NCBI GenBank assembly: GCA_000004985.1
Contig: GG738848.1
DNA from: Naegleria gruberi
Lineage: Eukaryota
Length of the DNA: 64,000 nucleotides
Reading direction: 5' to 3' (one strand)
In this document: one piece after another, positions 1 through 64,000 of the stretch
Position numbering within the stretch: position 1 is the first letter of the stretch
How the letters are laid out: every line of letters begins with the position of its first letter
Notes under the pieces: model-generated
Told to the model about the DNA's origin: nothing
Seen by the model: only the letters and a program-made list of their open reading frames with translations
Databases searched by the model: none
Made by a program: the position numbers and the translations under genes

Positions 1-444
1 AAACCCAAACCCAAACCCAAACCCAAACCCAAACCCAAACCCAAACCCAAACCCAAACCCAAACCCAAACCCAAACCCAAACCCAAACCCAAACCCAAAC
101 CCAAACCCAAACCCAAACCCAAACCCAAACCCAAACCCAAACCCAAACCCAAACCCAAACCCAAACCCAAACCCAAACCCAAACCCAAACCCAAACCCAA
201 ACCCAAACCCAAACCCAAACCCAAACCCAAACCCAAACCCAAACCCAAACCCAAACCCAAACCCAAACCCAAACCCAAACCCAAACCCAAACCCAAACCC
301 AAACCCAAACCCAAACCCAAACCCAAACCCAAACCCAAACCCAAACCCAAACCCAAACCCAAACCCAAACCCAAACCCAAACCCAAACCCAAACCCAAAC
401 CCAAACCCAAACCCAAACCCAAACCCAAACCCAAACCCAAACCC
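1..444. repeat. Telomeric repeat array (CCCAAA)n, 74 perfect units; G-strand repeat TTTGGG
   Basis: Perfect tandem hexamer aaaccc runs from nt 1 to 444. It ends at a unique junction (…acccaacatcgaatatcaaattt…). C-rich strand 5'->3' at the start of a contig is the expected orientation for a left chromosome end. Confidence 0.9.
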
Positions 445-447
445 AAC

Positions 448-1153
448 ATCGAATATCAAATTTATTTTGACTTTCATATATATAGATTTCTTCCCTCAAT
501 CACAAATGGTCTGAAAAGGATAAAATCTTGAAAAAGAACCACTTTTGAAATTTTACCAACATGATGTAGATGATCTATAATGATGTAGAATTCAATTTCA
601 TATCATAAGAATAAGAAATGGTACCGTAGGAAGATAATGGTTGACTTTATAAGGTTGACTTTAAGGAAAGACAAGTCAGACCAACTCTATCAAATACATC
701 ACTTCAATCAACAAAATATATATGAAAATGCTCCATTCGATGTGTAGAGATAGAATATCAAGTTTATTTTCACTTTCATGTTCATGATTTCAACTCACTC
801 TATCATACCAACTAGTCAACTGAGTAAAACGAATGAAAATCTGGAAAATGACCACTCTATTAAACATTACCATCATGTTCAACATCTCAAATACTGCATA
901 TGGTTCAAGTTTCAGACATTTTGGTGAATATTTCATCTTTCAGTAAGGTAAAGGGTGAAATTTCAGAGTTGACTTTGAAGGACAAGGAGGAAATCTTGAA
1001 TATAGAGAACTACATCCTCAATCAACAAAATACATATCAATCGATTGGAAATCATTAGTACATCTCGAAAATATAATTTATTTTATGATTTGAAATCTCT
1101 CCTTGACCTTTTTAGTCAATTAAGACAAATAAGGATGATACAATAGGGAAAGN
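448..1153. repeat. Subtelomeric satellite, higher-order repeat copy 1 (diverged ~300-bp monomers), abutting the telomere
   Basis: Monomers at ~448-700 and ~700-1010 share motif order (gaatatcaa[a/g]tttatttt[g/c]actttcat … gaaaatct[t/g]gaaaa … [a/g]gttgacttt[a/g]aagga … catc[a/c]t[t/c]caatcaacaaaata) at roughly 65-70% identity. The whole block recurs at 2540-3018 and 3320-3870. Confidence 0.75.
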
Positions 1154-1562
1154 NNNNNNNNNNNNNNNNNNNNNNNNNNNNNNNNNNNNNNNNNNNNNNN
1201 NNNNNNNNNNNNNNNNNNNNNNNNNNNNNNNNNNNNNNNNNNNNNNNNNNNNNNNNNNNNNNNNNNNNNNNNNNNNNNNNNNNNNNNNNNNNNNNNNNNN
1301 NNNNNNNNNNNNNNNNNNNNNNNNNNNNNNNNNNNNNNNNNNNNNNNNNNNNNNNNNNNNNNNNNNNNNNNNNNNNNNNNNNNNNNNNNNNNNNNNNNNN
1401 NNNNNNNNNNNNNNNNNNNNNNNNNNNNNNNNNNNNNNNNNNNNNNNNNNNNNNNNNNNNNNNNNNNNNNNNNNNNNNNNNNNNNNNNNNNNNNNNNNNN
1501 NNNNNNNNNNNNNNNNNNNNNNNNNNNNNNNNNNNNNNNNNNNNNNNNNNNNNNNNNNNNNN
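1154..1562. other. Assembly gap (run of N)
   Basis: 409 consecutive n characters. The ORF-track entries made of X residues here are artefacts. Confidence 0.99.
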
Positions 1563-2029
1563 CATTATTCAATATAGAACACATCTAGATAGTTTCCAGA
1601 TCATAAAAGTCAAGCTACTATATATGGTCTTTGATTAAATTTAAAAATAGACTGCCGTTAATTACTGGAATATTAACTCAAAGCTTGATGATGAAGCTAT
1701 TGATTGAAATCAAACCGATTATTGAATATTGATCATTGAATAGGTGAATAATCACTCTCTTGATAATGTTACTTATTCATATTGCATGCAAATCAACCTG
1801 ATTCAATCTACAAAGGTTGGTAGTTGCACCACTTCGTGGCGAAACTACCCATCCACGATCAATCAACATTAGATTCACTTCCATTCAACTCAATTTGACC
1901 GTTATAATCAATAAATCAATGAAATGTTACTTTATTAGCAATACCTATTCAATTTAATGAGTAGATTCACGTCCCAAACATTTGACTTCTCAAAGTCCAT
2001 AATTCAAAAGTTGATACTGACCTGACCTT

Positions 2030-2215
2030 TATATATCTATCAATATAAGAATTGAAACCATCAAATATACATCATTAATAGATCATAAGAAATATAATCA
2101 ATGATATAAATCTTCACTAAGTAATCTCTTAAATAACCCAAATAAATCAACTCTGAATCCTAACCAAACCCAAGAATTCTTCTAAACCCAACCTTCAAAC
2201 CCTAGCCCAAAATTA
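2030..2215. repeat. Dispersed subtelomeric repeat B (copy 1) ending in degenerate telomere-like units
   Basis: About 160 bp (cctgacctttatatatctatcaata…aatcaactctgaatcctaaccaaaccc) recurs at 7843-7995 with ~85% identity. It is followed by degenerate CCCAAA-like units (aaccaaacccaag…ctaaacccaacc…caaaccctagccc), an interstitial telomere-like tract. Confidence 0.7.
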
Positions 2216-2539
2216 TAAACTTATTCAAATATCATTAAATCTTATATCATTCGATAGGAAATGATGAGTAGAACAACGTAGTATATTTAGTTTTTCAATT
2301 TATAAAATATTAACTTTGTAAATAATATCAGATTAAAATTTGTAAAATGATACCATAGGAAGAATGATAATTTCAAAATCCTTTAATGAGATTATATAGT
2401 ATATATCTTCACTAACAACATTCATAATCACTCTCATATGAAATTTCTAAACTTCATGTCTGTAGGTATAAAAGTATCAAGTGAAAAGGGAAGTTGTGAG
2501 GTAAAAGAGGTCAACAATAACTTTTGAGTTTCTCATCAA

Positions 2540-3018
2540 AACATATTATATCCTAATATGAAAATGTTCCATTTGATGAGTAAACATCGAATATCAAATT
2601 TATTTTAACTTTCATATTTACAGATTTCTTCTCAATCACACATGGTCTACTTTGATGAAAAGGATGAAATCTTGAAAAAGGACCACCTATTGAAACTTTA
2701 CCAACATGATGTACATGATCTATAATGATATAGAATTCAATTTCATATCATAAAAATTAGAAATGGTACCATGGGAATGTAAATGTTGATTTTACAAAGT
2801 TGACTTTAAGGAAAGACAAGTCAGATCAAGTCTATCAAAAACATCACTTCAATCAACAAATTACACATGTACATGCTCCATTAGATGTGTAGAGATAGAA
2901 TATCAAGTTTATTTTAACTTTCATAATCAAGATTTCATCCCTTTCATACCATCTAGTCAACTATGGACATGGATGAAAATCTGGAAAATGACCTCTCTAT
3001 GAAACACTTCCATCATGT
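2540..3018. repeat. Subtelomeric satellite, higher-order repeat copy 2 (first part, interrupted by gap)
   Basis: 2578-2960 aligns with 445-800 (taaacatcgaatatcaaatttatttt[a/g]actttcatat… through …gatgtgtagagatagaatatcaagtttatttt[a/c]actttcat). Confidence 0.75.
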
Positions 3019-3319
3019 NNNNNNNNNNNNNNNNNNNNNNNNNNNNNNNNNNNNNNNNNNNNNNNNNNNNNNNNNNNNNNNNNNNNNNNNNNNNNNNNNN
3101 NNNNNNNNNNNNNNNNNNNNNNNNNNNNNNNNNNNNNNNNNNNNNNNNNNNNNNNNNNNNNNNNNNNNNNNNNNNNNNNNNNNNNNNNNNNNNNNNNNNN
3201 NNNNNNNNNNNNNNNNNNNNNNNNNNNNNNNNNNNNNNNNNNNNNNNNNNNNNNNNNNNNNNNNNNNNNNNNNNNNNNNNNNNNNNNNNNNNNNNNNNNN
3301 NNNNNNNNNNNNNNNNNNN
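3019..3319. other. Assembly gap (run of N)
   Basis: 301 consecutive n characters. Confidence 0.99.
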
Positions 3320-3870
3320 AGGTGAAAATCAAGATATCAAAAACATCACTCCAGTCAATAAAACACATATGAAAATGTTGCAAATGATGAGTAGTCATCG
3401 AAAATATCATTTATTCTAATTGGAAATATCTCTAATATATACTTGGAAGTCAACTCTCCCTCAAATGAACAAGTGAATCAGCCAAGTTGCCAATCTCAAA
3501 TTAAATCATATAATCATGTTCCACATCTCAAATAATGTATATAATTCAGTTTTTAGACATTTTGGTAAATATTCCATCATTCACTAAGGTAAAGGGTGAC
3601 TTATCAAGGTTGACTTGGAAAGTTAAGGAGGAAATCTTCAAATAGAGAACTACATCCTCAATCAACAAAATACATATCAATCGATTGGAAATCGATAGTA
3701 AATCTCGAAAATATCATTTATTTTATGATTTGAAATCTCTCCGTTACCTCTTTTGGTCAATTAAGACAATTAAGGATGATACTATAGGAAAAATTACCAA
3801 TCTCAAAATAAATGATAATATCGTGTTCCACATCTCAAATAAAGTGGACTTTCTTCAAATTATATAATTT
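3320..3870. repeat. Subtelomeric satellite copy 2 (continuation after gap)
   Basis: 3540-3790 aligns with 900-1153 (…cattttggt[g/a]aatatt[t/c]catc[t/a]ttca[g/c]taaggtaaagggtga … caatcaacaaaatacatatcaatcgattggaaatc[a/g]t[t/a]agta[c/a]atctcgaaaatat[a/c]atttattttatgatttgaaatctctcc). Confidence 0.75.
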
Positions 3871-4039
3871 CATTTCAAGAAATGCATCCAGTAGATAGTA
3901 CATGGTGATATTTCAATGGCATGGCTGCAAATCTGAAAGATATAGAAACAACTCCATTTTCACTGAAATTAATACCATGATATGTAGACACTCTAATTAG
4001 CATATGATATCAATTTCATGAATATTGGTTCAGTAGATA

Positions 4040-4570
4040 TTGAGTTGTCAACTCTATCATTTTACTATAGAACTTTGACATAAAATCAAAGATTATGCTC
4101 CAACTCACTTATTTTATATGAAATTAGTCTAGAATTGATAACACACATTATATACATCATTTATATACATCCATATACGTATTGAAACAATTCATGAAAC
4201 TTACATTCAGTCAATCAGTAAATGTTCAATGTCAAGAGTGATTATATCCAAGTGTACACTCTATCTCAATGAAAGTACATCCTATTATCGTGTAACTTTA
4301 CCATGTACGTTTAGTCACACTGATATACAACTGGTATCATTTTTAGTGTTTTAGAATCGAATTCAATATGATAATAATAACAATCTGTCAAATTGTCATA
4401 TTTCAACATATAGAATATACTCCATCTCATTCATTTTTCAAAATATCATACAAGTATCAAATATGAATACACTTCCCTAGATGAGGAGAACAATCTGAGA
4501 AAGTTTCACATTCATGGCTCAGTATCTTAAATTCCACTAACTTACCTTAGAAGAAGGTTTACGTTCCATC
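4040..4570. repeat. Subtelomeric segmental duplication, copy D1
   Basis: Collinear (~70-80% identity) with 5020-5194 + 6048-6400. Shared blocks include …aatcagtaaatgttcaat…, …tttagtcacact…ggtatca[t/a]ttt[t/c]agt[g/t]ttttagaat[c/t]gaattcaatatgataataataacaatct…, and …atcaaatatgaatacact…gatgaggag[a/t]acaatctgagaaagtttca[c/a]att[c/g]atggctcagtatctt. Confidence 0.75.
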
Positions 4571-5019
4571 TCAGTCATTTCATAGAGTTATTGATCAATT
4601 CCAACAACAGTATGTTACTCACACATTATAGTACAATTCATGTTTCAAGAGTGATTTCTATGATAAAGTTGATGGAAGTGAGTGCCAAATGGCACTTTCA
4701 CTTCCAATATAGTAGTAAGCTTTGTTAATCCTTTCGATTCTGAGCCATTTTCACATCAACTTGAATCTATTTTTAACTTTTCCGCGCGTTTTTCGGTTTG
4801 ATCAACCGGCAAAAATAATTTTGATCAAGTGATTTTATTGCCACTAGCCACCATCATAACTTGATATATATAAATATTTAACAATTTCACATCAGCCGTA
4901 TATTGTGCCCCATTACCATCACCATCTTTTGACATCATTTGTGATATATATTGTTAATGTATTTAAGGAGAAAAGCTTAATAAATAGGGGTTGACATGGG
5001 ATCCTAACACTCTAGATAT

Positions 5020-6400
5020 TTGACATGATATCATAGATTATACTCCAAATCACTCATTTTACATATAACAAGTCTAGAATTGATATCACATAGTCTATAT
5101 ATCAATTAAATACATCTACAATAGTTAAGAAACATTTCAAACTATTTTCATAAAATTAATCAGTAAATGTTCAATATCTGTACACAAACTCCCTCCGCTT
5201 TTTTAACGGGATCCCAACTTTGATGACCCACAACAGAATAGTTACTTAGTGATTCATCATAATTTAACTTATATGGTGTGCGCCTGTATGTTAACTATCA
5301 TCAGAATTGTTTTCAGCAGTTTATGTGTAGTAGGTCGATTGAAAACCTCAATTGAGTGAAAACATATATGAAAATTTCAAAATCCAATAAAACCAGAACC
5401 AGTATATGCCAAGCTCCAAATATCGAGATATGTACTCAAAACATCTTGAAATATAACCACAATCATTGGTTTGTTGATATTTATTGTCTGGACAAAGATA
5501 TGCAGGGTTAAAGTTGAGCTATTTTTCAAACTCAACTCAGTTGAAGTGGAACTGAAATGGAAGGTTGTTTCGGACTGAGTACCAAATAAGCAAATAAAGT
5601 CCAACAACAAATATTTAAAAAATTTAAGTTTTATTATTGTTTCTACAACCAAAACAATATTGGTTGTAGTTGTATGTTCAGGAACACAATATTCACCAAT
5701 GGGAATGTCTTCCTCCTCCATGAGAACCATAACAGGTCATTCAAAGAGAACTGTGATGAGAGCAGAAGTGGCAACAACCATGTGAACGGAAGATAGCTTC
5801 CTGTATTGCTTGCAAGTCTTATCTGGTAGTGTGGTGGGGCATGATGAAGAGAAAGGACCTTGCTAGAGGAGATGTGGTATTGCCCGTAACACGTTGCCTA
5901 TTTTTTTGTTGATGTTGTTTGTTGAAGAGTGGAAATTAACCTGTAAATTAGAATTTGTTAAATTTTTAATGTAACGGTTTTCAAGCGCGCTTGGAAGTAA
6001 AATGGAGGATCCTGTCAAATTATGAGGGATCCCGTTAAAAAAGCCGGTGAATCCCTTCAACAGATATCAACATTATATATATCCTAGTGAACACTCCATC
6101 TCAGTGAAAGTTATTCCAATCATTCTGTAACTTTACCCAATACGTTTAGTCACACTATTTTACATCTGGTATCAATTTCATAGTTTTAGAATTGAATTCA
6201 ATATGATAATAATAACAATCTTTCAAAATATCACATTTCAAAAAAGAGATTACACTCCATCTCAGTCAGTTTACAAAATATCATACTAGTATCAAATATG
6301 AATACACTCCTCTTGATGAGGAGTACAATCTGAGAAAGTTTCAAATTGATGGCTCAGTATCTTCAAGTCACCTAAGTACCTTAGAATAGACAAGTCAATT
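5020..6400. repeat. Subtelomeric segmental duplication, copy D2 (carries an ~850-bp insertion)
   Basis: Same alignment as D1. The 5195-6047 segment has no counterpart in D1. Confidence 0.75.
5195..6047. mobile_element. MITE-like non-autonomous DNA transposon insertion (~853 bp) bounded by ~21-bp imperfect terminal inverted repeats
   Basis: Left end is ccgcttttttaacgggatccc (5195-5215). Right end is gggatcccgttaaaaaagccgg (6026-6047), whose reverse complement ccggcttttttaacgggatccc matches the left end with 1 indel. It is present only in duplication copy D2. No convincing internal ORF (ORFs 5377-5730 and 5863-6060 show no recognisable similarity), and the target-site duplication is not clear. 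Confidence 0.6.
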
Positions 6401-7842
6401 AAGTACATCAAGTCAACAATTGAAAATTGAAAAATAGTATATTTATTACAAATTAATAAGACTCTTCTAAATAACTATATTGTTTAAATCAATATTTGTA
6501 AAGTTGTCAATACATCATGTCACAGATCATACTCTATATCAATGAATACTTGGCTAAATCAATTGAAATTGACATAGAGTTGTTTATATGTAGTATTATA
6601 TATGTGGTATCAATATCTTTTAAAATTGTCAAGTATTAAGGAAGATCTAAAAAAATAAGGTGGTAATAATGAATAAGTTAGTAAAATCACCTTGAATCGA
6701 TCACTCGTCCCTTAATTGACGCTCCAACATACAACCACCGAACCAACAGTGCTATAGCTTTAATTTCTAGAAATGCTTTATATGAAGAACCCAGTGGTTG
6801 TATGACCATTAAGGGGGAATTGTCAGCTTCTATTAAGAACAACAATTAACAACAAACAACAACAAGAATTGTATCATTATATGATAATAACAATAATTTA
6901 TTAAACAATATGAAAGGGAGAAGTTGCTCCCTCACCAAATGATGGAAGATTCAACTTGATGAACAAGAGATGGTACCTCCACCATCTACTTAAATTCAGT
7001 ATCATTGAAGATTATCCTGATGATCTTGATAAATAGATTCATACATCGGAAAAGTGTTGGAAGCAGAGTAATTTGGCGTTGTATTTTGATAATCGTAATA
7101 TTTTAAAGGGTTAAAAATGGAGTTGATTAATGCGATTATCAAAATAATGGCTTTAAATCCATGGCTATTAGCACTGCCAACAAGCAAATAACTTGTGGAG
7201 TGAGAAGCATTACCACTTCCACCTTCTAAATAATATTAATAAATATTATGTTCAACACAGCTATTAAGCAACAGAAAATTAACAAGTTTAACACCAATTC
7301 AAATACAAAATACTCAACAATTACTGAATTAAATGCAAATGTCCCAACGTCATTTTGTAGAGAATTAAGTTGAACCTATGCGATTTTTCACCTTTTGCCA
7401 AATGGTTGCGTATCTAGCAAGCCCAAGAGAACAAAAAACACAGAAATATCGAGGTAAAACGAGTTGATTATCTCCATTATTTGATAGCAACCAATATTAA
7501 AATTATATATCAGCATGTAGCCGTGAACATTTCCTATCTAATGATATATATTGATGTATATGAAGTCTTATAAATAATGATGTTTTAAGAGCGCAGATTA
7601 ATATCCCAACCCTGTGACAATTACATCCAACCCAATATTTTCCATCATTGGTTTGCTGCTTCAGAACAAAAAATTACAAATTAAGGTGGATTCTTCACAT
7701 ACAGTCACTTTTGCCATTATGGTAATAAACCAACTCAAATAAGGATGAATCAATATTGTTTACTGGAATTGCCATAAAACATTTTTCAGCGAAACTCTTT
7801 CCTGGAAAGACCAGAGGAAAAATCTTTCCAGCTACAGTACTG

Positions 7843-7995
7843 ACCTTTATATATCTATCAATACAAGAAATGAAAATATCAAATTTACATTATTAATAGA
7901 TGATAAGAATTATAATCAATGATATAAATCTTCACTAAGAAATCTCTTAAATAACCCAAACAAATCAACTCTGAATCCTAACCAAACCTCATCTC
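7843..7995. repeat. Dispersed subtelomeric repeat B (copy 2)
   Basis: actgacctttatatatctatcaatacaagaaatgaaaatatcaaatttacattattaatagatgataagaattataatcaatgatataaatcttcactaagaaatctcttaaataacccaaacaaatcaactctgaatcctaaccaaacctc matches 2030-2190. Confidence 0.7.
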
Positions 7996-8054
7996 GCATA
8001 GAGTGGATCCAAATATATTAACAAAAGTGATATTTTACTTGTGAATCAGTTAGT

Positions 8055-11000
8055 TTATTCCAAGTCAACTCTCATTTGTTTTGCAAAGTTAACCTTTAAA
8101 TCCTTCTGTTTCAAAAAGTCATCATATAATTGGGAAGTTATAAATCTTGAGAATGTATCTTCCATATTCAATTCAATCTGTGCTTGCAAATCATTGAAAC
8201 AATCAGCAATTTGCTTTCTCAATCCTCCCTCAGACGAATCCATCATTTCCAAATCCTTATTTTCAACATTCACTTGCTTGTACAAGAGTATGAATTTCTT
8301 TCTGGTCGTTGATGGCACATTCACTTCACAAACAGCATTCGAAACCATGAATAAATCATGAATATTTTTCAAAAAGTCTGAAATTCCATCCAAATATCTT
8401 CCACTTGTGAATAGTTCATTATTCAATAGATAGTCATAGAGATAAATATTTTCAGTTGAGAATTCTGATTGACAGAATTTTTCAAATACTTGACGTGCAT
8501 CTTGATCTTGCAAGAATATTGACAACTTGGAAATATTTCCAATCTTGTCCAAGTTGACCTTCTTTTGAATGTATAATTTGAGAAGGATGAGTAAGGAGAA
8601 ACCACCAAATACCAAAACATAACAGAATTGATACAAAACTTCCATAATAAATACAGCAACATCATATTTGAGTGCTGTATCATAAACAGTAGTTCCCTTA
8701 AATCTATATTCATTACTGGTCAACCCAAGAGATTGTTGAACAATTAGCAAGGCAAAGTAAACCAAATAAATAGCCATTTCAGTTCTAAAGAATAGTGGAG
8801 AATCTAATGAGAAAACTTGAACTCCAGCTCTGCTGACCTTTCCCTTAATATTCGAAATTCTAATTGTGGTCTTCTTTCTTAATGAATTCAAATCGGTTGA
8901 TCCCATCGATTCCAAATTTCTGAAACCTCCTCTACTTCTCTTTCTATAATAAGAAACTGAAATGTCAATAATTGCCACAAGTGAAATAATGATACTAAAA
9001 AGGAAGATAATGACAGTGTATGAAATGGACACAATATATGTATAGGTTTGTGCAGGAATGACATTGGTTCTCACTAAAATTACCCACAAAGTCCAATACA
9101 AAATATTCAAAATTGCAAATGAAATGATTATTGACATGAATACACGAGCAGATGTCAAAACCTTCAAAAATCTGAATCTTACTGAACCTTTCGGTTTGTG
9201 TGTTGAGATTTTTCCATATAAAAGTTTGAGTAATTCAAATCTCACAACTTGAATCACATAGGAAAGAATTGCTGTCAAATTCAAAGTGTTTACAATGATC
9301 ATTGTAACGTTACCAACAATATTCGCAGAATTTTGTTCTTCTTCCCAAATATTGGTATTTGTTTGGAATAAATAGTCAATTAGGACAGATCTCTGAACTA
9401 TGGAAATCAAAATACTTTCTGTCAGTAAAGCAATCATTCCCAAATAAGGTGTAATTAATCTGGACGAAACTGGTTGCTTATTTCTGAAAATAATCAACAT
9501 GACCAATACGAAACCAGAAAGTAATGTAAACACCACACCAAATGCAATCTCAGCATAGTACAGTTTGGAGATTTCCACAGCTTGTGCAATGGTTGGACTT
9601 GATTTGTCATTAGTTCCTGTAACATTAGTTTGTTTGTATTCGATAAATGTGGAAAATTTTGTTGTGTGATTGGAGCTACAGTTGACTTGATTAGCAGTCA
9701 ATCCAATGAATAACATTCCCTTAGTCTTCCAATTTTTACAGGTTTCGTCCCAAAATTTACAAACAATTTCAGTTTCGTTAGTAAACTTGGTAAATTCTTC
9801 TTTGGAAATTGCCAAATTAAGAACGATAGGATCTGCTAAATCAGAAAGTTTTGTCAAATTATAGTTTTGATAATATTTAAAATCAATAATTGAGGATGCT
9901 GTCTTGTTTCCATTAGCATCTACATTCTTGGCATAGGTGACAGATGACAATCCAATGACAGCATTTGTACCTCCAGTTGACTTGGCAATACTTGCAATAT
10001 TCAGTACAACACTACTGTTAAATCCACTTTCCAAAATATTTTTCACAACTGGAGTACTGACAGGTGTGGAATCTGGATTAGTCTGACTGGCAGATGTCTG
10101 AGAAGAATTGGATGGAGCTGTAGTGGTCTGTAACACAATCGTAGCAACAGTTGTGACAATTGCTGGACTTGAATATGTTTCACTTGGAATGGTAACTTGA
10201 GTTTCAGTAGTAGTTGCGGAGGTACTCGTGTTATTCTTATTCGAATCATCAGAAGATGTTGATCCAGTGGAGCTTAATACAGTTGGAACTTGTCCTTTCA
10301 TAACTAGAGTATTAAAAGTTGTCAATGTTTGCTCGACAGTTTCTTGAACAGTGACAGCTGGCGTGGAAGGTGAAGAACTTGAATCAGTTGTTGAAGTGTT
10401 AGTTGAGGTATTGTCTGTACTAATGATATTCGACAAAACTTGCAAAGTACTTGTCAAGACTTCGGTAGAAACCTTTGATTTAACATAACCATAAGTATTC
10501 AGCTCAACTGTGTAAGTGTCAACAACGTTTTCCATGTAAGTATCAACTTTCTTGGTGACTTCTGTTACAATCTCAGTGGTAACCTTCTCAGTTTCCTTAG
10601 TTAGAACATTCAAAGCTGAAAGAGCAGTTTCGGCATTTTCTTGACTAATCTCAATAGCAATGACTTTTTGTAAAATAACTTCTGGAGTAATCTCAATTGA
10701 CTGATCATACAAGAGAACATTCTTCAACTCGTAACATGTTGAATTCATTAAATCTGCAGTCGAATTAGGATAAGAAGTTACAATGACACTTCCAATTGAG
10801 TATTCTTGAAGATTTCCATTAACATCTTGGACAAATGCAATAATTGGAAGAGAATCGTTGGTTACGAATGGAAGCGGAAAGGTTATATCACTAACCGTCG
10901 TGAATTGTGTAATTCTAATAGATTTTTGTAAAGTAGGATGGAAGAAACCATAAGCAAACGAAAGTGGTTGTAATTGGAAATCAGCAATCCAACCACTTGA

Positions 11001-13797
11001 TGAAATATTGAATCTTGTGGCAATAGCAACACCTGTAGATGGTTCAATAGTGATGACATCTGGTATTTTAGGTAAACTCAAAACAGGAATCTCAATAAAT
11101 GTAAAGAAATTTTGTAAACCATTTCTGAAATTCAAATCAACCGTAATTTTTGTAATATCCAATGACTCTAAACTCACAACAGTGCTCAGTGACAATGGAG
11201 GTGACAATAAAATTCCAAATTGATTTCCATTTCCGTTCAACATTCCATTTGAAGATTTCAATAATTGAGTGCTTGATAAACTTCTCAATTTGATTGAGTA
11301 ACTATAACTGAATGAACAATCTTGATAGAGACAATTGAAATCTGAAACTTGAGAATAATCAGATAATGTAATATTGGAAATAATTGCTGATAATTGAACT
11401 TGTTTGGAGGTGTGTAGGTAATAAGTTGGTATTCCATAGGATTCTAGAGATTGAACTGCTCTGAATGTTTGGGAGGTAACCTGTACTACAAAGTCAAACA
11501 ATTGAGATTTGATGGAAGTGTCAATTGTTGTACCATAAAGTGTAAAATAATAGCTACCAGTATTGACATTTGAAAAGTCCAATGAGAAGGAATCAGTACT
11601 TTGGAATGTAGTTACCAACTCACAATTCAAACATATTAATGTAAACATTAAGTTTTGAATTGGATATTCTGTGGCAGTGACAGTAGCTGTCACAACTTGT
11701 GAATCACCCTTGACAATTAAGGTAGATGATAAGGCTGCTGAAACATGGTAGATTAAAATATTTTGACAAACTGAACCTCCGTAAATAGGAATACAAGAAC
11801 AAACATCAGGAGCTGAACATTGACCATGCCCAGAACAAACAACATCTGACACTGAGGAATTTCCATAACAATTGAAGGATTGACATACGTCTCCATAATA
11901 ACCAGCTTGACAGAAACATTTGGTAGATGTCAAGGCCAATCCACCATGTGTACATTGATTAGAGATAGTTTGAGGAACATCATCGCTCAGTAACATACTC
12001 AAACTAAACTGGAATGAAGTTTCTAATGATTCTGAATTGTAATCATAGAAAGAAAGCTTAAACTGATAAGCACCGGCAATATCATAACTATTAAAACTTC
12101 CTTCAAGTGAATATTTCGAATAATTGTAAAAGTTTCTATCAAAAAAATGTTCGAAAGAATTCACAGAGAAACTCTGCACAATAGAACTTGTGGAATTTGT
12201 GTAAATTAAACTGCTAATCTCAAAATGGCTCTCCAGATATAAATCAACATTGACTTTTAGATTGGAATCGAATGAAACTTGGAAATTATTTGGATAGACT
12301 GAGAAATCAAAGTTTTGATTGTCAACAGTCAAAGATTGTGAAATACTTTGAGTGATCATCCACAAGTTAACACTCACAGTCGCATTGTATATATAGTTAT
12401 AACACAAATCACCATGAAAATGACCATCTTGATCAACATATTGAGCTGACAGCGAAATGTCAAGTTTCCAATAATTTCCAAAGGTTGTCTTTCTCACTGA
12501 CGAACTTTCCAACAGTGTACTCAAAGGAATATAATTAGATGTATACGATTGTGTCAGCTCAGTGTCATTCTTTTCTAAAAGTGTCAATTTGATAGATTTC
12601 TCTTCATGATAATTCATACAACCTGTCAAATCATAACCAGAATCATCAGAAAAGAATAACTGATGAGTGTACACATCTGATCTTCCATAATAGGCAATAA
12701 ACTTAATACCACTTCCATCTGGTGAAATAATTCCAGTAATGTTCACATTAGGATAATAATCAATGTCCATAGTTGAGTTGGTTGAGTTATTGTTTGTGGA
12801 ATTATTGTCAATGATTTCTTCGTAGAGTTTGAAGAGTTCTCGTTTGTGAGTGGTACTTGGTTTGGAATGTTGTATTTCGTCTGAATCGTCCATGATAGTT
12901 TTCAATTTGTTATTCGAATCGACCATACGAAGAGAACCAGTTCGTGAAATGTAGAAAATTTCTTCTTCGCCCCAAACTGGAGAAACTCTCAACTTCATAA
13001 CATCTAGGAAGGCATGTTTAGCAAGAGTTTCGTCTGGCGATTCATCGTGATACTTGTTCAATCTCCCACCAATAATATCAAAAGTCAAATCTGGTTGAAT
13101 TCTCTTAATAAAAGTTCCATCAGAACAATAAATTATTCCATGTTTGATGTCAAATGTAAAATAACCAAAAGCTGTTTACAAAGTTCAGTAATAATACAAT
13201 TATTCGAAACTTACTTCCTTTCACATCACGAATAGTACCATCTTCAATCTTTCTAATCAAATTTGTTCTGTAATCGTAGAAATAAATGGTTTCACTCATT
13301 GCGTCTTGAGCCACATGTCCAGGTCGAATACATTCGTCATCATTAGTTTCGTCCTGACATTCATATTTGCTTCCAGCGAGAATGACTTTGTATCCTGAAA
13401 GTAAACGTTTCTTGATGTGATTTCCAGTCGAGTAAATAATTTCATCATATTCAGTCATAAAAAAACTCTGAATTGTTTCTACACTTTCCTCTACAAGAAT
13501 TGACGAATCTCCAAATAAACTAAGCGAACGAATTTGTGTCTTGTTGTGAAGATAAAGCACATGTTGATTCTCCCCGCTTCCATCCACCAACTCTGATATT
13601 TTACATGCCTCTCCACATTCAAATCTTGCAACAATATTGTTATCCTTTAGTTTACGAATTTCTTCTCTATTCGAAACCAATAATTGTCCTTCTTTAGAGA
13701 ATGTGAAGGTGGTGGCAGTTGACTCCACATGGCTGTGCACCAACAACACCAACAACCAAGAAAATACAACCAAGATGCTCAAACAATTGCTTGCCAT
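8055..13797 (-). CDS. Adhesion-GPCR-like receptor with C-terminal RGS domain (signal peptide, beta-propeller-like N-terminus, EGF-like Cys repeats, S/T-rich stalk, GPS motif, 7TM, RGS); 2 exons
   Basis: Exon 1 is 13215-13797, from ATG; N-terminus MASNCLSILVVFSWLLVLLVHSHVES is a signal peptide. A 43-nt GTAAGT…AG intron lies at 13172-13214 (phase 1). Exon 2 is 8055-13171. EGF-like CFCQAGYYGDVCQSFNCYGNSS…CSGHGQCSAPDVCSCIPIYGGSVCQ. GPS-like CKFWDETCKNWKTKGMLFIGLTANQVNCSSNHTTKFSTFIEY immediately before seven hydrophobic helices. C-terminal FEKFCQSEFSTENIYLYDYLLN…FSRFITSQLYDDFLKQK matches the RGS-box consensus. Confidence 0.75.
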
Positions 13798-14221
13798 ATT
13801 TTTTGTTTGTTAAATTATAACGAATCGTCTGCTTTCGAATATTTTTTCATCTTTCCCCAACTTTCAAGAGACCATACTTCTTTAAAAGGCTTGTAACTCA
13901 AAAAATATGAGTTCAAATAATTTATGACATTTGTTAGTGACATGCCAAACATGACAAGCAAACTAAAGTTTCTATTGAAGTATGTCATCATATCAACGGT
14001 ATTGATAGAATTTTGATCTTGTTCATTTGTGTTCACCTTGTTTTTAATACCTTGACAACTCATGTGAAAATCTGTTATAACAAATATGATGTTTGATATC
14101 TATTGGTTTTTTTCTATTTAAATGGTTGTATTAAAAGACAGATTGAATTTATATTAAAAATATTGGGAAATTTCCTAAACTGTTCAATATCTTGGCAAAA
14201 AGTCAAAAAGTTGAATCTGGA

Positions 14222-14612
14222 TGCGTCGACCGGGAATTGAACTTCCTTTTTTGGAATATTATATTTAATATTTAAATAGTTTACAATATTGAATAATGAA
14301 ACAATGTGTACATGTGTTGAAGTAGGGTACCCGTGAATCGATTCACCATATATAGAAGGGTACTATTCAATAAAGAACAACAAAAACAACAACAATAACA
14401 GTATTATTTGATACCGGGAGTCGCTTTTCCTTTTTGGGAATGCTGTGTGGTGCAGTTGGGTGGACGCAATACAATTTGTTAAAAAAATAAAAATAATAAA
14501 AATGAAATTGGGTAACGGGAGACGGTTTACTATATATGGAACATTCAAACATACAATTGAACCCGGGTCACGGCGATGGCAACGCCGTATTCTACCACTA
14601 AACCATCGACGC
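14222..14612 (-). pseudogene. tRNA-Gly(GCC) gene split in the T-loop by a 312-bp insertion (14243-14554) flanked by an 8-bp direct repeat GTTCAATT
   Basis: Minus strand 14612->14555 reads GCGTCGATGGTTTAGTGGTAGAATACGGCGTTGCCATCGCCGTGACCCGGGTTCAATT: acceptor stem, D arm, GCC anticodon loop and T stem/loop. Minus strand 14242->14222 reads GTTCAATTCCCGGTCGACGCA: T loop, 3' T stem and 3' acceptor complementary to the 5' acceptor. Joining the halves at the shared GTTCAATT gives a canonical 72-nt tRNA-Gly. Confidence 0.8.
14243..14554. mobile_element. Insertion of unknown class inside the tRNA-Gly gene (312 bp, 8-bp TSD GTTCAATT; internal palindromes)
   Basis: Bounded by duplicated GTTCAATT, one copy in each tRNA half. 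It has an A-rich end (…attccaaaaaaggaa in tRNA orientation) and internal palindromes gtgaatcgattcac and gggtaccc. ccatatatag and ctatatatgg occur as a reverse-complementary pair. No ORF. An 8-bp TSD suggests hAT-like, but a SINE-like retroposon cannot be excluded. Confidence 0.5.
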
Positions 14613-15061
14613 TTCACATTCACCCAAAATGTATTTTTCATACGTGATGATTTTCTGTAAAAAGCCCAGGCTGAGAGGTATCTTTTTAAAAGCAATTTGT
14701 GTACGAAAAGGTGAACTCTACCACCACCTTAATAAAAAATTTTAAATTATCCGTGCTGACGAGAATGAATATAGGAATATTTCAACCTTAAATGTTAATC
14801 TCCAATATTCTAATTTTCCTCATTATTGGCAATAATTTACTACTAATCACCATAAACTTGAAAATGTCGTCTTTTTGATGATTTGGACCAGCAATTATCT
14901 TCTTAATTTCGGGATATTTTGTTTATAGATATTGTCCACTACATTTTGAATTGTACGTACTTGCTCTTAATAAGGTTCCATATAAATTAATTATAAAATT
15001 AAAAGGTCGACGATTATACAAAAGAACCACCTAGTTTGGAGATTTGAAAACACTAAAAAGA

Positions 15062-18000
15062 ATGAAAGAACCCGTCCAAAAATTGTCGCAGCATCAGCAT
15101 AATTATCAAGCACTTTATCATCTTCGGATTAATCATATGAAATTCTTATTCACCCTTATTAAAATCATTATACTAGCAACAACAACAATAATATTATTGA
15201 GTAGTAGTAGTGACAGGTTCTTATTAGTGGTTCTCTCGAGTAGTACGAGTGGTATTATCAATATTTCGCCGAAAAATCCACAACTTGACTCGGTGCAGTG
15301 GAATGATGAGAGGGAAATTTGGTTTGCACAATCTTGTCCTCTTTCTGGATCGAATAAGAGGTGAGTATTTTCATCACCATCATTGATAATTAATTTTTAT
15401 ATATTATTGATCTGTTTCAACGCTTGCAAATGAACTGTTCACTTCCTTAATATATATTACAACATCATTAATAATTTTTAACTGCTTGCACACATGTATA
15501 TAAAAGATTGGGCATTGAAATGAGGGATGGAATATTGGCTGCCTTTCATGAAGCCAATTCAATAGGAGGCATTTGGGGCTCTAAGAAATTAAAACTATTA
15601 ACTTTTGATGATGCCTACGAACCAACCAATACTAAACAGAATACCGACTTTTTCCTATACAATATAACACCACCGAATACTTCCCTTAATTATGAATCCT
15701 ATTTTTCACAGAATTCCCAATACAGAGAACAGATGAAGAATGTGAAATTGTTTGGATTGTTGGGATTTGTGGGAACACCAACAACTCAGGCTGTATTTGG
15801 AGATGTCGTTTCGAATTCCTTTCCTTTGATTGGGCCTTTTACTGGGGTTGGTTGGCTGAGAACACCATTCTACCCGAATGTTATTAATGTGAGAGCTTCC
15901 TACGATGATGAAACAGCTGCTATGGTCGACTGGCTGATAAATGTCAAGCTCATTAGAAAGATTAGTGTCATGTATCAAGCTGATAGTTTCGGTCAAGCTG
16001 GTTTGAATGGAATTAAACGAGCTTTGGTCGATTATCTCAAAATACCAATTCGCTCCATAGGTAGCTATCCAAGAAACACTCTTCAAGTAGAAGATGCATT
16101 TGCTGAAATTGGTAAAGGTTCACCTTCAGCAATAGTTTGCATTGGAACTTATGCTCCTCTGGCTAAATATATCAAAATGGTAAAGAACATGGCATTTGCA
16201 ACGAATGGAAATAATAATGGATATGAAAATGCTCAGGAAATAATCATCCTGACTGTTAGTTTTGTTGGTTCTTCTGCTTTGGTAAGTGAATTGCAGTCAA
16301 GCGCCCCAATTTCAAACAAGTTTGGCTCAAGTTATTATACAGACAATGTGGTCATTACACAAGTGGTTCCTTCACCATTTAATTTGAGTTATCCTATTGT
16401 GAGATCCTATCAAAAGGCAAGAAAATCATACATACTTTCGAATAATCCTTCGGCTAATCTTTCAGATTTTGTTCCCTCTTTCATAGAACTGGAAGGATAC
16501 ATTGTAGGAAGATTTGTAAACAGTGTGCTACAGAAAATGTCTGGAAATTTGACCAGATCAAACTTTTTAGCGACTTCCTATTTTGGAGGAAGTAGAGCTG
16601 ATGTTACAATTGCAGATTCTTCAATAGGAGATGCATCTGGAGGGGTTTTCAATTTTGATGGAATGCAATTGGGACCTTATAGATGGTGTGACTCAGTCAA
16701 TCTGATCGATATGAATTTACCTTATTCTAATGGTTTCGTATTACCAAGTCAAACTTCGGCCAGCAATAGCAGCGCATGTTCTTCTTTCAATTGTAATCAA
16801 GGAATGAAAGTTGTGTACAAGAGCTCTATCGACATCAAAAACTCCTCAGTTTCCTTTTCTGTATTTGGTGATTTATTTTCTTGGTATAATTACAAATCTG
16901 GAAGCTATTGCATTTCAGATCCAGTTCTTGTAAAGAAACCTCTTTTATTTGGCCAATCAATTAATACAGCATCAGGTGATTTCACTGAAGAACTCATGTT
17001 AAGAAAAGGAATTCTGGCTGCATTCGCTCTTCACAATCAAGGATTGACGTCAAATCAACAAAAATTAGAACTCTTAACAATGTATCATTCAGGAACAAGT
17101 GAAATGTTGAAGAATACGAAGGAATTTGTAGAGATTCATCATGCTCTTGGATTATTAGGATATTCTTCAACTAATTTGAATGTTGACATGTTGTCGAAAG
17201 CAATGACAGACAATTCATCTCAACTGAATGGTATTGCATTGGTGGGAACTGCTTCTACTATTAATTCGATGGATTTCAGATCAAGTTTCTTCCAAAATAT
17301 TATTCACGTTCATAGTTCCATTTTAGAACAATTAGGAACTATTGTGGATTACTCAATTAACACTCTAGGTAGAACAAGAATATCCATTGTTTATAGTAGG
17401 AATCAAGATTCGATGGCAGCTTATTCGATTCTTAACGAAATATTGTCAAGTTTAGATTTAAAACTTGATTCAGAATCGTGTATTCAAAACGAAACTTTTA
17501 TTTCAACTGATACAATCATCAGCGATCTATCTTTGAATGGAGCTAATCCTCAAATCATCATCTTTGCATTCCCTTCAAATGTAAATAATATTGGATCAAT
17601 CATTTCTTCCATTCAACAAACTTTTTCAACAGAACCAAAGTTTAGAAATGAATTGACCATATTTATGATCAATTCATTCTTTAAAGAAAATGTAGAGGTT
17701 GAAATATTACCTTGGATTTCATCTCCCAAGTTGGATAATGTCAAACTAATGTACGTGTCACATGTTCCATCCATAAATGGAACAGCTCACATTTCCATTG
17801 AAAAGTTTAAGGCAGCTATGGAGCTCTACTCTCCAGATCTTTCAAATTTATACAATACCAAAGTGTTGGAAGGTTTCTTTATAGGAAGTTTCATCAGTAC
17901 AATTATGGAAAATCTTGGAAATGAACCAACAAGTCAAAATTTAATCGAAACTATTTATAAGGTAAAGACATTTATCAATTTCCAGACTACTTTTGGTGCA

Positions 18001-20532
18001 TTTTCAGAGTCTTCCACAAGTCCATGTAATTTGGGAATGAGAATGAGTTATATTTATGGGCTTTCGAATAGTGGAGTTTCAGAGATTGCCACGAGAGATC
18101 ATTCTTCAAATTGTGGACTACACAGCTATGTTTCAACAAGAACTTCTGTCATTCACAGTAAGATAGATAGACCAATCTTACTTGGAAGATTAATTCCATA
18201 CAAAAAGGATGAAAATTCATTGCAAAATAAGATTGAATTGCTGAGTGAAGTTTCGACAATTGACATGGATGATTATGCCAGAGGATTGACTACCTATCTA
18301 AGTTATTTATCCTCAAAACAGTCTTACCAAAGTGTCAAGACCAAGAAAATCCACTTACTCACCGAGTATTACAGTTTAACCTCAAGTGGCAAAACTTTTT
18401 CGGACAAGTTGACAGCTCTCATCCAAAAGAATAAGATTTTCGCTCTCGTTGGTTCCATCATTAAATTCGACGAATCTACACTTAGCACTAATGACAAAAT
18501 AGATCAAATCTCCAAAATCCTTTCGAATAACAATATTCCACTCATTGATTCTCTGACAGGAAGTATTCGAATGAGGAAACCTTTTTCACAAATGTTTGTA
18601 AACATTGGTCCTTCGTTGTTGGATCAAGGAATTGCTTTTATTAATTATGCAAAGAGTAGATTTGGTCAAATTGCAATTGTTTATCAAGATTCAGAGTATT
18701 GGAAAGGAGCTTTGGATGAGATTGTAAACTTTTGTAGAATTGAATCGATTACAATAGGTCAATTGAGAGCTATAGATATTTTCAAGTCAATATCAGATCA
18801 AACAGATCATTTTGAGTCATTTTTGAAGGAGAAGGAAGATGTGGCTATATTTATTTTGGCAAATGACGTTCATTCAGCTGAAATTGTTAAATTGACATCT
18901 GTCACACACAAGGCAAATAGTTTTACTAATAATATCTTGTTTGGAATTCCTGTAGAGTCTGCTACCATTGATTTTGAAAGTGCAGTGATGAGCTGTTCCT
19001 CCCTTAGAAATGAAACATCTCCCTTGATTAGTAGTTTCGTTTCTGGTAAATCAGATTCTGAACTAATGTCAATTGTCAGCTCTTACATTTCATCAAACAA
19101 GTTATTAATTACCAAATCCATGTATTCACCCAACTACATCTCCCAAACTCATGATCAATACTCATTTTCCACAAGATTTTACACTCAATTTGCTGAATTT
19201 TCAAATTACCCAAAAGCAAATTATTTCACATTCGAAGGATACGTGATGGGTTACTTTATAGACATGATGATGGGTAGTATCTATCAATCTCAAGGTATAT
19301 CTGATCAAATATCTGATATTGCCTCTCAAGATTTATTAGACGCAATTTATTCAAATTCAGTTTTTGATATAATCTTTAAAAAGATTGGTCCTATGGGATA
19401 TACATGTTCTAACAATACAGAGGCAAGATCTACATGTGAAGATTCTTCCACTTTGGTTGTTGGTTGTGGGTGCAATCAGGGAGCCAAAGCGGTCTATTTG
19501 TCTGGATTGGCCAATTTCACACTTTCTTATAATCAAACTAATCTCAATTTCTTTGACATTTCTGATTATTCCCTGACTTTCAGAACATGTGGAGTTGAAG
19601 CTGTCGTTCCTTCCTTGTCCATCATTGCCATTATTTTCATTGTCATTGGTTCCTTACTCGCTGTATTTATCCTAATCCTTTCTCCAATTCTGAGCTATCG
19701 TTATTACATCTCCAAAAAGGCAATTAAGCATGCACCAACTTCCAAGAATGGTAAATTAGCTTGCTGTTTCACTGATGTCCAAAACTCTACCGTTTTGTGG
19801 CAATCCAATGAAAAGGCAATGAGAGAAGCTTTAGTCATTCACAATCAAATAATGAGACGAAACTTGGAATTATGCAATGGATTTGAAGTCAAGACCAATG
19901 GTGATAGTTTCTTTGTAGTTTTCAAAGATCCAGTCGATGCACTTGATTGGTGTGTCTCTGTCCAACATGATTTACTACATGCCAAATGGCCAGCTGATTT
20001 ATATAGTATGTGGGATTGTAGACCTGAATGGGATGAAGAAAGTAGACGAATGATGTGGTCAGGGGTGAGAGTTAGAATGGGATTACACTATGCACAGGCT
20101 GATTATGTCTTTGATAAGGTCATGAAGAGACCTGATTATTTTGGAACTTGTGTGAATACTTCTGCCAGAGTGGAGGCAATGGCCCATGGTGGACAGATTT
20201 TAGTGACTGAGGAATTCTTTTTGGAAACATGGAGGATTATGAAGACATATTTGTATTCGAATGTAAAGTTTCAGGAGCAGAATTATTATGGCTATGTCCA
20301 CGATATAACTTTGGCCATGTCGAATCCGTTATTGAGCCAAACTGCTTCCTTTACGCAAGATTCAAGTTTCAATAATACGAATAATACGAATAATACTTCA
20401 ATGGTTTCTGGAACTCAGAGTTCTTCGAGTGGAAACACTTCAAAAACTCCAAAGAGTACAGATGTTTCCAGAAAGTTAAATCTGAACGCTGCTTCTAAAC
20501 GAAAGAGACCTAAACATGCTGAGATGATTTAG
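15062..20532 (+). CDS. Receptor-type adenylate cyclase: signal peptide, large periplasmic-binding-protein-like extracellular domain, single TM, class III nucleotidyl cyclase domain; 2 exons
   Basis: Exon 1 runs to 15360. In-frame ATGs at 15062 (MKEPVQ…) and 15137 (MKFLFTLIKIIILATTTIILLSSSS, signal-peptide-like). Donor aag ag|gtgagt at 15361, acceptor …ataaaag| at about 15506 (phase 2; junction uncertain by ±1 nt). Exon 2 runs to the stop at 20530-20532. TM region is AVVPSLSIIAIIFIVIGSLLAVFILILSPIL. The cyclase domain KLACCFTDVQNSTVLWQ…EVKTNGDSFFVVF…GVRVRMGLHYAQADYVFD…YFGTCVNTSARVEAMAHGGQILVTEEF matches class III cyclase motifs (metal-binding D, transition-state N/R). Same architecture as trypanosomatid receptor ACs. 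Confidence 0.8.
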
Positions 20533-20561
20533 GTGAATACACGCTCAAGGGATTAGAAGGC

Positions 20562-20951
20562 ATGACTCGTTTATTCCAAATCAAATCTGAACTGATGCAA
20601 AAGAGAGTTTATCCACCTTTGAAGAATCAACCAGAAGCCCTTTCTAAAGAGAATAGTTCAGTTGCTGTCATTCCAACACCAATGGGACCTCAAGACAATG
20701 ACTCGGTTGAAGTTGGACATTTTAAGAAGGTTCACCGATTGAGTAATTCAAATATTGTGAAGAGTTTACCACATTTTGAGATGGAGATGGGCGAAATTGA
20801 AGCTGAAAGAATAACAGATAGTATTCCTTCATTGAGAAGGTCCATGTCGAGGAAAAATCATAATAAGATTATACCAGCTGCTGATGATAATATGGTTAAT
20901 TTGGTGGATGAAAATGCTTCCACGAGAGCAGAGGTGGAAACTGTGAGGTAA
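20562..20951 (+). CDS. Hypothetical 129-aa protein directly downstream of the cyclase stop (could be 3' UTR)
   Basis: ATG-initiated ORF MTRLFQIKSELMQKR… with no recognisable domain. It ends at a donor-like GGTAAAT. There is no GT donor upstream of the cyclase stop that would join it to the cyclase gene. Confidence 0.25.
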   Translation: MTRLFQIKSELMQKRVYPPLKNQPEALSKENSSVAVIPTPMGPQDNDSVEVGHFKKVHRLSNSNIVKSLPHFEMEMGEIEAERITDSIPSLRRSMSRKNHNKIIPAADDNMVNLVDENASTRAEVETVR

Positions 20952-21246
20952 ATTTTTGGAATGACATTGTTGGTGGTCATTGTTTGACAGTTGCAGGCTT
21001 CAAAACCAGCCATATTCCACAGTCAGTCAAAAAGCCTTCCAATTACTTGTTAACAACTGCCACTCTATCAAAATTAAGCGCAGTGTTGGAATAATAATCA
21101 CATTTAAAAAGTCCATCAATGGCTGCCTCAATCAAATTTAAAATGTCCTCAGCGCACATATGTTACTATTTTTAAAAAGCCCATTGAAATAATTCTTAAT
21201 ATTTCAAAACAACAAAAGAAAATACATCAATAAGTTGAAATTTAAA

Positions 21247-21666
21247 ATGAAGGGTTACCATCCAAGATTCTATTATCATGACTACACCTACTATAGACCA
21301 AGAATATTCCCAAGATTCGTCTTTGGTATGCTCGTTGGTGGATTTATTGGCTATGCATGGGGAAGAAACAACAATAACCATCAAGGTGGAAGTGGATGGG
21401 GTAATAGACACAATTATTGGGATTACAATAGAAATAATAACAACAATAACTCAAATCCACAACCTTTCAATAATCAAAGTAATCCAGTTCAATATCAATA
21501 TAATCCTCAACCTCAACAAGCTCAATTACAACAACCATCTCAACAATATCCACAAAATATTCAACCTCAACAAACTCAATTACCACAACCTTCCCATTCA
21601 GTTCATAATCATCCAACTATGAATATCAATTATCCTGAGGAAAACAAACCAACCAATCAAAATTAA
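21247..21666 (+). CDS. Hypothetical small Q/N/P-rich protein with one predicted TM helix
   Basis: ATG at 21247. MKGYHPRFYYHDYTYYRPRIFPRFVFGMLVGGFIGYAWGR is followed by an N/Q/P-rich low-complexity tail (NNNNNNSNPQPFNNQSNPVQYQYNPQPQQAQLQQ…). Confidence 0.4.
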   Translation: MKGYHPRFYYHDYTYYRPRIFPRFVFGMLVGGFIGYAWGRNNNNHQGGSGWGNRHNYWDYNRNNNNNNSNPQPFNNQSNPVQYQYNPQPQQAQLQQPSQQYPQNIQPQQTQLPQPSHSVHNHPTMNINYPEENKPTNQN

Positions 21667-21722
21667 GCTCATTTGCACCAATCAACACAATCAGCATGTA
21701 TATAATATAGCAATAAATTAGT

Positions 21723-23749
21723 TTAATGATGAGATAATTCTGATATTTCCTTATTGACTTGTTTGAGAGCTAGTTTGGCTCTGGAATGTAAAACTTCCTC
21801 AAATGAATATCCACTCATCTTGCTACATTTCTCCAAGTAGTGTTTGACATCCTTCAGAAGGGCAAGTTTTTCTTCCTTCTTTTCTGCAGGGACTTGTTTA
21901 GATTCGAATAAGTAAATTGATTCTCCAATTTCATAATACGAAAAGGCAATCCACTGTTTTTCCAACACAATGTGGTGCTCATAGGAAACTGCCTTTTTAA
22001 ATTCCTCCTTACTTTCCTCATGTTTTCCAAGTAATCTCAAAAATTGACCTCTCACAACTGCCAATCCAGCTTGAATATCATTTCCCAATTTGGAATGGTT
22101 ATCAATGACAATTTCATTTGAAGTCTTGATAAATAATTCGTACAATGGCTCAGCAATGTCTATTTGCAAATTGGCTAAATCTCTCTTGACATATAAAAAG
22201 TGGAAGACTGACATGAACATCATTAAATGTTTTTCCTTTTCTGTTTTTAAATATTTGAAAACTTCAACCTTTTCAGCAGCAAATTTGTCAATTCTTGATC
22301 CCTTTGAAACATATTTTCCAAAACTATCAATCAATTTGTTAGTTCCCTCAATATCTCCGAGTCTTAATTTACAAGCAGCCAGCAACATGGCCGAAATTCC
22401 TTTCGTATCAAAATCCTTTTCAGAGCTCACTAATATATTCAAATAATGTGATGCCTTTTCAAAATCCTCAGTCAAAAAGTAACACCAGCTTAATTCATGT
22501 ACGAGGATGTTTGGCATAAAACCCATCGATTCTTCACAAATTGTAATGGCCTCACTCAAACTGGTAATGGCATTCGAAATGTCTCCCTTCTTTCTTTCAT
22601 AGTGAGATTTCATCATTTTAAATCCACCACTTCTAGGGAAGATCTTTTCTGATTTCTCTAATAATCCACCTGCAATGGCAAGTTTAGTTTCACGATCTTC
22701 CAATGCTCTTGGAATGAACAGATAATTCATTGATAACATGAAGGAGGCAACTCCAAACTGTCTTCCACCATATTCATGATCAAATTTCATTAATTCCAAA
22801 CCATGATCTCTATCTGCATCAAATCCAATCATACTCAAAATGGAAGTTAACATGGGTGGTAGAATTGACAACATGAAATTGAAAATTCTATAAAAATCAA
22901 ATTCAACAAATTTCCAATCCGTTAATTAATAAACCAAATGAACAATTATAAAACATACCCCATTCCAAAATATACATTATGCAAAACATCACTATGAATA
23001 AACTCATTCGAACTCTTTTCATAACTTTTCAAAGGTTCCACAATATTGTAAACATGTTTGAATTTCAAATATGATTTTCTCAAATTGTAAAACCCTTTAA
23101 AATAAGATCCACTACTAAACTGCACAACTCCTCTCATTAAATGTAATTCACCATCAAGAATTTCATGATCCAATTTTAAATTATTAATTTTCTGATCAAT
23201 TGTCAATTCTTTCAGTTGGCAAAAGTTTTTATGATCCTTCTCGTTGAAATTGTAATAATTTTCATTGTTGGAATATAACTCTTCGTCCATTCTTTCTAAT
23301 TCTTGAATGAGATTCGTCAAGTTTGTTGCCGAATGTTTGTTGAAAAGATAAAGAGAATGTTCAGCTGCTTCAATGGCTTTGAGACTTTCATCTCTCAGAG
23401 AAGTATCACCTGAAAGAACACTTCCCAAAATTGCTATTACATTTCAATATATATCATTCATCAAATAATTTACAACAATTTTCAATATTTAATAACATGT
23501 TCATCACCTTCTCCATCTGTACTACTTACGAATAATAGCCAATTCATAGGCCATTCGGGGAATGCTCTTTGCTAATGGATCTAAATACTTTTTAGCTTCT
23601 GCAAATTCAGTATTCCTGATGAATGAATATTTAAATAATTTACATCATATTGATAATAACAATTAATATTAATAATTGTTAGAATAAACAATATGAAGAA
23701 TAAAAACTCACCAAACCAAATGATTTCCTTTGAGAATGCAATTATACAT
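21723..23749 (-). CDS. TTC39/IML2-family TPR protein (DUF3808-like), multi-exon (at least 4 exons)
   Basis: Exons were traced through GTATGT/GTAAGT…AG introns. ATG at 23749 (MYNCILKGNHLVW), then …NTEFAEAKKYLDPLAKSIPRMAYELAII, then …ILGSVLSGDTSLRDESLKAIEAAEHSLYLF…VLHNVYFGMG, then a 71-nt intron (22875-22945), then IFNFMLSILPPMLTS…ISELSHH (stop at 21723). Length and helical TPR-like composition fit the TTC39/Iml2 family. The family assignment is by recognition only. Confidence 0.6.
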
Positions 23750-23901
23750 TTTTTTCAGATGGTTTTTTAATTAGTTGGACAGATCCAATTCGGAGATAGG
23801 AGTTGAACTGCTCTGATATGGTTTTTTCTCTATTATTCTGTTAATAACTGTAGTAACAATTTGCAAGTTAATGGTAATAAATAATAATAAATTAAGTTTA
23901 T

Positions 23902-25182
23902 TTAAGCATTGACTGGAACACCAAAAGCACAATCAGTTTCAATACCCAATGATCCAAAGGAAACACGAGCAAAACCAGATTCACCCCAGTTACTGTATTT
24001 CATTGAATTTCCAAATATGAATCAATTCGATATCCACAAATAAGAAAAAGAAATTAGAAAATCCAAAATATAATTATAATACTCACGCTCCCCATCTAAT
24101 TATTAACAATTGGTAAACGTTTTAAATACATTGAAAATACTTACGAATTTCTAACAATCCAATATTGACTAGCAGTAGCAGAATCCCATCCCCAACCAAC
24201 AACAGCAACAATATGGTTGACTTGTGGGTTATTAAGAACTTGAGTAAAGACACCTCCAGTGTAAGCTTCGAATTGTGGAGTAACTTGACTATTTAAAAAG
24301 TTAATAATAATCATTCCAACTTGAAATACTTACATAGCACAAGTAACTGGACCACGAGCATAGACTTCATTCAAAATACTATCAGAACCCTTCAAAGTAC
24401 CATAAGCACCAACCTTGAATCTCTTATAGTTGGTGATTGGGTGACAATTAGAGTTACCGAAAGTGGTACAAGTGTAACAAGCATTCATGTCAGTACAAGT
24501 TTGATCTATTTCACACAATGTTAATAATTCATATACTATTAATTTGTTAACACATACCAACAGCTCTATAGTTGTTACAGGTTTCATCAGGAATACCAAA
24601 CTTGTTAGCATAAACGTAAACGCTGTAGTGCTGTTGTTATTGTTGTTGTTCCATCATATCCACACAATATTCATCATATCCAATTATCATATTGTTAAAA
24701 GAATAGTAAAATCATTATAAAAACAATCTGTGTTGTTGAAAAAGACTTACATCACCACCCTTGCAGGAACCGGCATTACCACAAGCCAAAACTATCCATA
24801 TGGTTAATATAACAACAATAAATTAATCAACACACTACATACCATGTTGTGGGGAAAGATAAGCACATGGCCATTGTCCCTTTCTCAAAATATTAACACG
24901 ATCAGCCAAAGTAGATGTACTTGCCATAGCCCAACAACTACCACAAGCTTGAGGAAGGTTTTGACTTCTAATGGTGGAAATATAATTGGTTCCATTAACG
25001 TTACGCCAATCAAAGGCTGTTGGCAAAGCCTTTGCGATAGTAACAGGGAATCTATAGGAAGGAGATTCATTCTTCTTGTTCATTTCACGCAAGGCAACGT
25101 TTGGTTGATAGCATGATTCAAAGGCCATGGCAAAGGAGGCCATCATGATCAAACCAACAACAATCAACAATTTGTTCATCAT
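23902..25182 (-). CDS. Cathepsin Z/X-like papain-family cysteine protease (C1A), secreted; ~7 exons
   Basis: ATG at 25182 with signal peptide [18 protein letters not shown]. Exons joined through short GT-AG introns give …[36 protein letters not shown]|[14 protein letters not shown]|[25 protein letters not shown]|QTCTDMN…RGPVTCA|[49 protein letters not shown]|WGA|[29 protein letters not shown]. This is close to human cathepsin Z ([15 protein letters not shown]…VGWG, WIVRNSWG). Confidence 0.85.
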
Positions 25183-25318
25183 TTTTTTTTTCTAAAATAT
25201 TTTTTTTAAATTTTTTTGAACTCCGCTGAAACTCCATTTCCCTCTTTACTAATTCTTTGATAACAACGGCAAGAATTATTGATTTATTAAGGATTTTATG
25301 GAAATGGAGGAAAAATAA

Positions 25319-27421
25319 CTATTGAGACAGAGTTATCATTTGAAAATCTCTTAATTGTGAACTGGTTGGTCTTTGAGATGGATCCTTCTTTAACATGGAA
25401 AGCACGAATTGAATGAGTGATTCTGAATATGGAATGGATTGTCGTTTGATTTGAGAGTAGAGTTGAGAGAGGACTTGATCTTCATGTTCTGAGAGGAGGT
25501 GGGTGGCTATTATGTATTGGAGTGAATCATTGGTCATGAGTTGGTAAAATGAAACACCGAGAGAGAAAATGTCAGATGGCATTCCATAATTTTCATTTGA
25601 AAGACATTCAGGAGACATGAATGCAACTGTTCCCTTTACAGAATTGTTTTCATTACTAATTTCCTTAGCCTCTCCATAATCTCCAATAACTAGCTCTATA
25701 CTATCGATGAAAGGATCGAAGCTGTCAACAAAAATGTTCTTTGGTTTCAAATCTCTGCATTTCCAATATTATTTTTCAGTTTAGGATAAGAATATTAATA
25801 TATTTTCAAATGAATTATACTAAACCTACCTATGGAGAACATTCCTATTAATGTGAAGATATGACAAACCATCTCCAATTTGATTAATTACACTAATCAT
25901 GAGTTTCTCCGAGAATATTCCATTAATTTTCAAACACTTGTCCAAATCTCCCTTATAATATTTCATTACCAAACAAAGAGCATTATTGAGCCTCTTGGAA
26001 ACAAACAACTCATAAACTTCAACCAATCTAGGATGTTTGAATGAGAGAGTCTTTGAACATTCATCAATTGCCTTTTCCATTTCATTATCCGAAACTCGAA
26101 TGCACTTGATGGCAACCAATCGATTAGAGCTCTTGGTATCCTTACACAGGAAACAATCTCCAAACGATCCCGATCCAATCTTTTCCAAAACTTCATATCT
26201 ATTCTTTAACAAATTATTATTCACATCATCGGTGGAACTTGTTGAGGTCACAGATTGTTGATTAAATGAATTTGTAGTTGTGGTGGTATTAGAATTGTTA
26301 GTTCTTAAAGTATGATATGTATCAATCGAGGAATGAGTTTCAATTTCGTGGTCTGAGAATATGACTGGATTATGCATGTTGAGTGAGACAGATTTTTGAG
26401 TATTTGCATTGGACGAAACTGTATTCGAGTTCAATAATTCGTGGTGATGTTCCTCCAAATGAGGAGATTCCTTCTCTTTCTTTTTGCAACTTTTCACAAC
26501 ACAGCAACCAATTAATGAACCAACTGACAGCACAATAATAAAACAAATAATTGAACCCAAAACTATGGCCACAATGATAATTATCTGTGTAATATCTAAG
26601 GATGAGGCGGAATAAGCTTCAATATTGTAAACTATTGGACATGTGTAATCATTGCAATGAATTCTCACATAGAATGGAACATAATTTGATGAGGTTATGT
26701 ACAAATCTGGAACATTAATTGGAAAATACGTATAGGGAGGAGAAGGTTGAACATTTGAAGAACTTTTCACAAACGAAACTCCATCAAACGAAAGAGAAAC
26801 TGCTACCGAAACTGATGTTTTTCCTATTGCTGCAGTTTTCAGTCTCACAGTTGACTTTCCATTAGTGAGACAGGTTTTACAGACCAATTCCTCTGCATCA
26901 TTCATGGACATGGTGAGAGTTGTGCTTTGAGAAGAAAGTTTGACTTCGTGCCAGAATTTTTCCACAACAAAATATTGAATTCGAATAGTTTCGCTACTCG
27001 ATGGATTAAACAAGACGAAATAAGATTCCAATCCTGTATATAATCTGAATTGGGATACCGATGCTGAGGTTGCATTACTAGCCAAAATCTTGAATGTCTG
27101 ATGATACTTGTCAACTTGTAATTGAGGATAGAGAGTTACTGGAATAACACCCATCACTAATTTACCAGTTGCTTGGTATTCCAAACGGAAATATCCATAC
27201 TGATAACTTGTATTATAATTCACAAATTGCAAAGGACCCAATTCATAGTCAATGATAATGTCATTCAGCTCTGTGTTCATTCCGCATGTCAATTTACAAG
27301 ACATCAAGAGCACTATCAATACCATAACTATCCATCTGATGGAAAATACATCAAAAACTCTGCAGATGAAACTGCCTTGCAATCTTCTTGTCTCGTTTGA
27401 TAACAGTTCTGGTTGCGACAT
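25319..27421 (-). CDS. Single-pass receptor-like Ser/Thr protein kinase (signal/anchor, ~250-aa ectodomain, TM, kinase domain); 2 exons
   Basis: ATG at 27421. TM is IIIIVAIVLGSIICFIIVLSVGSLIGCCVV. Kinase subdomains: GSGSFGDCFLCKD…AIK (Gly loop and VAIK). The catalytic loop HR|DLKPKNIF is split by a 76-nt GTAGGT…AG intron (25753-25828, phase 2). DYGEAK stands for DFG, then SPE and the C-lobe. Confidence 0.8.
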
Positions 27422-27625
27422 TTTTTTATCCTAAAGTTTCATCAACAAGTTCTTTTTTGGTAATTTACAAAGATTGAATTCATGAACTTGTCTCCCATTA
27501 GAAAGGGATGCATTTCAATTTGGTTATTAATGTTATCATGTTAATTTACAAAGAAAAAACAATTCTAGTTGACAAAATTTACGATTTTCTGAACATCACT
27601 TTAGAGCGAATATTGGTAAAAAGAT

Positions 27626-27630
27626 AAAAA
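27626..27630 (-). terminator. Pol III terminator (T5) immediately 3' of the 5S gene
   Basis: Minus-strand TTTTT (plus-strand aaaaa) directly follows the 5S 3' end. Confidence 0.7.
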
Positions 27631-27748
27631 GACTACAGCACCACAGGTTCCCAAGTTGTCTCCAACCTCAGTACTGATGTGGCTCGACGATGCTTAACTT
27701 CTCAAATCGGACGGGATGAGGTGCATTCATCGTGATATGGCCGTAGCC
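27631..27748 (-). rRNA. 5S ribosomal RNA gene (dispersed copy)
   Basis: Minus-strand transcript GGCTACGGCCATATCACGATGAATGCACCTCATCCCGTCCGATTTGAGAAGTTAAGCATCGTCGAGCCACATCAGTACTGAGGTTGGAGACAACTTGGGAACCTGTGGTGCTGTAGTC (118 nt) aligns along its whole length with eukaryotic 5S rRNA (GCCTACGGCCATACCAC…CCCGTCCGATCTGCGAAGTTAAGC…GGTGCTGTAGGC). Confidence 0.9.
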
Positions 27749-28606
27749 ATTCATAACCATAAATTACGGTTTATTTATCGTTTTTCGAAGGCAAAGCCAA
27801 AATTTGGACCACCTAAAATACCCTGGTTTGATTATTAAATTGATGAAAACATTACAATTACATACTACTATCATCATGACATTAATTTTTATTTACAATT
27901 TGAGTTGACTTATTTACAAAGGTTAGTTTTTCATCAAAGGCTTTCGGAACAATTAGAATACAATATTATTTACATTACAAAGCCTTCACAATAAAGAACA
28001 AGCTATTAAAATTATATAATTGTCATTTGATGATCATGTAAAATATATTACAGTAATACATCATCATCGGAATTAATGATCATGCTTATTTGTATGATAT
28101 TGAGGAGGATTATAAAAACCAGTCATCATCATAATCACCCAAACAAGAACACACAATACAAAGGAAGTCATATAAGCAGCAGGTTTGGTGGACATTCTTA
28201 TTATTTTGTTTGTTAGATGTATTATTAGATATAATTTAAGAGTTTGATCAAACTTCGTTTTTTTCTGAAATATTATTAAATCAAATATTTGACGCAATTC
28301 AATGATATTAATATCTCGCTTCAAGAATATACTGTTTAAAGAGAATCATAGTAATTTAAAGTCTTTGTATTATTGATCAGAAATGAAACATCTCTATTGT
28401 AATAAAGAGTCCAATTAGTTGTGTGAGGAATTGCGATGTTAAGATTCTCAATTTGTGAAAGATCCTTAATGGATAATGCACCCTGATCATTGTTGAATAT
28501 TGTTGAAGAGGAGTTACACCAAGAAGTGGATAATAGTTTATTTACAGTGAATAGTTTACAACAGTCAGGAATAGTTTACAATTAGTTTTTGAAAGAATGA
28601 AATAAA

Positions 28607-29239
28607 TTAATGAAGTTTGGCAAGTTCTCCTTCAATGGCTTCCATTACTTCTTCTAAAACTGTATCACTTCCAGATCTGTACGAAACCTTTCCTTCACTA
28701 TCAATGACAAACTTTTCAAAATCTTCAACTATAGTCTTGAACGAACCATATTTAGTTAAATAATCACAAGCTGCAACTGGACCACTTGGTGATTCTGTTG
28801 ATTTGAGAATTGTCAAATCGTTATTAAAGAAAGAACCTGTCACTGATCTATCTTGAGTTGAGTTAGTGGAAGCATTCAATAATTGTAAAGTACGTTTCGA
28901 ATACAAATCATGATTTGGAATAACAATCAATTCGAAAGGTTTTCCATTCAATTTCAATTTGAATGAACTCAATTGCTTTAAATATTCTTTACAATGCTCA
29001 TTTTCAGTATTCATAAAGGCAACCAAACAAACTTTTCCCTTCATTTGATGTAAATCAATTCTATTATTGTTAATATCCTTTGTTACAAAGTTATAGAATG
29101 TAATTGGTTCATTCATTGCAGAATTGTGATATGAGGCAAACAACAAGCCTTGTTGTTTCTGATAGGATTGGAACATTGTCTTGTTTCTTGCACTTTTAAA
29201 GGACAATTTGTTAATTTGCTTTAAGGTTCTCGATAACAT
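28607..29239 (-). CDS. Glutathione-peroxidase-like thioredoxin-fold protein with N-terminal presequence; canonical peroxidatic Cys/Sec motif not evident
   Basis: ATG at 29239. MLSRTLKQINKLSFKSARNKTMFQ is basic, hydroxylated and free of acidic residues, consistent with a mitochondrial presequence. PITFYNFVTKDINNNRIDLHQMKGKVCLVAFMNT… and …DFEKFVIDSEGKVSYRSGSDTVLEEVMEAIEGEL parallel GPx segments FYDFxVKDIDGxxVxLxKYKGKVxLIVNVAS… and NFxKFLVDKEGNVVxRYxPTTxP. VASKCG is replaced by MNTENEHC. Confidence 0.5.
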   Translation of the reverse strand: MLSRTLKQINKLSFKSARNKTMFQSYQKQQGLLFASYHNSAMNEPITFYNFVTKDINNNRIDLHQMKGKVCLVAFMNTENEHCKEYLKQLSSFKLKLNGKPFELIVIPNHDLYSKRTLQLLNASTNSTQDRSVTGSFFNNDLTILKSTESPSGPVAACDYLTKYGSFKTIVEDFEKFVIDSEGKVSYRSGSDTVLEEVMEAIEGELAKLH

Positions 29240-29895
29240 TTTGTATGTGATTTAAATTATTTGATGATATTAATAAATGGATATTCAACTTTTTGTTGAT
29301 ATTCTACAATTTTGGAAATAGCACAGAAGAGTAGCAGTGAAAATAGCACAAAGGCTTTGATTTGTTTTTTTTGTGTTTTGATTAACAAGATTCTCTCTGC
29401 CAATGCACAACTTTTAAATCATGGCGCTCAAAAATGTGCAATGGAAGAATTAAAGAAAAATTCCGAAAAAAATTCGCGTTTTATTTTTGGTAGTGAGCTG
29501 CTTGTGTGATAATTTCCGAGTGATGCGAAGGCGACAAGATGACCATTTGAGTTTTGTATTGACAAGTGGCAGAACAGCTGGAAATGAATTGAAAGAACTG
29601 GAAAAGTAAGAATAGGAAGTGTGAAGGCTTGGTAAGAATAGTTTGAATGTGGTGAGGAATGCCTGCAGAGAGCAATATTCGCCATTTACGAAAGTTTGTT
29701 TCCACCACAATATTGTAATTGACCAACTGTAAATCGATTGTTTTACAAAGATAATTATCATGTTATCTTGGAAATCTTTCAAATAGTTTGCATTACAGAA
29801 ATGCATTTCAATATTCTGAACTATTAAGCTACATAATTTCACACACTCAATAAATTTCATTTAAATTTGAAAAAACTACTTTAAACTTTTTTTAT

Positions 29896-31311
29896 TTAGT
29901 TTTGAGCAGTGTATTCCTTCAAGATTTGCTTGATGAATGATTCGAGACCTTCAGTCTTAGCAGCTGGAGTAGCAGTGGCAGTTTGGTTGGTAGCAGTCTT
30001 TGGGGCAACAACCTTTGGAGCAACAACAACAGGCTTCAATTGCTTCTTAGCAGCATTGATCTTCTTAACCAACTTCTTCAAGTCAGCCTTCAAACCCTTC
30101 TTAGCAAAAGCCTTCAAGAAAGCCTTCTTCAATTGTCTCTTCAAAGCCTTCTTCAATTGCTTTCTGTTGAGCTTTCTCTTTGGAGCGGCACACTTTCTGA
30201 CCTTTCTCTTTGGAGCAGCACATCTTCTTCTTCTAACAATCTTTCTCTTTGGAGCACAAGTTCTTCTTCTTCTGACGATCTTTCTCTTTGGAGCACCACA
30301 TTTCTTGGCAACTCTTCTCTTCAAGAATCTTCTGATGAATTTTGGAGCTCTTCTTCTCTTTGGAGCAGCACATCTTCTTCTCTTAACAACTCTCTTCTTT
30401 GGAGCAGCACACTTTCTCTTAACAACTCTTCTCTTTGGAGCAGCACACTTTCTCTTTGGAGCTCTTCTTGGGGCTCTTCTGACAGATCTTCTTCTCTTTG
30501 GAGCAGCACACTTTCTTCTTGGGGCTCTTCTTGATGATCTTCTTCTTGGAGCTCTTCTGGCAGATCTTCTTGATGATCTTCTTCTCTTTGGAGCAGATCT
30601 TCTAGTGGATCTTCTTCTCTTTGGAGCAGATCTTCTTGATGATCTTCTACCACCTCTTCTTTGTTGTCTTCTCTTTGGAGCAGATCTTCTTCTTGGAGCT
30701 CTTCTAGCAGATCTTCTGGTGGATCTTCTTCTTGGAGCAGATCTTCTTGATGATCTTCTAGTGGATCTTCTTTGTCTTCTAGCACCTCTTCTGGCTTGTT
30801 GTCTTCTGGTAGCTCTAACTAACTTTCTCAACAACTTTCTGACAATTCTGACAGACTTGGCGAACTTTCTAGAATTCTTCAATTGAGCAACGAGAGTAAC
30901 TAATTCTTCCTTTCTGTTATCCTTCTTCAACTTGTTCAAGTATTTGACAATCTTGGTCAACTTTCTCAAATAAGTAGTAGCAACCTTCTTGGACAATCTT
31001 CTTCTTTCGTGGGAAGTAGAGGTAACCAAACCGAGATTCTTGATATTCTTCAACAACTTTCTCAAATATCTAACAGCTCTTCTCTTACTGGCTCTTCTTC
31101 TTCTTGGTGCTCTTCTCTTTCTATCATCACCTCTTCTTCTTCTTGGTTGGGCATCTCTGGATTGTTTTTCACGTTGATCACGGACTGTTTGCAAGAATTT
31201 TTGCAACATGGCTTCTTGGTCAGCTTGTTCAGTGGTAGCCATTTGAGCGGTGGCAAAAACAGCCAAGAACAAAACAGCCAAAATGGCGGCAAGAATAAAA
31301 CTGCTTCTCAT
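29896..31311 (-). CDS. Secreted hyper-basic arginine-rich repeat protein (signal peptide, then ~440 aa dominated by RRSAP(K/R)RRRS(T/S)RRS and KCAAPKRR(V/R) repeats)
   Basis: ATG at 31311. MRSSFILAAILAVLFLAVFATAQ is a signal peptide. The body is >40% Arg+Lys, with tandem ~10-11-aa repeats, regularly spaced Cys in KCAAPKRR units, and an A/K/V/P-rich C-terminus. Coding DNA is built from AGA/AAG/GCT/CCA/TCT/TTG codons, so the local GC is well above surroundings. The plus-strand ORFs over this interval (poly-L/F/G) are antisense artefacts. Confidence 0.7.
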   Translation of the reverse strand: MRSSFILAAILAVLFLAVFATAQMATTEQADQEAMLQKFLQTVRDQREKQSRDAQPRRRRGDDRKRRAPRRRRASKRRAVRYLRKLLKNIKNLGLVTSTSHERRRLSKKVATTYLRKLTKIVKYLNKLKKDNRKEELVTLVAQLKNSRKFAKSVRIVRKLLRKLVRATRRQQARRGARRQRRSTRRSSRRSAPRRRSTRRSARRAPRRRSAPKRRQQRRGGRRSSRRSAPKRRRSTRRSAPKRRRSSRRSARRAPRRRSSRRAPRRKCAAPKRRRSVRRAPRRAPKRKCAAPKRRVVKRKCAAPKKRVVKRRRCAAPKRRRAPKFIRRFLKRRVAKKCGAPKRKIVRRRRTCAPKRKIVRRRRCAAPKRKVRKCAAPKRKLNRKQLKKALKRQLKKAFLKAFAKKGLKADLKKLVKKINAAKKQLKPVVVAPKVVAPKTATNQTATATPAAKTEGLESFIKQILKEYTAQN

Positions 31312-32088
31312 TTTGAGTTTTCTTTGTATTTTTTTTTAGATGATGAGGAAAGTAAATGTCGCAACTTGCCTCGCATTTTATTGGCTCTTAGATGATTATA
31401 ATGACTACCATAGACGAGTGACAGCGGGTTAAGTTCTTATGACTGCTTGTGGAAACTGATTATGTTAATGATGATTATTGCAATCAAGAAGCAATTTAAT
31501 TGAAAGTGTGTTTTGTATTTGAAGGGTTGCAATACTGGAACTGGCATGAACGAATTGTACTACTACAGTTGAGAGCGCTATTATTGTTGATGAAACCTTC
31601 ATTATTGGTATTGAAGAATTCATGTTATCTTGAATATTTTCAGAAAAAAGAAACTAGACGAAAGATATCAAGAATATGATAAAGAATTAGAATTCTAATA
31701 TTCGATCACCTTTAAATTGAAACGCAGAACAGCAACGGACCAGAATTGATGTAAATATTGACAAGTTAAAATATTTCGATTATCTCATCATTATAACGGG
31801 TTGATTTGTAATTGGAACCGAATCACTATTGCTATCCCATTATTGGATTTAGAGCATTTAAAACAATTACAACAAATATTCAATGCTATTGAATGTTAAT
31901 TACGGAGAGTGTGGTATACTAAGAGAGGAGTGTGAAAAGTCCGTTTGTCCATCTAGATTTAATATTGTAAATGTTTGAGAATTAGATGAATAACACATAA
32001 TTCTATTAAATGGTGAAATGAGAAAAAAGCAGCAATATGAAATATTTGACATTGGGGAAGAATATCATAACAAAATAACAAAAAGTCA

Positions 32089-32160
32089 TAGCAAATCTAG
32101 GTTTCGATCCTAGGACCTATGGGTTATGAGCCCATCGCGCTTCCGCTGCGCCAATTTGCT
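32089..32160 (-). tRNA. Initiator tRNA-Met (CAU)
   Basis: Minus strand AGCAAATTGGCGCAGCGGAAGCGCGATGGGCTCATAACCCATAGGTCCTAGGATCGAAACCTAGATTTGCTA is 72 nt. It has A1:U72, anticodon loop CTCATAA with three G:C pairs in the anticodon stem, and T loop GATCGAAAC (A54/A60), the eukaryotic initiator hallmarks. It is near-identical in layout to human tRNAi-Met. Confidence 0.9.
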
Positions 32161-32627
32161 TTACATTTATATTTCTAAAAAAAACATTTTGAAATATATT
32201 ATCAGACTTTTAGAGCCAGTAGATTCTTTTCTATTACATTTTCTTTGTTGTTATTTGCTTCTTTATATTTTGTATTAATTTGTATTAGCCAAATCAGTAC
32301 TTCCGTAAATTACTTCGAATGGTCCATGTCTTGTCTTTCACTGTTCATCAAATTCTTCTCGAAAGAATCTACCTCTATTCGCAACTCAAAAAAAAGAAGG
32401 TAAAATCTCCTACCACTACAATATTTTAATAATAAAACGAAAATCCAGCTCAGGTTCATCTCTTAAGTAAAACCAAGCAAAATATATGCGCACAATCGGG
32501 AGGCTATTTACTAATTGGTAAACATTATTTCGTTTTGGGAAGTTGGCATAACATATAAATTGAACAATTAAACAAAAAAAAATGACACAACAACAACAAT
32601 TGATAAATATTAATTTTTAATAATACA

Positions 32628-33359
32628 ATGGAAACTCAAATTGTAACAATGGAAGAAGGAACCTATGATGATATTTTGGAATGTTCAATTTTTTCTGATA
32701 ATACACCAACCAGTTCAAAGGAAATAACTTCATCTTTGGAAAGAAAATCTAAAAGAAAAGGAAGAAAACAATCAACTAGCACCAAAAGGAAAAGTGCTGA
32801 GATTGAAGAAGGAAAATCAAAAAAAAGAAAGTCAAATGAGGAAGAGGAATGTGATTTTATTTTGGAAAAAGGAGTTTTTACATTTGAACCAAGCTTTCCA
32901 GAGTGGAATCAAGTACCGAAGCCTGTTTTGGATACGTATAAGGTGGTTTGGGAAATGTTCGCAACTTGTGCTCGTTGTACTATCCATGAACAATTGGAAA
33001 TGAAGAACACAAGTAGAGTGCACCATATGGTAATTGGAAATTGTTTACCAACTGTATTTTATCTTGTATTGAAGGAATCAAAAGGAAAGTTCTATCAGTG
33101 GTATCAAAATGTAATGCAACATGGCATAAAGGTGAAACAAGATTGCATTCAATTTAGATTTAAAGATTGTTTGCCACCTCTAGATAATTTTGATGATTGG
33201 GCTGATTTTAAATTGAACATCACCAACGATACGTTCAAGTATGGTAAAAAAGAAATGGTGCACCACTTAAAGATTAAGTACATTTCTTTGACTTGCAATG
33301 TATCCTCTTTCCAAGTTTATACTTCATTCAAGTTTGAGAAAGAAATTATTTTACAATAA
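32628..33359 (+). CDS. Hypothetical 243-aa protein with basic NLS-like region (KRKGRKQSTSTKRK…KKRKS) and Cys/His-containing C-terminal half
   Basis: ATG-initiated uninterrupted ORF METQIVTMEEG… with no recognisable family. Confidence 0.45.
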   Translation: METQIVTMEEGTYDDILECSIFSDNTPTSSKEITSSLERKSKRKGRKQSTSTKRKSAEIEEGKSKKRKSNEEEECDFILEKGVFTFEPSFPEWNQVPKPVLDTYKVVWEMFATCARCTIHEQLEMKNTSRVHHMVIGNCLPTVFYLVLKESKGKFYQWYQNVMQHGIKVKQDCIQFRFKDCLPPLDNFDDWADFKLNITNDTFKYGKKEMVHHLKIKYISLTCNVSSFQVYTSFKFEKEIILQ

Positions 33360-34089
33360 ATTTGTAATTATCTAATATCCCTCATTGTATTTTCAAATCG
33401 AAAAAAATAGGATCAGAGCATTCTATGGACCAAAACAGCCAAACTTTCATGAACATTCTAGCAGGTCTAACTCATTCAGAAATAAAATTTTTTTCTTTGA
33501 ACATTATCATGTTGAATGTATATGAGTGAAAAATGACAAGAATATGGATTTGAGAATATTAAGGCAGATAGTAGTATCGTGATTCCATTCAGTGTCTGAA
33601 CTGAGCTTGCACTTTGTGAAACATTCAATAATGAAGAGATTTCTCCGAGGATTTTATAGATGGGCGGATGGTTTTAAAATGAATCGATATGATCGAAATC
33701 ATTAACTCTAACATGTATTCTTTTACAAATACTTCTATTAAAAAATAGAAAATTAATTATAAACAGATGTGTGTTGACGGTTTTCTTATTTTGCTATTAA
33801 TCTGTAAATGTTATCCACTACCAATTTTAAAATTCAAACATCACCACCAGTATAGACAATATAGAACGATTTTGTAATTAATACAAAGAACAAGTTCATA
33901 CCAAAGGAATTGTCGTTTTATTGAGAAAATGAGAAAAAAATATTGTAGTGCTCCTCAACATCAATTATCTAAAGTACTGAAACAACATTGTATCGAGTTT
34001 GCATTCTCAAAAATTGTTTCATTTCCATTCAAAATTTATATTGTAAAGTATAGAACTAATTGAGCAATTACTCTCAGAGGTCTGAAACG

Positions 34090-35958
34090 ATGAAAGTATG
34101 CAATTCATCGACGAGCATACCTAAACCATCCTCTACTCCATTGCCTATTCATTGCTCTCATACCAAATTCTCAAAAAAGTCAACCTCCCCTTCAAATGTC
34201 AACGATTGTCATTTGATAATTAAACAACCACGACAAGTATTTTATACACTCATTGAAAAAGAAAAGTCAACATTGAATACAGAGAAAAAAAACCAACTTT
34301 TTCAACCAATGACCTCTAAAAAACACTCAACTAGCTCACCATATTTTTGTAAATTATTCGCTTCACTTCCTTCATCAAGAAGAACAATCAACTCAACATC
34401 TACTATTCACCAATTTAATTCTACTCATAAACAACAACATGAAATATCATCAATTGGTAAATTAACATCAAATCAATTATTAGAAAGGATGAAGAAAGCA
34501 TTTGAATTGGACGAATTGAATCGTTCGCGTATTTCAAATGCTTTTCAAAATGTTCCTCATCCAATTCCTGTAACTCTATCAAACTCAACAATATCTAAAT
34601 TGGAACGTGAAAATGTTGTGTATTCCATTTATAGTCATCCTTCAAGTGTGGTCAATTATAATTTTGAATTACAAAATCCATTACCAGAGCATGTAAAGGA
34701 GTTTTTCAATGGTTCTGAGAGAAGAATTGGATATTGTTGTCATGTCTGCTCAATGCATGCCAAGTCAATAATCTATTCGAATCATGAGAAGTTTCAAATA
34801 TATCATGGAGTGGAAATTGGAAAGGAAGAATTGAAGAAAATTGTTCAAATGTATGGAAATACTTATTCTGGATTGTTGGGTGGAAGAATATGTGATAGAC
34901 ATTATCAACAAATTTGTCTTTTCAATAATTCTATTCTATCCAATGTTTCACTTTCGAATAATGCGTCCAATACTCAACATTCTAGTGATTCGTCTATTGA
35001 AGTTCCAAGATCAAGACCTATTCGAACAGTGTCCTCTGTTTATGCCACCAAAAGATTTGCTTCTCAATTAGAAAATATAAAACATTCTCCAGGAAAGAAG
35101 ACGAAATATGCCACTGACGTTCTGTCAAGTGACGAATATGCCTTGACAACAAGTAGTGAGTCAGAAGAATCTGAAAATGAAGAAGAATTTCCAATTAAAA
35201 GAAGAACTTCAACCCGAAGACAACAAAGACAGGATTTAACATCAACTTTTAAATTGTTAATTCAAGAAGAAAGGCAAGACGAAAGTGGCCAAGCAATGGA
35301 AGAAACTGCTGAGAGAAGTGACTCAAATTATCAATCAATGCCTTCTCACGTTTCAAATTTGAAGCAGACAACTCTCCAATCAGAAGTTTCGAATAACACG
35401 AGCATTCCTTTCAGAAAGAGAAGATTTTTCAAAAGGAATTCCAATTCAATTGCCTCCTCAAAAATTTACAGAAGTTTTGATGTTGAAAATGTTTCGATAT
35501 TTGTAGTTCCTCAATGTAATGAAACAAATATTGAGGAAAATACCTTAAATACCAGTCAGGTGATTAACGATATTGATTCGAATGGATCATCCAATTCGAA
35601 TAGAAGTATCTCTAATTCTAATGATATTGATTCGAATTGTAATTCTACCTTGCCAATGATTCAATGTGCTTCTCCTGAGGAACAGAAACGATTGTATTTT
35701 ATGGACTTTATTGAATATGATGAAGAACAAGAGCAACAATCGAATAATCTGGTAGACGAAACCATGAAAGAAACTGATGACCTTTCTACCAATAAGATTG
35801 AACCAAATGAAAGTTCAGCATCTTCATTAATTGGAGAAACACAGAATTTGAACTATCTTGTAAAACTGATGGAACAATTAGTCAATCACGATGACGAAGA
35901 AGATTATACACAAGAAAATCAACGAAACAATGGAAGAAGAATCATTAAACGAAAGTAA
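34090..35958 (+). CDS. Hypothetical S/N/T-rich low-complexity protein (~622 aa) with a Cys/His cluster (GYCCHVCSMH…GRICDRHYQQIC)
   Basis: The first ATG in the long ORF is at 34090 (MKVCNSSTS…); the track start at 34060 is a non-ATG codon. No recognisable catalytic domain. The Cys/His cluster could be a small zinc-binding module. Confidence 0.45.
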   Translation: MKVCNSSTSIPKPSSTPLPIHCSHTKFSKKSTSPSNVNDCHLIIKQPRQVFYTLIEKEKSTLNTEKKNQLFQPMTSKKHSTSSPYFCKLFASLPSSRRTINSTSTIHQFNSTHKQQHEISSIGKLTSNQLLERMKKAFELDELNRSRISNAFQNVPHPIPVTLSNSTISKLERENVVYSIYSHPSSVVNYNFELQNPLPEHVKEFFNGSERRIGYCCHVCSMHAKSIIYSNHEKFQIYHGVEIGKEELKKIVQMYGNTYSGLLGGRICDRHYQQICLFNNSILSNVSLSNNASNTQHSSDSSIEVPRSRPIRTVSSVYATKRFASQLENIKHSPGKKTKYATDVLSSDEYALTTSSESEESENEEEFPIKRRTSTRRQQRQDLTSTFKLLIQEERQDESGQAMEETAERSDSNYQSMPSHVSNLKQTTLQSEVSNNTSIPFRKRRFFKRNSNSIASSKIYRSFDVENVSIFVVPQCNETNIEENTLNTSQVINDIDSNGSSNSNRSISNSNDIDSNCNSTLPMIQCASPEEQKRLYFMDFIEYDEEQEQQSNNLVDETMKETDDLSTNKIEPNESSASSLIGETQNLNYLVKLMEQLVNHDDEEDYTQENQRNNGRRIIKRK

Positions 35959-36451
35959 ACTGTTTTATTCATATCTAAAAACAAAATCTCTCTTGGAGTG
36001 TTAGCATAAGGCTGAATTGAAATACTTGTTGATCAATCTCAAAATTTTGATCGAGATGGTTTCAACTTTGCTTCCTTCGATCACTAAATTACGAGCTACA
36101 TTGGTGAGAAAGTTGACAAATTTCACACATGGTATTGTCAGCATAAATCCATTGTTTTACATCACAATCTTCGAATTGAAGATCACTAAATGCGACCAAT
36201 CAGCAATTCGATCATTTTGTTAGTATCTTTCCTTCAATTAGGTGAATTAACTTGATATCTTTTTACAGTTTTTCTTGGGCTTTGCCACTTATTTATTTTC
36301 TCGCTGTTTGTCCAGTGATTTTTTGTAATAGGCGAATATTGTTCAATATATTAAACTCACCAATGGTTGGGATGTACATCCTATGCTTAATTACAACTTG
36401 TATTAAGGTCAACAACCGCCAAAATTTTTGATAAAATTAAAATCAAAAAAA

Positions 36452-38687
36452 ATGGCAAACAGGATTGAGGCTATTGTTACTAATAATAGCGAAAACAATT
36501 TTGACTTACAGGATCCACACAAAAAGCGGAAGAGAGATGTATTGTTGGAAACCAACAAAACAAAGAAGGAAGCCTCAAAAAAAAAGAAAAAAGAAAAAAC
36601 GAATGAAGAGAAATCTGTGTCTATTTCCCCACAAAATGAAGGCAAGCTGGCAGTGGCACTCGATATTCTCTCCAGATTCTATGATATCAAGGAGAAATCT
36701 GTTGGAAAACCATCTCAATCCAAACTTGAAAGTATTATCAAGGAAAATAATATTTCCGACTTGATCATGCATGATATTGAAAATATGAAATTTCCCTCTC
36801 ACTTTTCGGTGCGTGGCAAAAGACTTGCAAGAATCATTCAGTACACACTTTATGGATTTGATGTTGTCCTGAACAAAAAACAGACCAATCCTTTATTTGA
36901 GAAAAAGAGTGGAGTTATAACGAATATTGAGAATTTATTAAACTCCTATGTTAAGACATGTAACATTACAAATCTAATGAAGGGTTTGGAGCAGGAAGGC
37001 TTGACTTTCAACAAGAACTATACAACTTTTCTTCAATCCAAAGAACAATTGTTCAATGATCAATCAAAATTATCAAGTGAGGAAATTACAACACTCACAT
37101 TGCAACTTGTTCATGGTACAATGTTGAGCGCAATTATTCCTCCATTTAGGGATTCCAGCTCAAACAGTGAAATTGAATTAAGCAGACATTATTTCTCACC
37201 CATAATGAGTTTTACTACTCTTTTTGATGGTTGTACCGGTGGCTCGTAAGTAACTTTAGCTTGCTGCTTATTTAATATCAGTTAGAAGTTGCAGCATTAA
37301 GGATTACCTTCGTGTAGGAAGTTTGGAACAGAATCTCCAATCTCGTATTCCTGATTTTAGACCTGACGACCATACTCTTGTTTCTTACAGGAATAGTTTC
37401 AAATGTATCAGAATCATAAGAGAAGATTCCTCTGAAGCCTACCATTCACATACAAGCCATACGGATTTTATTGCACTAATTTCACAAATGAAGCTTGCAT
37501 TATCTCATGCTATTAGGGAGCTTATCAAAGAAGATTTTGAAAGCTGGCATGAAGAAATTATTGTTATGGGAATAACAACTGATAGAACAGAATCACACTT
37601 GTATTCAATACACTGTTCTCCAGAAGTTAAGAAGCAAGAGATTGTTCCTTCAAACTATCAACTCACGTTTATTGGCTCATACAAGCACAATATAATCAGC
37701 GATAGAATTCAACTTGTTACACGAATAATAACTGCTTTAATTTATCCAAAAATGGAAGATGTAAACAAATATTTAACTACCATGGCCAGCGAGGTCAGAT
37801 CTACCCAAAAGGATGTTGCATTTCCAAAGTTTTTCCTTGGTAAACCAATATCCTACGACCAGAATTATACTATTAGAAAACGTTCTATCATGAAACAGTG
37901 TAGTATTGAGGGGACAAAATATTTTGTTAAATATCTATCAAACAATTCTAACGAAAGTATGGATAGATATCGGTTCTTGACATTGTACGCATCAAATAAC
38001 AAAAAATTTTCATTTACACTTGCAGGCACCTGTATGAGTGGAATATTTGTGAGTGGTGATGCATTTCCCAATATTATGGATGTTTTTATTGATTTTATGG
38101 TTCAATTGAAACATTTAACAGCTAATTTACTAACTCACAATGATATCAAACCAGAAAATGTTGTACTATTCGATGGTCGATGGTTCTTTATTGACTTTGA
38201 AATAGCAAAAGAGTATATGGTTGTCGAGAATACATATGTAGATGAAAACAATCAACCTTTAAAAACAGAGAGTTTTTCAAGAGGTAGGTGGTAATGTTTT
38301 CTCAATTTTAATTTTGTAAAGGATACAGATCTCCAGAGAGTCAGCAGCAATTTGATTTCACCAGATAGTGATATTTACTCATGCGGATTGATTTTATTGG
38401 AGCTATTGAATGGAAAACGACTCTCTGCAATGGAGGACAACACCATTCTTCAAAAGTACTTGGAACAGGTGCATCCAAGAAACCAAGACGAAGAAACCAT
38501 TCTCTCAATTCTTCCTCACATGCTTATCTCTGATCCTGCACAGAGATTGTGTGCTGATGATTTGTTACACCTTGCTTGCTCTCCTTCAAAGGCTCAAAGA
38601 GCAAAGTCTTCTTGTAGATTCCTATTTTATGGACAAGGATCGTTTCAAGAGAACTTTTTTCAACTTCTCAACAGAAAAGATGTCTAA
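36452..38687 (+). CDS. Kinase-like protein, probably a pseudokinase (K-rich N-terminus, then protein-kinase-like C-lobe with HND and DFE in place of HRD and DFG); 3 exons
   Basis: Exon 1 is 36452-37245 from ATG (MANRIEAIV…). A 40-nt intron lies at 37246-37285 (gtaagt…tcagttag, phase 2). Exon 2 is 37286-38283. A 45-nt intron lies at 38284-38328 (gtaggt…atacag, phase 1). Exon 3 is 38329-38687. HNDIKPENVVLFDGRWFFIDFEIAKEY followed by ISPDSDIYSCGLILLELLNGKRL matches kinase subdomains VIb-IX with substitutions at catalytic positions. Confidence 0.6.
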
Positions 38688-38699
38688 ACGACTAGTGCA

Positions 38700-38920
38700 A
38701 TAGGTTCAACAACATCACCAATATTGAGGCAATCATTCCTCCATTTAGGGATTCCAACTCAGGTAGTGCAATCCAATTTAGTAGAACTATTTGGCACCTA
38801 TTATGAGTTTTACTACTATTTTTGGGGTTTTTACTGGTGGCTAAGCATCTTCTGATTTTTCATATTTTAAGTTAGAAATTGTATCATTAAGGATTACCTT
38901 CATGTAGGAAGCTTGGAAGT
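38700..38920 (+). repeat. Diverged ~200-bp duplicate of the exon1-intron1-exon2 junction of the upstream kinase-like gene
   Basis: …cattcctccatttagggattccaactcaggtagtgcaatccaatttagtagaactatttggcacctattatgagttttactactatttttggggtttttactggtggctaagcatc…gttagaaattgtatcattaaggattaccttcatgtaggaagcttggaag aligns with 37130-37330 (…aattattcctccatttagggattccagctcaaacagtgaaattgaattaagcagacattatttctcacccataatgagttttactactctttttgatggttgtaccggtggctcgtaagtaac…cagttagaagttgcagcattaaggattaccttcgtgtaggaagtttggaac). Confidence 0.6.
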
Positions 38921-39359
38921 AAACTATTTTATTCACGTTATAAAACTAAATCTCGCCAGTGTTAGCATAGGTACGCTGAATTGAAATCAATTTCAAAAGA
39001 ATTAAAACACGTTTCGATTGATAATAGATCTTTACAACAGAGTTTGAAACACATATATGGAAAACGTGATCAACTTTCTCAAAAAAAACTGGCTGGGTGA
39101 CATGACGGCACGTTTTCAACGTGATGTTTTCACGTTTCATGTAAAGTTCAACTAAATTTTTCAAACAATTCGCAAAAAACAAAAAAAACCAACAAATTAA
39201 GGTTGAATAACAAAATTTTAAACAGCTATACACACTAAGATACCAAGAGTATTGAATTGGAATCCAAGCTGACTTTCTAAATTGTAACTTTCAATACTAT
39301 TGAAGATCATAAAATAGTTGCATCTATTAATATATTACTCAAAAAACTTTACAAAAAAA

Positions 39360-39983
39360 ATGACAGAACAACTACTCACACAATCGCCCGTAGCCAATCG
39401 TCAGCAAAATAACAATACCTACAAAGTTTCGGAATCTGATGTTTCATCATCAATCCGAGGACCATTTACTCTAGATTATATTGAACAGCAGAAAACTAAG
39501 GAATTATTAAAATATTGTGTGGCTTTGAGGGATTTTAGGTTGAGAGATAAATACATACAACCCGAAGAGTTGCAGAATTGGGAGATTTGTAAATGTCAGT
39601 TTATGTTTAAGGAACATAACATGATGGAAGTGTTGGTGAGTGAATTGTATAGATTGAAGGGATATGACAGAACGAGTAATGTTATTGGTAGAAATTCGAA
39701 TACTAGCTTGAATGCATTATATAATGAAGTGAATCAAGCACTTCAAGATTTAAAGATTGAGACTATGAAATTACAACCAGTTTATGAGGATTCCAAACAT
39801 AAACATTTGATGGAAATGTGCAATAATAATGAAATATCGACATCATTTTTCTCCAGAGAACAAACACCAGTGGAATTAATATTTATGGAATTCTCCAATC
39901 TTGCTGAGAGGATTGTGGAGCTTAATCAAACAATTATTGAGCCAATTATTAGAAATATTAGTAAAGCTAGTGGTAATTACTAA
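39360..39983 (+). CDS. Hypothetical 207-aa protein
   Basis: First ATG (MTEQLLTQSPVANRQQNNN…) within ORF 39318-39983. No recognisable domain. Confidence 0.4.
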   Translation: MTEQLLTQSPVANRQQNNNTYKVSESDVSSSIRGPFTLDYIEQQKTKELLKYCVALRDFRLRDKYIQPEELQNWEICKCQFMFKEHNMMEVLVSELYRLKGYDRTSNVIGRNSNTSLNALYNEVNQALQDLKIETMKLQPVYEDSKHKHLMEMCNNNEISTSFFSREQTPVELIFMEFSNLAERIVELNQTIIEPIIRNISKASGNY

Positions 39984-40388
39984 AATTAGAAATTGTTCTG
40001 CAAAAGTTTCTTCTTTCAATGTAACCTTAAATATAACCCATGCTTCCAATGAATTGGTTCCGTACCACTTCAATCTCTCAATAAACAAAAACTTATTATT
40101 AACATTAACTTCTCAACTATTTGAAATAACGTTATGAGATTCAAAATAATAAAAAACAATTTCCAAATTGAAAAAAAAACCAACAACAATTCACAGCAAG
40201 GGAATTTTTCTCTCTCGTTGAAGATAACAACAACTCTGAAACTCTAAAAACTCTCTCCGAAGGAAATATCGGATTTTATAGTAGGTTTTAAGATATACTA
40301 GTATTCAATTCTTACGCATCATCATCATCAAATTAATATATTAATATATTAATATTAATAAATTAACAACAACAATTAAATAGCAAAG

Positions 40389-41708
40389 ATGCCGAAGAAG
40401 ACTAAAAAAGAAATTAAAGACGAACGATTAAAATCAGCACTTGCTGATGAAGATTCTGATTCCTACGATGAACAAAGTGATGTTTCTACATCAACCATGG
40501 CTCGTCATGCCACAATGGAACAACTTGCAACAGAATTATCGGAAGGAATTGAAAACCTCACAGAAAAGGCTGCTGCTAAACGTTTGGAAGGCTTGACTAC
40601 TATTTGCAAAATTATGAAATTACGTTATATTATTGAAATTCTAGGTGGACAATTAGAATCTTTAATTAATGGTGCTATTCAATGTTGTGCTAAATCTACA
40701 TCAGCAGAAGAAACAATTTTAGCTTTTAATTTATTTACTCTTATTTCTACAACTATTGGAGGATGTTCATCTGCCAATGACCAAAGAAACTTGTTTGGTT
40801 CCAAGTCTTTGAATACTAGTAAATCAGCCAGTGTAATCCTCACTGAAGATAATAGCTTGAGAATGAAGGAAGTATTAACAAGACATGCTGATGCTGCTAC
40901 AAAGAAAAAGTCCGAAGTTAGATGTGAAGCATTATTCTCCTTGTCAGTATTGGAATTTATGGATTGTTCTCCAGAAGATTTGATTTTGGAAAAGGAAAAT
41001 AACAAGTTGGATGTTTTTAAACAATATTGGAATGACCAAGATGAACAAGTTGCTTCAACAGCTATTGAAGGATGGTCTTTGCTTGCTACAATGATTCCGA
41101 ATAAGTATAAGGTTTCAATTCTTGTTCCATCATCATTGAAACTTTTATCTAGTATTATTGCTTCTGAAACTAAAAGTTCTAGTGAAAAGATTGCTGCAGG
41201 TCAAGCTGTTGCTCTCTTATTTGATGCTATTAATAATATGGAAGATAGTTCAATTGCTCAAGTAGAATATGATAATTTGGTGACAGCCATGAATAAGGTT
41301 GCTTCCATCTCTACTAAATCTGTCTCAAAGAAGGAAAGAGCAACACAAAGAATGAATTTCCGTAACTTTGTTAATACTGTTGAAGATGGTGATTGTCCAG
41401 TTGAAGAAATGAACGTTTCTGGTAATGTTCTCTTGTTTGAAAATTGGGATCGTTTGGTTCAACTTGTCAATTTTAAGAGAGTATTGGAAGGAGGAATTTT
41501 GGAACATTTCAAATTTAATTCAAATCTACAACTTGCATTTGGAGTTGATGGCATGGATCTCAGTGTTGAAAAACAAGCTTCCAAGCTCGATTCCATGCAA
41601 AAGAAATTCTATCTTTCAAAGAATTCTGACTTTAACAAGAATGATACCCTTGAAAAGAATAAGCTCACTAGGCAATTTTCAAATTATGTACAAACTGAAG
41701 AAGATTAA
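40389..41708 (+). CDS. IFRD/Tis7 (interferon-related developmental regulator) family protein
   Basis: ATG at 40389 (MPKKTKKEIKDERLKSALADEDSDSYDEQSD…). Blocks parallel human IFRD1: AAAKRLEGLTTICKIM ~ AKTRQAALEGIKNAL; IAAGQAVALLFDAI ~ RIAAGESLALLFELA; ATQRMNFRNFVNTVEDGDCPVEEMNVSGNVLLFENW ~ RKQRSVFRDVLRAVEERDFPTETIKFGPERMYIDCW. Confidence 0.65.
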   Translation: MPKKTKKEIKDERLKSALADEDSDSYDEQSDVSTSTMARHATMEQLATELSEGIENLTEKAAAKRLEGLTTICKIMKLRYIIEILGGQLESLINGAIQCCAKSTSAEETILAFNLFTLISTTIGGCSSANDQRNLFGSKSLNTSKSASVILTEDNSLRMKEVLTRHADAATKKKSEVRCEALFSLSVLEFMDCSPEDLILEKENNKLDVFKQYWNDQDEQVASTAIEGWSLLATMIPNKYKVSILVPSSLKLLSSIIASETKSSSEKIAAGQAVALLFDAINNMEDSSIAQVEYDNLVTAMNKVASISTKSVSKKERATQRMNFRNFVNTVEDGDCPVEEMNVSGNVLLFENWDRLVQLVNFKRVLEGGILEHFKFNSNLQLAFGVDGMDLSVEKQASKLDSMQKKFYLSKNSDFNKNDTLEKNKLTRQFSNYVQTEED

Positions 41709-41821
41709 ATGTATTTTTATGTCTAACAAGTTTTCAAGTATTACTTTTTGGAATAATGATATTGAACTTTGTGGAATTATTTTTGGATTTTTGGACAATA
41801 TCTTGTTGAATGGAAAACAAA

Positions 41822-43078
41822 CTATTTATTCAAAATTTTCAAATCAGAAGTGGATTCATTCTCATCAGGTAAATGTTTAGCCAATTCGTGCATGGCTGCA
41901 ACTTCATTAAAAGTCACGGAAGAAAGTGAAGATTCATCAATACTAGCAACACGGTGATTTTCCTTCTCATTTTCAATGGTGGCTGGGATAACTCCTTTCG
42001 ATTCAAGATCTGAATATTTGAATGAACCTCTCTTGAAATGAGTATAATAATAGTATTGACTCAGTATTAAACAATCGAGGAAGATATTAATGGTCGATTC
42101 AGTCAACCAAGGAAGACGACCAAGAAGATAATTTGGTTGAACACTGTAGAGCCAAATAGAGGTCAAATAACACATGTTACCAAATATTCCAATGCTGAAA
42201 TAGGTTGGCGACAAGCCGTCGGTTGACTTTCTGGAGAAATTCCAATAAATTTGAGGCAATCTACTGCCAACATACATGATTGCACAAATACAACCAATTG
42301 TATAGCCAATGATACCTTGAACAGTGTTTGGAGGGAAAACGAAATCTTCCTTTTCTTCCTCTACTTCTTGAATGGTCAAGAGTTTTCTGGAATGTTTGGA
42401 AGGTTGACTAAATGGGCTAGTATTTACATTTTGGAAGGAAATTATTAACAAGGTACCCAGTAAGAGTATAATAAATAATGAAACTACTTTGGATGATTGT
42501 AATTGTGTGGATTTCAATTCAACATCTTCAAAATCATCCATCTGACTCGATGTCACATTTGACAAATTTAAACTCGACGAACTAATTGGTGAAATTTCAA
42601 TGGATTTCTTATCCTCAACTTGTTCTTCCTTCTTCTCAACCTTCCTTCCTCTAATCTTTTGCAACCAAACCACATAGTACAAGTATTGGAAAACCAAAAT
42701 GAAATCCATCGAAACAAAATACGAAGCCAACAAAATTTGAGTAATCAATTGACCACTCAATACACACGCAAGCAAATTACTAGCATCTCCCATCACATTC
42801 TGAGCCAAGAATCCAGCAGATAGTGAACTAGCATCTCTATTCTTGAAATTTGCAATAATTTGTGGAAAGAGAGCACACATCCACAAGGCAATCGAAACTA
42901 AACCCACATAGAAAGAAGCTTGTTCCAAAGGTGAATGAACACACTCTCCAAAGACATTATAAATCCAAGGAACCATCTCATTTCCAAGAGCATCAAAGGC
43001 AGAACACAACTCGCTGCTACTCGTTGCAGTTCCATTATTAAATAATGTCTGATTCGTCGTCATATTATTGAACAACAT
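41822..43078 (-). CDS. PQ-loop repeat membrane transporter (PQLC2/Ypq/cystinosin-like lysosomal amino-acid exporter family)
   Basis: First ATG at 43078 (MLFNNMTTNQ…). Two PQ-loop motifs, FPQIIANFKNRDASSLSAGF and SRLPQIYWNFSRKSTDGLSPTYF, each lie within clusters of hydrophobic helices. A long S-rich linker separates them. Confidence 0.7.
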   Translation of the reverse strand: MLFNNMTTNQTLFNNGTATSSSELCSAFDALGNEMVPWIYNVFGECVHSPLEQASFYVGLVSIALWMCALFPQIIANFKNRDASSLSAGFLAQNVMGDASNLLACVLSGQLITQILLASYFVSMDFILVFQYLYYVVWLQKIRGRKVEKKEEQVEDKKSIEISPISSSSLNLSNVTSSQMDDFEDVELKSTQLQSSKVVSLFIILLLGTLLIISFQNVNTSPFSQPSKHSRKLLTIQEVEEEKEDFVFPPNTVQGIIGYTIGCICAIMYVGSRLPQIYWNFSRKSTDGLSPTYFSIGIFGNMCYLTSIWLYSVQPNYLLGRLPWLTESTINIFLDCLILSQYYYYTHFKRGSFKYSDLESKGVIPATIENEKENHRVASIDESSLSSVTFNEVAAMHELAKHLPDENESTSDLKILNK

Positions 43079-44276
43079 TTTACATAAAATTCTATATTGA
43101 GAAACTAATCTAACTAAATGGTACAACAAAATCAATTAAGAAACATGAGGCATGCTACAATTCTATATACTTGTAGTATTATTAGCACATTCAAACTCTG
43201 CACAAAATATGGTGTTGTTTTTTTTTAAGATTTTTTATCTTTGGTGCCAAATTTACTTCTTTAAATAGCTGCAACAATAAGAAGATAAAATTTCGAGTGC
43301 GTACTTTTGAGGTCCACACACGCACCCTCTTAAATTGATTGAATTTAAAGGCGTTCCAACCAACATTAATATAACATTCAAACCCAATACCCCTTAAATG
43401 ATGCACCTGACTATTAATAACCCGACGATATCGGACAAATTTAATCCACAACCAATTAAGTGTGTGTGGAAAGTTAGAGGAGTGGCGAATATGGAGTGGA
43501 AAATTCCCTAGAGTGGCTCCATGGAATGCATTAAGGAAGTGGCGATGAAAAAGACTGGTTTTGGTTGGAAGGAGCTATTCACAGCGAGAATTTGGGTGAA
43601 TTTTCGATAAATTGTAATAGTTTAAAGAAAATATTTTAAAGGAATATTCGAAAAGTGGAAGGTTGATGGGGACTTGGAATGATGCTTGCACAAATGAGAT
43701 GAGGATAAAATTGTGTTAAAATTGTGAGTGAGGTCCACACTTGAGGGAAATTATTGAAAATTCTATTAGAAACTTCAAATTTACCAAAAAATCTCAGCTT
43801 TCTCTGTACAAGATTGTTCAATGTAAATTGATTAGTTTCACATTAATTTAATTTCCATTATTTATTTTCAACATTATTGAGAGTTTCTCTTTCAATTCTC
43901 CCAACAATAAATTATCAAATTCACCAAGAATGTTCACCATCTGAAAATATGTTAGTAAATTTGTATTATTATTAAATAACAATAAAGTTTCCTTAATTTT
44001 TTAATAAAGTATTTTTAATAATTATTTAAAAAAAATGGCGCCACTACTTACCTTAATATTTACGATTTCAATTTCAGAATAATTGATCATCACGATGACG
44101 AACACCACAAATTCCCACTTTACCGTAATCTTTAAATATTACTAATTATTATTCCAAAATTATTACAACTGATTGCTTCCGAAGCCTATTATTTAACGAA
44201 TACGATCAAACTTCACTTCCATTGTGTTATTATTACAGCAAACAGTCGAACAACAAACACAACCAAGAGAAAAAAA

Positions 44277-45263
44277 ATGTCATTACTGTGCACAGATACA
44301 ATTTCGCACTGTTTTAATTTTCTACCAATTGATGACATTGTTTTAAACTGTTCATTGGTTAGCAAACATTGGTTCAAATGTTCGAGGAGCAATAATGTAT
44401 GGAAATATATTTATTGTACCTTGTTTATGGATGATATGTTTGATTGGAGATCTCACACTTCTCGTGGTAAGAAAGACAAGAAATGTGATAAGAAAAAGAA
44501 AAGAAAGTATGATGAATCGTCTGATTCGTATTGGTTTGATTTGTTTCGGAAATACATGATATTTCCAACTGTGAGTGAGCAACAGTTAGAATTATATGAA
44601 TTGGCCATGGGAACAGACATTGCCAAGATTACAGATCCAGAGAAATTACATGAAATTATCTTTTTTATGAGAGGTTTTATGCGTGATTTTGATCATTCAC
44701 TTGTAGACACTTTCGAATACAATTGTTCGAGAGTACATGATGAAGTTAGAGGAAATTATCTAATATTGGCCATCATATTGACAGTCATGTTTGGCAAAAG
44801 AAGGCTGCAATACTTTAGTGATTGGGTGACAATTTCATTGCATCAATACGATTCACAAGACGAGGATGAGGAAGAATTAAGTGACACGTTTAATTGCCCC
44901 CTTCCCACTTTTTGCATGTTAATTCTCTATCCAGAAGCCCAAAATGAAATACCACTCGACGAAAACGATGATGAGAACATTTTGTACAGAGCTGCACCTT
45001 ACTTGGAAAATACAAGTTCCAACGAAAAGGACTGTTGCTTTTTTACAATGGTAGATAATGATGAAGATGGTGATACAGAGGTTATTAGCACAGGTCAGTC
45101 AATTAGTATTTCTAAAAGATATGAAGACGAGCATGGACTTCGTTTCTGTCCAAACTTTTTCAATGCTGGAGCGCGCATTTGTATAGAGAAAATCACAGCT
45201 AGATATTATAATAATAGAGAGTTACTAAGGGTGAATAAATACGATAGCTTCGACTATTGTTGA
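44277..45263 (+). CDS. F-box domain protein
   Basis: ATG at 44277. N-terminal LPIDDIVLNCSLVSKHWFKCSRSNNVWKYIY fits the F-box consensus (LP…I…L…VSK.W……W). The remainder is acidic and uncharacterised. Confidence 0.6.
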   Translation: MSLLCTDTISHCFNFLPIDDIVLNCSLVSKHWFKCSRSNNVWKYIYCTLFMDDMFDWRSHTSRGKKDKKCDKKKKRKYDESSDSYWFDLFRKYMIFPTVSEQQLELYELAMGTDIAKITDPEKLHEIIFFMRGFMRDFDHSLVDTFEYNCSRVHDEVRGNYLILAIILTVMFGKRRLQYFSDWVTISLHQYDSQDEDEEELSDTFNCPLPTFCMLILYPEAQNEIPLDENDDENILYRAAPYLENTSSNEKDCCFFTMVDNDEDGDTEVISTGQSISISKRYEDEHGLRFCPNFFNAGARICIEKITARYYNNRELLRVNKYDSFDYC

Positions 45264-45786
45264 ACTGGAAGCTTCAACACAATACGGTTACATGTTTAAA
45301 TAAATCTAGTTTGCCTGCTGACACCGCAGCGTATTGTGGTTGTTTACCAATCTCCTTAAAAGTTCCCAATAAAACATCTATAGAATTGGATTCCTTATCA
45401 TTTGGGTATTCGATTATATTGGTGAAACCTCCTCCGTTTTGGAACATTCACCTTAAAAGTTCTCTTAATAATGCTCTAGACCATTAACAACTATGGACAG
45501 GGTCCCTCTGTAAAACTTCAGGTTTGCTGGTGCGAGACGTTTTCCGCCAGCACGGTAAGTAGGTGAAGAGAACAATCTGATAGATAAGGGCCATAATCAC
45601 TGATGGGGTTAAAAACCGGTCTTTAATATTCAGCAGATCGGTCTCGAACCTTTGACTGAAACGGCATGAATGATTTATTTGGGCTGGTAATATGCAGAAC
45701 AATCATTAAGAACGCAGTAGACAGATGAAACTATAAATGAAATTAAGAATAAACAATAAAAAAACACTCAACAATACAAGAATAAT

Positions 45787-46260
45787 ATGATGTTAAAGTT
45801 GGACATTGAGGATTTCATTAAGGAATTAATCGAGGTAGGATTTAAACTGCAGCAAGAAGACTGCCTGCAACAACATACTCCAAGTAAAATATCTGATAAT
45901 ACAGTGATGATGACACCTACATCCCACACTCTCACAAGCAACAGTTCATCATCTACGACATCATCAACATCAACAACATGTACCTCCAATGAATATGTAC
46001 CTTTTTTCACATCTGCTCCATTCCAACATGATACAACTCATCAACAACAGGCACAACAACAGTTGCAACCTTATCTTGATCCTTTCCAAATATTTGAGAG
46101 AACTTCTCAGAGGTCTAAAAGCAACCAGAGAACTTCCAAAAACCACAACAATAACAACATGATTGGAAAACCACAACATCGAAATAATGGCTTTACATTT
46201 CAAGAATTCCGTTATCATAAATCAGACAAAAAGAAGACTGTGTTTCATACCCTCAATTGA
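45787..46260 (+). CDS. Hypothetical Q/S/T-rich 157-aa protein
   Basis: ATG-initiated ORF MMLKLDIEDFIKELIEVGFKLQQEDCLQQHTPSK… with low-complexity S/T and Q tracts. Confidence 0.35.
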   Translation: MMLKLDIEDFIKELIEVGFKLQQEDCLQQHTPSKISDNTVMMTPTSHTLTSNSSSSTTSSTSTTCTSNEYVPFFTSAPFQHDTTHQQQAQQQLQPYLDPFQIFERTSQRSKSNQRTSKNHNNNNMIGKPQHRNNGFTFQEFRYHKSDKKKTVFHTLN

Positions 46261-46292
46261 ATTGTAATTCATGCATGATAAAATATTACAAT

Positions 46293-49200
46293 TTAATTAA
46301 AGGTTGTTTCCAGATTTTGATTATCAGCAGCAATCAAATCAGTTTGCAATTCGTCTGATTCTGCTCCATGTTTCAAAAATTCATCCAGGACATATTGTTG
46401 CTCAGCTTTGGAAATGTTAGATTTAGCATGATGCTTGGCACTCAAAAAGTAGCTTTGGGTTGGTTTTCCTTTAATCTCAATCTTCCTCTCCTCAAATTCA
46501 AAATCCAAATCATACACTCTCTCATAAGTTGATCTTGATAAATGAATCCTTCCAGGTTGAGAATTTGATTCCATTCTGGATCCAACATTAATAGTTTCCT
46601 AGAATGACATGTTTAAATATCAACAATACAGTATTGAAATACTTACACCCCACAAATCATATGCAAATTTCTTGGTGCTATTATTTGTTAATATTTAAAT
46701 TTCTAGAAACACTTACCCAATCACTCCAGCAATTGCAGCTCCAGTATTGATACCCACACGAATATCTACTTGATTAAAGTCAGAACTGGAAAAGGTATTT
46801 GCTTGAACTAATTCTTTCATTTTGGAAAGATTGAATTCTCTAATGACACTAAAAGTTTCAATACTAAATCTGAGTACTCTTTCTGGGTGATCACTAGCTT
46901 GCATCTATTAAATTATTATTAGAATTAAAAGAAGAAATGAATTATATACATACCAATCCTCCAACACAGAAATATCTAAATATTCAAATCCATAGAATTA
47001 ATGTCATAAACTAGAGTCTCGAATTTACTTACGCATCTCCAATAGTTTTAATCTTTTCCAATTCATACTTGTCAGTCAATTTATCGAATCCTGTAACAAT
47101 TGTACTCAACATTTGAACAACATCATTGGCACTAAGTGAGCTAGATAATTTAGTAAATCCAACCATGTCACTGAAAAAGCAAGTGATATCAGGCAACTTG
47201 TCAGCAATTAATTTCTCTCCCTAAAATAGATTAGATATTGATAAATATAAATAAATGTAATACTTACACTTTTCAATTGTCTGGCAACAGATTCTGGTAA
47301 CACGTTTCTCAGTAACTTTTCAGAATTCTTCTTCTCTTCAGCTAATAATGATTTTGACTTGTTTTCAGATGTGATATCTCTTATGAAACAGGTAATGACT
47401 CTGTTATTATCGAATAGAGTGTAGGAAATGCTCACTCTAGCTGGGAAAGTAGTCCCGTTCTTTCTTATACATTCCAAATCTAAAGTTTCTCCCTGAATGG
47501 CATTCTTTTCTGAGGCTAGTGAAGAATCTACTTGAACTCTATTTTCAATCAACTTTTTAATTGTTTCCTCACAATTTGGATTGAAGAGAGACCACAATGG
47601 TTTTCCAATTACATCCTCAGGCAATTTACCAAACATTCTTTGGGCTGCAGGATTGTAAACTTCAATATCATAATCATTACATGATACTGCTCCATCTACA
47701 GCAGAATTAAGAATGGACTTGACCTTTAAATCTTCAACCTCCTTCTTATTGAGACTGTTCGCGCCTCTAGAGGAGGAAAATATCTTGTGGTATAGAACAT
47801 AATTTCTCATTTCATCCTTTGCTTCCAAATGATCAATCTTGATATAGTTCAGCAACATTCTCACAGTTTGAACCTCATTAACATGTTTGTCAAAGGAGAG
47901 GACAAGTAAATAGCCAAACAGTGGAACTAAAAAAAATCCAATAACTCCAAATATTGTTACAATAGTAGAACTGTTATCTCTTTCTATGGAACTAACGTAA
48001 ATATTCATAAATTGTTCGAATTCCTTTGCCAACACTTTACAATCAGTGAAAAGTGCATGGAACTCTGGGAATATACTGTACATGTCCTTGTTCTTAGCAT
48101 TGTGCTTTTCATTGATAATAATTGATTCCAGATAGAGTTCATTCATCTTATCATTCAAGCTTGTACACTTCATGGTAGTCGAATTTGAATTTTCACAGTG
48201 AGCTCCCTTGATGAGATTGTCAACCTCAGAAAATAACCCAATTAGTGGCGCAGCATTGGTTGTAATATCGCCATACAATAGCAAATTCCACTCCTTACTA
48301 ATCTTCTTCTTGATTTCATAAACTGATTCATGATATTCAACAACTTCATCCATTGAAAGTAATTTCTTAGAGTTGATTGAATATGTATCGTACGGAAGAA
48401 CAGAAAATATTAAAACCTCTCCAACTTTCCCTGTAATATCATGAGCATCTACTGAGATTGATGCAGAACGTTCCACATTTCTCATAATTCTCTCAGTTTT
48501 ATCAGAGGTAACAAAAACTTCATAAAAGAACATGGAAAAACACAAACAAGTAGTAATGAAAATAAGAGTTGTAAATAACGATGCTCTAAACTTGGGATTG
48601 TTGGTAAAGTTGGATTTGTATGCTCCCTCTCCATTCTCTGCATATTTCGTAGCCATTTGGTGGTAGATCTTTCCAAGAGCATCTTTAGGAATTGTCTTTT
48701 CAACGAGTTTTAACACGGATTTCAAAGATCTCATTATCAACAAGTTGAATATCAACATTAGACCACAAGATATTACTAGTAATCCCAAAGAGCAGAAATA
48801 AAAGTACATGAAAGCATTATTGGTATTACTGACAGTGGCATAGGATCTATCTACAATGTTTGAGCAAAACTCTTTGAATACTGAACTGAAAATATCTCTA
48901 TTGTGCCAAAAATACATGGCTTTGTAATTGGAGAGAGTATTGTTATACTGCTGAGGTGTATAGGTATTGATTTCCTTTAAAAATTGTATCAAAGTGTTGG
49001 TGATTGCTGAAATGGAAGTGTTAAATTGATGTGCAACAGTGTATTCTCCTGGGTATGGACCAATAACAGGATTATAGAAAAGGACACTACTCTCTGAATA
49101 ATCATGAAACATGTCATCACTCATTAAGTCATTCAGAGCGCTGTTTTGAAGCTCCTGTAATGAAGCTAATACATCTCGAATTCTTTCTTTGTGCTCAGTT

Positions 49201-51668
49201 GAAAAGTTGGCCGCTCCTGCATCAATAAGAGATTGAGGCATCATCTGTACTGCATTGTTATTATATAAAGTGAATAGTAATTGCTCCATTCTTATGTCTA
49301 ATTGCATACTCAATGTGGTAATAGAAGGCATACAGGATATTTTGATTAATTTCACATCACTTGTTGAGTTTACCAATAAGGCGATGGAGAAGGAAAAACC
49401 AATAATAAACAATAAGAAAAACAGAGCTATAGAGGATATAATGCAAGAGTAGGTAAACTTATTGTCAGAAGGAGTGGCAAGAGCTGATCTGTACAACATT
49501 TCCTTTTTCAATTGTGGATCTTCTGCAGCTTCCAATCCCATTTTGTCACCAAAATCTTCCTCAACAAATTCTTTTGAATAACCATTTTCCAATCCGTCAA
49601 TCTTTGGTTTTGTAGAGTTTTTTTCCATATTTTTGATTTTAGAAGAGAGTGAGGCTGCACTCTTGGAAATTGATGATCTACTGTCTATTGAAGATCTTGA
49701 ATCATCGTGTGTGGCCCTCTCTTTCAAAGGTACTACCTTATTTCGCATGGAACCTTTTACACCACCAACTGGAGCTTTTGAAATTCGTATCTCTCCTTTT
49801 ACAGTTTCTTCATTCTCAATATCATTGGCTTCCTGATACAATTCTCCTGCTCTCAAATTGTTAAAAAGAATGTTATCAAGGAATTTGCCATACATTCTTA
49901 GAACATTCTTGTCATTACTGAAATCTTTCATCAGATTTTCAAAGGTATTCTCAGTATTAAAGGTCAATTCTGTGATTTTTCTGTTAATTTCCATAACCTT
50001 ACCGTAATTGATTTCCATATTGAAAAATTCCTTCCAAATAGCTTTGTGAAGAGCTAGAATGGAATTGTATTGCTTTTCCAGCTTGGCAAGGATGTGTTTC
50101 ACGTCAACAATACTCATTCCATGTGAAGAATCACTGTTTCTTGATTTGTGGAGTGAAGTTTCAATTTCTTTCAATCTTTCTCTCAAAGTTATTCCTGAGA
50201 AGAAATTCAATTTTTGTTGTTTAACTCTTCTCAATAATCCCAAAGCATATTCATGTGAACCTTCTTCCCAAATGTAAGAAGCTATCAAAGCTGATGAAAT
50301 AATCAATTCTGGTTCTGCAAATGATTTGTGTTGAGCAACTGATTTGATGAATGAAACCGCCAATTGTCTATCACTAATATTATATGCATTTGGCGATGCC
50401 TTCTTACCAGAAAACATTGCAAACTTTAAAAATAGTCCAAGTCTATTCAGTCTCTTTTGCTCCACAAAAGATTTGAAGAGAGAATGACCTCCCCGCTCAA
50501 AATATGTCAATACTGACATTCCAGACCTATCATCAATAGATTTTTCATAACAATCATTCAATAGCATCAACATTTCCTTTCTGATTGAATAATAGAAAAA
50601 CCGTGTGTATGCCTCCATCAAAACAAATCCCCCTAGAAAGCCAATAATCATCAGACCTACTGGAATGAAAGTAAAACCAAGTCCCATATCCCATGAATCA
50701 TTTGAATTTAAAAGAAATGCAATCATTGACCCTATTGGTGAAAGTACCTTTGCAAACAAAACTCCACTCCAAATTGAATTTTCCATTCTCACAAAATAAG
50801 GCAAAAAGTAAAACAAGCAGGGAGCTATGGTTATGGATAACACAATATGAAGCACTGATCTTCCATACATGTACTGATTTGGAATTACATAATTCAATAA
50901 AATTTGCAATTGACTAATTGATAAAAACATGGAAAAGAAGAATGGTGATTCCATTATAAATGGTGATGTGTTTTTCAAATGAGTATTTCCTAATATTTGT
51001 CCATAAATAATAGTATTAACAATAGAAATCAAGATACCAATAATTCCAATAACCATCAAAACAATAGAAGCAACTGATTGGCACATTACAGATGGAGCTC
51101 TCATCAATACATTCTGAGGGTCATCATAATTCTCAAATGACATTTGTGTGGTATAGTCACAATCGAGAAAGGATGTCATTGCAAAAGTACCAATCAAACA
51201 CACAAAGAATTGAATATTTCCATAGTAAAATATACAATTTCTCAATAGTTTCATATTTCTACTTGCAATTTCAACAGATTTAGCTGTCAAGACAAAAATC
51301 ACAAGTCCCAAAATTGAAAAGCAAACAAACAAAACCTCAAAAGCAATTAACCCCTCATAAGGAACCTTATCAATTGACAAGGTTATCAAATAATTAAAAA
51401 CTCTCCAAATCCAATCGCCATATTCTCCCCAATGAAATGAACCCAACATTCCAATTCCCAACGAGGCCAAAATTACATAAACATTCAAGACAACAAAATA
51501 AATGTAATTCTTCATTCCCTTCCGAGGAGTTTTATCTTCAATTGAGACAATCATTGAGAAGATACTCTCCTTCAATTTTATAAGACTCTCCCTTCTTGAA
51601 GTATAACTCGATGAAGAGGAGGTAACTGAGGTATTGGCAGAAGAGCCCATATAGTTACTTTCAGCCAT
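46293..51668 (-). CDS. Multi-pass membrane PAS-domain class III nucleotidyl (adenylyl/guanylyl) cyclase; 6 exons including 22-nt and 31-nt micro-exons
   Basis: Exon 1 is 47268-51668 from ATG: >10 hydrophobic helices in two clusters, then a PAS-like region (…DIEVYNPAAQRMFGKLPEDVIGKPLWSLF…ECIRKNGTTFPARVSISYTLFDNNRVITCFIRDITSE) and LLRNVLPESVARQLKS. Intron 47221-47267. Exon 2 is 47033-47220 (GEKLIADKLPDITCFFSDMVGFTKL…EKIKTIGD). Intron 46976-47032. Micro-exon 46954-46975 (AYFCVGGL, completing the GDAY motif). Intron 46905-46953. Exon 4 is 46717-46904 (MQASDHPERV…VGINTGAAIAGVIG). Intron 46678-46716. Micro-exon 46647-46677 (TKKFAYDLWG). Intron 46599-46646. Exon 6 is 46293-46598 (ETINVGSRMESNSQPGRIHLS…). 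All junctions are GT-AG with consistent phases, and the spliced product restores the canonical cyclase motifs. Confidence 0.8.
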
Positions 51669-52295
51669 TTCTTTCTTGATGATAGATAGAATCGTTAATC
51701 GTTACTATTGATGTTGTTTGATTCAATGAATTGGCTTTGATTTTGTTTGATGTTTTCATCTCTTCACTTTTTGAATCACATACATGTATGAAACTCAACT
51801 CTCTACACATGTTGATAGGAATTGATAGGTGGGGTTTGATGAAAACAAACAACAGTTTGAAAAGGCTCGTAGGAACCTATAATTGCAGGTTTAAATATCT
51901 CCTCAAAAAGGTAGGATGACGGTTGTGTTTTGTAGATTCTGGTGTACCATCACTGGATTTTAGAATAAATTTGTAAATGGTGAACACCATAAGTTGATCA
52001 TTGGATGACCATTTTTTTAAATATTAAATATATATTTAATTGTTAATAGTATTATGAATAATATATTAAACATTAACTTTCAAAGAATGATTACGAAATT
52101 ACAATAACATCATAAACCTTCAATTTCCGATGACTCACTTTGAATTTCAATTTGAAAAACGAATTTGAAGTTAAAATTCAAAATTGATAAAAAAACTTTT
52201 AAATAGCAAAATCCAACAAGTTTCTTTGATTTCAAAAACACAAAAAAACAAATACAACAATCACTTCCATATATCCCAAACATTTTCCTATCAAT

Positions 52296-53492
52296 ATGAT
52301 TTCCAACTCCAATAATTCCAGTCATTGCACAATTAACTTTACAAAAACTGGTAAAACTTTTGAAATGCCAAAACTGAATGTTCCCCTAGTTGCCGATCAG
52401 AATGATCCAACGAAAATGTATTGTCAATCATTCACCGTTGATTCAGATGATCAACAAGTATTGCAATTCTTCAATACCTATGGTTTTGTCGTTTTCGAAA
52501 ATGTACTAAACCAAGAAGAAACTCAAGCCACAGTGAATGATATCTTCAAAATTCTATCAGATGGTACTGAAGGAAAATTTAATCCAGAAGATACCTCAAC
52601 TTGGAATTGTTGGCCACAAAATGCTTTGGAACATTTTGGAAATGTTTCAATTCCAAGTATATTCTCTCGACAATTCTTTATGAATCGACAAAATGAAAAT
52701 GTTGTACGAGCATTTTCAAAGGTATTCCAATTACCAATGACTGAATTGATCGTTAGTCATGACCGTGCCTCATTCTACAGACCTCCAACCATTAATCCAA
52801 AATGGAAGACCAAATCAAATGTTCACTTGGATTTGAATCCAGCTGAAGCTCTCGATGAACCTGAGAATGCCACAGTTTCCTATAATGAATTGAATAGGTT
52901 ACACTATTCATCTGGTAAAGGTCACTGGATCACTGAGAATAATCATGTATGTTCAAAGAGAGATGGTCTGCAAATTCAAGCCCTCATCAATTTGAATGAT
53001 AATCTGAAAGAAGATGGTGGTTTCGTTTGTGTACCTGGATTCCACAATCATTTCAGAGAATTTTTCGAGAATTCCAATCTTGTAAATGAGCTCGGTAGAG
53101 GCAAACCAAGTTTCAGCTTCCAAAAGAATGATCCAGTCAGTGGCAATATCCACCAACTGGCCCAGAGAGTCCCTTCAAAGGCTGGTAGTATTATTATATG
53201 GAATCAATTACTGCCACACGGAAGTACCTTCATGGAGAGCACAACTACTGCCAGATTCAGATCGGCCATGTATCTGAGAATGTTCCCAAAGAGTATGCTC
53301 CTTCGTAGTGGTGCCTCAAAGAGAAGATTGAACAGAAGAGAAGGACTCAGAAAGAAGATTCACAACCTCTACATTAAGGAAAGAGTTCCATTAGAATTGA
53401 CTGATTTGGGTAGAATTGTTTTTGATATTGAAGATGACAATAGTGAATCTGTTTTTGATCCAATTCCTCCATTTGCCAATCATTTGAAATAA
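52296..53492 (+). CDS. Phytanoyl-CoA dioxygenase (PhyH)-like Fe(II)/2-oxoglutarate-dependent oxygenase
   Basis: Single-exon ATG ORF. NVHLDLNP (HxD) and …LLPHGSTFMES (distal His) have the spacing expected for the 2-His-1-carboxylate facial triad of PhyH-family enzymes. The family assignment is by recognition only. Confidence 0.5.
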   Translation: MISNSNNSSHCTINFTKTGKTFEMPKLNVPLVADQNDPTKMYCQSFTVDSDDQQVLQFFNTYGFVVFENVLNQEETQATVNDIFKILSDGTEGKFNPEDTSTWNCWPQNALEHFGNVSIPSIFSRQFFMNRQNENVVRAFSKVFQLPMTELIVSHDRASFYRPPTINPKWKTKSNVHLDLNPAEALDEPENATVSYNELNRLHYSSGKGHWITENNHVCSKRDGLQIQALINLNDNLKEDGGFVCVPGFHNHFREFFENSNLVNELGRGKPSFSFQKNDPVSGNIHQLAQRVPSKAGSIIIWNQLLPHGSTFMESTTTARFRSAMYLRMFPKSMLLRSGASKRRLNRREGLRKKIHNLYIKERVPLELTDLGRIVFDIEDDNSESVFDPIPPFANHLK

Positions 53493-53664
53493 ATTATTCT
53501 CTCTCAAAAGAAAACTAATAGAAACATTTTTAATTCCACACACACATTTTCACACACTTTCAAAATGTTATCCACACAAACTAGTTCATTAAAACATTCC
53601 GAAAAATTCAAATCCAAAATTTAAATTAAAAAATTTAGGGATATTATTGAAAAATTTAGTGGAT

Positions 53665-54876
53665 TTAGAAGAGCAACATCTTTTCTGGATCTTCGATCAA
53701 TTCCTTAACTCTCTTCAAGAAAGTAACAGCTTCTCTACCATCGATAATTCTGTGGTCATAAGTCAAGGCAACGTACATCATTGGTCTGACAACAACTTGA
53801 TCACCAATAGCAATTGGTCTATTCTTTGTGGCGTGCATTCCCAAAATAGCAGATTGTGGAGGATTGATAATTGGTGTACCCATCAAACTTCCGAAAACTC
53901 CACCATTAGAAATAGTGAAAGTACCACCTTGCATATCATCAAGGGAGATGGCATTCTTTCTGGCCTTTTCACCCAAGTTAGAAATGTCTCTTTCAATTTG
54001 TGCAATTGACTTGCTTTCACAGTTTCTGACAACTGGAACGACCAAACCATTTGGAGTGGCAACAGCAACACTAATATCGACATAATCACGATAAACAACT
54101 TCATTACCATCAATGACACCATTGACAGCTGGAACTTCAGTAAGAGCAATAGAAGCAGCCTTACAGAAAGCACCCATGAAACCCAACTTTAAACCATCGT
54201 GACGTTCTTGGAAATCGTCTTGGTTAACCTTTCTCAATTCCATAATCTTCTTCATGTCAATTTCATTGAAAGTGGTCAACATAGCATAGGTGTTTTGGGC
54301 TTGCTTCAAACGTTCAGCAATCTTAGCACGAATACGTGTCATTTTAACTCTTCTTTCAGTTCTAGCGAGTCCATTGGCAGAAGTAGTTGGAGCTGATGAT
54401 TGTGTTGGTTTAGCTTCTTCCTTCTTTGGGGTTGGTGTTGGTGTGGCAGTAGGAGTTGGAGTAGAAGGAGTGGAAGCAGTTGTTGTTGTTGTTGTAGTAG
54501 TAGAAGGAGTGGAAGCAGCAGCAGCAGGTGTAGCAGTTGGCTTACCATCAGTATCAATGATGGCAATATCCTTACCAACTTCAACGGTATCCTTGGCATT
54601 AGCCAAAATAGCCTTCAAAACACCAGCTTCTGGAGCACGGATTTCCACAGAGACCTTATCAGTATCAATAGTACAAATGACTTCATCTTCAACACAAGCT
54701 TGACCTGGTTTTTTCACCCATTCATTGATTTCACCTGATGAGATGGAATCACCCATTGATGGAACCTTTATCATAACATCCTTCAAGAGAGAAGGAGTAG
54801 AGTGAAGGAAACGTTGTTGGGAAATGAATTTCTTGCTGGCCAAGATGCGTGATGATTGAACGATAGATCTTCTCAT
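53665..54876 (-). CDS. DLST: Dihydrolipoamide succinyltransferase, E2 component of 2-oxoglutarate dehydrogenase (mitochondrial)
   Basis: Single exon with ATG at 54876. Presequence [31 protein letters not shown]. Lipoyl domain …[49 protein letters not shown]… (lipoyl-Lys in TDKV). A/P/T-rich linker. Catalytic domain …[37 protein letters not shown]…[24 protein letters not shown] with the DHRxxDG active site. Confidence 0.9.
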
Positions 54877-56012
54877 TTTTTGTATTAGATTTTTGAAAAT
54901 TTAAAAATAATAATTTTATTTAAAATATTGATTGTGCGATGAAGAAAAAGCGCCTTTGTAGTCAAATCTGCTTCGGGATTTTTAATTCGGCCATTTTACT
55001 TCTGCTGAAACAATCAATTAAATTATTATTGGCAAAGAGGTATGTTGTCAGAGATTGTGGTGAGTGGGGGGTTATCATTGATTGAATTTATTGCAATTTT
55101 AAACTATTATTACATGCATAATTGATGTATTGATGATGATGAATTGGTTTGAAGAGAGAATCTATTGGCGAGAAGATAGTTCAACAATTCATGCATCATC
55201 GGTATAAAACTGTAAAGAAGATGTTTTTTCTCTCGGGCAATGGTGTTTCAGGACCATGGTCTGATTTTCATTCCAACAATTTTGTAAACATCCAACCAGA
55301 CTATGACTTTTATTACCCAATGGGGTTGATTGTTAAGGTTTTTCAGTAATCATGTACTGTATTCACACTTTTTGTAATCTTGGTGTGAGCAACAAGGTCT
55401 TTGAAAATGCACTTTAGATTTTTAGGAGTTTGAAAACTGTGAATTCATTGAACATCAAACAATACTCCAAGTCGAACCAATTTCTCCATTTGACAATAGT
55501 GTATTGTTTTCTTCATCATGAACTACAACTGAATCTCAACGATTCGATTCAACAAACGTATCCTTAGATAACGAAGAATTTCATTCAATACAAGTTTTGT
55601 TTCATAAGAGGAACATTACATCTTTTGGAGTTAACACATTGAGTAAATTATTATTGTGTTAGGCTACACACTAAATTGTGAATTTATCTATTAAAGCATA
55701 CTTCTTTTTCCAACATGCACCCAATTCTCAGCACATTTGTAACACGGGAATGGAAAATAAATGCAAAACCTATCTCGCACTCAATTACAGTGAGGCTTGT
55801 AGTTAACGGCTAATTCCCTCCAAAATTTTTATGATTAGAAGGTTCCCACTTCGCAATCCAGGTGAATTTACCAAAACAGCAAAGATTTAAAATTACACGA
55901 ACGAAAAAAACAACTCGACAACAATTTTGTGTGTTATTGTAGAACATCACAATTATCTTTGAATATCAAATATACAATCACTCTCTCCCCCATTTCCCTG
56001 TACCCTAGAAAA

Positions 56013-57610
56013 ATGTTCGGATATGATCAAAAGTTTCTCGATTACTCTGTCCTTGAAACCTTCAACAAATTAGATCAACACGGTAAAATTATGGCTGAAT
56101 ACGTGTGGATTGGAGCAGTTGATCCTATGGGTGACGTAAGGTATGTTTATTCATTCTACAATCATGATGATTAATTCTTCTTCTTCTTTCCTCCTACTGC
56201 TTGTTCATAACGACTGTTGGCTTTGTATTTTGGTCAAACTTACATATCGGGGTGTTATTCCTAATTCGCTCTTCATGGAAATTTCGCGTTTTTTCCGTAC
56301 CTACTATTTTTTGGCTGGTGCAACTTGTCGTAATTATCATGCCCTGACCTTGTTTCTTCCTGTGATGAAATAATCATTTATTGAATACTACTCCTCACCA
56401 TACTATGAACTGCTTTTTACTCAACGAACCAATGATCATTACACTCCTAATGATGAATAATTATCTTTCAATGTGTTTTGTTTATTCCGCACTGACAGAT
56501 CCAAAACGAGGACATTAGACTTTATTCCAACCAAGCCAGAACAATTGCCAGAGTGGAACTATGATGGTTCAAGTACTAACCAAGCTTCAGGCCACGACAG
56601 TGAAGTCATCATTAAACCAAGAGCTATCTTTAAGGATCCGTTCAGAGGTGGTGACAATATTCTCGTAATGTGTGACACCTATAGACCAAACGGTGAACCT
56701 CTTGCAACCAATACTCGTGCTCCTGCTGTTGAAATTTTCAACAAGGACCTTTCTGCCAAGCCATGGTACGGTTTTGAACAAGAATATACTCTCTACAGTT
56801 GTGATATGCATCCATTAGGTAAGTAATTTATCATCATTAACTGTTAATAATCAATTCCGTTAAATCATTGAAAATTGATAATTATTCAACAATTTATTAC
56901 ACATCAAATTGTTTCTATTAACCTAAACTCCGATAATTTCCACTCGTCGTTTTATTTAATTTTTATGATTTAAAACAGGTTGGCCAAAGGGAGGTTATCC
57001 TGGTCCACAAGGTCCATACTACTGTGGTGCTGGTGCTGAAAAGGCATTTGGTAGAGCCATTGTTGAAGCCCACTACAAGTGTTGCCTCTATGCAGGTGTA
57101 AATATTTCTGGTATCAATGCTGAAGTAATGCCAGGTCAATGGGAATTCCAAGTTGGTCCTTGTGAAGGTATTTCGGGTGGTGACCATTTGTGGATGGCAA
57201 GATACATTTTGTCTAGATTAACTGAATATTTCCGTGTCATTGTCTCATTCCATCCAAAGCCAATGCAAAACTGGAACGGTGCTGGTATGCATACCAATTA
57301 TTCAACTGAAGTCATGAGAAATGAAGGAGGATATGAAGCTATTTTGGATGCTATCAAGAAATTGGAAGCTAAACATAAGGAACACGTTGAACATTATGGA
57401 GCTGATAACCATTTGAGATTAACAGGAAAATTTGAAACATCCTCCATGGAAAGATTTTCATATGGTGTTGCTGATAGAGGAGCCTCTGTTAGAATTCCTA
57501 GATCAACTGAAGCTGAAAAGAAGGGCTATTTTGAAGATAGAAGACCTGCTTCTAACGCTGACCCATACCTTGTTTCTTCGCTCATCTTTAAGACAACTTG
57601 CCTCGAATAA
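56013..57610 (+). CDS. GLN: Glutamine synthetase type II; 3 exons
   Basis: Exons are 56013-56140, 56499-56818 and 56979-57610. Donors ag|gtatgt and g|gtaagt, acceptors …actgacag| and …taaaacag|, phases 2 and 1. Spliced protein: [104 protein letters not shown]…[30 protein letters not shown]…[27 protein letters not shown]…[11 protein letters not shown]…SVRIPR… All are GS II signature blocks. Confidence 0.9.
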
Positions 57611-57993
57611 TTATAATAGTAATTTCGGATTAGTTTTTATAATATAGTATTCAACAATTTCATTTCAATTTTCTGTATATACAACCTCATTGTATAACAC
57701 AACATTACCCATTGTGTGGGGAGCATATCGAACGATTCGATATCAAGAACTCTTGTGTCAATAAAAAATATTTAATTAATAATGAATTGCTCTCTCTCGC
57801 TCGCTCAAATGCTCAAGAAGTAACATCCTCGCACTTTCTCACTCGAAAATTTCAATTGAATCAAATTATTCTTATTATTGAATTATTCCAAAATATTTGT
57901 TTGAATCAATTTCATAGTATTTGTTTGTTTGGTCAAGACTTTATGTTCTCGCAAAAAGTAGAACTCCATCAATTTACTTCTTTAAAACTTTTG

Positions 57994-60900
57994 TTAAAAA
58001 AAATGCCAAGAACAAACCCAGGTGCTCAAAAAAAGAGATCCAACTCTGCCATTGACTTGACCGAAGAAGATGAAGTTGTCCAAATCTCAGACGAAGAGGA
58101 AGAAGTTATAAAAAAGAGGAATGAAAGGCTACTTCAAAAACAAAGGGAAGCCATGATTAGATACGAACGAGCACAATCAGAGACTAGTTTCAATGAGGAA
58201 TTTACTCAGATAGCCTCTGAATTGTACACTCTCACAAAACACAATGAAAGTATGGAAACTCTCATCACACAAATTGATAGATTAAATATTAAAGATCCCA
58301 TGGAAGAAACGGAAAAATCAAAGATTGATTTATTGGCAGAGCAAATCATTAAACAGAGTGATGATATTGTTAGTTTTAATGTTTCCGGACAAGTATTTAC
58401 CACAACAAAAGGAACCATAAGAAGAGAGAAGGAATCATTCTTGACAGTCTTGATTGATGAAAATTCACATCTTCCATTCGACACGGATGAGTCTGGTGCT
58501 TTTATTATTGAAAGAAGTGCCTTGTTGTTTTCCTATATTTTGAAATATTTGCAAAATTTGGATGAATTTACAGGTGAATTTGATATTGATATTTTACCAA
58601 AGGAAAAGACTGTGTTGAATGCATTGTTAGAAGAGGCTAAATTCTTCAGTCTTTCCAATTTGATAGAAGTTCTAGATAAGAACAACTCTGCTCAAATGTT
58701 GGAGGGTAGATCAGCTGCTAGACTTGTGGATGTTTGGAATTATGGAAATATTGTACGTGATGCTGTTGTGAGTGATGAATATTTGGATCAAATCAAGGAA
58801 AGAGTTCAAAGGCGTAAGGAGCAATTGAATCAACAACGAGAAATGATCAAGAATTTGGTAGAAAATCAACAGAAAAAACAAGTTGAAACCAGAAGAAATG
58901 AATTAGAATCAAAATTAGCTCAAATCAGACAAGATTTAGGAAAAGTTGATTCCTTGACAGTTTTCTTTTCAATTAGTGGAACAATATTTGAAATGGATAT
59001 CTTTCAAGTTTTCAAATTCAAAGAGTCCTTGCTTTGTAAGATTGTTCAAAAATATAACATACCAATTCAAGAAACAAAATCTCGTCCAATTTTCATTGAT
59101 AGAGAACCTGAACAATTCACACACATCAAATATTTTATTGAGAATGAGTGTCTTTCAGAGGATTTATTGTATGGTCGTTCTTATAACAAGAAGGCCCTTC
59201 TCAAGGAGGCTGCTTTTTATAACATTACAGATTTGGTGAAATATTTAGATCCAGTTTACAGATTCCCAATTGAAGAGCTTGGATCACATAACGTCGTCAT
59301 GAAAAGAGAGGAAGACCTACTGAGATCATACTTTGCTACAAATAGAGATCATCCATTGCTGAGCGATCCTTATTTACATTTAATTAATGTATTCGACAAT
59401 TTGGATACTTTCAAAAAACAGCCATTCCCTGATCGTGGAAACATTTTATTCAAACAGTATTCTGATCATTTATTTGTTGAATCCAGAGAGGAGTTTGAAT
59501 TTAACTTTAATTGTTTTACGAAAGGAATTTTTAATGGTATGTAATATTGATAATACTTTAAAAATTAATAGAAATGTTAAGGCATGGATTGGAATGGAGT
59601 TATTATGGCAGGCGGTAGTGTGCTAGCTTGTTTATCATCTGTTCCTGCTGAATCATTTAGAACAACTCAGAAACCAACTTTTTACCTTGATAACCGAAAA
59701 AAGAAGACTCAACTCGAGGATTTAATCCCCAACAATCTTATTGAACCAACTGCAGAAAAGGAAGCAAACTTGCCACATTCTGCTTATTACAAGGCAAGTG
59801 ATATCAAGATGGATTTATTGGGAAAGTCATATTTTTACAATAGAGCAGACACTCATCCATTTGCTGATTCAGATATCGATATATTCCTTTATGGACTTTC
59901 TGAAGAGGAGGCAGAAAGTAAAATCAGACATATTTACGAAACAATTAAGAAGAATACCAAATCAAATATTGTTGTCATGAGGTCATCCATGACAATCACG
60001 ATGCAAGTATGTGATTTTAGACCCGTACAAATTATTTTGAGATTGTACAAGAGCCCTTCTGAGGTATTGATTGGATTTGACGTTGATTGTTGTGTAAGTT
60101 TTCTTAGTATTGCATAATTTTTGTAATATTAGCAAGTGTTTTGCATTTGATGGATCTGAGGTGTTTTGTTTACCTAGAGGTAGAAGGTATGTTTAATTAT
60201 TTGCTTACTATCATCTAAATTTCATTTCAGATCTGTTGTCCATAGTGTGAACTTTGTTGATATTGACAACAATCTACCACCTATGAAAATAGACTTTACA
60301 AATATGCAGGTCGTAAGTATGATAAATCAAATGATAGTCCCTTAACAAAATAATAGGTGGATTTAAGGTGTGTGTTGTTGGGATGGACTCTGATAAAATT
60401 GTGAGAGAGGGTTTGCGTCCAGATGATTCATATTTAAACAATTTTCCTAGTTCAAACTTTGATGTAGTAAAGGCAGATTTCACAAACAGTAGAGGTCTTG
60501 CCAGATTGCTGCTTTTGGAGAAGAAGTCCACCTATATTCTTGGGGAAAAAGATCAACGAGTAACGGAGAATACAATTATCAAATTTACCGCTGAGGAGAG
60601 ACAAAAGTTGTTATTTAATAATTGGGATATGGATAGTGATTATCTTGGAGTTCTTATAGCATTCAAGTATAGAGGAGTACCAACATTCTTTTCTGATTTA
60701 TTGGAAATGTTACAATCTGGCTTAACTCAAACCAAATTGATAATGACTGTGGATGAAATTGAAACTATTCTTAATATTCCTGACCAAAAGCTCGCTCAAT
60801 GTGAACTTACCAAGAGAATTGAGTGGATTAAGATTGATCCAGGTATGTTTTATTTTCTAAAATCTTTTCCAAATCTAATATTTCAAAAAAAGGTCGACAA

Positions 60901-61344
60901 TTCATTGGATCTTTCAAACCAGTAATTGATAACTTTTTTGAGGATTGTTACTTTACCAATGCAGAACTCGTTAAAAGAAGAAAGGAGGCAAACAAACCAA
61001 TCCGAGTTAAATGGTACACACAATCTGGAAGCTTGTTTCCAATTAGCCGTGAAAAAGAAACTGAAGAGGCATATCAAATCTATCTCAAAGACAAATCAAA
61101 GAATATTTTCACTTACACGTCTCCAAGTAATTCAATAATGTCTAGGTTTTTTACTAACCCAACCATTAATTTTGACACAATGAGATCAGATATTTCTAGA
61201 TTAGTAAGATTTGAAATACCATATGCTTCTCATATTTACCCAAGCACAGAAGCATCAATTGCTGGTATTAGTCCAACACCTATTCTATCTAATAATCTAG
61301 AATTGGGCACAATGAAACCACGTATTATCATTGAGGATCTATAA
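57994..61344 (+). CDS. Double BTB/POZ (KCTD/T1-like) domain protein fused to a large uncharacterised C-terminal region; 6 exons
   Basis: ATG at 57994 (MPRTNPGAQKK…); the 57712 track start is a non-ATG codon. Exons are 57994-59536, 59582-60093, 60137-60186, 60231-60312, 60368-60842 and 60965-61344, with 43-122-nt GT-AG introns and consistent phases. Two T1/BTB-like segments: IVSFNVSGQVFTTTKGTIRR…FIIERSALLFSYILKYLQN and LTVFFSISGTIFEMDIFQV…IFIDREPEQFTHIKYFIEN. The C-terminal ~500 aa (…AGGSVLACL…SDIDIFLYG…GFDVDCC…) has no family I can assign. Confidence 0.6.
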
Positions 61345-61678
61345 AAGGTAGAATGTAATGCACTGCGTCTTGCTTGTCTCTTTTCAATCTCTCTACGTTC
61401 AAAATTAAAGCTCTGTCAACAATCTAGATATTCGAATATCTCTTTTAAAAAACCTAAATTGTTACAAAGAGATTAGGCAAGACCTTAAAAGGTTTGGCAA
61501 GATGAAACACACAACTCATATTAAACCACATGCTAACTGCTGGCGTTAATTGCCTACTCATAAAAAACAGTTCAAATTGTGTTGACAGATTTATTCGAAA
61601 CAGATTGAAAATCAAGCATAGACAATCGGGTTCAACCACAGCTAATTAACATTCTTCCGCCACAGCAACTACTAGAAA

Positions 61679-64000
61679 ATGGAAACAATCGGCTTTAAAT
61701 TATTAAACAAACAAAAGAAAAATCACAAACCATCTGTAATAGTTTCGAATACTTCCGAGAGACAAATGCCACACCAAAAGCAAACACTGGATTCATCGTT
61801 TTATTCATCAACAGATTCTTCATGCAATATCATGAATGAATCGGCAACTAACTATGAAGATTATCAGTTTAGTTTCGAAAAATTGTACAGAGAAAAAGAA
61901 ACTAGATTATTAATGAAGGAATACATGGAGATGGGTAAGTAATTAGTTTCTTCATCAACCAACAATTATTTTGAAATCTTCTTGTTTTAAATCTGAACGT
62001 TGTGATTGCGACACATTCATACAAATTTGGTAATCGTCTACTTTGGTGAAAATTGTGGATTTTTTGTTCTGTGGCCATGATTAGAAATGCACTCACCTGA
62101 GAGCTTTAAATTCTTGGACAACATTGAATCCTTAAAGCATTCCTGTCAAAATATTCCATCCTCATCGACACAACAATTGATTGACCAATTTCTTGATCAA
62201 ACTTTCTCAATAATTGAAACATTTATTCTACCTCAATCAGAAATGGAAGTGAATATAGGAAGAAAGGAGAAGGAAGTTGTCATGTTGAAATACAAACAAC
62301 TCCAGAGTCAATGGTCAGAAAGTTCTTCAGCAATTCTTGAACCTGTCAAAATTTGGGAGATTTTTGAAGAAGCAAGAATTGTAATAATGACAGAATTGAA
62401 ACAGGACGTATTTCCAAGATTTATCAGATCTCAAAGGTTTATTAGCTTTATACAGACTCATGATAAGGAGTTCCTTGATAAGATTGGTTTGAATCTTGGT
62501 AGAAGAATTTCAGATACAGTTTCAGTTTCTTCAGACGAATCAAGTGGAAATTCCACTACTCAAAGAAAGAAAGTAACAGTAGATTATAGTGTCAGACCTG
62601 AATTTTATTGGAAAAATTATCAAGCAGATGCTTCAATTCATAACATTACTCAACAAGATGTCAAATTTGTTAACTCATTGACATTAGACAGCAATATTTG
62701 GCAATTATTTAAAGTTGGTGACAAGAAAAAGGGAGAATACTTTGCCAGTTTCGTTTCCAAACAGAAACTCTCAGTTTTCAAACCTGATTCCACAACAGAA
62801 CGACAAGTCAACCCTCAGAAATTATACAAATTCACAGGTGTCATTAATCATTCCTTAGAAGAATTGTTATTCACACTGACAAACCCTGCCTACATGATGG
62901 ATTACGACAATCAACTCAGTGTCGTTGAACAACTTGATTATCTCAATGGATTTGATTATTCTAGCTCAATTTCAGTTCAAGGATCCTCAAGCGCATTTTG
63001 GGAAAATGAAAATTTTGATGATTCGAGTTCTGATGGTGGATTGAGTGTTGATTCACAAAGTAGTACTTCTCCAAAGGTATCTCATTCGGATGATAAGTTT
63101 AGTTCTTCCATTTGCTTGGAAACTTATCCTTTCGGATGGCCAATTTCGAATAGAGATTTTCTTGTAACTCAATCACTTATATACGAAGCTAAAACTCAAC
63201 GATATATTTTGGTAAAAAAGTCAATTTCTCATCCAAATTATCCAAAGAGAAAGGGAACTACTCGTGGATTCATTGTTGGTGGATGGACCATTCAGAGAGT
63301 GACTGAAAATCAAACAAGATTTTGTTTCGTCAGCTTTACTGATATGGATTTAAACGAAAGGGTGTTTAATCAACTTTGTAAAAAGAAGGGAAAACGTTTA
63401 TTTGATGGATTGAATCAAACTCTGGATAGAAATTCTGAAAATGGTTTTCTTAGACCTTTATTCTCATGTGGATTATTGGAAACTTTGGAAGATTTCTTGA
63501 AATTCTACAAATTACCTGAAACTATTCTCAACGAAACTCAAGTCCAAGTATTGAAAAAGCAAAAGAGCGACAAATTCAAGAGTTTCGAAATTGATGGCTC
63601 ACTCGTTCGATTAATCTACGTTTCCAGATATGACGAATCCAAACTTTCTTCCAAAGATTTCGACCAAATCAATCAAGTTTCCAATAGAAACAACCAACCA
63701 CTGAACTTGAGTGGTATCCTTCTCAGTGGTCAAGGCGTTTTCTATCAAGTCCTCGAAGGAGATCCAAAATTCATTTATCCAACCTATGAAAGAATCAAAA
63801 AAGATTCGAGACATTTCGATGTTTGGTGTGTGAGTGAGGAAAGTGGAGTTAAGGAATGTGAAAGACAGTTTTCTAATTGGGCCATGAAATGTGTTGATTT
63901 GGTGAATAGTGATCATTATTTGGCTCAGTTTATGAGAAATATAATCGAAACCTTGTCGAAACTTTCAAAAGCTTCAAGAGATTCGACTAATTGGGATGAA
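61679..64000 (+). CDS. RGS-START-BLUF multidomain protein (5' partial; runs off the window end); at least 2 exons
   Basis: Exon 1 is 61679-61934 (ATG METIGFKLL… to …SFEKLYREKETRLLMKEYMEM). A 150-nt GTAAGT…TTAG intron lies at 61935-62084 (phase 1). Exon 2 runs from 62085 to >64000 with no stop; I translated it by hand. It is absent from the ORF track because it lacks a terminal stop. The RGS box spans the intron (SFEKL…FKFLDNIESLK … FEEARIVIMTELKQDVFPRFIRSQRFISFIQ). A START-like lipid-binding domain follows (…NIWQLFKVGDKKKGEYFASFVSK…PISNRDFLVTQSLIYEAKTQRYILVKKSISHPNYPKRKGTTRGFIVGGWTIQRVTENQTRFCFVSFTDMD…). Then a BLUF domain LVRLIYVSRYDESKLSSKDFDQINQVSNRNNQPLNLSGILLSGQGVFYQVLEGDPKFIYPTYERIKKDSRHFDVWCVSEESGVKECERQFSNWAMKCVD has the conserved Tyr (IYVS), Gln (FYQVLEG), DxRH, and W/M (SNWAM). 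Confidence 0.8.

What the first reader, a model, noticed from the sequence alone, without database searches (positions are those of the whole stretch)
8055..13797. Adhesion-GPCR-like receptor with its own C-terminal RGS domain
One ~1,900-aa protein carries a signal peptide, EGF-like Cys modules, and a GPS autoproteolysis-like motif (CKFWDETCKNWKTKG…CSSNHTTKFSTFIEY) next to a 7TM bundle. These are hallmarks of metazoan adhesion GPCRs. It then ends in an RGS box, an arrangement known from plant AtRGS1-type 7TM-RGS proteins. Combining the adhesion-GPCR ectodomain and GPS with an intramolecular GAP is unusual. It suggests a self-terminating receptor.
Basis: partly seen in the sequence, partly recalled or inferred. 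Interest (0 to 1): 0.7.

Follow-up and report, generated by a model that had tools for sequence, protein, structure and literature searches.

The report
Naegleria GAIN–7TM receptor with RGS tail
This is a real Naegleria gruberi gene for a large surface receptor whose outside resembles animal adhesion receptors and polycystin-1 and whose inside ends in a G-protein "off-switch" domain, but the same protein family was already described in the related amoeba N. fowleri in 2022.

Summary
A two-exon gene on the minus strand (8055-13797, 43-nt intron at 13172-13214) encodes a 1,899-aa protein. It is identical to an annotated Naegleria gruberi "predicted protein".

At least 75 cluster representatives share GPS-7TM-RGS. 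Every named one is from Naegleria or Willaertia. H, the Thr nucleophile, the Stachel-like Phe residues and the RGS contact residues are essentially invariant. The window protein alone has lost both cysteines of one GPS disulfide.

Bosch et al. 2022 described this architecture in N. fowleri and showed that paralogous RGS boxes are GAPs for Gα subunits, some of them self-activating. The likeliest function is therefore a cue-regulated receptor-GAP. A "self-terminating GPCR" is less likely but not excluded.

Verdict: new member of a known kind, modest interest.

The parts
8055..13797 (-). Complete CDS including the stop codon; 1,899 aa. Identical to the annotated N. gruberi predicted protein P0001.
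13215..13797 (-). Exon 1: 583 nt, residues 1-194 plus the first base of codon 195.
13172..13214 (-). Intron of 43 nt, GTAAGT...ACAG. If retained, the reading frame stops at 13150.
   Evidence: the splice agrees with the public protein
8055..13171 (-). Exon 2, running from the N-terminal ectodomain to the stop codon.
13720..13797 (-). Putative signal peptide, residues 1-26 (MASNCLSILVVFSWLLVLLVHSHVES).
   Evidence: hydropathy peak of 2.34; inferred, no predictor was run
11973..13719 (-). N-terminal ectodomain region, residues 27-594 (the span includes the intron). It is unassigned and not shared with paralogs. Only very weak matches to NHL-propeller regions of paralogs.
   Evidence: no Pfam hit at E<=10
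11721..11972 (-). EGF-like Cys-rich modules, residues 595-678 (10 Cys within residues 590-680).
   Evidence: sub-threshold Pfam EGF hits; phmmer to paralog EGF arrays with E down to 1.7e-11
10797..11390 (-). REJ domain, residues 789-986.
   Evidence: Pfam PF02010, 27.5 bits against a cut-off of 25, E 1.5e-6, when residues 680-1000 are scanned alone; paralogs reach 54.8 bits and E 2.9e-31
9630..10760 (-). GAIN domain, residues ~999-1375. A helical subdomain A is followed by a beta-sandwich subdomain B with 14 strands and 2 short helices.
10035..10457 (-). Ser/Thr-rich, low-complexity (mucin-like) stretch, residues ~1100-1240. It includes low-confidence insertions within the GAIN region.
   Evidence: sequence; pLDDT <50 segments
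9651..9764 (-). GPS motif, residues 1331-1368.
   Evidence: Pfam PF01825, 24.2-28.3 bits against a cut-off of 22.5
9660..9668 (-). Putative autoproteolysis triad H1363-T1364|T1365 (the H-X-S/T motif).
   Evidence: H and T(+1) are 75/75 across the family; motif definition from PMC13062082
9636..9662 (-). Stachel-like last GAIN beta-strand, TKFSTFIEY (residues 1365-1373).
   Evidence: F1367 75/75 and F1370 73/75; it forms the last strand before TM1 in the model
8589..9563 (-). Seven-helix transmembrane bundle, residues 1398-1722. GPCR fold, unclassified family.
8115..8516 (-). RGS box, residues 1747-1880, cytoplasmic C-terminus.
   Evidence: Pfam PF00615, 36.5 bits against a cut-off of 23.9; Foldseek RGS1/4/8/16 with TM-score ~0.7; conserved contact residues

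Best explanation
The gene encodes a member of the heterolobosean (Naegleria/Willaertia) family of GAIN-7TM-RGS surface proteins.

Layout. The large glycosylatable ectodomain (unassigned N-terminal region, EGF-like modules, REJ, GAIN) faces outward. A GPCR-fold seven-helix bundle spans the membrane. The C-terminal RGS box faces the cytoplasm.

Most likely mode of action: a receptor-type GTPase-activating protein. The RGS box accelerates GTP hydrolysis on one or more of the many Naegleria Gα subunits, some of which self-activate, and so holds them off. A cue acting on the ectodomain would be relayed through the GAIN/Stachel-like strand and the 7TM bundle, or through removal of the protein from the membrane. 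The cue could be adhesion, force or a ligand. The relay would change GAP access and so release or sharpen G-protein signalling.

Shown here: the gene model, the domain architecture, the GAIN and RGS folds (predicted), the topology, the family membership, and the conservation of catalytic and contact residues.
Shown by others, for N. fowleri paralogs only: GAP activity and binding selective for the transition-state form of Gα.
Inferred: GPS autoproteolysis, tethered-agonist function, regulation of the GAP by the ectodomain, and the identity of the Gα partner.
For: - Architecture and topology.
- Secondary structure (about 7 helices, then 14 strands plus 2 short helices) fits the published GAIN description of 6 helices plus 13 strands plus 2 small helices.
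- Cleavage determinants named by Pohl et al. 2026 are all present: H-X-T; the aromatic residue before the first Trp (F1334; Y or F in 74/75); and the Gly of the Gly-Cys motif (G1346, 75/75).
- RGS box: the counterparts of RGS4 E87/N88 (E1768/N1769), N128 (N1812) and D163/R167 (D1866/R1870) are kept here and in 72-75 of 75 relatives. The mapping to RGS4 numbering rests on my own knowledge of the RGS4-Giα1 structure.
- Family: 91 hits at E<1e-30, and 75 cluster representatives with CxCxH[T/A]T.F, about 7 TM helices and an RGS box. All named members are N. gruberi, N. fowleri, N. lovaniensis or Willaertia magna.
- Biochemistry on paralogs: RGS boxes of Nf 7TM RGS2-4 are GAPs for Nf Gα2/3/5/7, including the self-activating Gα5 and Gα7. 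On Gα2 and Gα3 the switch-I G-to-S 'RGS-insensitivity' mutation abolishes GAP activity (PMC9283941).
Against: - No experiment exists on this protein or on any full-length family member. [quoted passage not shown]
- The window protein alone (1 of 75) lacks both cysteines of the disulfide equivalent to CL1 C820-C834: M1347 and S1361. This could impair GPS geometry and cleavage.
- The residue at -1 is Thr, not the Leu of metazoan HL|T. Its effect is unknown.
- The 7TM bundle has strongly conserved cytoplasmic-face residues: S1431/R1432/P1436, R1505, Y1513, D1597 and L1654-x-F-R-x-E. These could equally be a G-protein coupling (GEF) surface.
- The structural evidence rests on an AlphaFold model with moderate confidence (pLDDT 77.6, pTM 0.56).
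Confidence: 0.6

Rival explanations
1. Self-terminating GPCR. The 7TM bundle is a true exchange factor, activated by the tethered Stachel-like peptide after the ectodomain is shed. The RGS box in cis shortens the lifetime of the Gα-GTP it has just produced, giving brief, spatially confined pulses.
Against: No sequence relationship to any GPCR family with proven GEF activity. The best-studied 7TM-RGS protein (AtRGS1) and the N. fowleri data are interpreted as receptor-GAPs acting on self-activating Gα. Nothing here measures exchange activity.
Confidence: 0.2
2. Constitutive membrane-anchored GAP and adhesin. The GAIN/GPS is an uncleaved structural stalk, and the 7TM bundle merely anchors and positions the RGS box. 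The ectodomain acts in adhesion or substrate recognition without allosteric control of the GAP.
For: This paralog has lost one of the two GPS disulfides. Many human adhesion GPCRs with an H-X-S/T motif are not cleaved. In most eukaryotic lineages RGS is found fused to at least one TM domain, as a simple membrane tether (PMC3971589).
Against: Near-absolute conservation across 75 relatives of the catalytic His, the Thr nucleophile, the aromatic and Gly determinants, and the Stachel-like Phe residues argues for selection on cleavage or strand function. Conserved residues inside and at the faces of the 7TM bundle are more than an anchor would need.
Confidence: 0.15
3. Annotation artefact: the RGS box, or the ectodomain, belongs to a neighbouring gene and the fusion is a gene-model error.
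For: Several N. gruberi paralog models are visibly truncated. P0003 starts inside the Stachel strand, and P0006 ends after TM2.
Against: A single uninterrupted ORF of 1,677 codons (8055-13088) runs from the ectodomain through GPS and 7TM to the end of the RGS box. The same order is found in 75 independent relatives from several species.
Confidence: 0.02

Closest known systems
Naegleria fowleri '7TM RGS' protein family (Bosch, Jeck & Siderovski 2022, J Biol Chem; PMC9283941)
   Same: Same family by sequence: N. fowleri and N. lovaniensis members hit at E 1e-66 to 1e-280. Same layout: EGF/lectin-type ectodomain, GPS, 7TM, C-terminal RGS. RGS contact residues are conserved.
   Different: This is the N. 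gruberi member and is untested experimentally. It has lost the C820-C834-type GPS disulfide, unlike all 74 other representatives. The paper does not mention a GAIN fold or a REJ domain (0 occurrences).
Metazoan adhesion GPCRs (class B2; e.g. ADGRL1/3, ADGRB3, ADGRE5/CD97, ADGRG6)
   Different: The 7TM bundle is not detectably a 7tm_2 member. The C-terminus carries an RGS box, which no metazoan 7TM receptor has (PMC3971589). A REJ domain precedes the GAIN. The residue at -1 is Thr rather than Leu.
Arabidopsis AtRGS1 and other 7TM-RGS proteins (plants, Trichomonas, stramenopiles, chytrids, filastereans, ichthyosporeans)
   Same: Seven TM helices followed by a cytoplasmic RGS box. A proposed receptor-GAP that restrains self-activating Gα.
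   Different: AtRGS1 is not known to have a GAIN/GPS or a large ectodomain (my own knowledge). Homology between the two 7TM bundles was not tested here. All named relatives of this 7TM type were Naegleria or Willaertia.
Polycystin-1 / PKDREJ / sea-urchin REJ proteins
   Same: A REJ domain directly followed by a GAIN/GPS next to the membrane. One paralog also has a PKD domain.
   Different: Polycystin-1 has 11 TM helices with a PLAT domain and a TRP-like channel half. This protein has 7 TM helices of GPCR fold, no PLAT or PKD_channel hit, and an RGS box.

Membership tests
Heterolobosean GAIN/GPS-7TM-RGS family (N. fowleri '7TM RGS' type) | Significant full-module sequence homology (GPS + 7TM + RGS) to family members | tested here: met
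   N. fowleri P0004 at E 1.6e-68, N. lovaniensis P0005 at 3.3e-66; 91 proteins at E<1e-30, most matching profile positions 1-600 in one or two stretches.
Heterolobosean GAIN/GPS-7TM-RGS family (N. fowleri '7TM RGS' type) | Seven TM helices with N-out/C-in topology and a C-terminal RGS box above the Pfam threshold | tested here: met
   (K+R 28 inside, 4 outside). RGS 36.5 bits against a cut-off of 23.9.
Heterolobosean GAIN/GPS-7TM-RGS family (N. fowleri '7TM RGS' type) | GAP activity of the RGS box on Naegleria Gα | not testable with these tools
   Only the residue conservation could be checked (E1768, N1769, N1812, D1866, R1870). Activity has been shown only for N. fowleri paralogs.
Adhesion GPCR (class B2) | GAIN domain containing the GPS, directly N-terminal to TM1 | tested here: met
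   Pfam GPS above threshold. The AF2 model matches GAIN crystal and cryo-EM structures. 33 residues lie between T1365 and TM1.
Adhesion GPCR (class B2) | 7TM domain of the secretin/adhesion family (Pfam 7tm_2) | tested here: not met
Adhesion GPCR (class B2) | Catalytic H-X-S/T plus the aromatic and Gly determinants for autoproteolysis | tested here: met
   H1363-T1364-T1365, F1334 and G1346 are present and 74-75/75 conserved in the family. One of the two GPS disulfides is missing in this protein.
Adhesion GPCR (class B2) | Actual autoproteolysis and tethered-agonist activation | not testable with these tools
   Needs protein expression and mutagenesis.
AtRGS1-type 7TM-RGS | 7TM followed by a C-terminal RGS box | tested here: met
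AtRGS1-type 7TM-RGS | Homology of the 7TM bundle to that of AtRGS1 | not tested
Polycystin-1 / PKDREJ family | REJ domain followed by GAIN/GPS | tested here: met
   REJ 27.5 bits against a cut-off of 25 on fragment 680-1000. GAIN as above.
Polycystin-1 / PKDREJ family | PLAT domain and an 11-TM region with a PKD/TRP-like channel half | tested here: not met
   No PLAT or PKD_channel Pfam hit. There are seven TM helices of GPCR fold.

The most novel reading that the evidence does not exclude
The GAIN/Stachel module is a portable, pre-metazoan mechanosensory switch. In Heterolobosea it is coupled to a 7TM lineage unrelated, or only very remotely related, to class B2, and it drives the opposite biochemical output. 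Exposure or movement of the tethered strand (T1365-KFSTFIEY) would gate an intramolecular RGS GAP rather than a GEF. This would be an 'inverse adhesion GPCR' built on a polycystin-like REJ-GAIN stalk.
Probability: 0.25. Interest if true: 0.7.

Novelty: new member of a known kind. Interest (0 to 1): 0.3.

Why it matters
The architecture itself is published, so this gene adds a member, not a concept. The family is still almost unexplored, and three features make it a useful test case.

1. It has a complete GAIN fold with invariant cleavage and Stachel-like residues.
2. That GAIN sits on a REJ stalk like polycystin-1.
3. It is attached to a GPCR-fold bundle of no known class and to a GAP output.

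It could therefore show whether tethered-agonist signalling is separable from class B2 helices and how old it is. It could also show how receptor-GAPs are regulated in organisms with self-activating Gα, which include the lethal pathogen N. fowleri.

The window protein is a natural variant lacking one GPS disulfide. It would serve as a ready-made comparison for cleavage studies.

Tried and rejected
1. Word-indexed homology searches found only 2-4 relatives, because low-complexity words saturated the 8,000-candidate limit. This held for the full protein, the C-terminal 652 aa and a 5-sequence profile. The exhaustive HMMER search was needed.
2. The first AlphaFold run with a 5-sequence alignment was unusable (pLDDT 52.4). 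I did not base any fold claim on it.
3. An alignment of 77 full-length relatives crashed the aligner. A 31-sequence set worked.
4. The whole-protein Pfam scan missed the REJ domain. Scanning residues 680-1000 alone recovered it.
6. The AFDB Foldseek library was not installed. Structural comparison with AtRGS1, and a structure-based survey outside Heterolobosea, could not be done.
7. The exact-sequence contig lookup for the protein returned nothing.
8. The N-terminal 27-594 region stays unassigned. It has no Pfam hit and only marginal matches to NHL-propeller regions of paralogs (E 9e-4 to >1).
9. A gene-fusion artefact was considered and rejected, because of the single 1,677-codon ORF and the 75 relatives with the same domain order.
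10. A literature search for 'GAIN domain' together with Naegleria found no paper. A search combining Naegleria with REJ, polycystin or GPS-domain terms found nothing relevant.


Full report
**1. What is in the sequence**

The window is AT-rich (about 30-36% G+C). Between 8055 and 13797 the minus strand carries two long ORFs, 13150-13797 and 8055-13088.

- Reading the DNA shows a GT at 13214 and an AG at 13172.
- Removing these 43 nt joins the ORFs into a 5,700-nt CDS with one terminal stop, encoding 1,899 aa.
- An in-frame TAA lies five codons upstream of the ATG at 13797.
- The spliced protein is 100% identical over its whole length to an NCBI/UniRef 'predicted protein [Naegleria gruberi]'.

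No transcript data could be consulted.

**2. Domain content**

Pfam on the whole protein:
- RGS at 1747-1880: 36.5 bits, cut-off 23.9.
- GPS at 1331-1368: 24.2 bits, cut-off 22.5.
- Only sub-threshold EGF hits at 595-678.

The EGF-like stretch aligns repeatedly to the EGF arrays of paralogs (E down to 1.7e-11). Those arrays score 160-186 bits for EGF_2.

Scanning residues 680-1000 on their own revealed a REJ domain at 789-986 (27.5 bits, cut-off 25, E 1.5e-6). The whole-protein scan had missed it. Paralogs confirm it: P0033 scores 54.8 bits, P0016 scores 28.4 bits, and the best in the family reaches E 2.9e-31.

Residues 27-594 match no Pfam family and are not shared with paralogs. Marginal matches fall on NHL-propeller regions of paralogs. 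A degenerate beta-propeller is possible but unproven.

**3. Membrane topology**

- Hydropathy gives a hydrophobic leader (1-26) and seven peaks between 1398 and 1731.
- The cytoplasmic loops and tail hold 28 Lys+Arg, against 4 in the extracellular loops.
- N-glycosylation sequons are four times denser in the ectodomain than in the tail.

The ectodomain is therefore outside and the RGS box inside.

**4. Structure**

A first AlphaFold run with five sequences was too poor to use (pLDDT 52). With 31 relatives, the model of residues 985-1899 reached pLDDT 77.6 and pTM 0.56. It shows:
- a helical bundle (model residues 15-170);
- then 14 strands with two short helices (174-391);
- then seven long helices;
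- then an all-helical C-terminal domain.

The published GAIN description is six helices plus 13 strands and two small helices (PMC3321182).

GAIN domain matches:
- Foldseek against the PDB puts GAIN domains first: BAI3 at E 2.6e-7, inactive holo-CD97 at 3.4e-7 over 758 columns, then ADGRL3 and CELSR1.

RGS domain: RGS1/4/8/16 match the tail with target TM-scores near 0.7 and 22-26% identity.

It is a GPCR-fold bundle of unassigned class, and adhesion-class membership is not met.

**5. The family**

An exhaustive profile search (GPS+7TM+RGS) of 1.84 billion representatives gave 884 hits at E<=1e-3 and 91 at E<=1e-30. Seventy-five representatives carry C-x-C-x-H-[T/A]-T-x-F followed by about seven TM helices and an RGS box.

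Every named member examined is from N. gruberi, N. fowleri, N. lovaniensis or Willaertia magna. The rest are unnamed environmental contigs. N. gruberi has several paralogs, including NAEGRDRAFT_57455, 79129, 80461 and 71475.

Ectodomains are shuffled among members. They include EGF arrays, NHL propellers, RCC1-like propellers, B-lectin, PKD and REJ. The stalk (EGF/REJ/GAIN) is shared. Shorter 7TM-RGS proteins without GPS share the TM6-TM7-RGS region.

**6. Conservation that bears on mechanism** (75 sequences)

GPS and cleaved strand:

| Position | Conservation |
|---|---|
| C1332 | 74/75 |
| Aromatic at 1334 | Y 64, F 10 |
| W1342, G1346, C1359, H1363, T1365, F1367 | 75/75 each |
| T1364 | 72/75 |
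| F1370 | 73/75 |

Pohl et al. 2026 name four requirements for GAIN cleavage competence: H-X-S/T, an aromatic residue stacking on the His, the Gly of a Gly-Cys motif, and suitable flanking flaps (PMC13062082). The first three are present here.

The strand after the scissile bond reads T-x-F-[S/A]-[A/T]-F-[I/L/V]-[E/Q]-[Y/F]. This has the same spacing of hydrophobic residues as the metazoan Stachel. The metazoan consensus is recalled from my own knowledge.

Positions 1347 and 1361 are Cys in 74/75 sequences. Only the window protein has Met (ATG) and Ser (TCC). These positions correspond to CL1 C820 and C834, which form one of the two conserved GPS disulfides. The paired loss fits a real GAIN geometry. 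It also makes this paralog a natural one-disulfide variant, and whether it still cleaves is unknown.

RGS box: E1764, E1768, N1769 and N1812 are 75/75. D1866 and R1870 are 72-73/75. They align with the RGS motifs SEEN, EVN and DSxxR. By my knowledge of the RGS4-Giα1 complex, these are the Gα-contact residues.

**7. What is already known**

Bosch, Jeck and Siderovski (2022; PMC9283941) reported the following for N. fowleri:
- 28 '7TM RGS' proteins, 'a number' of them with GPS motifs and EGF or lectin ectodomains 'reminiscent of the adhesion GPCRs'.
- Isolated RGS boxes of three of them are GAPs for Gα2, 3, 5 and 7. Gα5 and Gα7 exchange nucleotide faster than they hydrolyse it.
- Binding is selective for the AlF4 form. 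On Gα2 and Gα3 the switch-I G-to-S mutation abolishes GAP activity.
- They state that receptor function and regulation by cues remain to be determined.

De Mendoza et al. 2014 note 7TM-RGS architectures in many bikonts and some opisthokonts, but not in metazoans. Araç et al. 2012 found GAIN domains in Dictyostelium and Tetrahymena. I found no paper that mentions a GAIN fold or a REJ domain in Naegleria.

**8. Interpretation**

The best-supported reading is a receptor-type GAP of the heterolobosean GAIN-7TM-RGS family. An adhesive or mechanosensory ectodomain sits on a REJ-GAIN stalk. A GPCR-fold bundle spans the membrane. A cytoplasmic RGS box turns off Gα subunits.

The extracellular input presumably acts through the GAIN/Stachel-like strand and the bundle, or through internalisation as in AtRGS1, to modulate GAP access.

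Conserved cytoplasmic-face residues could be a coupling surface. It has no positive evidence, however. A purely structural stalk with a constitutive GAP is a further rival. A gene-model artefact is essentially excluded.

**9. Verdict**

- GAIN and RGS: yes.
- Adhesion-class 7TM: no.
- 'Unusual': no, because the family was published for the sister species.

Novelty: new member of a known kind. Interest is modest at 0.3. It comes mainly from the unexplored possibility that a GAIN/Stachel switch controls a GAP on a non-class-B helix bundle.

Noticed in passing
window 15508-20532 (+): A 1,674-codon ORF lies next to the 7TM-RGS gene and is transcribed divergently from it. It has Peripla_BP_6 and ANF_receptor ligand-binding domains, a TM segment and a Guanylate_cyc catalytic domain, so it is a receptor-type nucleotide cyclase.
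   Followed up: partly
window 47208-51668 (-): A 1,486-codon ORF has many TM helices, TmcB-type TPR repeats and a PAS domain. Its last residues (LLRNVLPESVARQLK) look like the start of a cyclase catalytic domain cut by an intron.
   Followed up: no
window 9672-9674 and 9714-9716 (-), residues S1361 and M1347: Both cysteines of one GPS disulfide (the CL1 C820-C834 equivalent) are replaced in this protein only, out of 75 family representatives. It is a coordinated loss of a disulfide pair.
   Followed up: yes
window 9660-9671 (-), residues N1362-H-T-T1365: The residue before the scissile bond is Thr in 72/75 family members, not the Leu of metazoan HL|T. In 32/75 members, including this one, N-H-T forms an N-glycosylation sequon on the cleavage site. 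The reason is unexplained.
   Followed up: partly
window 10035-10457 (-), residues ~1100-1240: A long Ser/Thr-rich, mucin-like, low-confidence stretch lies within the region that otherwise folds as a GAIN domain.
   Followed up: no
paralogs P0036 (ENA contig) and P0002 (EukProt): Some family members carry RCC1-like beta-propeller repeats in what should be the extracellular N-terminal region. This is an unusual location for a domain best known from intracellular proteins.
   Followed up: no
N. gruberi paralogs P0003 (523 aa) and P0006 (1,125 aa): The public gene models look truncated. P0003 begins inside the Stachel-like strand (MFSTFIEH...). P0006 stops after TM2. Both are probably annotation errors rather than real short proteins.
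   Followed up: no
metagenome proteins P0114 and P0142 (JGI/IMG): These are TM-RGS relatives without a GPS motif. Their source names them 'pimeloyl-ACP methyl ester carboxylesterase', which hints at a fused alpha/beta-hydrolase domain.
   Followed up: no
window 57712-59544 (+), 40389-41708 (+), 41822-43135 (-), 25826-27421 (-): Other ORFs with clear Pfam domains: BTB_2, IFRD, PQ-loop, and a protein-kinase exon. They are ordinary eukaryotic genes with no evident link to the finding.
   Followed up: partly

What the first reader, a model, noticed from the sequence alone, without database searches (positions are those of the whole stretch)
8055..64000. Subtelomeric concentration of environmental-sensing and second-messenger genes
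Within ~56 kb next to a telomere lie at least five membrane or sensor signalling genes: GPCR-RGS, receptor AC, receptor Ser/Thr kinase, PAS-cyclase and RGS-START-BLUF. A pseudokinase, an F-box protein and a KCTD-like BTB protein accompany them. Conserved housekeeping genes (DLST, glutamine synthetase, cathepsin Z, 5S rRNA, tRNAi-Met) are interspersed. Subtelomeres are often sites of expansion and diversification of contingency or sensor families. This window may sample such a family-expansion zone.
Basis: inference. Interest (0 to 1): 0.5.

Follow-up and report, generated by a model that had tools for sequence, protein, structure and literature searches.

The report
Signalling genes beside a Naegleria telomere
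The end of a Naegleria gruberi chromosome really does carry five large sensor genes within 56 kb. They are old, unrelated members of gene families scattered across the genome and sit among housekeeping genes, so nothing here shows a subtelomeric gene-duplication zone.

Summary
The window is the telomeric end of a 712,659-bp Naegleria gruberi NEG-M scaffold. It holds (AAACCC)74, then 7.6 kb of gene-free repeats, then compact unique DNA. The F-box, double-BTB, DLST, glutamine synthetase, cathepsin X, 5S and initiator tRNA calls also hold. Only the "pseudokinase" label is unproven, because the catalytic Asp/Asn/Asp residues are kept.

About 6 of 25 genes are kinase, cyclase, GPCR or RGS genes, against a 2.4-3.3% background. 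That is a nominal, post-hoc enrichment of about 7-fold.

The marks of an expansion zone are absent:
- No paralogy inside the window.
- Nearest paralogues of the three genes tested are at most 45% identical, or absent.
- The 13 other N. gruberi 7TM-RGS paralogues identified lie on 13 other scaffolds.
- Relatives in N. fowleri, N. lovaniensis and Willaertia are mostly chromosome-internal, with unrelated neighbours.
- RGS-START-BLUF is single-copy with dN/dS about 0.12.

One counter-hint remains. A different 7TM-RGS paralogue is the penultimate gene before a (TTTGGG)n telomere in N. lovaniensis. A genome-wide test was not possible with these tools.

The parts
1..446 (.). Telomere repeat (AAACCC)74, that is (TTTGGG)n on the other strand
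   Evidence: The same repeat ends N. lovaniensis contig PYSW02000006.1. Published as the N. gruberi candidate telomere (PMC3622300).
447..8000 (.). Gene-free subtelomeric repeat zone. Degenerate units of about 310 bp and duplications spaced about 1.8-2.6 kb apart, GC 24-32%, two assembly gaps (1153-1562, 3019-3319).
   Evidence: No Pfam hit for its only ORF of 100 aa or more, 5380-5736. No similarity to the N. lovaniensis subtelomere apart from the telomere repeat.
8055..13797 (-). 7TM-RGS receptor (NAEGRDRAFT_62535): signal peptide exon, EGF repeats, GPS, 7 TM, C-terminal RGS. It is transcribed toward the telomere.
15035..20948 (+). Receptor-type class III cyclase: two periplasmic-binding-protein-like ectodomains, one TM, cyclase domain. 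Three exons.
21723..23428 (-). Iml2/TTC39-like TPR protein (two exons)
23905..25191 (-). Cathepsin X/Z (papain family, multi-exon, signal peptide)
   Evidence: procathepsin X 1deu, E = 2.9e-51
25322..27421 (-). Receptor-like Ser/Thr kinase: N-terminal hydrophobic segment, TM at residues 280-298, kinase domain split by one intron
27630..27748 (-). 5S rRNA gene
   Evidence: 105 bits
32089..32160 (-). Initiator tRNA-Met (A1:U72, GGG/CCC anticodon stem, A54/A60-type T loop)
36428..38684 (+). A short intron removes the in-frame stop at 38292. HND..N and DFE motifs are kept.
40389..41708 (+). IFRD-family protein
41822..43135 (-). PQ-loop membrane protein
44277..45263 (+). F-box protein
   Evidence: 27.1 bits, gathering score 20.5
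46296..51668 (-). Multi-TM TmcB-like, PAS and class III cyclase protein. The cyclase domain lies on exons 47032-47220, 46716-46904 and 46296-46598.
52296..53492 (+). PhyH-like dioxygenase
53665..54876 (-). DLST (E2 of 2-oxoglutarate dehydrogenase)
   Evidence: E = 1.7e-122 to solved DLST
55929..57610 (+). Glutamine synthetase (multi-exon)
57712..59544 (+). Protein with two BTB_2 (KCTD-type) domains
61679..64000 (+). RGS-START-BLUF protein. It runs 19 codons plus the stop past the window end. BLUF keeps the Tyr (LIYVS), the Gln (FYQVLEG) and the W..M motif (NWAM).

Best explanation
This is an ordinary, gene-dense chromosome-arm end of Naegleria gruberi. A short true subtelomere (telomere plus about 7.6 kb of repeats) abuts normal core-type chromatin. 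In that chromatin, five long sensor genes from five different architectures lie among single-copy housekeeping and RNA genes.

The concentration reflects three things. First, signalling genes are abundant in Naegleria: kinases, cyclases, 7TM-RGS and other RGS proteins make up roughly 2.5-3.5% of genes from published counts. Second, these genes are very long. Third, there is local over-representation whose cause is not established.

The region was not built by local duplication. Each sensor gene is an old, diverged member of a dispersed family, or a single-copy conserved gene. Each presumably works on its own:
- 7TM-RGS as a ligand-modulated GAP for G-alpha.
- The two cyclases as membrane receptors that make cyclic nucleotide.
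- RGS-START-BLUF as a blue-light-modulated RGS.

Shown here: anatomy, domain content, lack of local or close paralogy, and lack of synteny. Inferred: the biochemical roles and the absence of a telomere-linked mechanism.
For: - No similarity between any two ORF segments of the window.
- RGS-START-BLUF: only three 90% clusters in 5.8 billion proteins. These are N. gruberi, N. fowleri (48%) and W. magna (45%), so it is single-copy and conserved. dN/dS is 0.12 against an environmental isolate.
- Receptor cyclase: nearest N. gruberi paralogues are 41-42% identical, about the same as N. fowleri (40%) and N. lovaniensis (38%) homologues.
- 7TM-RGS: no relative above 50% identity. Thirteen other N. 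gruberi paralogues share 35-45% identity in the conserved module, each on a different scaffold.
- The family is the published 7TM RGS radiation: 28 genes plus 79 other RGS proteins in N. fowleri (PMC9283941).
- The closest N. fowleri relative is internal, at 258-266 kb of a 697,547-bp contig among housekeeping genes. The W. magna RGS-BLUF orthologue is internal. The N. lovaniensis cyclase homologue sits 60-85 kb into a 253,725-bp contig beside SRP68 and RPN11.
- No neighbour of any window gene is shared with any related locus.
- DLST, glutamine synthetase, cathepsin X, 5S and initiator tRNA-Met are interleaved.
- GC is uniform at 31-38% from 8 kb inward, and intergenic gaps are under about 1 kb.
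Against: - The enrichment is nominally strong: 6 of about 25 genes against 2.4-3.3% expected (P about 2e-5 to 1e-4), and Fisher 0.007 against 2 of 61 neighbour genes in relatives' loci.
- A second chromosome end, in N. lovaniensis, also has a 7TM-RGS-family gene as its penultimate gene, transcribed toward the telomere, with a Kelch-kinase 13 kb further in. With anchor genes excluded, the two telomere-proximal 26-kb stretches have 3 of 11 signalling genes against 1 of 56 elsewhere (P = 0.012).
- Signal-transduction genes are reported as over-represented in the Naegleria accessory genome (PMC9928731).
- Paralogy of the PAS-cyclase and the receptor kinase was not tested.
- Positions of the N. gruberi paralogues within their scaffolds are unknown.
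Confidence: 0.6

Rival explanations
1. Naegleria chromosome ends are genuinely preferred sites for receptor and second-messenger genes. Ectopic exchange between ends seeds dispersed family members there, and relaxed constraint lets them diverge. On this view the window is one sample of a genome-wide subtelomeric sensor enrichment, ancient-duplication form.
For: - Nominal 7-fold enrichment.
- Two different 7TM-RGS paralogues are the telomere-proximal large gene, in the same orientation, in N. gruberi and N. lovaniensis, each about 8 kb from the repeat.
- A Kelch-kinase lies near the same N. lovaniensis end.
- The sensor genes here are far more diverged from their relatives (26-50%) than housekeeping genes would be.
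- Signal transduction is enriched in the accessory genome (PMC9928731).
Against: - Only 1 of 3 independently drawn 7TM-RGS relatives is telomeric. P(at least 1 of 3) is about 0.07 under random placement.
- No recent duplicates, fragments or pseudogenes.
- Housekeeping genes lie within 25-55 kb of the telomere.
- RGS-START-BLUF is single-copy and under purifying selection.
- The sample sizes are tiny and the category was defined after the fact.
Confidence: 0.3
2. The genes form a functional, co-regulated signalling neighbourhood. G-protein regulation (two RGS proteins) and cyclic-nucleotide synthesis (two cyclases) would be kept together for shared expression, for example during the amoeba-flagellate switch or in the light response.
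For: Two RGS-domain proteins and two class III cyclases lie within 56 kb. Both pathways converge on second messengers.
Against: - The genes are on both strands and separated by unrelated housekeeping and RNA genes.
- The arrangement is not conserved at all in N. fowleri, N. lovaniensis or W. magna.
- No expression data were available.
Confidence: 0.05
3. The adjacency to the telomere is a scaffolding artefact. The telomeric piece (1-1152) is joined to the genes only across two N gaps within repetitive sequence, so the gene block may not be terminal.
For: N gaps lie at 1153-1562 and 3019-3319, inside a repeat family present on both sides.
Against: The same repeat units (D2, D7, D10) occur on both sides of the gaps in consistent order. 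An independent long-read N. lovaniensis contig shows the same layout, with the telomere about 8 kb from a 7TM-RGS gene.
Confidence: 0.05

Closest known systems
Naegleria 7TM RGS protein family (Bosch et al. 2022, PMC9283941). AtRGS1 of plants is the characterised prototype.
   Same: Gene 8055-13797 has the described architecture: EGF repeats, a GPS motif, seven TM helices and a C-terminal RGS box. It has at least 13 N. gruberi paralogues plus N. fowleri and N. lovaniensis relatives.
   Different: No biochemical data exist for this member. It is only 36-45% identical to any relative in the conserved module and 26% over the full length to the N. lovaniensis hit. The paper says nothing on chromosomal location.
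Subtelomeric contingency or niche-adaptation gene families: Plasmodium var/rif, Trypanosoma brucei VSG/ESAG, T. cruzi TS/DGF-1 (PMC3418195), yeast MAL/SUC/FLO
   Same: The region is close to a telomere. It is enriched for surface or sensor proteins that belong to multi-copy families.
   Different: Those zones hold many closely related paralogues, pseudogenes and repeats, are shared between chromosome ends, and lack essential genes. Here there is one member per family, no close paralogues, no fragments, and essential housekeeping genes are interleaved.
Trypanosome receptor-type adenylate cyclases (ESAG4/GRESAG4). This comparison rests on my own knowledge.
   Same: A periplasmic-binding-protein-like ectodomain, a single TM helix and a class III cyclase domain. 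ESAG4 copies sit in telomeric expression sites. Trypanosomes and Naegleria both belong to Discoba.
   Different: The window protein has two PBP-type modules and is about 1,900 aa long. No homology beyond the domain level was tested. It has only two N. gruberi paralogues at 41-42%. It is not part of an expression site.
BLUF photoreceptors of Naegleria: the photoactivated adenylyl cyclases and the N. fowleri 'BLUF-containing protein' A0A182C3J6
   Same: The BLUF domain scores 82.7 bits and keeps the Tyr, Gln and W..M motif. The best solved relatives are the BLUF domains of photoactivated cyclases. The N. fowleri protein is the 48% orthologue.
   Different: The output domains are RGS and START rather than a cyclase. 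Light regulation of GAP activity is untested.

Membership tests
Subtelomeric family-expansion (contingency-gene) zone | Lies next to a telomere | tested here: met
   (AAACCC)74 at 1-446. The first gene is 7.6 kb away. The join crosses two N gaps.
Subtelomeric family-expansion (contingency-gene) zone | Several paralogous copies of the same family within the zone (tandem or clustered duplicates) | tested here: not met
   All-against-all blastp of every ORF segment of 60 aa or more gave no pair at E<1e-4. The five sensors have five different architectures.
Subtelomeric family-expansion (contingency-gene) zone | Close (recent) paralogues elsewhere in the genome, typically at other chromosome ends | tested here: not met
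   Nearest N. gruberi paralogues: 7TM-RGS 43-45%, cyclase 41-42%, RGS-START-BLUF none. Positions of the paralogues within their scaffolds could not be read. The PAS-cyclase and the receptor kinase were not searched.
Subtelomeric family-expansion (contingency-gene) zone | Pseudogenes, gene fragments and repeats or transposons between the genes, and a lack of essential genes | tested here: not met
   Repeats stop at about 8 kb. About 84% of 8-64 kb lies in gene spans. The in-frame stop in the kinase-like gene is intronic. DLST, glutamine synthetase, 5S and initiator tRNA-Met are present.
Subtelomeric family-expansion (contingency-gene) zone | Diversifying selection or copy-number variation between isolates | tested here: inconclusive
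   Only one gene and one other isolate were available. RGS-START-BLUF against metagenome contig L001: 9 differences in 1914 nt, dN/dS 0.12.
Subtelomeric family-expansion (contingency-gene) zone | Family density higher near telomeres than in chromosome interiors, genome-wide | not testable with these tools
Small proxy: 3 of 11 against 1 of 56 genes, P = 0.012. Of 3 independent 7TM-RGS relatives, 1 is telomeric.
Naegleria 7TM RGS proteins | Seven transmembrane helices followed by a C-terminal RGS box | tested here: met
   Seven hydrophobic segments at residues 1183-1507. RGS at 1525-1658, 36.8 bits against a gathering score of 23.9.
Naegleria 7TM RGS proteins | Adhesion-GPCR-like ectodomain (EGF repeats, GPS motif) in many members | tested here: met
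   GPS scores 24.4 bits against a gathering score of 22.5. The EGF_TEN and EGF_2 hits are below their gathering scores, but the repeats recur in relatives.
Naegleria 7TM RGS proteins | GAP activity on G-alpha subunits | not testable with these tools
   Shown biochemically only for N. fowleri members (PMC9283941).
Receptor-type class III nucleotidyl cyclase | Extracellular ligand-binding domain, single TM helix, and an intracellular cyclase homology domain | tested here: met
   Peripla_BP_6 64.9 bits, ANF_receptor 29.5 bits, TM at 1372-1390, Guanylate_cyc 58.5 bits. Substrate specificity and catalytic residues were not examined.
BLUF photoreceptor | BLUF fold with the flavin-pocket Tyr and Gln and the Trp/Met switch residues | tested here: met
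   BLUF 82.7 bits. A profile hits photoactivated-cyclase BLUF domains at E about 1e-24. LIYVS, FYQVLEG and NWAM are visible in the sequence. Flavin binding and a photocycle were not testable.
START lipid-binding domain (middle of RGS-START-BLUF) | Helix-grip START fold | tested here: inconclusive
   Partial Pfam START match: 25.3 bits in the window and 23.5 bits in N. fowleri, both above the gathering score of 22, but none in W. magna. A weak STARD10 hit at E = 0.022. The AlphaFold model is unusable at pLDDT 33.6.
Pseudokinase | Kinase fold with loss of the catalytic Lys, Asp (HRD) or Asp (DFG) | tested here: not met
   The spliced product keeps H-N-D-I-K-P-E-N and D-F-E. The Pfam kinase scores are weak at 17 and 30 bits. 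It is divergent, but inactivity is not shown.

The most novel reading that the evidence does not exclude
Naegleria chromosome ends may be a conserved niche for receptor genes. On this reading, members of the 7TM-RGS radiation, and perhaps cyclases and kinases, are preferentially the first genes inside the roughly 8-kb subtelomeric repeats and are transcribed toward the (TTTGGG)n telomere, as seen for two non-orthologous paralogues in N. gruberi and N. lovaniensis. That would make subtelomeres the cradle of the genus's large sensory repertoire.
Probability: 0.25. Interest if true: 0.45.

Novelty: already known. Interest (0 to 1): 0.2.

Why it matters
If Naegleria chromosome ends were shown genome-wide to concentrate sensor genes, that would give a mechanism for how this free-living or pathogenic genus built its very large cyclase, RGS and kinase repertoire. 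It would also extend the 'subtelomere as innovation zone' idea from parasites and yeasts to a free-living discoban.

As it stands, the window shows no such mechanism. The value of this check is to stop an over-reading and to define the simple genome-wide test that would settle the question.

Tried and rejected
- Exact look-ups of N. gruberi proteins to place paralogues on their scaffolds all failed. N. gruberi is not in the gene-position index.
- I tried using GenBank accession order as a proxy for position. EFC49285 and EFC49155 are 130 apart for genes only 50 kb apart, so the order is not positional.
- A metagenome scan with a 16-sequence GPS-7TM-RGS alignment, meant to draw more family members and look for telomeres in their flanks, gave only 6 short contigs and no telomere repeats.
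- AlphaFold on the putative START region with a 4-sequence alignment gave pLDDT 33.6. No fold search was attempted.
- Treating N. lovaniensis P0029 as the orthologue of the window's 7TM-RGS, which would mean conserved telomeric synteny, was rejected. Its nearest N. gruberi relative is P0048, on another scaffold.
- The word-indexed homologue search badly under-reported the 7TM-RGS family: 3 hits against 157 by exhaustive phmmer. 'No paralogue' results therefore hold only for close paralogues.
- Literature searches for Naegleria subtelomere organisation found nothing. The Cell 2010 genome paper is not held.

Full report
WHAT THE WINDOW IS

Bases 1-446 are 74 perfect copies of AAACCC. The RGS-BLUF reading frame at the far end is 587/587 identical to Naegleria gruberi NAEGRDRAFT_45871. 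The first large gene is NAEGRDRAFT_62535. Both are recorded on a 712,659-bp scaffold. TTTGGG is the published candidate telomere of N. gruberi (PMC3622300). I also found it ending an N. lovaniensis contig. So the window is a telomeric scaffold end of the N. gruberi NEG-M genome. One caveat: two runs of N (1153-1562, 3019-3319) lie between the telomere and the genes.

ANATOMY

From 447 to about 8000 there are no convincing genes. GC is 24-32%. The sequence is built from degenerate units of about 310 bp and duplications spaced about 1.8-2.6 kb apart. This is the true subtelomere.

From 8055 inward the DNA is unique, with GC at 31-38% and intergenic gaps mostly under 1 kb. By my gene table, about 84% lies within gene spans. 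There are roughly 24-25 protein genes plus a 5S rRNA and a tRNA in 56 kb. That matches the genome-wide average of about 2.6 kb per gene (41 Mb and 15,727 genes, from my own knowledge of the genome paper).

CHECK OF EACH NAMED GENE

All five sensor genes are real.
- 8055-13797(-): a signal-peptide exon, EGF repeats, a GPS motif, seven hydrophobic helices and a C-terminal RGS box.
- 15035-20948(+): two periplasmic-binding-protein-type modules, one TM helix and a class III cyclase domain. The flanking exons are confirmed by homology in two related loci.
- 25322-27421(-): an N-terminal hydrophobic segment, a TM helix and a kinase domain split by one intron.
- 46296-51668(-): a protein with about 12 TM segments, a TmcB-type TPR, a PAS domain and a cyclase domain on three small exons.
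- 61679-64000(+): RGS and BLUF. A START match passes Pfam's threshold when the middle region is searched alone, both here and in the N. fowleri orthologue, but not in W. magna. The structure prediction was useless. The BLUF Tyr, Gln and W..M motif are visible in the sequence.

The companion calls also hold: F-box, a protein with two BTB_2 domains, DLST, glutamine synthetase, cathepsin X, 5S rRNA and an initiator-type tRNA-Met.

The one label I could not uphold is 'pseudokinase'. The in-frame stop at 38292 lies in a 45-51-nt GT..AG intron. The spliced product keeps HNDIKPEN and DFE.

IS THE CONCENTRATION MORE THAN CHANCE?

Six of about 25 genes carry kinase, cyclase, 7TM or RGS domains. Published counts give the background:
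- 265 kinases, 37 GPCR-signalling genes and at least 81 cyclases (PMC9928731).
- 28 7TM-RGS plus 79 other RGS proteins in N. fowleri (PMC9283941).

These counts put such genes at about 2.4-3.3% of the proteome. The binomial probability of at least 6 in 25 is then about 2e-5 to 1e-4. It rises to 1e-3 to 1e-2 if the true fraction is 5-8%.

As an empirical control, I counted the 61 non-anchor genes in six loci fetched from relatives. Only two kinases were among them (Fisher P = 0.007).

So the enrichment is nominally real, at about 7-fold. Three things weaken it. The category was chosen after reading. The sensor genes are very long and cover 38% of the region. The controls are small and come from other species.

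IS IT A FAMILY-EXPANSION ZONE?

The marks of such zones were tested and are absent.
1. No two ORF segments in the window resemble each other at E<1e-4.
2. RGS-START-BLUF has just three clusters in the 5.8-billion-protein collection. These are itself, N. fowleri at 48% and Willaertia magna at 45%. It is a single-copy gene older than the genus. Against an environmental N. gruberi-like contig it shows 9 differences in 1914 nt, with dN/dS 0.12.
3. The receptor cyclase has two N. gruberi paralogues at 41-42%. That is no closer than the N. fowleri (40%) and N. lovaniensis (38%) proteins.
4. The 7TM-RGS gene has no relative above 50% identity. An exhaustive profile-free scan with its GPS-7TM-RGS module then revealed a large family, with 157 representatives at E<1e-3. 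Name look-ups identified 13 further N. gruberi paralogues at 35-45% identity, every one on a different scaffold. This is the '7TM RGS' radiation already described for N. fowleri. It is old and dispersed, not local.
5. Relatives elsewhere are mostly not terminal. The W. magna RGS-BLUF orthologue lies at least 97 kb from either contig end. The N. lovaniensis cyclase homologue lies 60-85 kb into a 253,725-bp contig beside SRP68 and RPN11. The closest N. fowleri 7TM-RGS lies at 258-266 kb of a 697,547-bp contig, among dynein, MBOAT, EMC3 and ubiquitin genes.
6. No neighbour of any window gene recurs in any of these loci.

THE ONE OBSERVATION THAT POINTS THE OTHER WAY

N. lovaniensis protein P0029 is a 7TM-RGS-family member. 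It is the penultimate gene on contig PYSW02000006.1, is transcribed toward a (TTTGGG)n telomere about 8.4 kb downstream, and has a Kelch-kinase 13 kb further in. The layout mirrors the window.

It is not the orthologue of the window gene, because its nearest N. gruberi relative is P0048 on another scaffold. Two different paralogues therefore occupy the same terminal position in two species.

Under random placement a gene has about a 2.4% chance of lying within 10 kb of a telomere. With one hit in three independent draws, P is about 0.07. Pooling the two telomere-proximal 26-kb stretches without their anchor genes gives 3 of 11 signalling genes against 1 of 56 elsewhere (P = 0.012). This is suggestive, but not enough.

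CONCLUSION

The region is telomere-adjacent and nominally rich in sensors from families that are expanded in Naegleria. This stretch itself shows no sign of being where expansion or diversification happens. It looks like ordinary core chromatin that begins 8 kb from the chromosome end.

Whether Naegleria chromosome ends in general are enriched for sensor genes needs a genome-wide density-versus-distance analysis. These tools cannot run it, because N. gruberi gene positions are not indexed.

COMPARISON WITH KNOWN SYSTEMS

The parts are members of known kinds:
- Naegleria 7TM RGS proteins.
- Receptor-type class III cyclases. These share their architecture with the trypanosome ESAG4/GRESAG4 cyclases, some of which are telomeric (my own knowledge).
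- BLUF photoreceptors. The N. fowleri orthologue is already in UniProt as a BLUF protein.

The region differs from classical subtelomeric contingency arrays such as var, VSG/ESAG, TS/DGF-1 and yeast MAL/FLO in every structural hallmark except its position.

Noticed in passing
window 57712-64000 (+): The JGI/NCBI model NAEGRDRAFT_45871 (1284 aa) fuses the double-BTB gene, parts of the unknown ORFs at 60.3-60.9 kb and the RGS-START-BLUF gene into one protein, skipping part of the RGS box. Orthologues in N. fowleri (670 aa) and W. magna (644 aa) cover only RGS-START-BLUF, so the model is probably chimeric.
   Followed up: partly
window 15508-20532 (+): This uninterrupted 1,674-codon receptor-cyclase ORF has no 90-100% match in the 5.8-billion-protein collection. 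The best hit is 50%, from another organism. The N. gruberi proteome is in that collection, so the gene seems to be missing from the published annotation.
   Followed up: partly
window 29896-31311 (-): ORF of 471 aa with a signal peptide followed by an extremely basic, repetitive body (RRSAPKRRR and CAAPKRK repeats; tandem DNA repeats of 12-63 nt). It has no Pfam match. Long antisense ORFs overlap it because of the repeat composition.
   Followed up: no
window 447-8000: The subtelomeric repeat zone is built from a degenerate unit of about 310 bp (for example 447-493, 749-795, 2585-2631, 2894-2940) and duplications at about 1.8-2.6 kb spacing. It has no similarity to the N. lovaniensis subtelomere, which is about the same length (8.4 kb).
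   Followed up: partly
L005 26135-26624 (N. lovaniensis PYSW02000006.1 end): N. lovaniensis uses the same TTTGGG telomere repeat as N. gruberi, with occasional TTGGG variants near the inner edge.
   Followed up: yes
L001 (ENA metagenome contig ERZ929261 k127_405076): An environmental metagenome contig is 98.1% identical to window 60679-64000. The CDS is 99.5% identical and the upstream 1.4 kb clearly less so. A near-NEG-M N. gruberi strain is therefore present in that sample.
   Followed up: partly
window 36428-38684 (+): The kinase-like gene has an unusually short intron (45-51 nt) that carries the in-frame stop. About 230 residues upstream of the kinase-like region have no detectable domain.
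   Followed up: partly
window 8055-13797 (-): The word-indexed homologue search returned 3 relatives of the 7TM-RGS gene. Exhaustive phmmer returned 157. Family-size conclusions from the indexed search alone would have been badly wrong for this fast-evolving family.
   Followed up: yes

What the first reader, a model, noticed from the sequence alone, without database searches (positions are those of the whole stretch)
14222..14612. tRNA-Gly(GCC) gene split in its T-loop by a 312-bp insertion flanked by an 8-bp target duplication
The tRNA 5' portion (through the T loop, minus strand 14612->14555) and the 3' portion (T loop to 3' end, minus strand 14242->14222) are each intact. They share the duplicated octamer GTTCAATT at the breakpoint. 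Removing 14243-14554 and one GTTCAATT copy restores a canonical tRNA. This is the signature of a transposable-element insertion. An 8-bp TSD is typical of hAT elements, and the element carries internal palindromes and an A-rich end. A non-canonical T-loop intron, as in Cyanidioschyzon or archaeal split tRNAs, is the less likely alternative. The tRNA gene is probably inactivated.
Basis: seen in the sequence. Interest (0 to 1): 0.6.

Follow-up and report, generated by a model that had tools for sequence, protein, structure and literature searches.

The report
Insertion-disrupted tRNA-Gly gene in Naegleria
One copy of the glycine tRNA gene near a chromosome end of the amoeba Naegleria gruberi is cut in two by 312 bp of inserted DNA flanked by an 8-bp duplication; it is most likely a dead gene copy, but the insert is not a recognisable hAT transposon and part of it is a later local duplication.

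Summary
On the minus strand, 14612-14555 is tRNA-Gly(GCC) up to the end of the T-loop. 14242-14222 is G53 to A73. GTTCAATT occurs at both junctions. Removing 14243-14554 and one octamer gives a canonical 71-nt tRNA. That sequence is identical, 71/71, to intact genes on two unrelated environmental contigs.

The host is Naegleria gruberi NEG-M, and the locus lies about 14 kb from a perfect (AAACCC)74 telomere-type array.

The transposon reading is only partly supported. An 8-bp target duplication fits a staggered-cut insertion. But there are no terminal inverted repeats, no second copy in the window, and no related sequence in any searchable collection. hAT membership therefore fails.

The insert is composite. 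It contains two diverged ~184-bp tandem units (54% identity, z = 6). The second unit includes the tRNA 3' part and its downstream flank. This suggests a primary insertion of about 128 bp, followed by a local duplication.

The intron alternative is weak. The insert carries T5, T5 and T7 runs at positions 53-74, and every pol III gene examined ends at a T5 run. No Rfam intron family matches. The BHB-like fold lacks one helix and is disfavoured by 10 kcal/mol.

One paradox remains: the units are highly diverged, yet both tRNA halves are unchanged.

The parts
14555..14612 (-). tRNA-Gly(GCC) 5' part: acceptor 5' strand, D arm, anticodon arm (GCC), variable loop, T-stem 5' strand CCGGG and whole T-loop TTCAATT. 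The A box TGGTTTAGTGG lies at 14595-14605.
   Evidence: 58/58 identical to the intact genes in L003 and L006. Partial Rfam tRNA hit at 14548-14612, 18.8 bits.
14555..14562 (-). Octamer GTTCAATT, copy 1 (G53 plus the 7-nt T-loop): left copy of the target-site duplication.
14243..14554 (-). 312-bp insert, 31% G+C. No ORF with homologues, no TIRs, no Rfam family.
14481..14502 (-). T5, T5 and T7 runs in the tRNA sense (insert positions 53-57, 62-66, 68-74): pol III terminator-like. A further T5 lies at 14382-14386.
   Evidence: T5 runs follow tRNA-Met, 5S rRNA, the L003 and L006 tRNA-Gly genes and this gene's own 3' end.
14367..14550 (-). Tandem unit 1 (about insert 5-188). It carries block a (14519-14541), block c (14413-14441), which is a decayed copy of the insert-end/T-arm junction, and block d (14362-14372).
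14179..14366 (-). Tandem unit 2 (insert 189-312, plus the tRNA 3' part, plus ~43 nt downstream). It carries block a' (14335-14357), block c' (14229-14257) and block d' (14179-14189).
   Evidence: Whole-unit global alignment z = 6.1, 0 of 500 shuffles as good; 54% identity.
14413..14441 (-). Internal 29-mer ATTCCCAAAAAGGAA-AAGCGAC-TCCCGGT. It matches the real 3' junction ATTCCAAAAAAGGAA-GTTCAAT-TCCCGGT at 23/29. The mismatches cluster in the 7 nt that correspond to the T-loop.
   Evidence: No other site on either strand of the 64-kb window reaches 21/29, and 0 of 5000 shuffles reach 23.
14235..14242 (-). Octamer GTTCAATT, copy 2: right copy of the target-site duplication.
14222..14242 (-). tRNA 3' part: G53, T-loop, T-stem 3' strand CCCGG, acceptor 3' strand TCGACGC, discriminator A73.
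   Evidence: 21/21 identical to L003 and L006.
14197..14209 (-). The gene's own pol III terminator: TTTTTGACTTTTT, starting 12 nt after A73.
14333..14346 (.). Perfect 14-nt palindrome GTGAATCGATTCAC, followed by GGGTACCC. Function unknown.

Best explanation
This is a pseudogene copy of the Naegleria gruberi tRNA-Gly(GCC) gene, lying in a subtelomeric region. Foreign DNA integrated into the T-loop at a staggered break, which duplicated 8 bp of target (GTTCAATT, G53-U60). A transposase or integrase cut, or target-primed reverse transcription, leaves this kind of signature. The inserted element is short, non-coding and of unresolved family, and it is not demonstrably hAT. The primary insert was probably about 128 bp. 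It later grew to 312 bp by a ~184-bp tandem duplication of [insert + tRNA 3' part + ~40 nt of downstream flank], possibly through unequal exchange between short TTGAA(T/C) repeats. The upstream copy of the 3' part has decayed. RNA polymerase III starting from the intact A box would stop at the T5/T5/T7 runs 53-74 nt into the insert, so no full precursor and no mature tRNA would come from this locus. Shown: the anatomy, the identity to intact genes, the absence of TIRs, the internal duplication and the T runs. Inferred: mobility of the insert, the order of events, and transcriptional termination.
For: The empty site is restored exactly, and it equals intact genes on two independent contigs. The 8-bp direct duplication sits exactly at the junctions. 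The insert has T5, T5, T7 and T5 runs in the tRNA sense. All five pol III gene ends examined stop at a T5 run within 0-12 nt. No group I, group II or other RNA family matches, and there is no unusual folding (z = -1.5). The internal duplication is supported as follows. The junction 29-mer recurs 184 nt upstream at 23/29, which is unique in the window. In-register blocks a (17/23) and d (10/11) have the same offset. The whole-unit alignment gives z = 6.1 and 54% identity, similar in the insert part (56%) and the flank part (50%). The host is N. gruberi NEG-M. The locus is ~14 kb from an (AAACCC)74 array, the kind of region where rearranged gene copies are common (general knowledge).
Against: Mobility has no direct support. 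There is no second copy in the 64-kb window. A six-frame pseudo-protein search against 5.8 billion proteins found nothing. Searches for ORFs overlapping this tRNA found no interrupted tRNA-Gly. These negatives are weak, because the N. gruberi genome itself could not be searched. There are no TIRs and no clean poly(A) tail. The two internal units differ at ~46% of sites, yet the 79 nt of tRNA sequence carry no change at all. Neutral decay of a dead gene after an in-situ duplication would not give this. It calls for gene conversion, selection, or units that had already diverged before they arrived here.
Confidence: 0.5

Rival explanations
1. One reading: a non-autonomous hAT-superfamily element (MITE) that inserted with the typical 8-bp TSD.
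For: The duplication is exactly 8 bp. The insert is small and non-coding.
Against: There are no terminal inverted repeats; the end-to-end alignment is no better than shuffled sequence. The ends GTATG.../...AGGAA do not resemble the YARNG-type hAT termini, and GTTCAATT fits the nTnnnnAn target consensus at only one of its two positions (both from my own knowledge of the family). No other copies were found. Part of the insert is a local duplication that includes tRNA and flank sequence, not element sequence.
Confidence: 0.07
2. A T-arm-specific mobile element that works like the Dada DNA transposons, or like a recombinase-mobilised element, and selects tRNA T-arms as its target. Under this reading the internal copy of the junction (insert end + 7 nt + TCCCGGT) is either the remnant of an earlier residence in another T-arm or a target-mimicking subterminal motif.
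For: Dada elements insert inside tRNA and snRNA genes, lack TIRs and make 6-7-bp TSDs that can look like 8 bp. Dada-tL_DR duplicates GCGTTCA in the T-arm of tRNA-Leu, and a subterminal motif recurs in the target (PMC3706591). Here there are no TIRs. The TSD lies in the T-loop and B box. An internal motif also shares TCCCGGT with the target next to a non-conserved 7-mer.
Against: The Dada survey of eukaryotic genomes lists no Naegleria. No symmetric subterminal inverted repeat was found. Only one insertion is visible, and the two other tRNA-Gly loci retrieved are intact. The in-register blocks a and d favour a plain local duplication as the origin of the internal junction copy.
Confidence: 0.12
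3. A functional gene with a non-canonical 312-nt intron in the T-loop, removed by the tRNA splicing endonuclease and ligase, as in Cyanidioschyzon merolae or Archaea.
For: Precise removal restores a perfect cloverleaf. AAUU is self-complementary, so the duplicated octamer can form T-stem (5 bp) / UUC bulge / AAUU:AAUU (4 bp) / UUC bulge. Cutting at equivalent positions in the two bulges would regenerate the T-loop (direct reading of the sequence). Both halves are unchanged although the insert's internal repeat units are 46% diverged, which could reflect constraint.
Against: There are three T5-T7 runs 53-74 nt into the insert and a T5 at 169-173, while T5 ends every pol III gene seen here. The third helix (h') is missing. 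The cloverleaf-plus-H fold has -70.0 against an MFE of -79.9 kcal/mol, and those pairs have ~0.2% probability. Overall folding is unremarkable, z = -1.5. Identical genes without any intron exist. Ectopic tRNA introns in eukaryotes are tens of nucleotides long and are known only from a red alga and nucleomorphs (PMC3728597, PMC9602550, PMC4090602).
Confidence: 0.07
4. Not a mobile element: a double-strand break in a highly transcribed tRNA gene was repaired with fill-in of 8-nt overhangs and capture of unrelated genomic DNA, followed by local duplication in an unstable subtelomeric region.
For: The insert has no transposon hallmarks and has ordinary intergenic composition, 31% G+C with microsatellite-like tracts. 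There is clear evidence of local duplication. The location is subtelomeric.
Against: A clean 8-bp duplication with no loss of target bases is what transposition typically leaves and is unusual for end-joining capture (general knowledge). The source of the captured DNA is not in the window.
Confidence: 0.2

Closest known systems
Dada DNA transposons (Kojima & Jurka 2013, PMC3706591), e.g. Dada-tL_DR in zebrafish tRNA-Leu and Dada-tG_PMar in Perkinsus tRNA-Gly
   Same: The insertion lies inside a multicopy tRNA gene, within the pol III promoter box and T-arm. It has a short TSD and no terminal inverted repeats, and short internally deleted derivatives of Dada elements are known.
   Different: The apparent TSD is 8 bp rather than 6-7 bp. 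No symmetric subterminal inverted repeats were found. No transposase or other copy could be shown. Naegleria is not among the reported hosts. Much of the insert is a local duplication.
hAT-derived MITEs
   Same: An 8-bp target-site duplication and a small non-coding insert.
   Different: There are no TIRs, the termini are not hAT-like, and no family of copies was found.
Ectopic BHB-dependent tRNA introns (Archaea; Cyanidioschyzon merolae, PMC3728597 and PMC9602550)
   Same: The interruption is at a non-canonical position in the T-arm. Exact removal restores the tRNA. A bulge-helix-bulge-like arrangement can be drawn.
   Different: The insert is 312 nt rather than tens of nucleotides. It contains several pol III terminator-like T runs. 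The outer intron helix is missing and the fold is thermodynamically disfavoured. Intact intron-less copies of the same gene exist.
Prokaryotic integrases that use tRNA T-arms as attB
   Same: The T-stem/7-nt loop/T-stem symmetry is the site of interruption, and the loop sequence is duplicated at both junctions.
   Different: The host is a eukaryote. The insert is 312 bp and non-coding. The tRNA 3' end is not regenerated next to the 5' part. The would-be attP has no recombinase arm sites.

Membership tests
hAT superfamily (non-autonomous element) | 8-bp target-site duplication | tested here: met
   GTTCAATT at 14555-14562 and 14235-14242.
hAT superfamily (non-autonomous element) | Terminal inverted repeats of about 10-25 bp | tested here: not met
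   Local alignment of the left 58 nt against the reverse complement of the right 58 nt scores 13. The null mean is 14.1, and 71% of shuffles score at least as well.
hAT superfamily (non-autonomous element) | Several dispersed copies with different flanks, and a hAT transposase in the genome | not testable with these tools
   No copy in the 64-kb window. The N. gruberi assembly could not be retrieved. The pseudo-protein search was empty.
Dada superfamily | Insertion at a fixed site inside a multicopy small RNA gene | tested here: inconclusive
   The insertion is inside tRNA-Gly(GCC), but only one insertion is visible. The other two loci retrieved are intact.
Dada superfamily | 6-7-bp TSD | tested here: inconclusive
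   The apparent TSD is 8 bp. Dada-U1 also shows an apparent 8 bp that its authors interpret as 6.
Dada superfamily | [quoted passage not shown] | tested here: inconclusive
   There are no TIRs. No symmetric subterminal inverted repeat was found. There is, however, an internal direct copy of the insert-end/T-stem junction.
Dada superfamily | Dada DDE transposase encoded in the host genome | not tested
   Table 1 of PMC3706591 lists no Naegleria.
BHB-dependent non-canonical tRNA intron | Exact excision restores a canonical cloverleaf | tested here: met
   ARAGORN on the reconstructed sequence. It is identical to intact genes.
BHB-dependent non-canonical tRNA intron | Bulge-helix-bulge motif (3-nt bulge, 4-bp helix, 3-nt bulge, with flanking helices) at the junctions | tested here: inconclusive
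   h (T-stem), the UUC bulge, H (AAUU:AAUU) and the second UUC bulge can be drawn. h' is absent (G-G, then A-A). The constrained fold is 10 kcal/mol above the MFE, and the pair probability is 0.2%.
BHB-dependent non-canonical tRNA intron | The intron can be transcribed by pol III (no terminator inside) | tested here: not met
   T5, T5 and T7 at insert 53-74 and T5 at 169-173. T5 runs terminate the neighbouring pol III genes.
BHB-dependent non-canonical tRNA intron | Mature spliced tRNA produced from the locus | not testable with these tools
   This needs small-RNA sequencing or a Northern blot.
Group I / group II self-splicing intron | Conserved catalytic core detectable by covariance model | tested here: not met
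   Rfam 15 E-value scan of 14000-14850: only chance-level hits plus the partial tRNA.
tRNA-derived SINE / non-LTR retroposon | Internal pol III promoter or tRNA-like head, and a 3' poly(A) or simple-repeat tail | tested here: not met
   No tRNA-like hit inside the insert at E <= 10. The 3' end is CCAAAAAAGGAA, not a tail.

The most novel reading that the evidence does not exclude
The interruption is old, as the two internal units at ~54% identity suggest, and both tRNA halves have been kept unchanged by constraint. On that reading, either this heterolobosean expresses a tRNA-Gly from a T-loop-interrupted gene, with the duplicated, self-complementary octamer supplying a relaxed BHB for the splicing endonuclease. 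Or N. gruberi harbours a so far undescribed T-arm-specific mobile element whose junction motif (ATTCCNAAAAAGGAA-N7-TCCCGGT) is part of its targeting.
Probability: 0.1. Interest if true: 0.75.

Novelty: new member of a known kind. Interest (0 to 1): 0.3.

Why it matters
If this is an ordinary insertion pseudogene, it matters mainly for annotation. It is a tRNA-Gly copy that standard tRNA finders miss, in a subtelomeric region of a reference protist genome. It is also a warning that '8-bp TSD = hAT' does not follow from sequence alone. If the halves are under constraint, it would be the first ectopic tRNA intron, or the first T-arm-targeting element, outside red algae, nucleomorphs and the known Dada hosts. 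It would then bear on how disrupted tRNA genes arise, since a T-loop target duplication produces a BHB-like motif by itself. That mechanism for intron gain could be tested.

Tried and rejected
- **Other copies of the insert.** blastn against the window gave only low-complexity hits, and both termini are unique. A masked six-frame translation searched against 5.8 billion proteins gave nothing. The 110-aa pseudo-ORF searched against 1.84 billion representatives hit only ORFs lying over intact tRNA-Gly genes. A six-frame translation of the intact tRNA gave 18 hits; in the nine whose sequences I retrieved the T-arm reads through uninterrupted, one with a single substitution.
- **Junction and block-a motifs in other collections.** The junction motif gave two chance hits inside bacterial coding sequence and none in viral contigs. 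The block-a motif gave 28 hits in viral contigs, none with motif c nearby, so they are chance.
- **Orthologous empty site.** The neighbouring cyclase ORF has no close relative in the database; the best hit is 50% identical on L002, with no tRNA-Gly and no synteny. N. gruberi DNA cannot be fetched. The 215-aa neighbour is not on record.
- **Group I/II intron or other structured RNA.** None was found.
- **Spliceosomal intron.** The insert starts with GTATGT, but no AG-ended excision restores the tRNA (read directly).
- **Solo LTR.** A TG...CA reading would leave only a 2-bp TSD and no LTR-type terminal repeats.
- **Tc1/mariner, piggyBac and PIF-type TSDs.** The octamer contains no TA, TTAA or TWA.
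- **Ancestral tandem tRNA array with a 184-bp period.** The 52 nt upstream of each T-arm-like block do not resemble the tRNA 5' part.
- **Literature.** Searches for Naegleria tRNA introns or tRNA-targeting elements found nothing specific.

Full report
**1. Observation**

On the minus strand, 14612->14555 reads GCGTCGATGGTTTAGTGGTAGAATACGGCGTTGCCATCGCCGTGACCCGGGTTCAATT. This is a tRNA-Gly(GCC) from position 1 to the last T-loop base. 14242->14222 reads GTTCAATTCCCGGTCGACGCA, which runs from G53 through the T-loop, T-stem and acceptor 3' strands to A73.

The octamer GTTCAATT is present at both junctions, and 312 bp (14243-14554) lie between them. ARAGORN and Rfam at gathering threshold see no tRNA here. 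A permissive Rfam scan finds only a partial hit on the 5' part. After removing the 312 bp and one octamer, ARAGORN calls a canonical 71-nt tRNA-Gly(gcc).

A scan of metagenome contigs with 32 nt of the 5' part returned L003. It carries an intact gene identical to the reconstruction, next to a tRNA-Ile. A search for ORFs lying over this tRNA led to a second, unrelated contig, L006, which has the same intact 71-nt gene. The two halves match these genes 58/58 and 21/21.

**2. Host and setting**

Four window ORFs are exact matches to Naegleria gruberi NEG-M proteins on a 712,659-bp scaffold. The window begins with 74 perfect AAACCC repeats, a telomere-type array. The split gene therefore lies about 14 kb from a chromosome end.

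The gene sits in a 1.7-kb spacer between two large ORFs. One encodes a protein with EGF, GPS and RGS domains. The other encodes a protein with a periplasmic-binding domain and a nucleotide cyclase domain. The window also holds a 5S rRNA gene and a tRNA-Met gene.

**3. What the insert is not**

- It has no terminal inverted repeats. The ends align no better than shuffled sequence.
- It has no coding capacity with any homologue.
- Its fold is not unusually stable, z = -1.5.
- No second copy exists in the window.
- No related sequence turned up in the protein-based or pattern-based searches of public collections.

These negative results have low power. The N. gruberi assembly cannot be reached with the tools available.

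**4. What the insert is: a composite**

The 29 nt across the 3' junction are ATTCCAAAAAAGGAA|GTTCAAT|TCCCGGT. They recur 184 nt upstream inside the insert as ATTCCCAAAAAGGAA|AAGCGAC|TCCCGGT, a 23/29 match. No other position on either strand of the window reaches even 21/29, and none of 5000 shuffles reaches 23.

Two further blocks are in register:
- Insert 14-36 matches insert 198-220 at 17/23, offset 184.
- TATTGAATAGT at insert 183-193 matches TATTGAACAGT, which lies 33-43 nt downstream of the tRNA 3' end, at 10/11, offset 183.

Aligned as wholes, the two ~180-nt units score z = 6.1 above dinucleotide shuffles, with 0 of 500 shuffles as good. They are 54% identical. Identity is similar in the insert part (56%) and in the part corresponding to the tRNA 3' end plus flank (50%). 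The stretches between the blocks are not individually significant.

The simplest reading has two steps. First came a primary insertion of about 128 bp. Then came a tandem duplication of [insert + tRNA 3' part + ~40 nt of flank]. A TTGAA(T/C) motif sits at the start of unit 1, at the unit boundary and after unit 2, so the duplication may have arisen by unequal exchange between these short repeats. That step is inference.

**5. How the locus most likely behaves**

The A box is intact. The B box is cut after nine of its eleven positions. In the tRNA sense the insert has T5, T5 and T7 runs at positions 53-74 and another T5 at 169-173. All five pol III gene ends I could inspect are followed by T5 within 0-12 nt. 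They are tRNA-Met, 5S rRNA, the tRNA-Gly genes of L003 and L006, and this gene's own 3' end. It is established that pol III terminates at short T runs. I therefore infer that transcription from this locus ends 110-135 nt from the start and that no full precursor is made. The gene is most likely dead. The loss should be tolerable, because tRNA-Gly(GCC) is normally a multicopy gene. Its copy number in N. gruberi was not measured here.

**6. The intron alternative**

AAUU is self-complementary, so the duplicated octamer can be drawn as follows: T-stem (5 bp), a UUC bulge, an AAUU:AAUU helix (4 bp) and a second UUC bulge. That is the geometry of a bulge-helix-bulge motif, and cutting at equivalent positions in the two bulges would regenerate the T-loop.

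However, the outer intron helix is missing. The cloverleaf-plus-helix fold is 10 kcal/mol worse than the MFE, and the relevant pairs have about 0.2% probability. Add the internal terminators, the 312-nt length and the existence of intron-less identical genes, and I give this reading about 7%. Ectopic tRNA introns in eukaryotes are so far documented in Cyanidioschyzon and nucleomorphs and are short (PMC3728597, PMC9602550, PMC4090602).

**7. Comparison with known systems**

An 8-bp TSD is the only hAT feature met. TIRs were tested and are absent, so I do not file the insert as hAT.

The closest functional analogue is the Dada superfamily. Dada elements insert inside tRNA and snRNA genes, lack TIRs and make 6-7-bp TSDs that can look like 8 bp. 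One family duplicates GCGTTCA in the T-arm of tRNA-Leu (PMC3706591). Membership cannot be claimed:
- Naegleria is not a reported host.
- No symmetric subterminal repeat was found.
- Neither a transposase nor other copies could be tested.

A non-transposon origin, by break repair with captured DNA in an unstable subtelomere, remains a serious rival at about 20%.

**8. Unexplained**

Suppose the 184-bp duplication happened in place and the units have since diverged to 54% identity. Then the 79 nt of tRNA sequence should have accumulated many changes. They have none, while the upstream copy of the 3' part is decayed (about 9-11 of 21 positions retained).

Three explanations are possible:
- Gene conversion from intact paralogues keeps the halves unchanged.
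- The halves are under selection.
- The units diverged elsewhere and arrived here recently.

I could not discriminate among these.

**9. Verdict**

The finding is real, and the gene is very probably inactivated by inserted DNA. The specific hAT interpretation is not supported. The insert is more complicated than a single element. This is a modestly interesting pseudogene. There is a small chance (about 10%) that it hides something new: a constrained T-loop-interrupted tRNA gene or a T-arm-specific element. The decisive tests are a whole-genome copy search, a comparison with related strains and small-RNA data.

Noticed in passing
window 1-446: 74.3 perfect tandem copies of AAACCC (G-strand TTTGGG/GGGTTT) at the very start of the window. 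This is a telomere-type array, so the window is a chromosome or scaffold end of N. gruberi. A literature search did not turn up a description of the Naegleria telomere repeat.
   Followed up: partly
window 15508-20532 (+): A 1674-aa ORF (periplasmic-binding domain + adenylate/guanylate cyclase) has no self-hit in the 5.8-billion-protein database. The best hit is 50% identical, and N. gruberi paralogues are 41-42% identical. Other window ORFs do match N. gruberi NEG-M proteins exactly. The gene seems to be missing from the published protein set.
   Followed up: no
window 27630-27748 (-) and 32089-32160 (-): A single dispersed 5S rRNA gene (105 bits) and a tRNA-Met(CAT) gene. Each is followed by a T5 run within a few nucleotides.
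   Followed up: partly
window 29896-31311, both strands: Long overlapping ORFs on both strands (471 aa on the minus strand; 325 and 183 aa on the plus strand) in the most G+C-rich 2-kb bin of the window (38% G+C, AT skew -0.18). The 471-aa ORF has no Pfam hit.
   Followed up: no
L007 1-1447 (ENA, TARA scaffold): Nine tRNA genes of different specificities packed head-to-tail on one strand in 1.4 kb, including a tRNA-Gly(GCC) closely similar to the Naegleria one. The organism is unknown.
   Followed up: no
L006 (ENA k141_1691636), genes at 3-398, 467-970, 2952-3176, 3291-3749, 3794-5518: The ORFs recorded for this eukaryote-like contig contain in-frame TGA codons. They were evidently called with a TGA=Trp code. 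Several are spurious, including the one that lies over the tRNA-Gly gene.
   Followed up: partly
window 14333-14346 and 14325-14332: A perfect 14-nt palindrome GTGAATCGATTCAC is followed directly by the 8-nt palindrome GGGTACCC, inside unit 2 of the insert. The corresponding stretch of unit 1 is not palindromic.
   Followed up: no

What the first reader, a model, noticed from the sequence alone, without database searches (positions are those of the whole stretch)
15062..20532. Trypanosomatid-style receptor adenylate cyclase (PBP-like ectodomain - 1 TM - cyclase) in an intron-containing AT-rich genome
The ~1,100-aa extracellular region has the mixed alpha/beta composition of periplasmic-binding-protein or ANF-receptor-like domains. 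It is followed by a single TM and a class III cyclase domain (FTDVQNSTVLW…NGDSFFVVF…NTSARVEAMAHGGQILV), with no kinase-homology domain. This is the architecture of kinetoplastid ESAG4/GRESAG4-type receptor ACs. Its presence here, beside another sensor cyclase (46293-51668) and other receptors, points to an expanded cyclase repertoire.
Basis: partly seen in the sequence, partly recalled or inferred. Interest (0 to 1): 0.55.

Follow-up and report, generated by a model that had tools for sequence, protein, structure and literature searches.

The report
Naegleria receptor adenylate cyclase, frame broken
This is a Naegleria gruberi gene for a cell-surface receptor joined to a cAMP-making enzyme, the same design as trypanosome receptor cyclases but with three ligand-binding modules instead of two; it belongs to a known kind, and in this sequence two extra bases break its reading frame near the end of the enzyme domain.

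Summary
The window is the telomere-proximal 64 kb of a Naegleria gruberi NEG-M scaffold. The finding is a real gene, but its limits need correcting. Exon 1 runs from 15137 (or 15062) to 15360, a 146-nt GT-AG intron covers 15361-15506, and exon 2 starts at 15507. The product has a signal peptide, three tandem homologous periplasmic-binding-protein (Venus-flytrap, VFT) modules of about 1,385 aa together, one transmembrane (TM) helix, and a class III cyclase domain about 25 residues after the helix. There is no kinase-homology domain. All catalytic residues are of the adenylate type. The best solved-structure match is T. brucei GRESAG4. Module 1 matches the first VFT of GRESAG4-type cyclases at E 1e-57. 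Three things differ from that reading. There are three VFTs, not two. The cyclase core groups weakly with fungal Cyr1-type domains. The stop at 20532 is premature: two extra bases near 20524 shift the last conserved strands (DLGEYTLKG...) and a conserved tail into another frame that stays open to 20951. Whether this is an assembly error, a null allele or a young pseudogene cannot be decided here. GenBank annotates only a 164-aa cyclase fragment at this locus. Verdict: a new member of a known kind, of modest interest.

The parts
15137..15360 (+). Exon 1. Likely start ATG at 15137; an in-frame upstream ATG at 15062 is an alternative. Encodes the signal peptide (residues 1-25, 15137-15211) and the first strand of flytrap module 1 (EIWFAQSCPLSGSNK).
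   Evidence: Translation and splice model. Hydrophobicity peak 2.46 over residues 1-25. Aligns with the N-termini of P0002, P0003 and P0005 and with exon 1 of L001.
15361..15506 (+). Intron 1: 146 nt, GTGAGT...AAAAG, phase 2. The split codon AG|A encodes Arg75.
   Evidence: Sequence. The spliced product has no stop and matches the paralogues across the junction. The homologue L001 has a 41-nt GTAAGT..TTAG intron at the same position and phase.
15308..16926 (+). Flytrap module M1 (model residues 58-548, interrupted by intron 1). It is LivJ-type PBP (Peripla_BP_6) and the most conserved module.
   Evidence: Pfam PF13458, 1.4e-17. PDB 4kv7 at 3.2e-33 and 3lop at 1.2e-13. Mean pairwise identity in the family is 57%, against 34% and 31% for M2 and M3. 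hhalign against the first flytrap of GRESAG4-type cyclases gives E 1e-57.
16927..18168 (+). Flytrap module M2 (model residues 549-962).
   Evidence: hhalign M1/M2 98.5% (1.5e-15) and M2/M3 99.5% (5e-23). AlphaFold2 model with pLDDT 79.7 and pTM 0.84. Foldseek PDB hits: 4m88 1.4e-17, 4kv7, LivJ 4gnr, and GABA-B, mGlu and sweet-receptor flytraps. Weak PF25493 hit of 16.8 bits.
18169..19608 (+). Flytrap module M3 (model residues 963-1442), next to the membrane. It ends with CGCNQGAKAVYLS...FRTCGVEAVV.
   Evidence: Pfam ANF_receptor, 29.5 bits in the whole protein. hhalign. AlphaFold2 model with pLDDT 67.4 and pTM 0.71. Foldseek hits 4kv7 at 3.5e-10, CaSR, mGlu5 and LivK.
19609..19692 (+). Single transmembrane helix (about residues 1443-1470, SLSIIAIIFIVIGSLLAVFILILSPILS).
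   Evidence: Kyte-Doolittle 19-residue window peaks at 3.36. It is the only strong hydrophobic segment besides the signal peptide.
19732..20223 (+). Class III cyclase catalytic core (model residues 1484-1647). It is identical to GenBank EFC49143.1 / XP_002681887.1 'predicted protein, partial'. Catalytic residues: D1498 (19774-76), K1537 (19891-93), D1541 (19903-05), R1598, D1618 (20134-36), N1625, R1629.
   Evidence: Pfam PF00211, 8.4e-16. PDB 1fx4 and 1fx2, 1.7e-22. 100% identity to P0024. Residue mapping.
20260..20496 (+). Low-complexity Ser/Thr/Asn-rich insert inside the cyclase domain, lying between the GGQ helix region and the last strands. Includes an (AATAATACG)x2.9 repeat at 20371-20396.
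   Evidence: Alignment A2: the insert is present, with variable length, only in the heterolobosean sequences; the fungal ones have a shorter insert. Tandem repeat.
20521..20532 (+). Frame break. GCT GAG AT GAT TTA GGT has two bases too many (for example 20524-20525), compared with GCT GAG GAC ATG GGT in L001. This creates the premature TAG at 20530-20532.
   Evidence: Three-frame translation. Homologue alignments. Codon-level comparison with L001. No consensus-donor intron can bridge the shift.
20526..20951 (+). Displaced end of the gene. It encodes the last strands of the cyclase fold (DLGEYTLKGLEGMTRLFQIKS, with K1755 at 20547-49) and a C-terminal tail with the conserved motif NHNKIIP (20856-20876). 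Stop TAA at 20949-20951.
   Evidence: Matches LGxxxL(K/R)G...(L/M)(F/Y)Q of GRESAG4.3, the paralogues and bacterial cyclases. The motif [KNH]N[RK][IV][IV]P is shared with L001, P0002, P0004 and P0005. The frame is open for 141 codons, reached in 1 of 100,000 shuffles; the other two frames have 10 and 19 stops.

Best explanation
The locus is a Naegleria gruberi gene for a type I membrane receptor-type adenylate cyclase. It lies about 14.7 kb from a chromosome end. The product has a signal peptide, three tandem type I periplasmic-binding-protein (Venus flytrap) modules outside the cell, one transmembrane helix, a linker of about 25 residues carrying an 'APxxK'-like motif, and a class III cyclase homology domain with a complete adenylate-type catalytic set. 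The proposed mechanism is inferred from what is known of class III cyclases and flytrap receptors. The cyclase domain is active only as a head-to-tail homodimer with two symmetric active sites. A small ligand closes the membrane-distal, most conserved flytrap (M1). This changes the packing of the ectodomain dimer, and the change passes through the single helix to bring the two catalytic domains into register, so that ATP is converted to cAMP. M2 and M3 are diverged copies that act as a stalk, as a dimer interface, or as extra binding sites. In the sequence as given, two extra bases at about 20524 cut off the last two strands of the catalytic fold, including the conserved Lys of the LKG motif. 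This copy as written would therefore encode an incomplete and probably inactive cyclase, unless the insertion is an assembly error or is confined to one haplotype. Shown here: gene structure, domain composition, folds, catalytic residues, the frame break and the organism. Inferred: dimerisation, ligand gating and product.
For: Organism and locus: five window ORFs are exact matches to N. gruberi NEG-M proteins on a 712,659-bp scaffold, and the cyclase core equals EFC49143.1. Gene model. Three homologous modules: hhalign 98.4-99.5%. Folds. Topology. Cyclase: PF00211. The best PDB hits are GRESAG4.3 and 4.1 at 1.7e-22, and the alignment runs through the insertion region. D1498, D1541, R1598 and R1629 fall in invariant columns; K1537, D1618 and N1625 match GRESAG4, whereas the guanylate cyclase P0018 has Glu at the Lys position. 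Link to GRESAG4-type receptors: a profile search with M2+M3 alone recovers two-flytrap, PF25493-positive cyclases, and M1 matches their first flytrap at E 1e-57. Trypanosome cyclase ectodomains were already shown to be Leu/Ile/Val-binding-protein homologues (PMC2386149). Frame break.
Against: There are no expression, activity or ligand data. The frame break means the product as encoded lacks part of the fold. The closest homologue, L001, lacks the whole catalytic core, so this subfamily may be losing cyclase function. The M3 model is of only moderate confidence (pLDDT 67.4). The window's own match to the trypanosome-derived family PF25493 is below threshold (16.8 against 27.2 bits). The NJ tree does not place the core within the euglenozoan clade.
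Confidence: 0.85

Rival explanations
1. The gene is intact in the organism. The two extra bases at about 20524 are an error of the reference assembly, or occur in only one haplotype of a polyploid, heterozygous strain. In that case the real product is the 1,888-aa full-length receptor cyclase.
For: The displaced frame is open for 141 codons (1 of 100,000 shuffles). It encodes the conserved last strands and the conserved C-terminal motif NHNKIIP. There is no other lesion in 5.6 kb of coding sequence.
Against: The site GAGATGAT is not a homopolymer, where indel errors usually occur. The nearest homologue also has a lesion in the same part of the gene. The locus is subtelomeric, and by general knowledge family members often decay in such regions. 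No independent reads could be examined; a metagenome scan for the site found nothing.
Confidence: 0.45
2. The locus is a very young pseudogene, or a null allele, of an expanded subtelomeric receptor-cyclase family. It makes at most a truncated protein whose cyclase domain lacks its last strands.
For: The frame break lies upstream of an indispensable part of the fold, including the LKG lysine. N. gruberi has other paralogues: P0002, P0003 and P0025. The gene is 14.7 kb from a TTTGGG telomere array. In L001 the 797-bp segment that encodes the catalytic core is absent and the tail is again out of frame.
Against: The 5' 5.4 kb and the 3' 0.4 kb show no further decay, so inactivation would have to be very recent. 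This is the same evidence that supports the error/allele reading.
Confidence: 0.4
3. The protein is a cyclase gated not by a specific ligand but by membrane, osmotic or acid stress that drives dimerisation. This has been reported for T. brucei cyclases and for Dictyostelium ACG. On this view the flytraps serve mainly as a dimerisation scaffold.
For: T. brucei receptor cyclases are activated by acid, hypotonic or proteolytic stress, and no ligand is known for them (PMC6027212). ACG is described as an osmosensor structurally related to trypanosome cyclases (PMC9928731). M2 and M3 are poorly conserved (31-34%).
Against: M1 is as conserved as the catalytic core (57% against 61%). It retains close similarity to a bacterial solute-binding protein (4kv7, 3.2e-33) and to the first flytraps of protist 7TM receptors. 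That pattern suggests a preserved binding pocket.
Confidence: 0.25
4. A cryptic short intron removes part of the low-complexity linker and restores the frame, so the sequence is correct and the gene is intact.
For: Introns in this lineage can be as short as 41 nt. Several GT...AG pairs of the right phase exist, for example 20456-20523.
Against: None of the candidate donors resembles the GTGAGT or GTAAGT seen at the confirmed introns. Every candidate would delete the basic KRKRPKH segment, which aligns with RKRY/RAAR in the homologues. L001 reads straight through RYLAEDMGEF in one frame.
Confidence: 0.05
5. The enzyme is a guanylate cyclase, like metazoan receptor guanylate cyclases.
For: Pfam PF00211 does not distinguish the two activities. 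M3 matches ANF_receptor, the flytrap family of natriuretic peptide receptors.
Against: The specificity positions are Lys1537 and Asp1618, as in GRESAG4. They are not the Glu/Cys type seen in the guanylate cyclase P0018. There is no kinase-homology domain.
Confidence: 0.05

Closest known systems
Trypanosomatid receptor-type adenylate cyclases (T. brucei ESAG4 and GRESAG4.1/4.3; Pfam architecture Peripla_BP_6 + PF25493 + Guanylate_cyc)
   Same: Both have a signal peptide, a LivJ-type flytrap ectodomain, one TM helix, a cyclase domain directly after the helix, and no kinase-homology domain. Both have adenylate-type catalytic residues. Both carry an insertion at the position of the trypanosome delta-subdomain and a second 7-residue insertion, neither of which is in bacterial relatives. 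Both have an 'APK/APT' motif before the domain. The first flytraps are clearly homologous (E 1e-57).
   Different: This protein has three flytraps instead of two. Its insertion at the delta position is shorter, about 21 aa against about 38 aa. It has an extra low-complexity insert of about 85 aa before the last strands. Its cyclase core does not fall inside the euglenozoan clade in an NJ tree. Its own PF25493 score is below threshold. The organism is a free-living heterolobosean.
Naegleria paralogues and orthologues already in databases: N. gruberi P0002 (1,647 aa) and P0003 (1,711 aa) 'predicted protein', N. lovaniensis C9374_011605 (P0004), N. fowleri P0005
   Same: They share the full architecture, are colinear over 93-96% of the length, have the same three modules, and carry the same inserts and C-terminal motif.
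   Different: Overall identity is only 38-42%. Those models are in frame through the end of the cyclase domain, whereas this locus is annotated only as a 164-aa fragment and carries the frame break.
Fungal Cyr1-type adenylate cyclase catalytic domains (P0017, P0019, P0020)
   Same: The cyclase core is 33-35% identical in the full A2 alignment and 38-42% in the local BLAST hits. Both share the insertion positions and the WP..L and RRMDYFG motifs. They are a weak sister group in the NJ tree (62%).
   Different: Cyr1 is a cytosolic Ras-, LRR- and PP2C-linked enzyme with no ectodomain and no TM helix (Pfam domains).
Metazoan receptor guanylate cyclases (natriuretic peptide receptor A)
   Same: Both have a flytrap (ANF_receptor) ectodomain, a single TM helix, a class III cyclase domain and dimeric signalling logic. 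NPR1 chains are matched by the cyclase profile at 8e-12.
   Different: NPR-A has one flytrap, a kinase-homology domain and guanylate specificity. None of these holds here.
Protist tandem-flytrap 7TM receptors (class C GPCR-like; P0008, P0009, P0011) and the algal flytrap-kinase-guanylate cyclase P0018
   Same: They share the M1-type first flytrap, with motifs GxVGTPT, FTGxxxLR, RASYxDETAAM, YQxDSFG, TVSFVG, TQVVP and LEGY. Each module ends in the same CNQG...TCG motifs.
   Different: The output module is a 7TM_3 domain, or a kinase plus guanylate cyclase, instead of a single helix plus adenylate cyclase.

Membership tests
Class III nucleotidyl cyclase (Pfam PF00211) | Profile match above the curated threshold | tested here: met
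   58.5 bits against a cutoff of 21.9, residues 1415-1569 of the ORF.
Class III nucleotidyl cyclase (Pfam PF00211) | Two metal-binding aspartates | tested here: met
   D1498 (FTD) and D1541 (GDS) lie in invariant columns of a 19-sequence alignment.
Class III nucleotidyl cyclase (Pfam PF00211) | Transition-state Asn and Arg, plus the conserved Arg of RVRxG | tested here: met
   N1625 and R1629 (VNTSAR) and R1598; R1598 and R1629 are invariant.
Class III nucleotidyl cyclase (Pfam PF00211) | Adenine-specifying Lys/Asp pair, as opposed to the Glu/Cys pair of guanylate cyclases | tested here: met
   K1537 (EVKT) and D1618 (PDYFG) align with the K and D of GRESAG4.1/4.3. The guanylate cyclase P0018 has E at the Lys position.
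Class III nucleotidyl cyclase (Pfam PF00211) | Complete fold, including the C-terminal strands (LGxxxLKG...YQ), encoded in one reading frame | tested here: not met
   The strands are present (20526-20588) but lie in a frame shifted by two bases. The upstream frame stops at 20530-32.
Class III nucleotidyl cyclase (Pfam PF00211) | Cyclase activity as a dimer | not testable with these tools
   Needs enzyme assays.
Trypanosomatid-type receptor adenylate cyclase (ESAG4/GRESAG4) | Large N-terminal ectodomain of LivJ-type PBP/flytrap domains behind a signal peptide | tested here: met
   M1 against the first flytrap of PF25493-positive cyclases gives E 1e-57.
Trypanosomatid-type receptor adenylate cyclase (ESAG4/GRESAG4) | Two flytrap domains (Peripla_BP_6 followed by PF25493) | tested here: not met
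   There are three modules. The reference proteins P0169, P0189, P0200 and P0207 show a Peripla_BP_6 domain followed by a full-length PF25493 domain, and the literature says two (PMC6027212).
Trypanosomatid-type receptor adenylate cyclase (ESAG4/GRESAG4) | Match to the family-specific ectodomain profiles PF25493 and PF25495 | tested here: inconclusive
   The window's M2 scores 16.8 bits against a cutoff of 27.2. The relatives P0001, P0004 and P0006 pass at 28.9-36.5 bits.
Trypanosomatid-type receptor adenylate cyclase (ESAG4/GRESAG4) | Single TM helix followed directly by the catalytic domain, with no kinase-homology domain | tested here: met
   One TM segment. About 25 residues lie between it and FTD. 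There is no kinase hit.
Trypanosomatid-type receptor adenylate cyclase (ESAG4/GRESAG4) | Delta-subdomain insertion in the catalytic domain | tested here: inconclusive
   An insertion sits at the same position but is about 21 aa long, against about 38 aa. Fungal Cyr1-type domains also have one there.
Trypanosomatid-type receptor adenylate cyclase (ESAG4/GRESAG4) | Catalytic domain falls within the kinetoplastid/euglenozoan clade | tested here: not met
   In the NJ tree with 100 bootstraps, the heterolobosean clade has 100% support and is weakly sister (62%) to fungal Cyr1-type domains. The method is rough and taxon sampling is limited.
Type I periplasmic binding protein / Venus flytrap fold | Two-lobed alternating beta-alpha fold matching LivJ-type PBPs, for each of the three modules | tested here: met
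   M1: PF13458 and 4kv7 at 3.2e-33. M2: Foldseek 1.4e-17, TM-score up to 0.79. M3: Foldseek 3.5e-10, from a moderate-confidence model.
Type I periplasmic binding protein / Venus flytrap fold | Conserved ligand-contacting residues or a known ligand | not tested
   No reliable mapping to a liganded structure was made. No publication on 4kv7 was found.
Metazoan receptor guanylate cyclase | Kinase-homology domain between the TM helix and the cyclase domain, and guanylate-specific residues | tested here: not met
   No kinase domain. The Lys/Asp specificity pair is present instead.

The most novel reading that the evidence does not exclude
The three-flytrap receptor cyclases of Heterolobosea and the two-flytrap GRESAG4-type cyclases of Euglenozoa descend from one ancestral flytrap-TM-cyclase receptor. 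If so, the 'hallmark of trypanosomatids' would be an old Discoba (or older) invention, built from a flytrap module that other protists couple to 7TM or kinase outputs. In addition, this particular subfamily may be shedding its cyclase output while keeping the ectodomain: N. gruberi has the frame break, and the closest homologue has a 0.8-kb deletion of the catalytic core. That would mean it is evolving towards cyclase-less flytrap receptors or decoys.
Probability: 0.3. Interest if true: 0.5.

Novelty: new member of a known kind. Interest (0 to 1): 0.3.

Why it matters
Receptor-type adenylate cyclases with flytrap ectodomains are usually presented as a trypanosomatid speciality, and their ligands are still unknown. 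A clearly related family in a free-living, culturable heterolobosean offers a comparative handle on how flytraps gate a single-helix cyclase. In this family the first flytrap is as conserved as the catalytic core and closely resembles bacterial solute-binding proteins. There is also a practical point. The public N. gruberi annotation holds only a 164-aa fragment for this locus and a 151-aa fragment for a paralogue. Domain-architecture surveys of Naegleria cyclases therefore under-count receptor-type members. The reference sequence also has a frame break here that should be checked. None of this changes the known picture of cyclase biology.

Tried and rejected
(1) Exact look-ups of window proteins and of P0024 in the contig index found nothing. 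The organism was settled by cluster look-up instead.

(2) The third homologue search, seeded with the GRESAG4.1 catalytic sequence, returned only fragments of 305 aa or less. No named full-length trypanosome cyclase was therefore available. Unnamed GRESAG4-type proteins from the exhaustive profile search were used in its place.

(3) hhalign of three trypanosome juxtamembrane fragments against M1-M3 found the matching position in M2 and M3, but only weakly (E 0.004 and 0.044; probabilities 8.5% and 1.2%). It is not used as evidence.

(4) Intron rescue of the frame break was tested. All phase-compatible GT..AG pairs of 40 nt or more were listed. None has a consensus donor, and all would delete conserved residues.

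(5) A metagenome scan for the frameshift site with a variable gap gave 0 hits.

The delta-type insertion and the packing of the last strands were therefore not modelled.

(7) The PDB profile search with A2 is circular for GRESAG4, because that alignment contains GRESAG4.3. It is cited only for the NPR1 match.

(8) Literature searches for Naegleria or Heterolobosea flytrap-cyclases found no description of them. Searches for 4kv7, 3lop and 4m88 found no ligand information.

(9) Orthology of L001 was not established. tblastx matches only the receptor gene and no flanking genes.

Full report
ORGANISM AND LOCATION

Five ORFs of the window are exact matches to proteins of Naegleria gruberi strain NEG-M, all on one 712,659-bp scaffold (EFC49146, EFC49150, EFC49153, EFC49289 and others). 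The window starts with 74 perfect copies of AAACCC at positions 1-446. This is the complement of TTTGGG, the candidate N. gruberi telomere repeat (PMC3622300). The window is therefore the terminal 64 kb of a chromosome-end scaffold, and the gene starts about 14.7 kb from the repeat. Base composition is about 33% G+C throughout.

GENE STRUCTURE

A 1,674-codon ORF runs from 15508 to 20532 on the + strand. Upstream, an ORF in another frame encodes MKFLFTLIKIIILATTTIILL...EIWFAQSCPLSGSNKR. The two join through a 146-nt intron at 15361-15506 (AG|GTGAGT ... AAAAG|A, phase 2). The junction reads NKR|LGIEMRDG. This is the sequence of the N. gruberi paralogue P0003 (SKRLGIEMRDG) and of N. fowleri P0005. 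The closest homologue in the databases is L001, from a Logan assembly. It has a 41-nt GTAAGT...TTAG intron at the same codon position. The ATG at 15137 directly precedes the signal-peptide-like segment and is the likely start.

THE END OF THE GENE IS NOT 20532

All homologues continue after the GGQ(I/V)L region with a variable linker, and then with DLGEF(K/R)LKGLQ...RLF(E/D)(I/V)(K/R)S. These are the last strands of the class III cyclase fold. They align with LGATVLRGVPEPVRMYQL of the crystallised GRESAG4.3 construct and with the same element of bacterial cyclases.

In the window this element, DLGEYTLKGLEGMTRLFQIKSELMQKRVYP, is present. It begins at 20526, in a frame displaced by two bases from the upstream frame. 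At codon level, L001 reads GCT GAG GAC ATG GGT (A E D M G), while the window reads GCT GAG AT GAT TTA GGT. The window therefore has two bases too many, and they create the TAG at 20530-32.

The displaced frame is open for 141 codons, to the TAA at 20949-51. Only 1 of 100,000 shuffles of that stretch stays open that long, and the other two frames have 10 and 19 stops. About 110 codons downstream, the displaced frame encodes NHNKIIP. This is a copy of a C-terminal motif, [KNH]N[RK][IV][IV]P, that also occurs in L001, P0002, P0004 and P0005.

No GT..AG pair of suitable phase has a consensus donor, and every candidate would remove the conserved basic segment. The frame break is therefore either an error or allele of the reference, or a very recent inactivation. 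I could not examine reads, and a pattern scan of metagenomes found nothing. With the two bases removed, the model is 1,888 aa long.

DOMAIN ANATOMY

Hydrophobicity analysis gives only two strong segments, residues 1-25 and about 1443-1470. The region between them consists of three modules: M1 (58-548), M2 (549-962) and M3 (963-1442). Profile-profile comparison shows they are homologous to one another. M1/M2 scores 98.5% (E 1.5e-15), M1/M3 98.4% (7.5e-15), and M2/M3 99.5% (5e-23), over 310-384 columns.

- M1 matches Pfam Peripla_BP_6 and the solved Leu/Ile/Val-type binding protein 4kv7 at 3.2e-33.
- M3 carries the ANF_receptor match.
- M2 had only a weak hit, so I modelled it. The model has pLDDT 79.7 and pTM 0.84. 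Its Foldseek matches are type I binding proteins (4m88 at 1.4e-17, 4kv7, LivJ) and the flytraps of GABA-B, mGlu and sweet receptors.
- The M3 model is weaker (pLDDT 67.4) but gives the same families.

Each module ends with a C..CN(Q/L)G motif. Conservation is uneven. Mean pairwise identity is 57% for M1, 34% for M2 and 31% for M3, against 61% for the catalytic core.

About 25 residues after the helix comes the cyclase domain (PF00211, 58.5 bits). Pfam finds no kinase domain.

CATALYTIC SET

The mapping uses a 19-sequence alignment and coordinates.

- Metal-binding Asp: D1498 and D1541.
- Conserved Arg: R1598.
- Transition-state residues: N1625 and R1629.
- Adenine-type specificity pair: K1537 and D1618.
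- Lys of the LKG element: K1755, which lies beyond the frame break.

Compared with bacterial relatives, the domain has an insertion of about 21 residues where trypanosome cyclases have their delta-subdomain of about 38 residues, and a second 7-residue insertion. Fungal Cyr1-type domains share both positions. A low-complexity insert of about 85 residues before the last strands is specific to the heterolobosean proteins.

RELATION TO TRYPANOSOME CYCLASES

The best solved-structure matches of the cyclase domain are GRESAG4.3 and GRESAG4.1 (E 1.7e-22), well ahead of bacterial cyclases at 4e-6.

An exhaustive profile search with M2+M3 only, omitting M1 and the cyclase domain, found 737 representative proteins at E <= 1e-3. 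Of the 142 newly returned proteins among the best 150, 26 carry a cyclase domain. They fall into two sets: a window-like set, and a set whose cores are closest to GRESAG4.3. Members of the second set have the architecture Peripla_BP_6 + PF25493 (84-168 bits in P0169, P0189, P0200, P0207 and P0254) + Guanylate_cyc. These are GRESAG4-type receptors with two flytraps, which agrees with the literature (PMC6027212; PMC2386149). Their organisms are not known.

M1 of the Naegleria family matches their first flytrap at probability 100% and E 1e-57. That is far better than M1 matches M2 or M3. M2 is the best match to their second flytrap, at 1e-15. The window's own score on PF25493 is below threshold, while three relatives pass it.

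In a neighbour-joining tree of catalytic cores, the heterolobosean proteins form a clade with 100% support. That clade is weakly (62%) sister to fungal Cyr1-type domains, and the euglenozoan sequences form a separate group. The method and the sampling are too limited to settle the deeper branching.

The same M1-type flytrap and the CNQG/TCG motifs also occur in protist tandem-flytrap 7TM receptors and in an algal flytrap-kinase-guanylate cyclase. The flytrap module is therefore shared among several receptor types.

WHAT WAS ALREADY KNOWN

The catalytic core of this locus is in GenBank as EFC49143.1 / XP_002681887.1, 'predicted protein, partial', 164 aa. No database protein matches the ectodomain at more than 50% identity, so the full gene model appears to be unannotated. 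Full-length paralogues in N. gruberi, N. lovaniensis and N. fowleri are annotated as predicted or hypothetical proteins. The large number of Naegleria cyclases is published (PMC9928731). I found no paper that describes flytrap-cyclases in Heterolobosea.

MECHANISM

The design is a flytrap ectodomain, a single helix, and a homodimer-dependent class III cyclase carrying all catalytic residues in one chain. From it I infer ligand-controlled, or possibly stress-controlled, dimer rearrangement that aligns two catalytic domains to make cAMP. M1 is the likely sensor. This is inference from established knowledge of class III cyclases, natriuretic peptide receptors, class C GPCR flytraps and trypanosome cyclases. 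Nothing here tests activity or ligand.

VERDICT

The copy in this sequence has a broken frame whose cause cannot be determined here. The gene is a new, previously mis-annotated member of a known kind, in a genome already known for many cyclases.

Noticed in passing
window 1-446: There are 74 perfect tandem copies of AAACCC at the very start of the window. This is the complement of TTTGGG, the candidate N. gruberi telomere repeat (PMC3622300). The window is therefore a chromosome end, and the receptor-cyclase gene is subtelomeric, about 14.7 kb away.
   Followed up: partly
L001 (Logan SRR25266747 contig, 12,743 bp) 5073-5355, compared with window 19576-20627: This is the closest homologue (50% identity, with an intact 1,399-aa ectodomain-plus-TM ORF). 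It lacks the 797-bp stretch that encodes the catalytic core and linker in the window. Its TM helix is followed by RKAIMCTWLEISS*. The conserved tail (RYLAEDMGEFTLKGLEGTTRLFQIKS...KKNRIVP) sits in another frame and is still open for 165 codons. No flanking synteny with the window was found, so orthology is unproven.
   Followed up: partly
window 19732-20223 (GenBank EFC49143.1); also P0025: The public N. gruberi protein set holds only a catalytic-core fragment for this locus (164 aa) and for a 68%-identical paralogue (151 aa). Receptor-type cyclases are therefore under-represented in domain-architecture surveys of this genome.
   Followed up: partly
window 8055-13797, - strand: A 1,677-aa ORF lies head-to-head with the cyclase gene. 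It has EGF/teneurin-like repeats, a GPS (GPCR proteolysis site) motif and a C-terminal RGS domain. A 215-aa ORF upstream of it (13150-13797) has no Pfam hit. It looks like an adhesion-GPCR-like receptor fused to an RGS domain.
   Followed up: no
It is a 1,486-aa multi-TM ORF with TPR_TmcB and PAS domains, followed by at least three short exons that encode a different class III cyclase domain (FFSDMVGFT...KTIGDA; DIRVGINTGAAIAGVIG; MESNSQPGRIHLS).
   Followed up: partly
P0018 (Pseudoscourfieldia marina, 2,854 aa); P0008, P0009, P0011, P0012: The same M1-type flytrap and the CNQG...TCG module endings occur in two other receptor types. One is a green-algal protein with tandem flytraps, a TM helix, a protein kinase and a guanylate cyclase. 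The other is a group of protist proteins with two tandem flytraps and a class C-type 7TM domain. One ectodomain cassette thus appears to be coupled to several output domains.
   Followed up: partly
window 20371-20396: A short perfect (AATAATACG)x2.9 repeat encodes the NNTNNTNNT stretch inside the low-complexity insert of the cyclase domain. The insert varies widely in length among the homologues.
   Followed up: no
window 25826-27421 (-) and 57712-59544 (+): Two further signalling-type ORFs are present: a 531-aa ORF ending in the N-terminal half of a protein kinase domain, which probably continues in another exon, and a 610-aa ORF with two BTB_2 (potassium-channel tetramerisation-type) domains.
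   Followed up: no

Follow-up and report, generated by a model that had tools for sequence, protein, structure and literature searches.

On the minus strand of the window, the 64,000-nucleotide stretch of subtelomeric Naegleria gruberi NEG-M DNA that was analyzed, positions 29896-31311 hold an intact open reading frame (ORF) of 471 codons, which opens with ATG, closes with TAA (29896-29898) and encodes a polycationic protein. The first ATG lies in a good, A-rich context and is preceded by no other in-frame ATG, and an AATAAA hexamer (29891-29896, minus strand) overlaps the stop codon and is a possible polyadenylation signal. The annotated neighbours of the ORF are UniProt D2V1D6 and D2V1D8, so that D2V1D7 may be its entry; in GenBank, the locus lies between EFC49289 and EFC49146. 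No paralogs of the ORF were found within the window. Exact look-ups of the 471-residue product, of versions starting at M24 or M35, and of the antisense ORF failed to find any of them in a collection of 15 billion sequences, though this collection includes both annotated neighbours. Literature searches, which also covered arginine-rich proteins and the cyst-wall proteome of Naegleria, returned nothing specific to this protein. The output of a bacterial promoter and terminator scan was discarded as irrelevant for a eukaryotic host, and its sole 'terminator' was the T-arm of a tRNA. The whole protein contains 115 Arg (24.4%) and 70 Lys (14.9%), with Asp and Glu together at 3.4%, and removal of the predicted signal peptide leaves a mature part of 449 residues, about 53 kDa and a net charge of +168. 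The first-pass annotation had placed the Arg and Lys content above 40%; this is accurate for the mature part (184/449, 41.0%) and has to be restricted to it, because the value for the whole protein is 39.3%. In both repeat zones described below, these two residues reach 51-53%.

The N-terminus, MRSSFILAAILAVLFLAVFATAQ, has one basic residue, then a hydrophobic core of 18 residues (F5-A22, mean Kyte-Doolittle 2.84), and then the site A20-T21-A22|Q23. Thus, it combines the classical traits of a signal peptide: R2, the hydrophobic core, A20 and A22 at -3 and -1, and a net charge of -2 in the next 20 residues. From sequence rules and the sites in the homologs, the predicted signal peptide was delimited to aa 1-22 (31246-31311), MRSS followed by FILAAILAVLFLAVFATA, and the signal-peptidase cut is more likely after A22 than after Q23 because the core ends in A-T-A|Q. 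In the N. gruberi paralog (P0005/P0007), the equivalent segment ends in ...SSVLA|QQQ and is intact in two strains; in the N. lovaniensis homolog, an upstream ATG gives MKSLIIFGLLAIVCAIMIHTSFA|QQ (...HTSFA|QQ), only after repair of a 1-nt frameshift. With that frame repaired, the sites of all three family members end in A|Q (ATA|Q, VLA|Q and SFA|Q). The hydrophobic segments of the two homologs are shorter and broken by polar residues, and the hydrophobic N-terminus of the protein under study was unchanged in a second strain. Collectively, sequence rules and conservation across the three family members predict that this N-terminus is a signal peptide, as had been proposed at first reading, and its conservation in a small Naegleria family argues against a nuclear basic protein made from a downstream ATG. 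A near-neutral spacer follows (aa 23-55, QMATTEQADQEAMLQKF..., 31147-31245), with a net charge of -1 by charge count, -2 in its first 20 residues, and a helix modelled at low-to-moderate confidence. It contains the second in-frame ATG, M24 (31240-31242), which has A at -3 and G at +4 and lies directly past the predicted cleavage site; a Met after this site is absent in both the paralog and the N. lovaniensis homolog. The first basic stretch comes next (aa 56-80, PRRRRGDDRKRRAPRRRRASKRRAV, 31072-31146; net charge +13), and it is absent in both homologs.

Residues 81-167 (YLRKLLKNIKNLGLVTSTS ... SRKFAKSVRIVRKLLRKL; 30811-31071) form a Naegleria-specific helical domain, delimited by phmmer alignments and an AF2 model whose pLDDT over aa 111-170 was 76-85. 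It contains a strongly amphipathic cationic helix, SVRIVRKLLRKLVRATRR, with a hydrophobic moment of 0.94. Downstream, an Arg/Ser-rich zone of RRSAP(K/R)RRRS(T/S)RRS-like units (aa 168-262, 30526-30810) has a net charge of +50, no Cys and predicted disorder, and it is followed by a zone of (K/R)C(A/G)APKR(K/R)(I/V)V(K/R)R(R)(R)-like units (aa 263-382, 30166-30525) with a net charge of +61, which is predicted to be disordered apart from a short helix at aa 324-337. The eight Cys of the second zone, at positions 268, 289, 301, 314, 338, 352, 364 and 374, are separated by gaps of 10-24 residues. From aa 192 to aa 392 we counted 18 AP(K/R) units, whereas the pattern AP[KR]R matched 17 times in the whole protein; the early units (aa 176-262) are Ser-rich and the later ones carry one Cys each. 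The 15 RS and 6 SR dipeptides lie inside longer RRS(A/T/S) units, and 98 overlapping dibasic positions were found. The C-terminal part begins with Lys/Ala/Leu-rich amphipathic helices (aa 383-429, RKQLKKALKRQLKKAFLKAFAKKGLKADLKKLVKKINAAKKQLKPV, 30025-30165; net charge +18), predicted at 383-402 and 406-429 with pLDDT of about 80, and goes on with PVVVAPKVVAPK and a T/A-rich linker. This Pro/Val/Thr/Ala linker (aa 430-450) holds the single N-x-S/T sequon of the protein, N442, and leads to a C-terminal amphipathic helix (aa 451-471, GLESFIKQILKEYTAQN; 29899-30024 for both elements). Inspection of the C-terminus revealed neither KDEL/HDEL nor a hydrophobic end.

At the DNA level, the region 30202-30772 contains arrays, detected by Tandem Repeats Finder (TRF), with periods of 33, 36, 39, 57 and 63 nt; each has 2-3 copies, which match at 74-89%. 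The protein-level counts agree with the order given in the first-pass annotation, i.e., Ser-rich units, then Cys units, then the tail; its description of the coding DNA as a minisatellite has to be narrowed to short imperfect arrays, as opposed to one homogeneous minisatellite. The repeat DNA is also open in other frames, with overlapping ORFs of 325, 183 and 154 aa, and of the ORF itself 175 codons precede the repeats and 86 follow them. When a second strain was examined (ENA metagenome contig L001), the same ORF was found with a divergence of 3/1413 in the coding sequence (0.21%) and one in-frame codon deletion of 3 nt. The flanks differed at 27/1104 positions (2.45%), with indels of 5, 11, 1, 3, 18, 3, 9, 2 and 1 nt, mostly frame-breaking, so that divergence was about 12-fold lower in the coding sequence (Fisher p = 1.7e-7). 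On this comparison, the ORF behaves as a genuine gene under purifying selection. The expectation that copy number would vary between strains was not borne out, as the second strain has the same number of units and differs in the one codon deletion; this single two-strain comparison thus gave no copy-number difference of the kind that marks a hypervariable coding minisatellite.

The analysis of codon usage showed AGA in 113/115 Arg codons, AAG in 65/70 Lys codons, CCA in 23/24 Pro codons and GGT in 8/8 Gly codons. The effective number of codons (ENC) was 28.6, the strongest bias in the window, where 12 other ORFs gave 35.6-48.1 and the one clearly housekeeping, strongly biased gene, encoding a 2-oxoacid dehydrogenase E2, gave 30.8. 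Since the non-repeat part alone had an ENC of 30.9 and used AAG for 39/42 Lys, the bias is more than a by-product of repeat duplication. The likeness to very highly expressed genes, which had been noted before, was thus upheld by the match with the E2 gene, and the codon bias suggests that the gene is probably abundantly expressed.

Exhaustive phmmer/HMMER searches of 1.84e9 representatives retrieved only two relatives, both from Naegleria and both aligned to the 87-residue helical domain: N. lovaniensis XP_044545069.1 (C9374_008892, P0004; E=4e-11) and the N. gruberi paralog XP_002673235.1 (NAEGRDRAFT_80992, D2VRN0, P0005; E=1e-8). The N. lovaniensis locus was also recovered by tblastn (5e-12), and no synteny was found between it and the locus under study. 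Identity over the domain was 36-43%, the three-way alignment had 22 invariant columns, and the most conserved family motif was the cationic amphipathic helix. In the N. lovaniensis homolog, the phi-P-(K/R)-R units number six, and Arg plus Lys make up 29%; compared with the homologs, the protein analyzed here has about three times the units, a Ser-rich sub-array and a K/A/L helical tail, and eight Cys in its repeat units where the homologs have none. Instead of basic repeats, the paralog carries a Q/T-rich tail, and the ENA allele of this tail is acidic. Codon bias is elevated in the homologs too, and none of them has an assigned function. The two Naegleria-only relatives have the domain and the predicted signal peptide in common with the protein, and therefore these proteins constitute a lineage-specific secretory-pathway family with a polycationic expansion in N. 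gruberi. Thus, an 87-residue cationic amphipathic helical domain behind a predicted signal peptide defines a previously undescribed, Naegleria-restricted family. The comparison of repeats showed that the phi-P-(K/R)-R units are ancestral, as judged by the six in N. lovaniensis, and expanded to 18 in N. gruberi.

No further relatives were obtained with other strategies. No family member from N. fowleri was detected. Metagenomes yielded no relatives when scanned with degenerate patterns of the family or with an exact 22-mer from the Cys unit, and neither did a viral-contig scan. Word-indexed homology searches with the full protein, aa 1-175 and a three-sequence profile gave no matches and were uninformative, because the profile missed even its own members. 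A 747-aa helicase with a KRSS tail (P0006, E=3e-5) was rejected as a low-complexity match. The whole protein had no Pfam match at E<=0.01, including protamine, H1, RRM, cathelin and saposin, and Pfam at E<=10, a PDB sequence profile and Foldseek of the N-terminal model against PDB returned generic helical-bundle noise (E>2).

The composition was next compared with that of known basic proteins. With eutherian protamine P1, the SPKK/SPRRR motifs of sperm histones and the HBV core, and RS domains, the protein has in common the extreme Arg content and Ser adjoining Arg, and its short S-(A)-P-(K/R)-R-R units resemble SPKK and SPRRR. In protamine chemistry, Ser beside Arg offers potential phospho-regulation, and Cys could lock a condensate via disulfides. 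However, those proteins are nuclear or capsid-internal, have no signal peptide, and are far shorter or carry an RRM, whereas this one has a conserved predicted signal peptide. A protamine or sperm nuclear basic protein was rejected on the Pfam result and the signal peptide, the similarity being one of composition alone; an SR splicing protein, for the missing RRM and the few RS and SR dipeptides; linker histone H1, for the missing linker-histone match; and a kinetoplast-associated H1-like protein, because the N-terminus is an 18-residue hydrophobic core and not an amphipathic presequence.

A second group, the cathelicidins PR-39, Bac7 and LL-37, the Hydra arminins and the naegleriapore precursors, has the same layout of signal peptide, non-basic leader and highly cationic region, and Pro/Arg-rich units and cationic amphipathic helices are common to this protein and cationic host-defence peptides. 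The likeness of the segment SVRIVRKLLRKLVRA to RIVQRIKDFLRNLV in LL-37 is one of pattern only. The protein differs from those precursors in its size, ten times that of typical peptides, in its single Cys per unit, and in having neither a cathelin or saposin domain nor discrete peptide units between processing sites. A cathelicidin or saposin-like (naegleriapore) precursor was accordingly rejected as a class, by the missing Pfam match and the Cys arrangement, though the protein may be a functional analogue. Plant extensins, the microsporidian protein PTP2 and the cement proteins of sandcastle worms are secreted repeat proteins that are both basic and cross-linked. Together with Giardia CWP2 they form a third group, secreted, basic, repetitive or of low complexity, covalently cross-linked and with anionic partners; in contrast to them, the N. 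gruberi protein has no LRR or folded wall-protein domain and no sequence similarity to any of them, and its Arg content and charge density are much higher.

Our favoured reading, to which we assign a probability of about 45%, is that the gene encodes a functional and probably abundant polycation of the secretory pathway that binds polyanions, preferably in a prey-directed or antimicrobial context. The N-terminus would direct co-translational entry into the ER, with cleavage at ATA|Q, and the near-neutral spacer of 33 residues would allow translocation. The mature protein, strongly charged and largely disordered, would bind polyanionic material electrostatically and in a multivalent manner, within the secretory or endolysosomal lumen or extracellularly. 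As more specific candidate roles, the first reading had put forward the binding of extracellular DNA, RNA or polyphosphate, a place in the cyst wall or in extrusomes, and a toxin-like action. In a bacterivorous amoeba, it may serve feeding and defence by binding, agglutinating or permeabilising bacterial envelopes and prey nucleic acids. The active form may be the intact protein or cationic peptides cut at its many dibasic sites, the amphipathic helices may act on membranes, and the periodic Cys may give disulfide-linked multimers. Electrostatic binding of polyanions by the mature protein, which we infer, and binding of membranes are supported by the +168 charge, the predicted disordered repeats, the hydrophobic moment of 0.94 and the similar C-terminal LKKALKRQLKKAFLKAFAKK helices. 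In the same genus, the naegleriapore antimicrobial peptides are produced from precursor proteins (PMC8296547).

Several properties count against the favoured reading. The numerous overlapping dibasic positions would leave a kexin-like protease with tiny repeat fragments, a poor fit with a defined peptide product, and a single Cys per unit is more a cross-linking design than that of an antimicrobial peptide. The SAP(K/R)RR units and the composition are nearer to DNA-binding SPKK, protamine and HBV-core motifs than to known antimicrobial peptides. Cleaved signal peptides seldom have a core as long as 18 residues, and the segment may instead be an uncleaved type II anchor, a start at M24 would yield a non-secreted basic protein, and the signal peptide of the N. 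lovaniensis homolog requires the assumed 1-nt frameshift.

A structural protein of the extracellular matrix, i.e., of the cyst wall, an ostiole plug or a substrate adhesive, would use the same secreted polycation to bind acidic or neutral wall polysaccharides or negative surfaces, and would become insoluble via intermolecular disulfides of the periodic Cys, with Ser phosphorylation perhaps maintaining solubility before export. The recurrence of Cys every 10-24 residues across 120 residues, their even number, the predicted disordered repeat scaffold, the conserved signal peptide, the subtelomeric location and a repeat expansion in a single lineage, which is typical of wall and adhesive proteins, are in agreement with this role, and Giardia CWP2 provides a precedent, as its basic C-terminal extension of 121 residues undergoes processing and enters the material of the cyst wall, in which disulfide bonds form as well (PMC2851657). 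However, Pfam gave no lectin or carbohydrate-binding domain, the paralog combines the common N-terminal domain with an acidic Q-rich tail, and the housekeeping-level codon bias suggests high expression, which an encystment-only gene may or may not show; we regard a matrix role as unlikely, though as the main rival of the favoured reading. Somewhat more doubtful is a 'secreted protamine', in which the exported 53-kDa polycation would condense an extracellular or lumenal polyanion into a coacervate or matrix locked by disulfides. DNA from prey or the environment, polyphosphate and acidic glycans are conceivable targets, and the paralog, with an acidic tail behind the common N-terminal domain, might act as a partner.

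The remaining explanations place the protein elsewhere or deny it a function. An intracellular nucleic-acid binder of the protamine, H1, SR or nucleolar type, made from M24 or without engaging the ER and binding DNA or RNA through SAP(K/R)RR, could account for the succession of R/S units, R/K/C units and an A/K/P tail, which mimics protamine P1, SPKK-type motifs, the HBV core C-terminal domain and the H1 tail, and for the in-frame ATG exactly past the signal peptide; moreover, the exogenous Arg-rich peptide PR-39 reaches the Naegleria nucleolus (bioRxiv 10.64898/2026.08.23.746575). We nevertheless consider it improbable, given that the context of the first ATG is also good, that the second strain leaves the hydrophobic N-terminus unaltered, that the paralog and the N. 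lovaniensis homolog have equivalent signal peptides with no Met past the cleavage site, and that Pfam gave no RRM, H1 globular domain or protamine. The long core, with R2 before it and net negative charge after it, would also orient a type II membrane protein N-in and C-out, with the polycation exposed at the outside of the cell or in the lumen of vesicles. All three family members, however, have Gln directly behind a small-x-small site, and this, together with the shorter, polar-interrupted segments of the homologs, makes such an uncleaved anchor quite improbable. Finally, a repeat expansion that is open by chance would explain the several open frames and the absence of the protein from a collection that holds its neighbours. 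The codons on both sides of the repeats, the existence of homologs, the low divergence relative to the flanks with its in-frame indel only, and a codon bias that is the strongest in the window and persists when repeats are excluded leave this explanation very little room.

Proteins of such Arg richness are almost always nuclear or RNA-bound. Here, the conserved signal peptide and the high-expression codons imply an abundant polycation in the secretory or endolysosomal system of a bacterivorous amoeba, or outside it. Such a protein falls into a blind spot: it is apparently missing from collections that hold its annotated neighbours, low-complexity filters conceal it from homology searches, and trypsin-based proteomics would reduce its repeats to di- and tripeptides. 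The genus includes the pathogen N. fowleri, and a genus-specific secreted family is thus worth knowing, though no N. fowleri member was detected here. The polycation may be an antimicrobial or prey-handling factor that has so far escaped notice, or a component of a matrix or cyst wall. If it does act as a secreted protamine, it would reveal a way of assembling extracellular material or capturing prey that is new for protists, carried out by a domain family without relatives beyond the genus.

The minus-strand ORF at 29896-31311 was intact, with 471 codons from an ATG start to a TAA stop, and its product contained 24.4% Arg, 14.9% Lys and 3.4% Asp+Glu. The first-pass annotation had put Arg/Lys above 40%, which held for the part past the signal peptide (41%) and not for the whole protein (39%); the repeat zones reached 51-53%. 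The predicted mature protein has 449 aa, a mass of about 53 kDa and a net charge of +168. Eighteen AP(K/R) units spanned aa 192-392, with a first sub-array (aa 168-262) that was Arg/Ser-rich and lacked Cys, and a second (aa 263-382) with one Cys per unit, giving 8 Cys at 10-24-residue spacing. Next came Lys/Ala/Leu helices (aa 383-429), then a P/V/T/A linker and finally a short helix at the C-terminus. AlphaFold predicted disorder for the repeats (pLDDT<50) and helices for the N- and C-terminal parts. At the DNA level, TRF detected imperfect arrays at 30202-30772 with a period of 33-63 nt, i.e., short degenerate arrays instead of the uniform minisatellite described earlier.

Three independent lines of sequence evidence, strain comparison, codon usage and homologs, indicate that this is a real gene. 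On L001, an ENA metagenome contig from a second strain (ERZ929261, 3,280 bp), a called 470-aa gene lay beside a BtuE allele slightly divergent from that in the window; it encoded this protein with two substitutions, G221A and A420V, and with K242 deleted. Between the window (strain NEG-M) and L001, 3/1413 aligned CDS bases differed (0.21%), with one 3-nt indel, versus 27/1104 bases in the 5' and 3' flanks (2.45%), with nine indels, mostly non-multiples of three (CDS versus flank divergence, Fisher p = 1.7e-7). The neighbouring BtuE CDS showed 0.32% divergence. The 2.45% and the many small indels were those of intergenic 29240-29895 and 31312-31775, and the ~130 nt directly 5' of the ATG were almost invariant (1 substitution), as would fit constraint on a promoter or 5'UTR. 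Repeat number was equal in the two strains compared, against the earlier expectation of strain-dependent copy number. Of the ORFs in the window, this one had the strongest codon bias (ENC 28.6 versus 35.6-48.1 for twelve others). The sole other ORF with comparably strong bias, a 2-oxoacid dehydrogenase E2 acyltransferase with lipoyl and catalytic domains (53665-54876, minus strand; ENC 30.8), was taken as the internal "highly expressed" codon reference, and the proximity of both values bore out the codon choice of highly expressed genes noted before. Since the 261 non-repeat codons alone were also biased (ENC 30.9; AAG 39/42, background 47%), this was not merely inherited via repeat duplication.

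HMMER, run exhaustively against 1.84 billion representative proteins, returned three matches, N. lovaniensis XP_044545069.1 (E=4e-11), the N. gruberi paralog XP_002673235.1 (NAEGRDRAFT_80992; E=1e-8) and a helicase, rejected as spurious because of its KRSS low-complexity tail. Both Naegleria homologs shared aa 81-167, with 42-43% identity over the domain alignment and 22 invariant columns, and this domain had no match in Pfam, PDB sequences or Foldseek. Its best-kept motif, (S/V)VR(I/F/L)VR(K/R)(L/I)(L/M)R(K/R)(L/F), sits in the protein's most amphipathic stretch (hydrophobic moment 0.94). The N. lovaniensis homolog (29% R+K) contained six phi-P-(K/R)-R units (FPRR, VPKR, LPRR, VPRR, APRR, APRR), indicating that the basic unit predates the split from N. 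gruberi, where it was expanded about threefold and Cys were gained. The paralog carried a Q/T-rich tail in place of basic repeats, acidic in the ENA allele. Its NEG-M model has 231 aa and ends ...VTAPTTTTTI, and the ENA-strain allele (L003:1324-2151; 275 aa) runs on ...VTAQQQQQQQPSDDEE... with the acidic tail; this mismatch looks like a frame change in a (CAA)n run or a reference gene-model error. Both homologs had above-background codon bias. Neither JGI metagenomes nor viral contigs yielded a relative, and no N. fowleri member was detected.

The N-terminus consisted of MRSS, an 18-residue hydrophobic core and A-T-A|Q, so that cleavage probably falls after A22 and not after Q23 as first proposed. 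The 20 residues past this site had a net charge of -2, and with this near-neutral stretch the huge positive charge starts only 33 residues past the site. In both strains, the paralog began MKSFVKLAVVATLMMVLLLSAHSSVLA|QQQ. In N. lovaniensis, the annotated model C9374_008892 opens at MIHTSFA|QQ, which resembles a signal-peptide end, and an ATG lies 47 nt upstream, one base out of frame (L002:5954-6000; PYSW02000036.1). Adding one T to GGTCTTTGGCC yielded MKSLIIFGLLAIVCAIMIHTSFA|QQ, and the apparent lack of a signal peptide in this model probably reflects either a recent frameshift or a fault of assembly or annotation. A predicted signal peptide ending A|Q, seen in all three proteins once the N. 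lovaniensis homolog was repaired, is thus a family feature.

The exact product, its M24/M35 variants and the antisense ORF were absent from a 15-billion-protein collection that holds both neighbours; the ENA allele was called on its contig, yet was also absent there. The HMMER search returned no near-identical protein, and a word-indexed protein search gave no family match, even with a profile built from the two database members. Within these resources, then, the protein is effectively invisible, although a gene model may still exist in the reference. Low-complexity basic proteins seem systematically under-represented or missed, which calls for caution on negative results for them.

The neighbours, a BtuE-domain protein (28607-29239, minus; exact match to XP_002682033.1, D2V1D6) and NAEGRDRAFT_62544 (32628-33359, plus; exact match to XP_002681890.1, D2V1D8), lie on one 712,659-bp contig. 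A perfect telomere-like (AAACCC)x74 array at 1-446 marks the window start as a chromosome or scaffold end, placing the gene in subtelomeric DNA ~30 kb from it; window GC was ~33%, and the array also accounts for the GC skew (-0.45) over the initial 2 kb. The 1.3-kb upstream intergenic region contained a tRNA-Met (anticodon CAT; 32089-32160, minus; Rfam tRNA, 64 bits), whose T-arm was the sole "terminator-like" match in a bacterial terminator scan. Two divergent, intron-free receptor-like ORFs of ~1,675 aa each were also present (8055-13088, minus; 15508-20532, plus), one with EGF/GPS (adhesion-GPCR-like) and a C-terminal RGS domain, the other with periplasmic-binding/ANF-receptor and guanylate/adenylate cyclase domains.

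That the gene is real and under selection is shown by our data, as are its architecture and family; its function can be proposed. The protein would enter the ER, be cut after A22 and take a secretory or endolysosomal route, acting mainly via multivalent electrostatic binding of polyanions, as its +168 charge and largely disordered chain suggest. Once in the ER lumen, its periodic Cys would undergo oxidation and might link chains through disulfides, and phosphorylation of the many RRS sites could modulate charge. We tentatively favour, at a probability of about 0.45, a secretory-route polyanion-binding polycation with a prey-directed or antimicrobial role, because the host is a bacterivore, the family motif and C-terminal helices are cationic amphipathic, expression is apparently high and precursor-derived antimicrobial naegleriapores are already known from Naegleria (PMC8296547). 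A recent preprint found exogenous Arg/Pro-rich PR-39 to be toxic to N. gruberi and to enter its nucleolus (bioRxiv 10.64898/2026.08.23.746575), which makes membrane sequestration of an endogenous polycation plausible. Against the prey-directed or antimicrobial role, a kexin-type protease would shred the protein at its 98 dibasic positions, and one Cys per unit together with SAP(K/R)RR units look more cross-linking or DNA-condensing in design.

A weaker candidate is a structural polycation, cross-linked in the cyst wall, a plug or an adhesive; Giardia CWP2, whose basic extension (121 residues) lies within disulfide-bonded cyst wall material, sets a precedent (PMC2851657). Translation from M24 as an intracellular nucleic-acid binder is unlikely, since the A|Q signal peptide is kept across the family and M24 has no counterpart in the homologs. 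An uncleaved type II anchor is more doubtful still, and a non-functional ORF very improbable. In composition it comes close to protamine P1, SPKK/SPRRR motifs and RS domains, as far as the protein is concerned; membership among protamines, H1 or RRM proteins was rejected, with no match and a signal peptide present. Cationic host-defence precursors and basic wall proteins would at most work similarly, as their defining domains are absent. The protein truly belongs only to the family described in this work, with three Naegleria members, and by class it appears to belong with secreted cationic repeat proteins. Collectively, these results point to a real, unusual gene encoding a putative lineage-specific secretory-pathway polycation.
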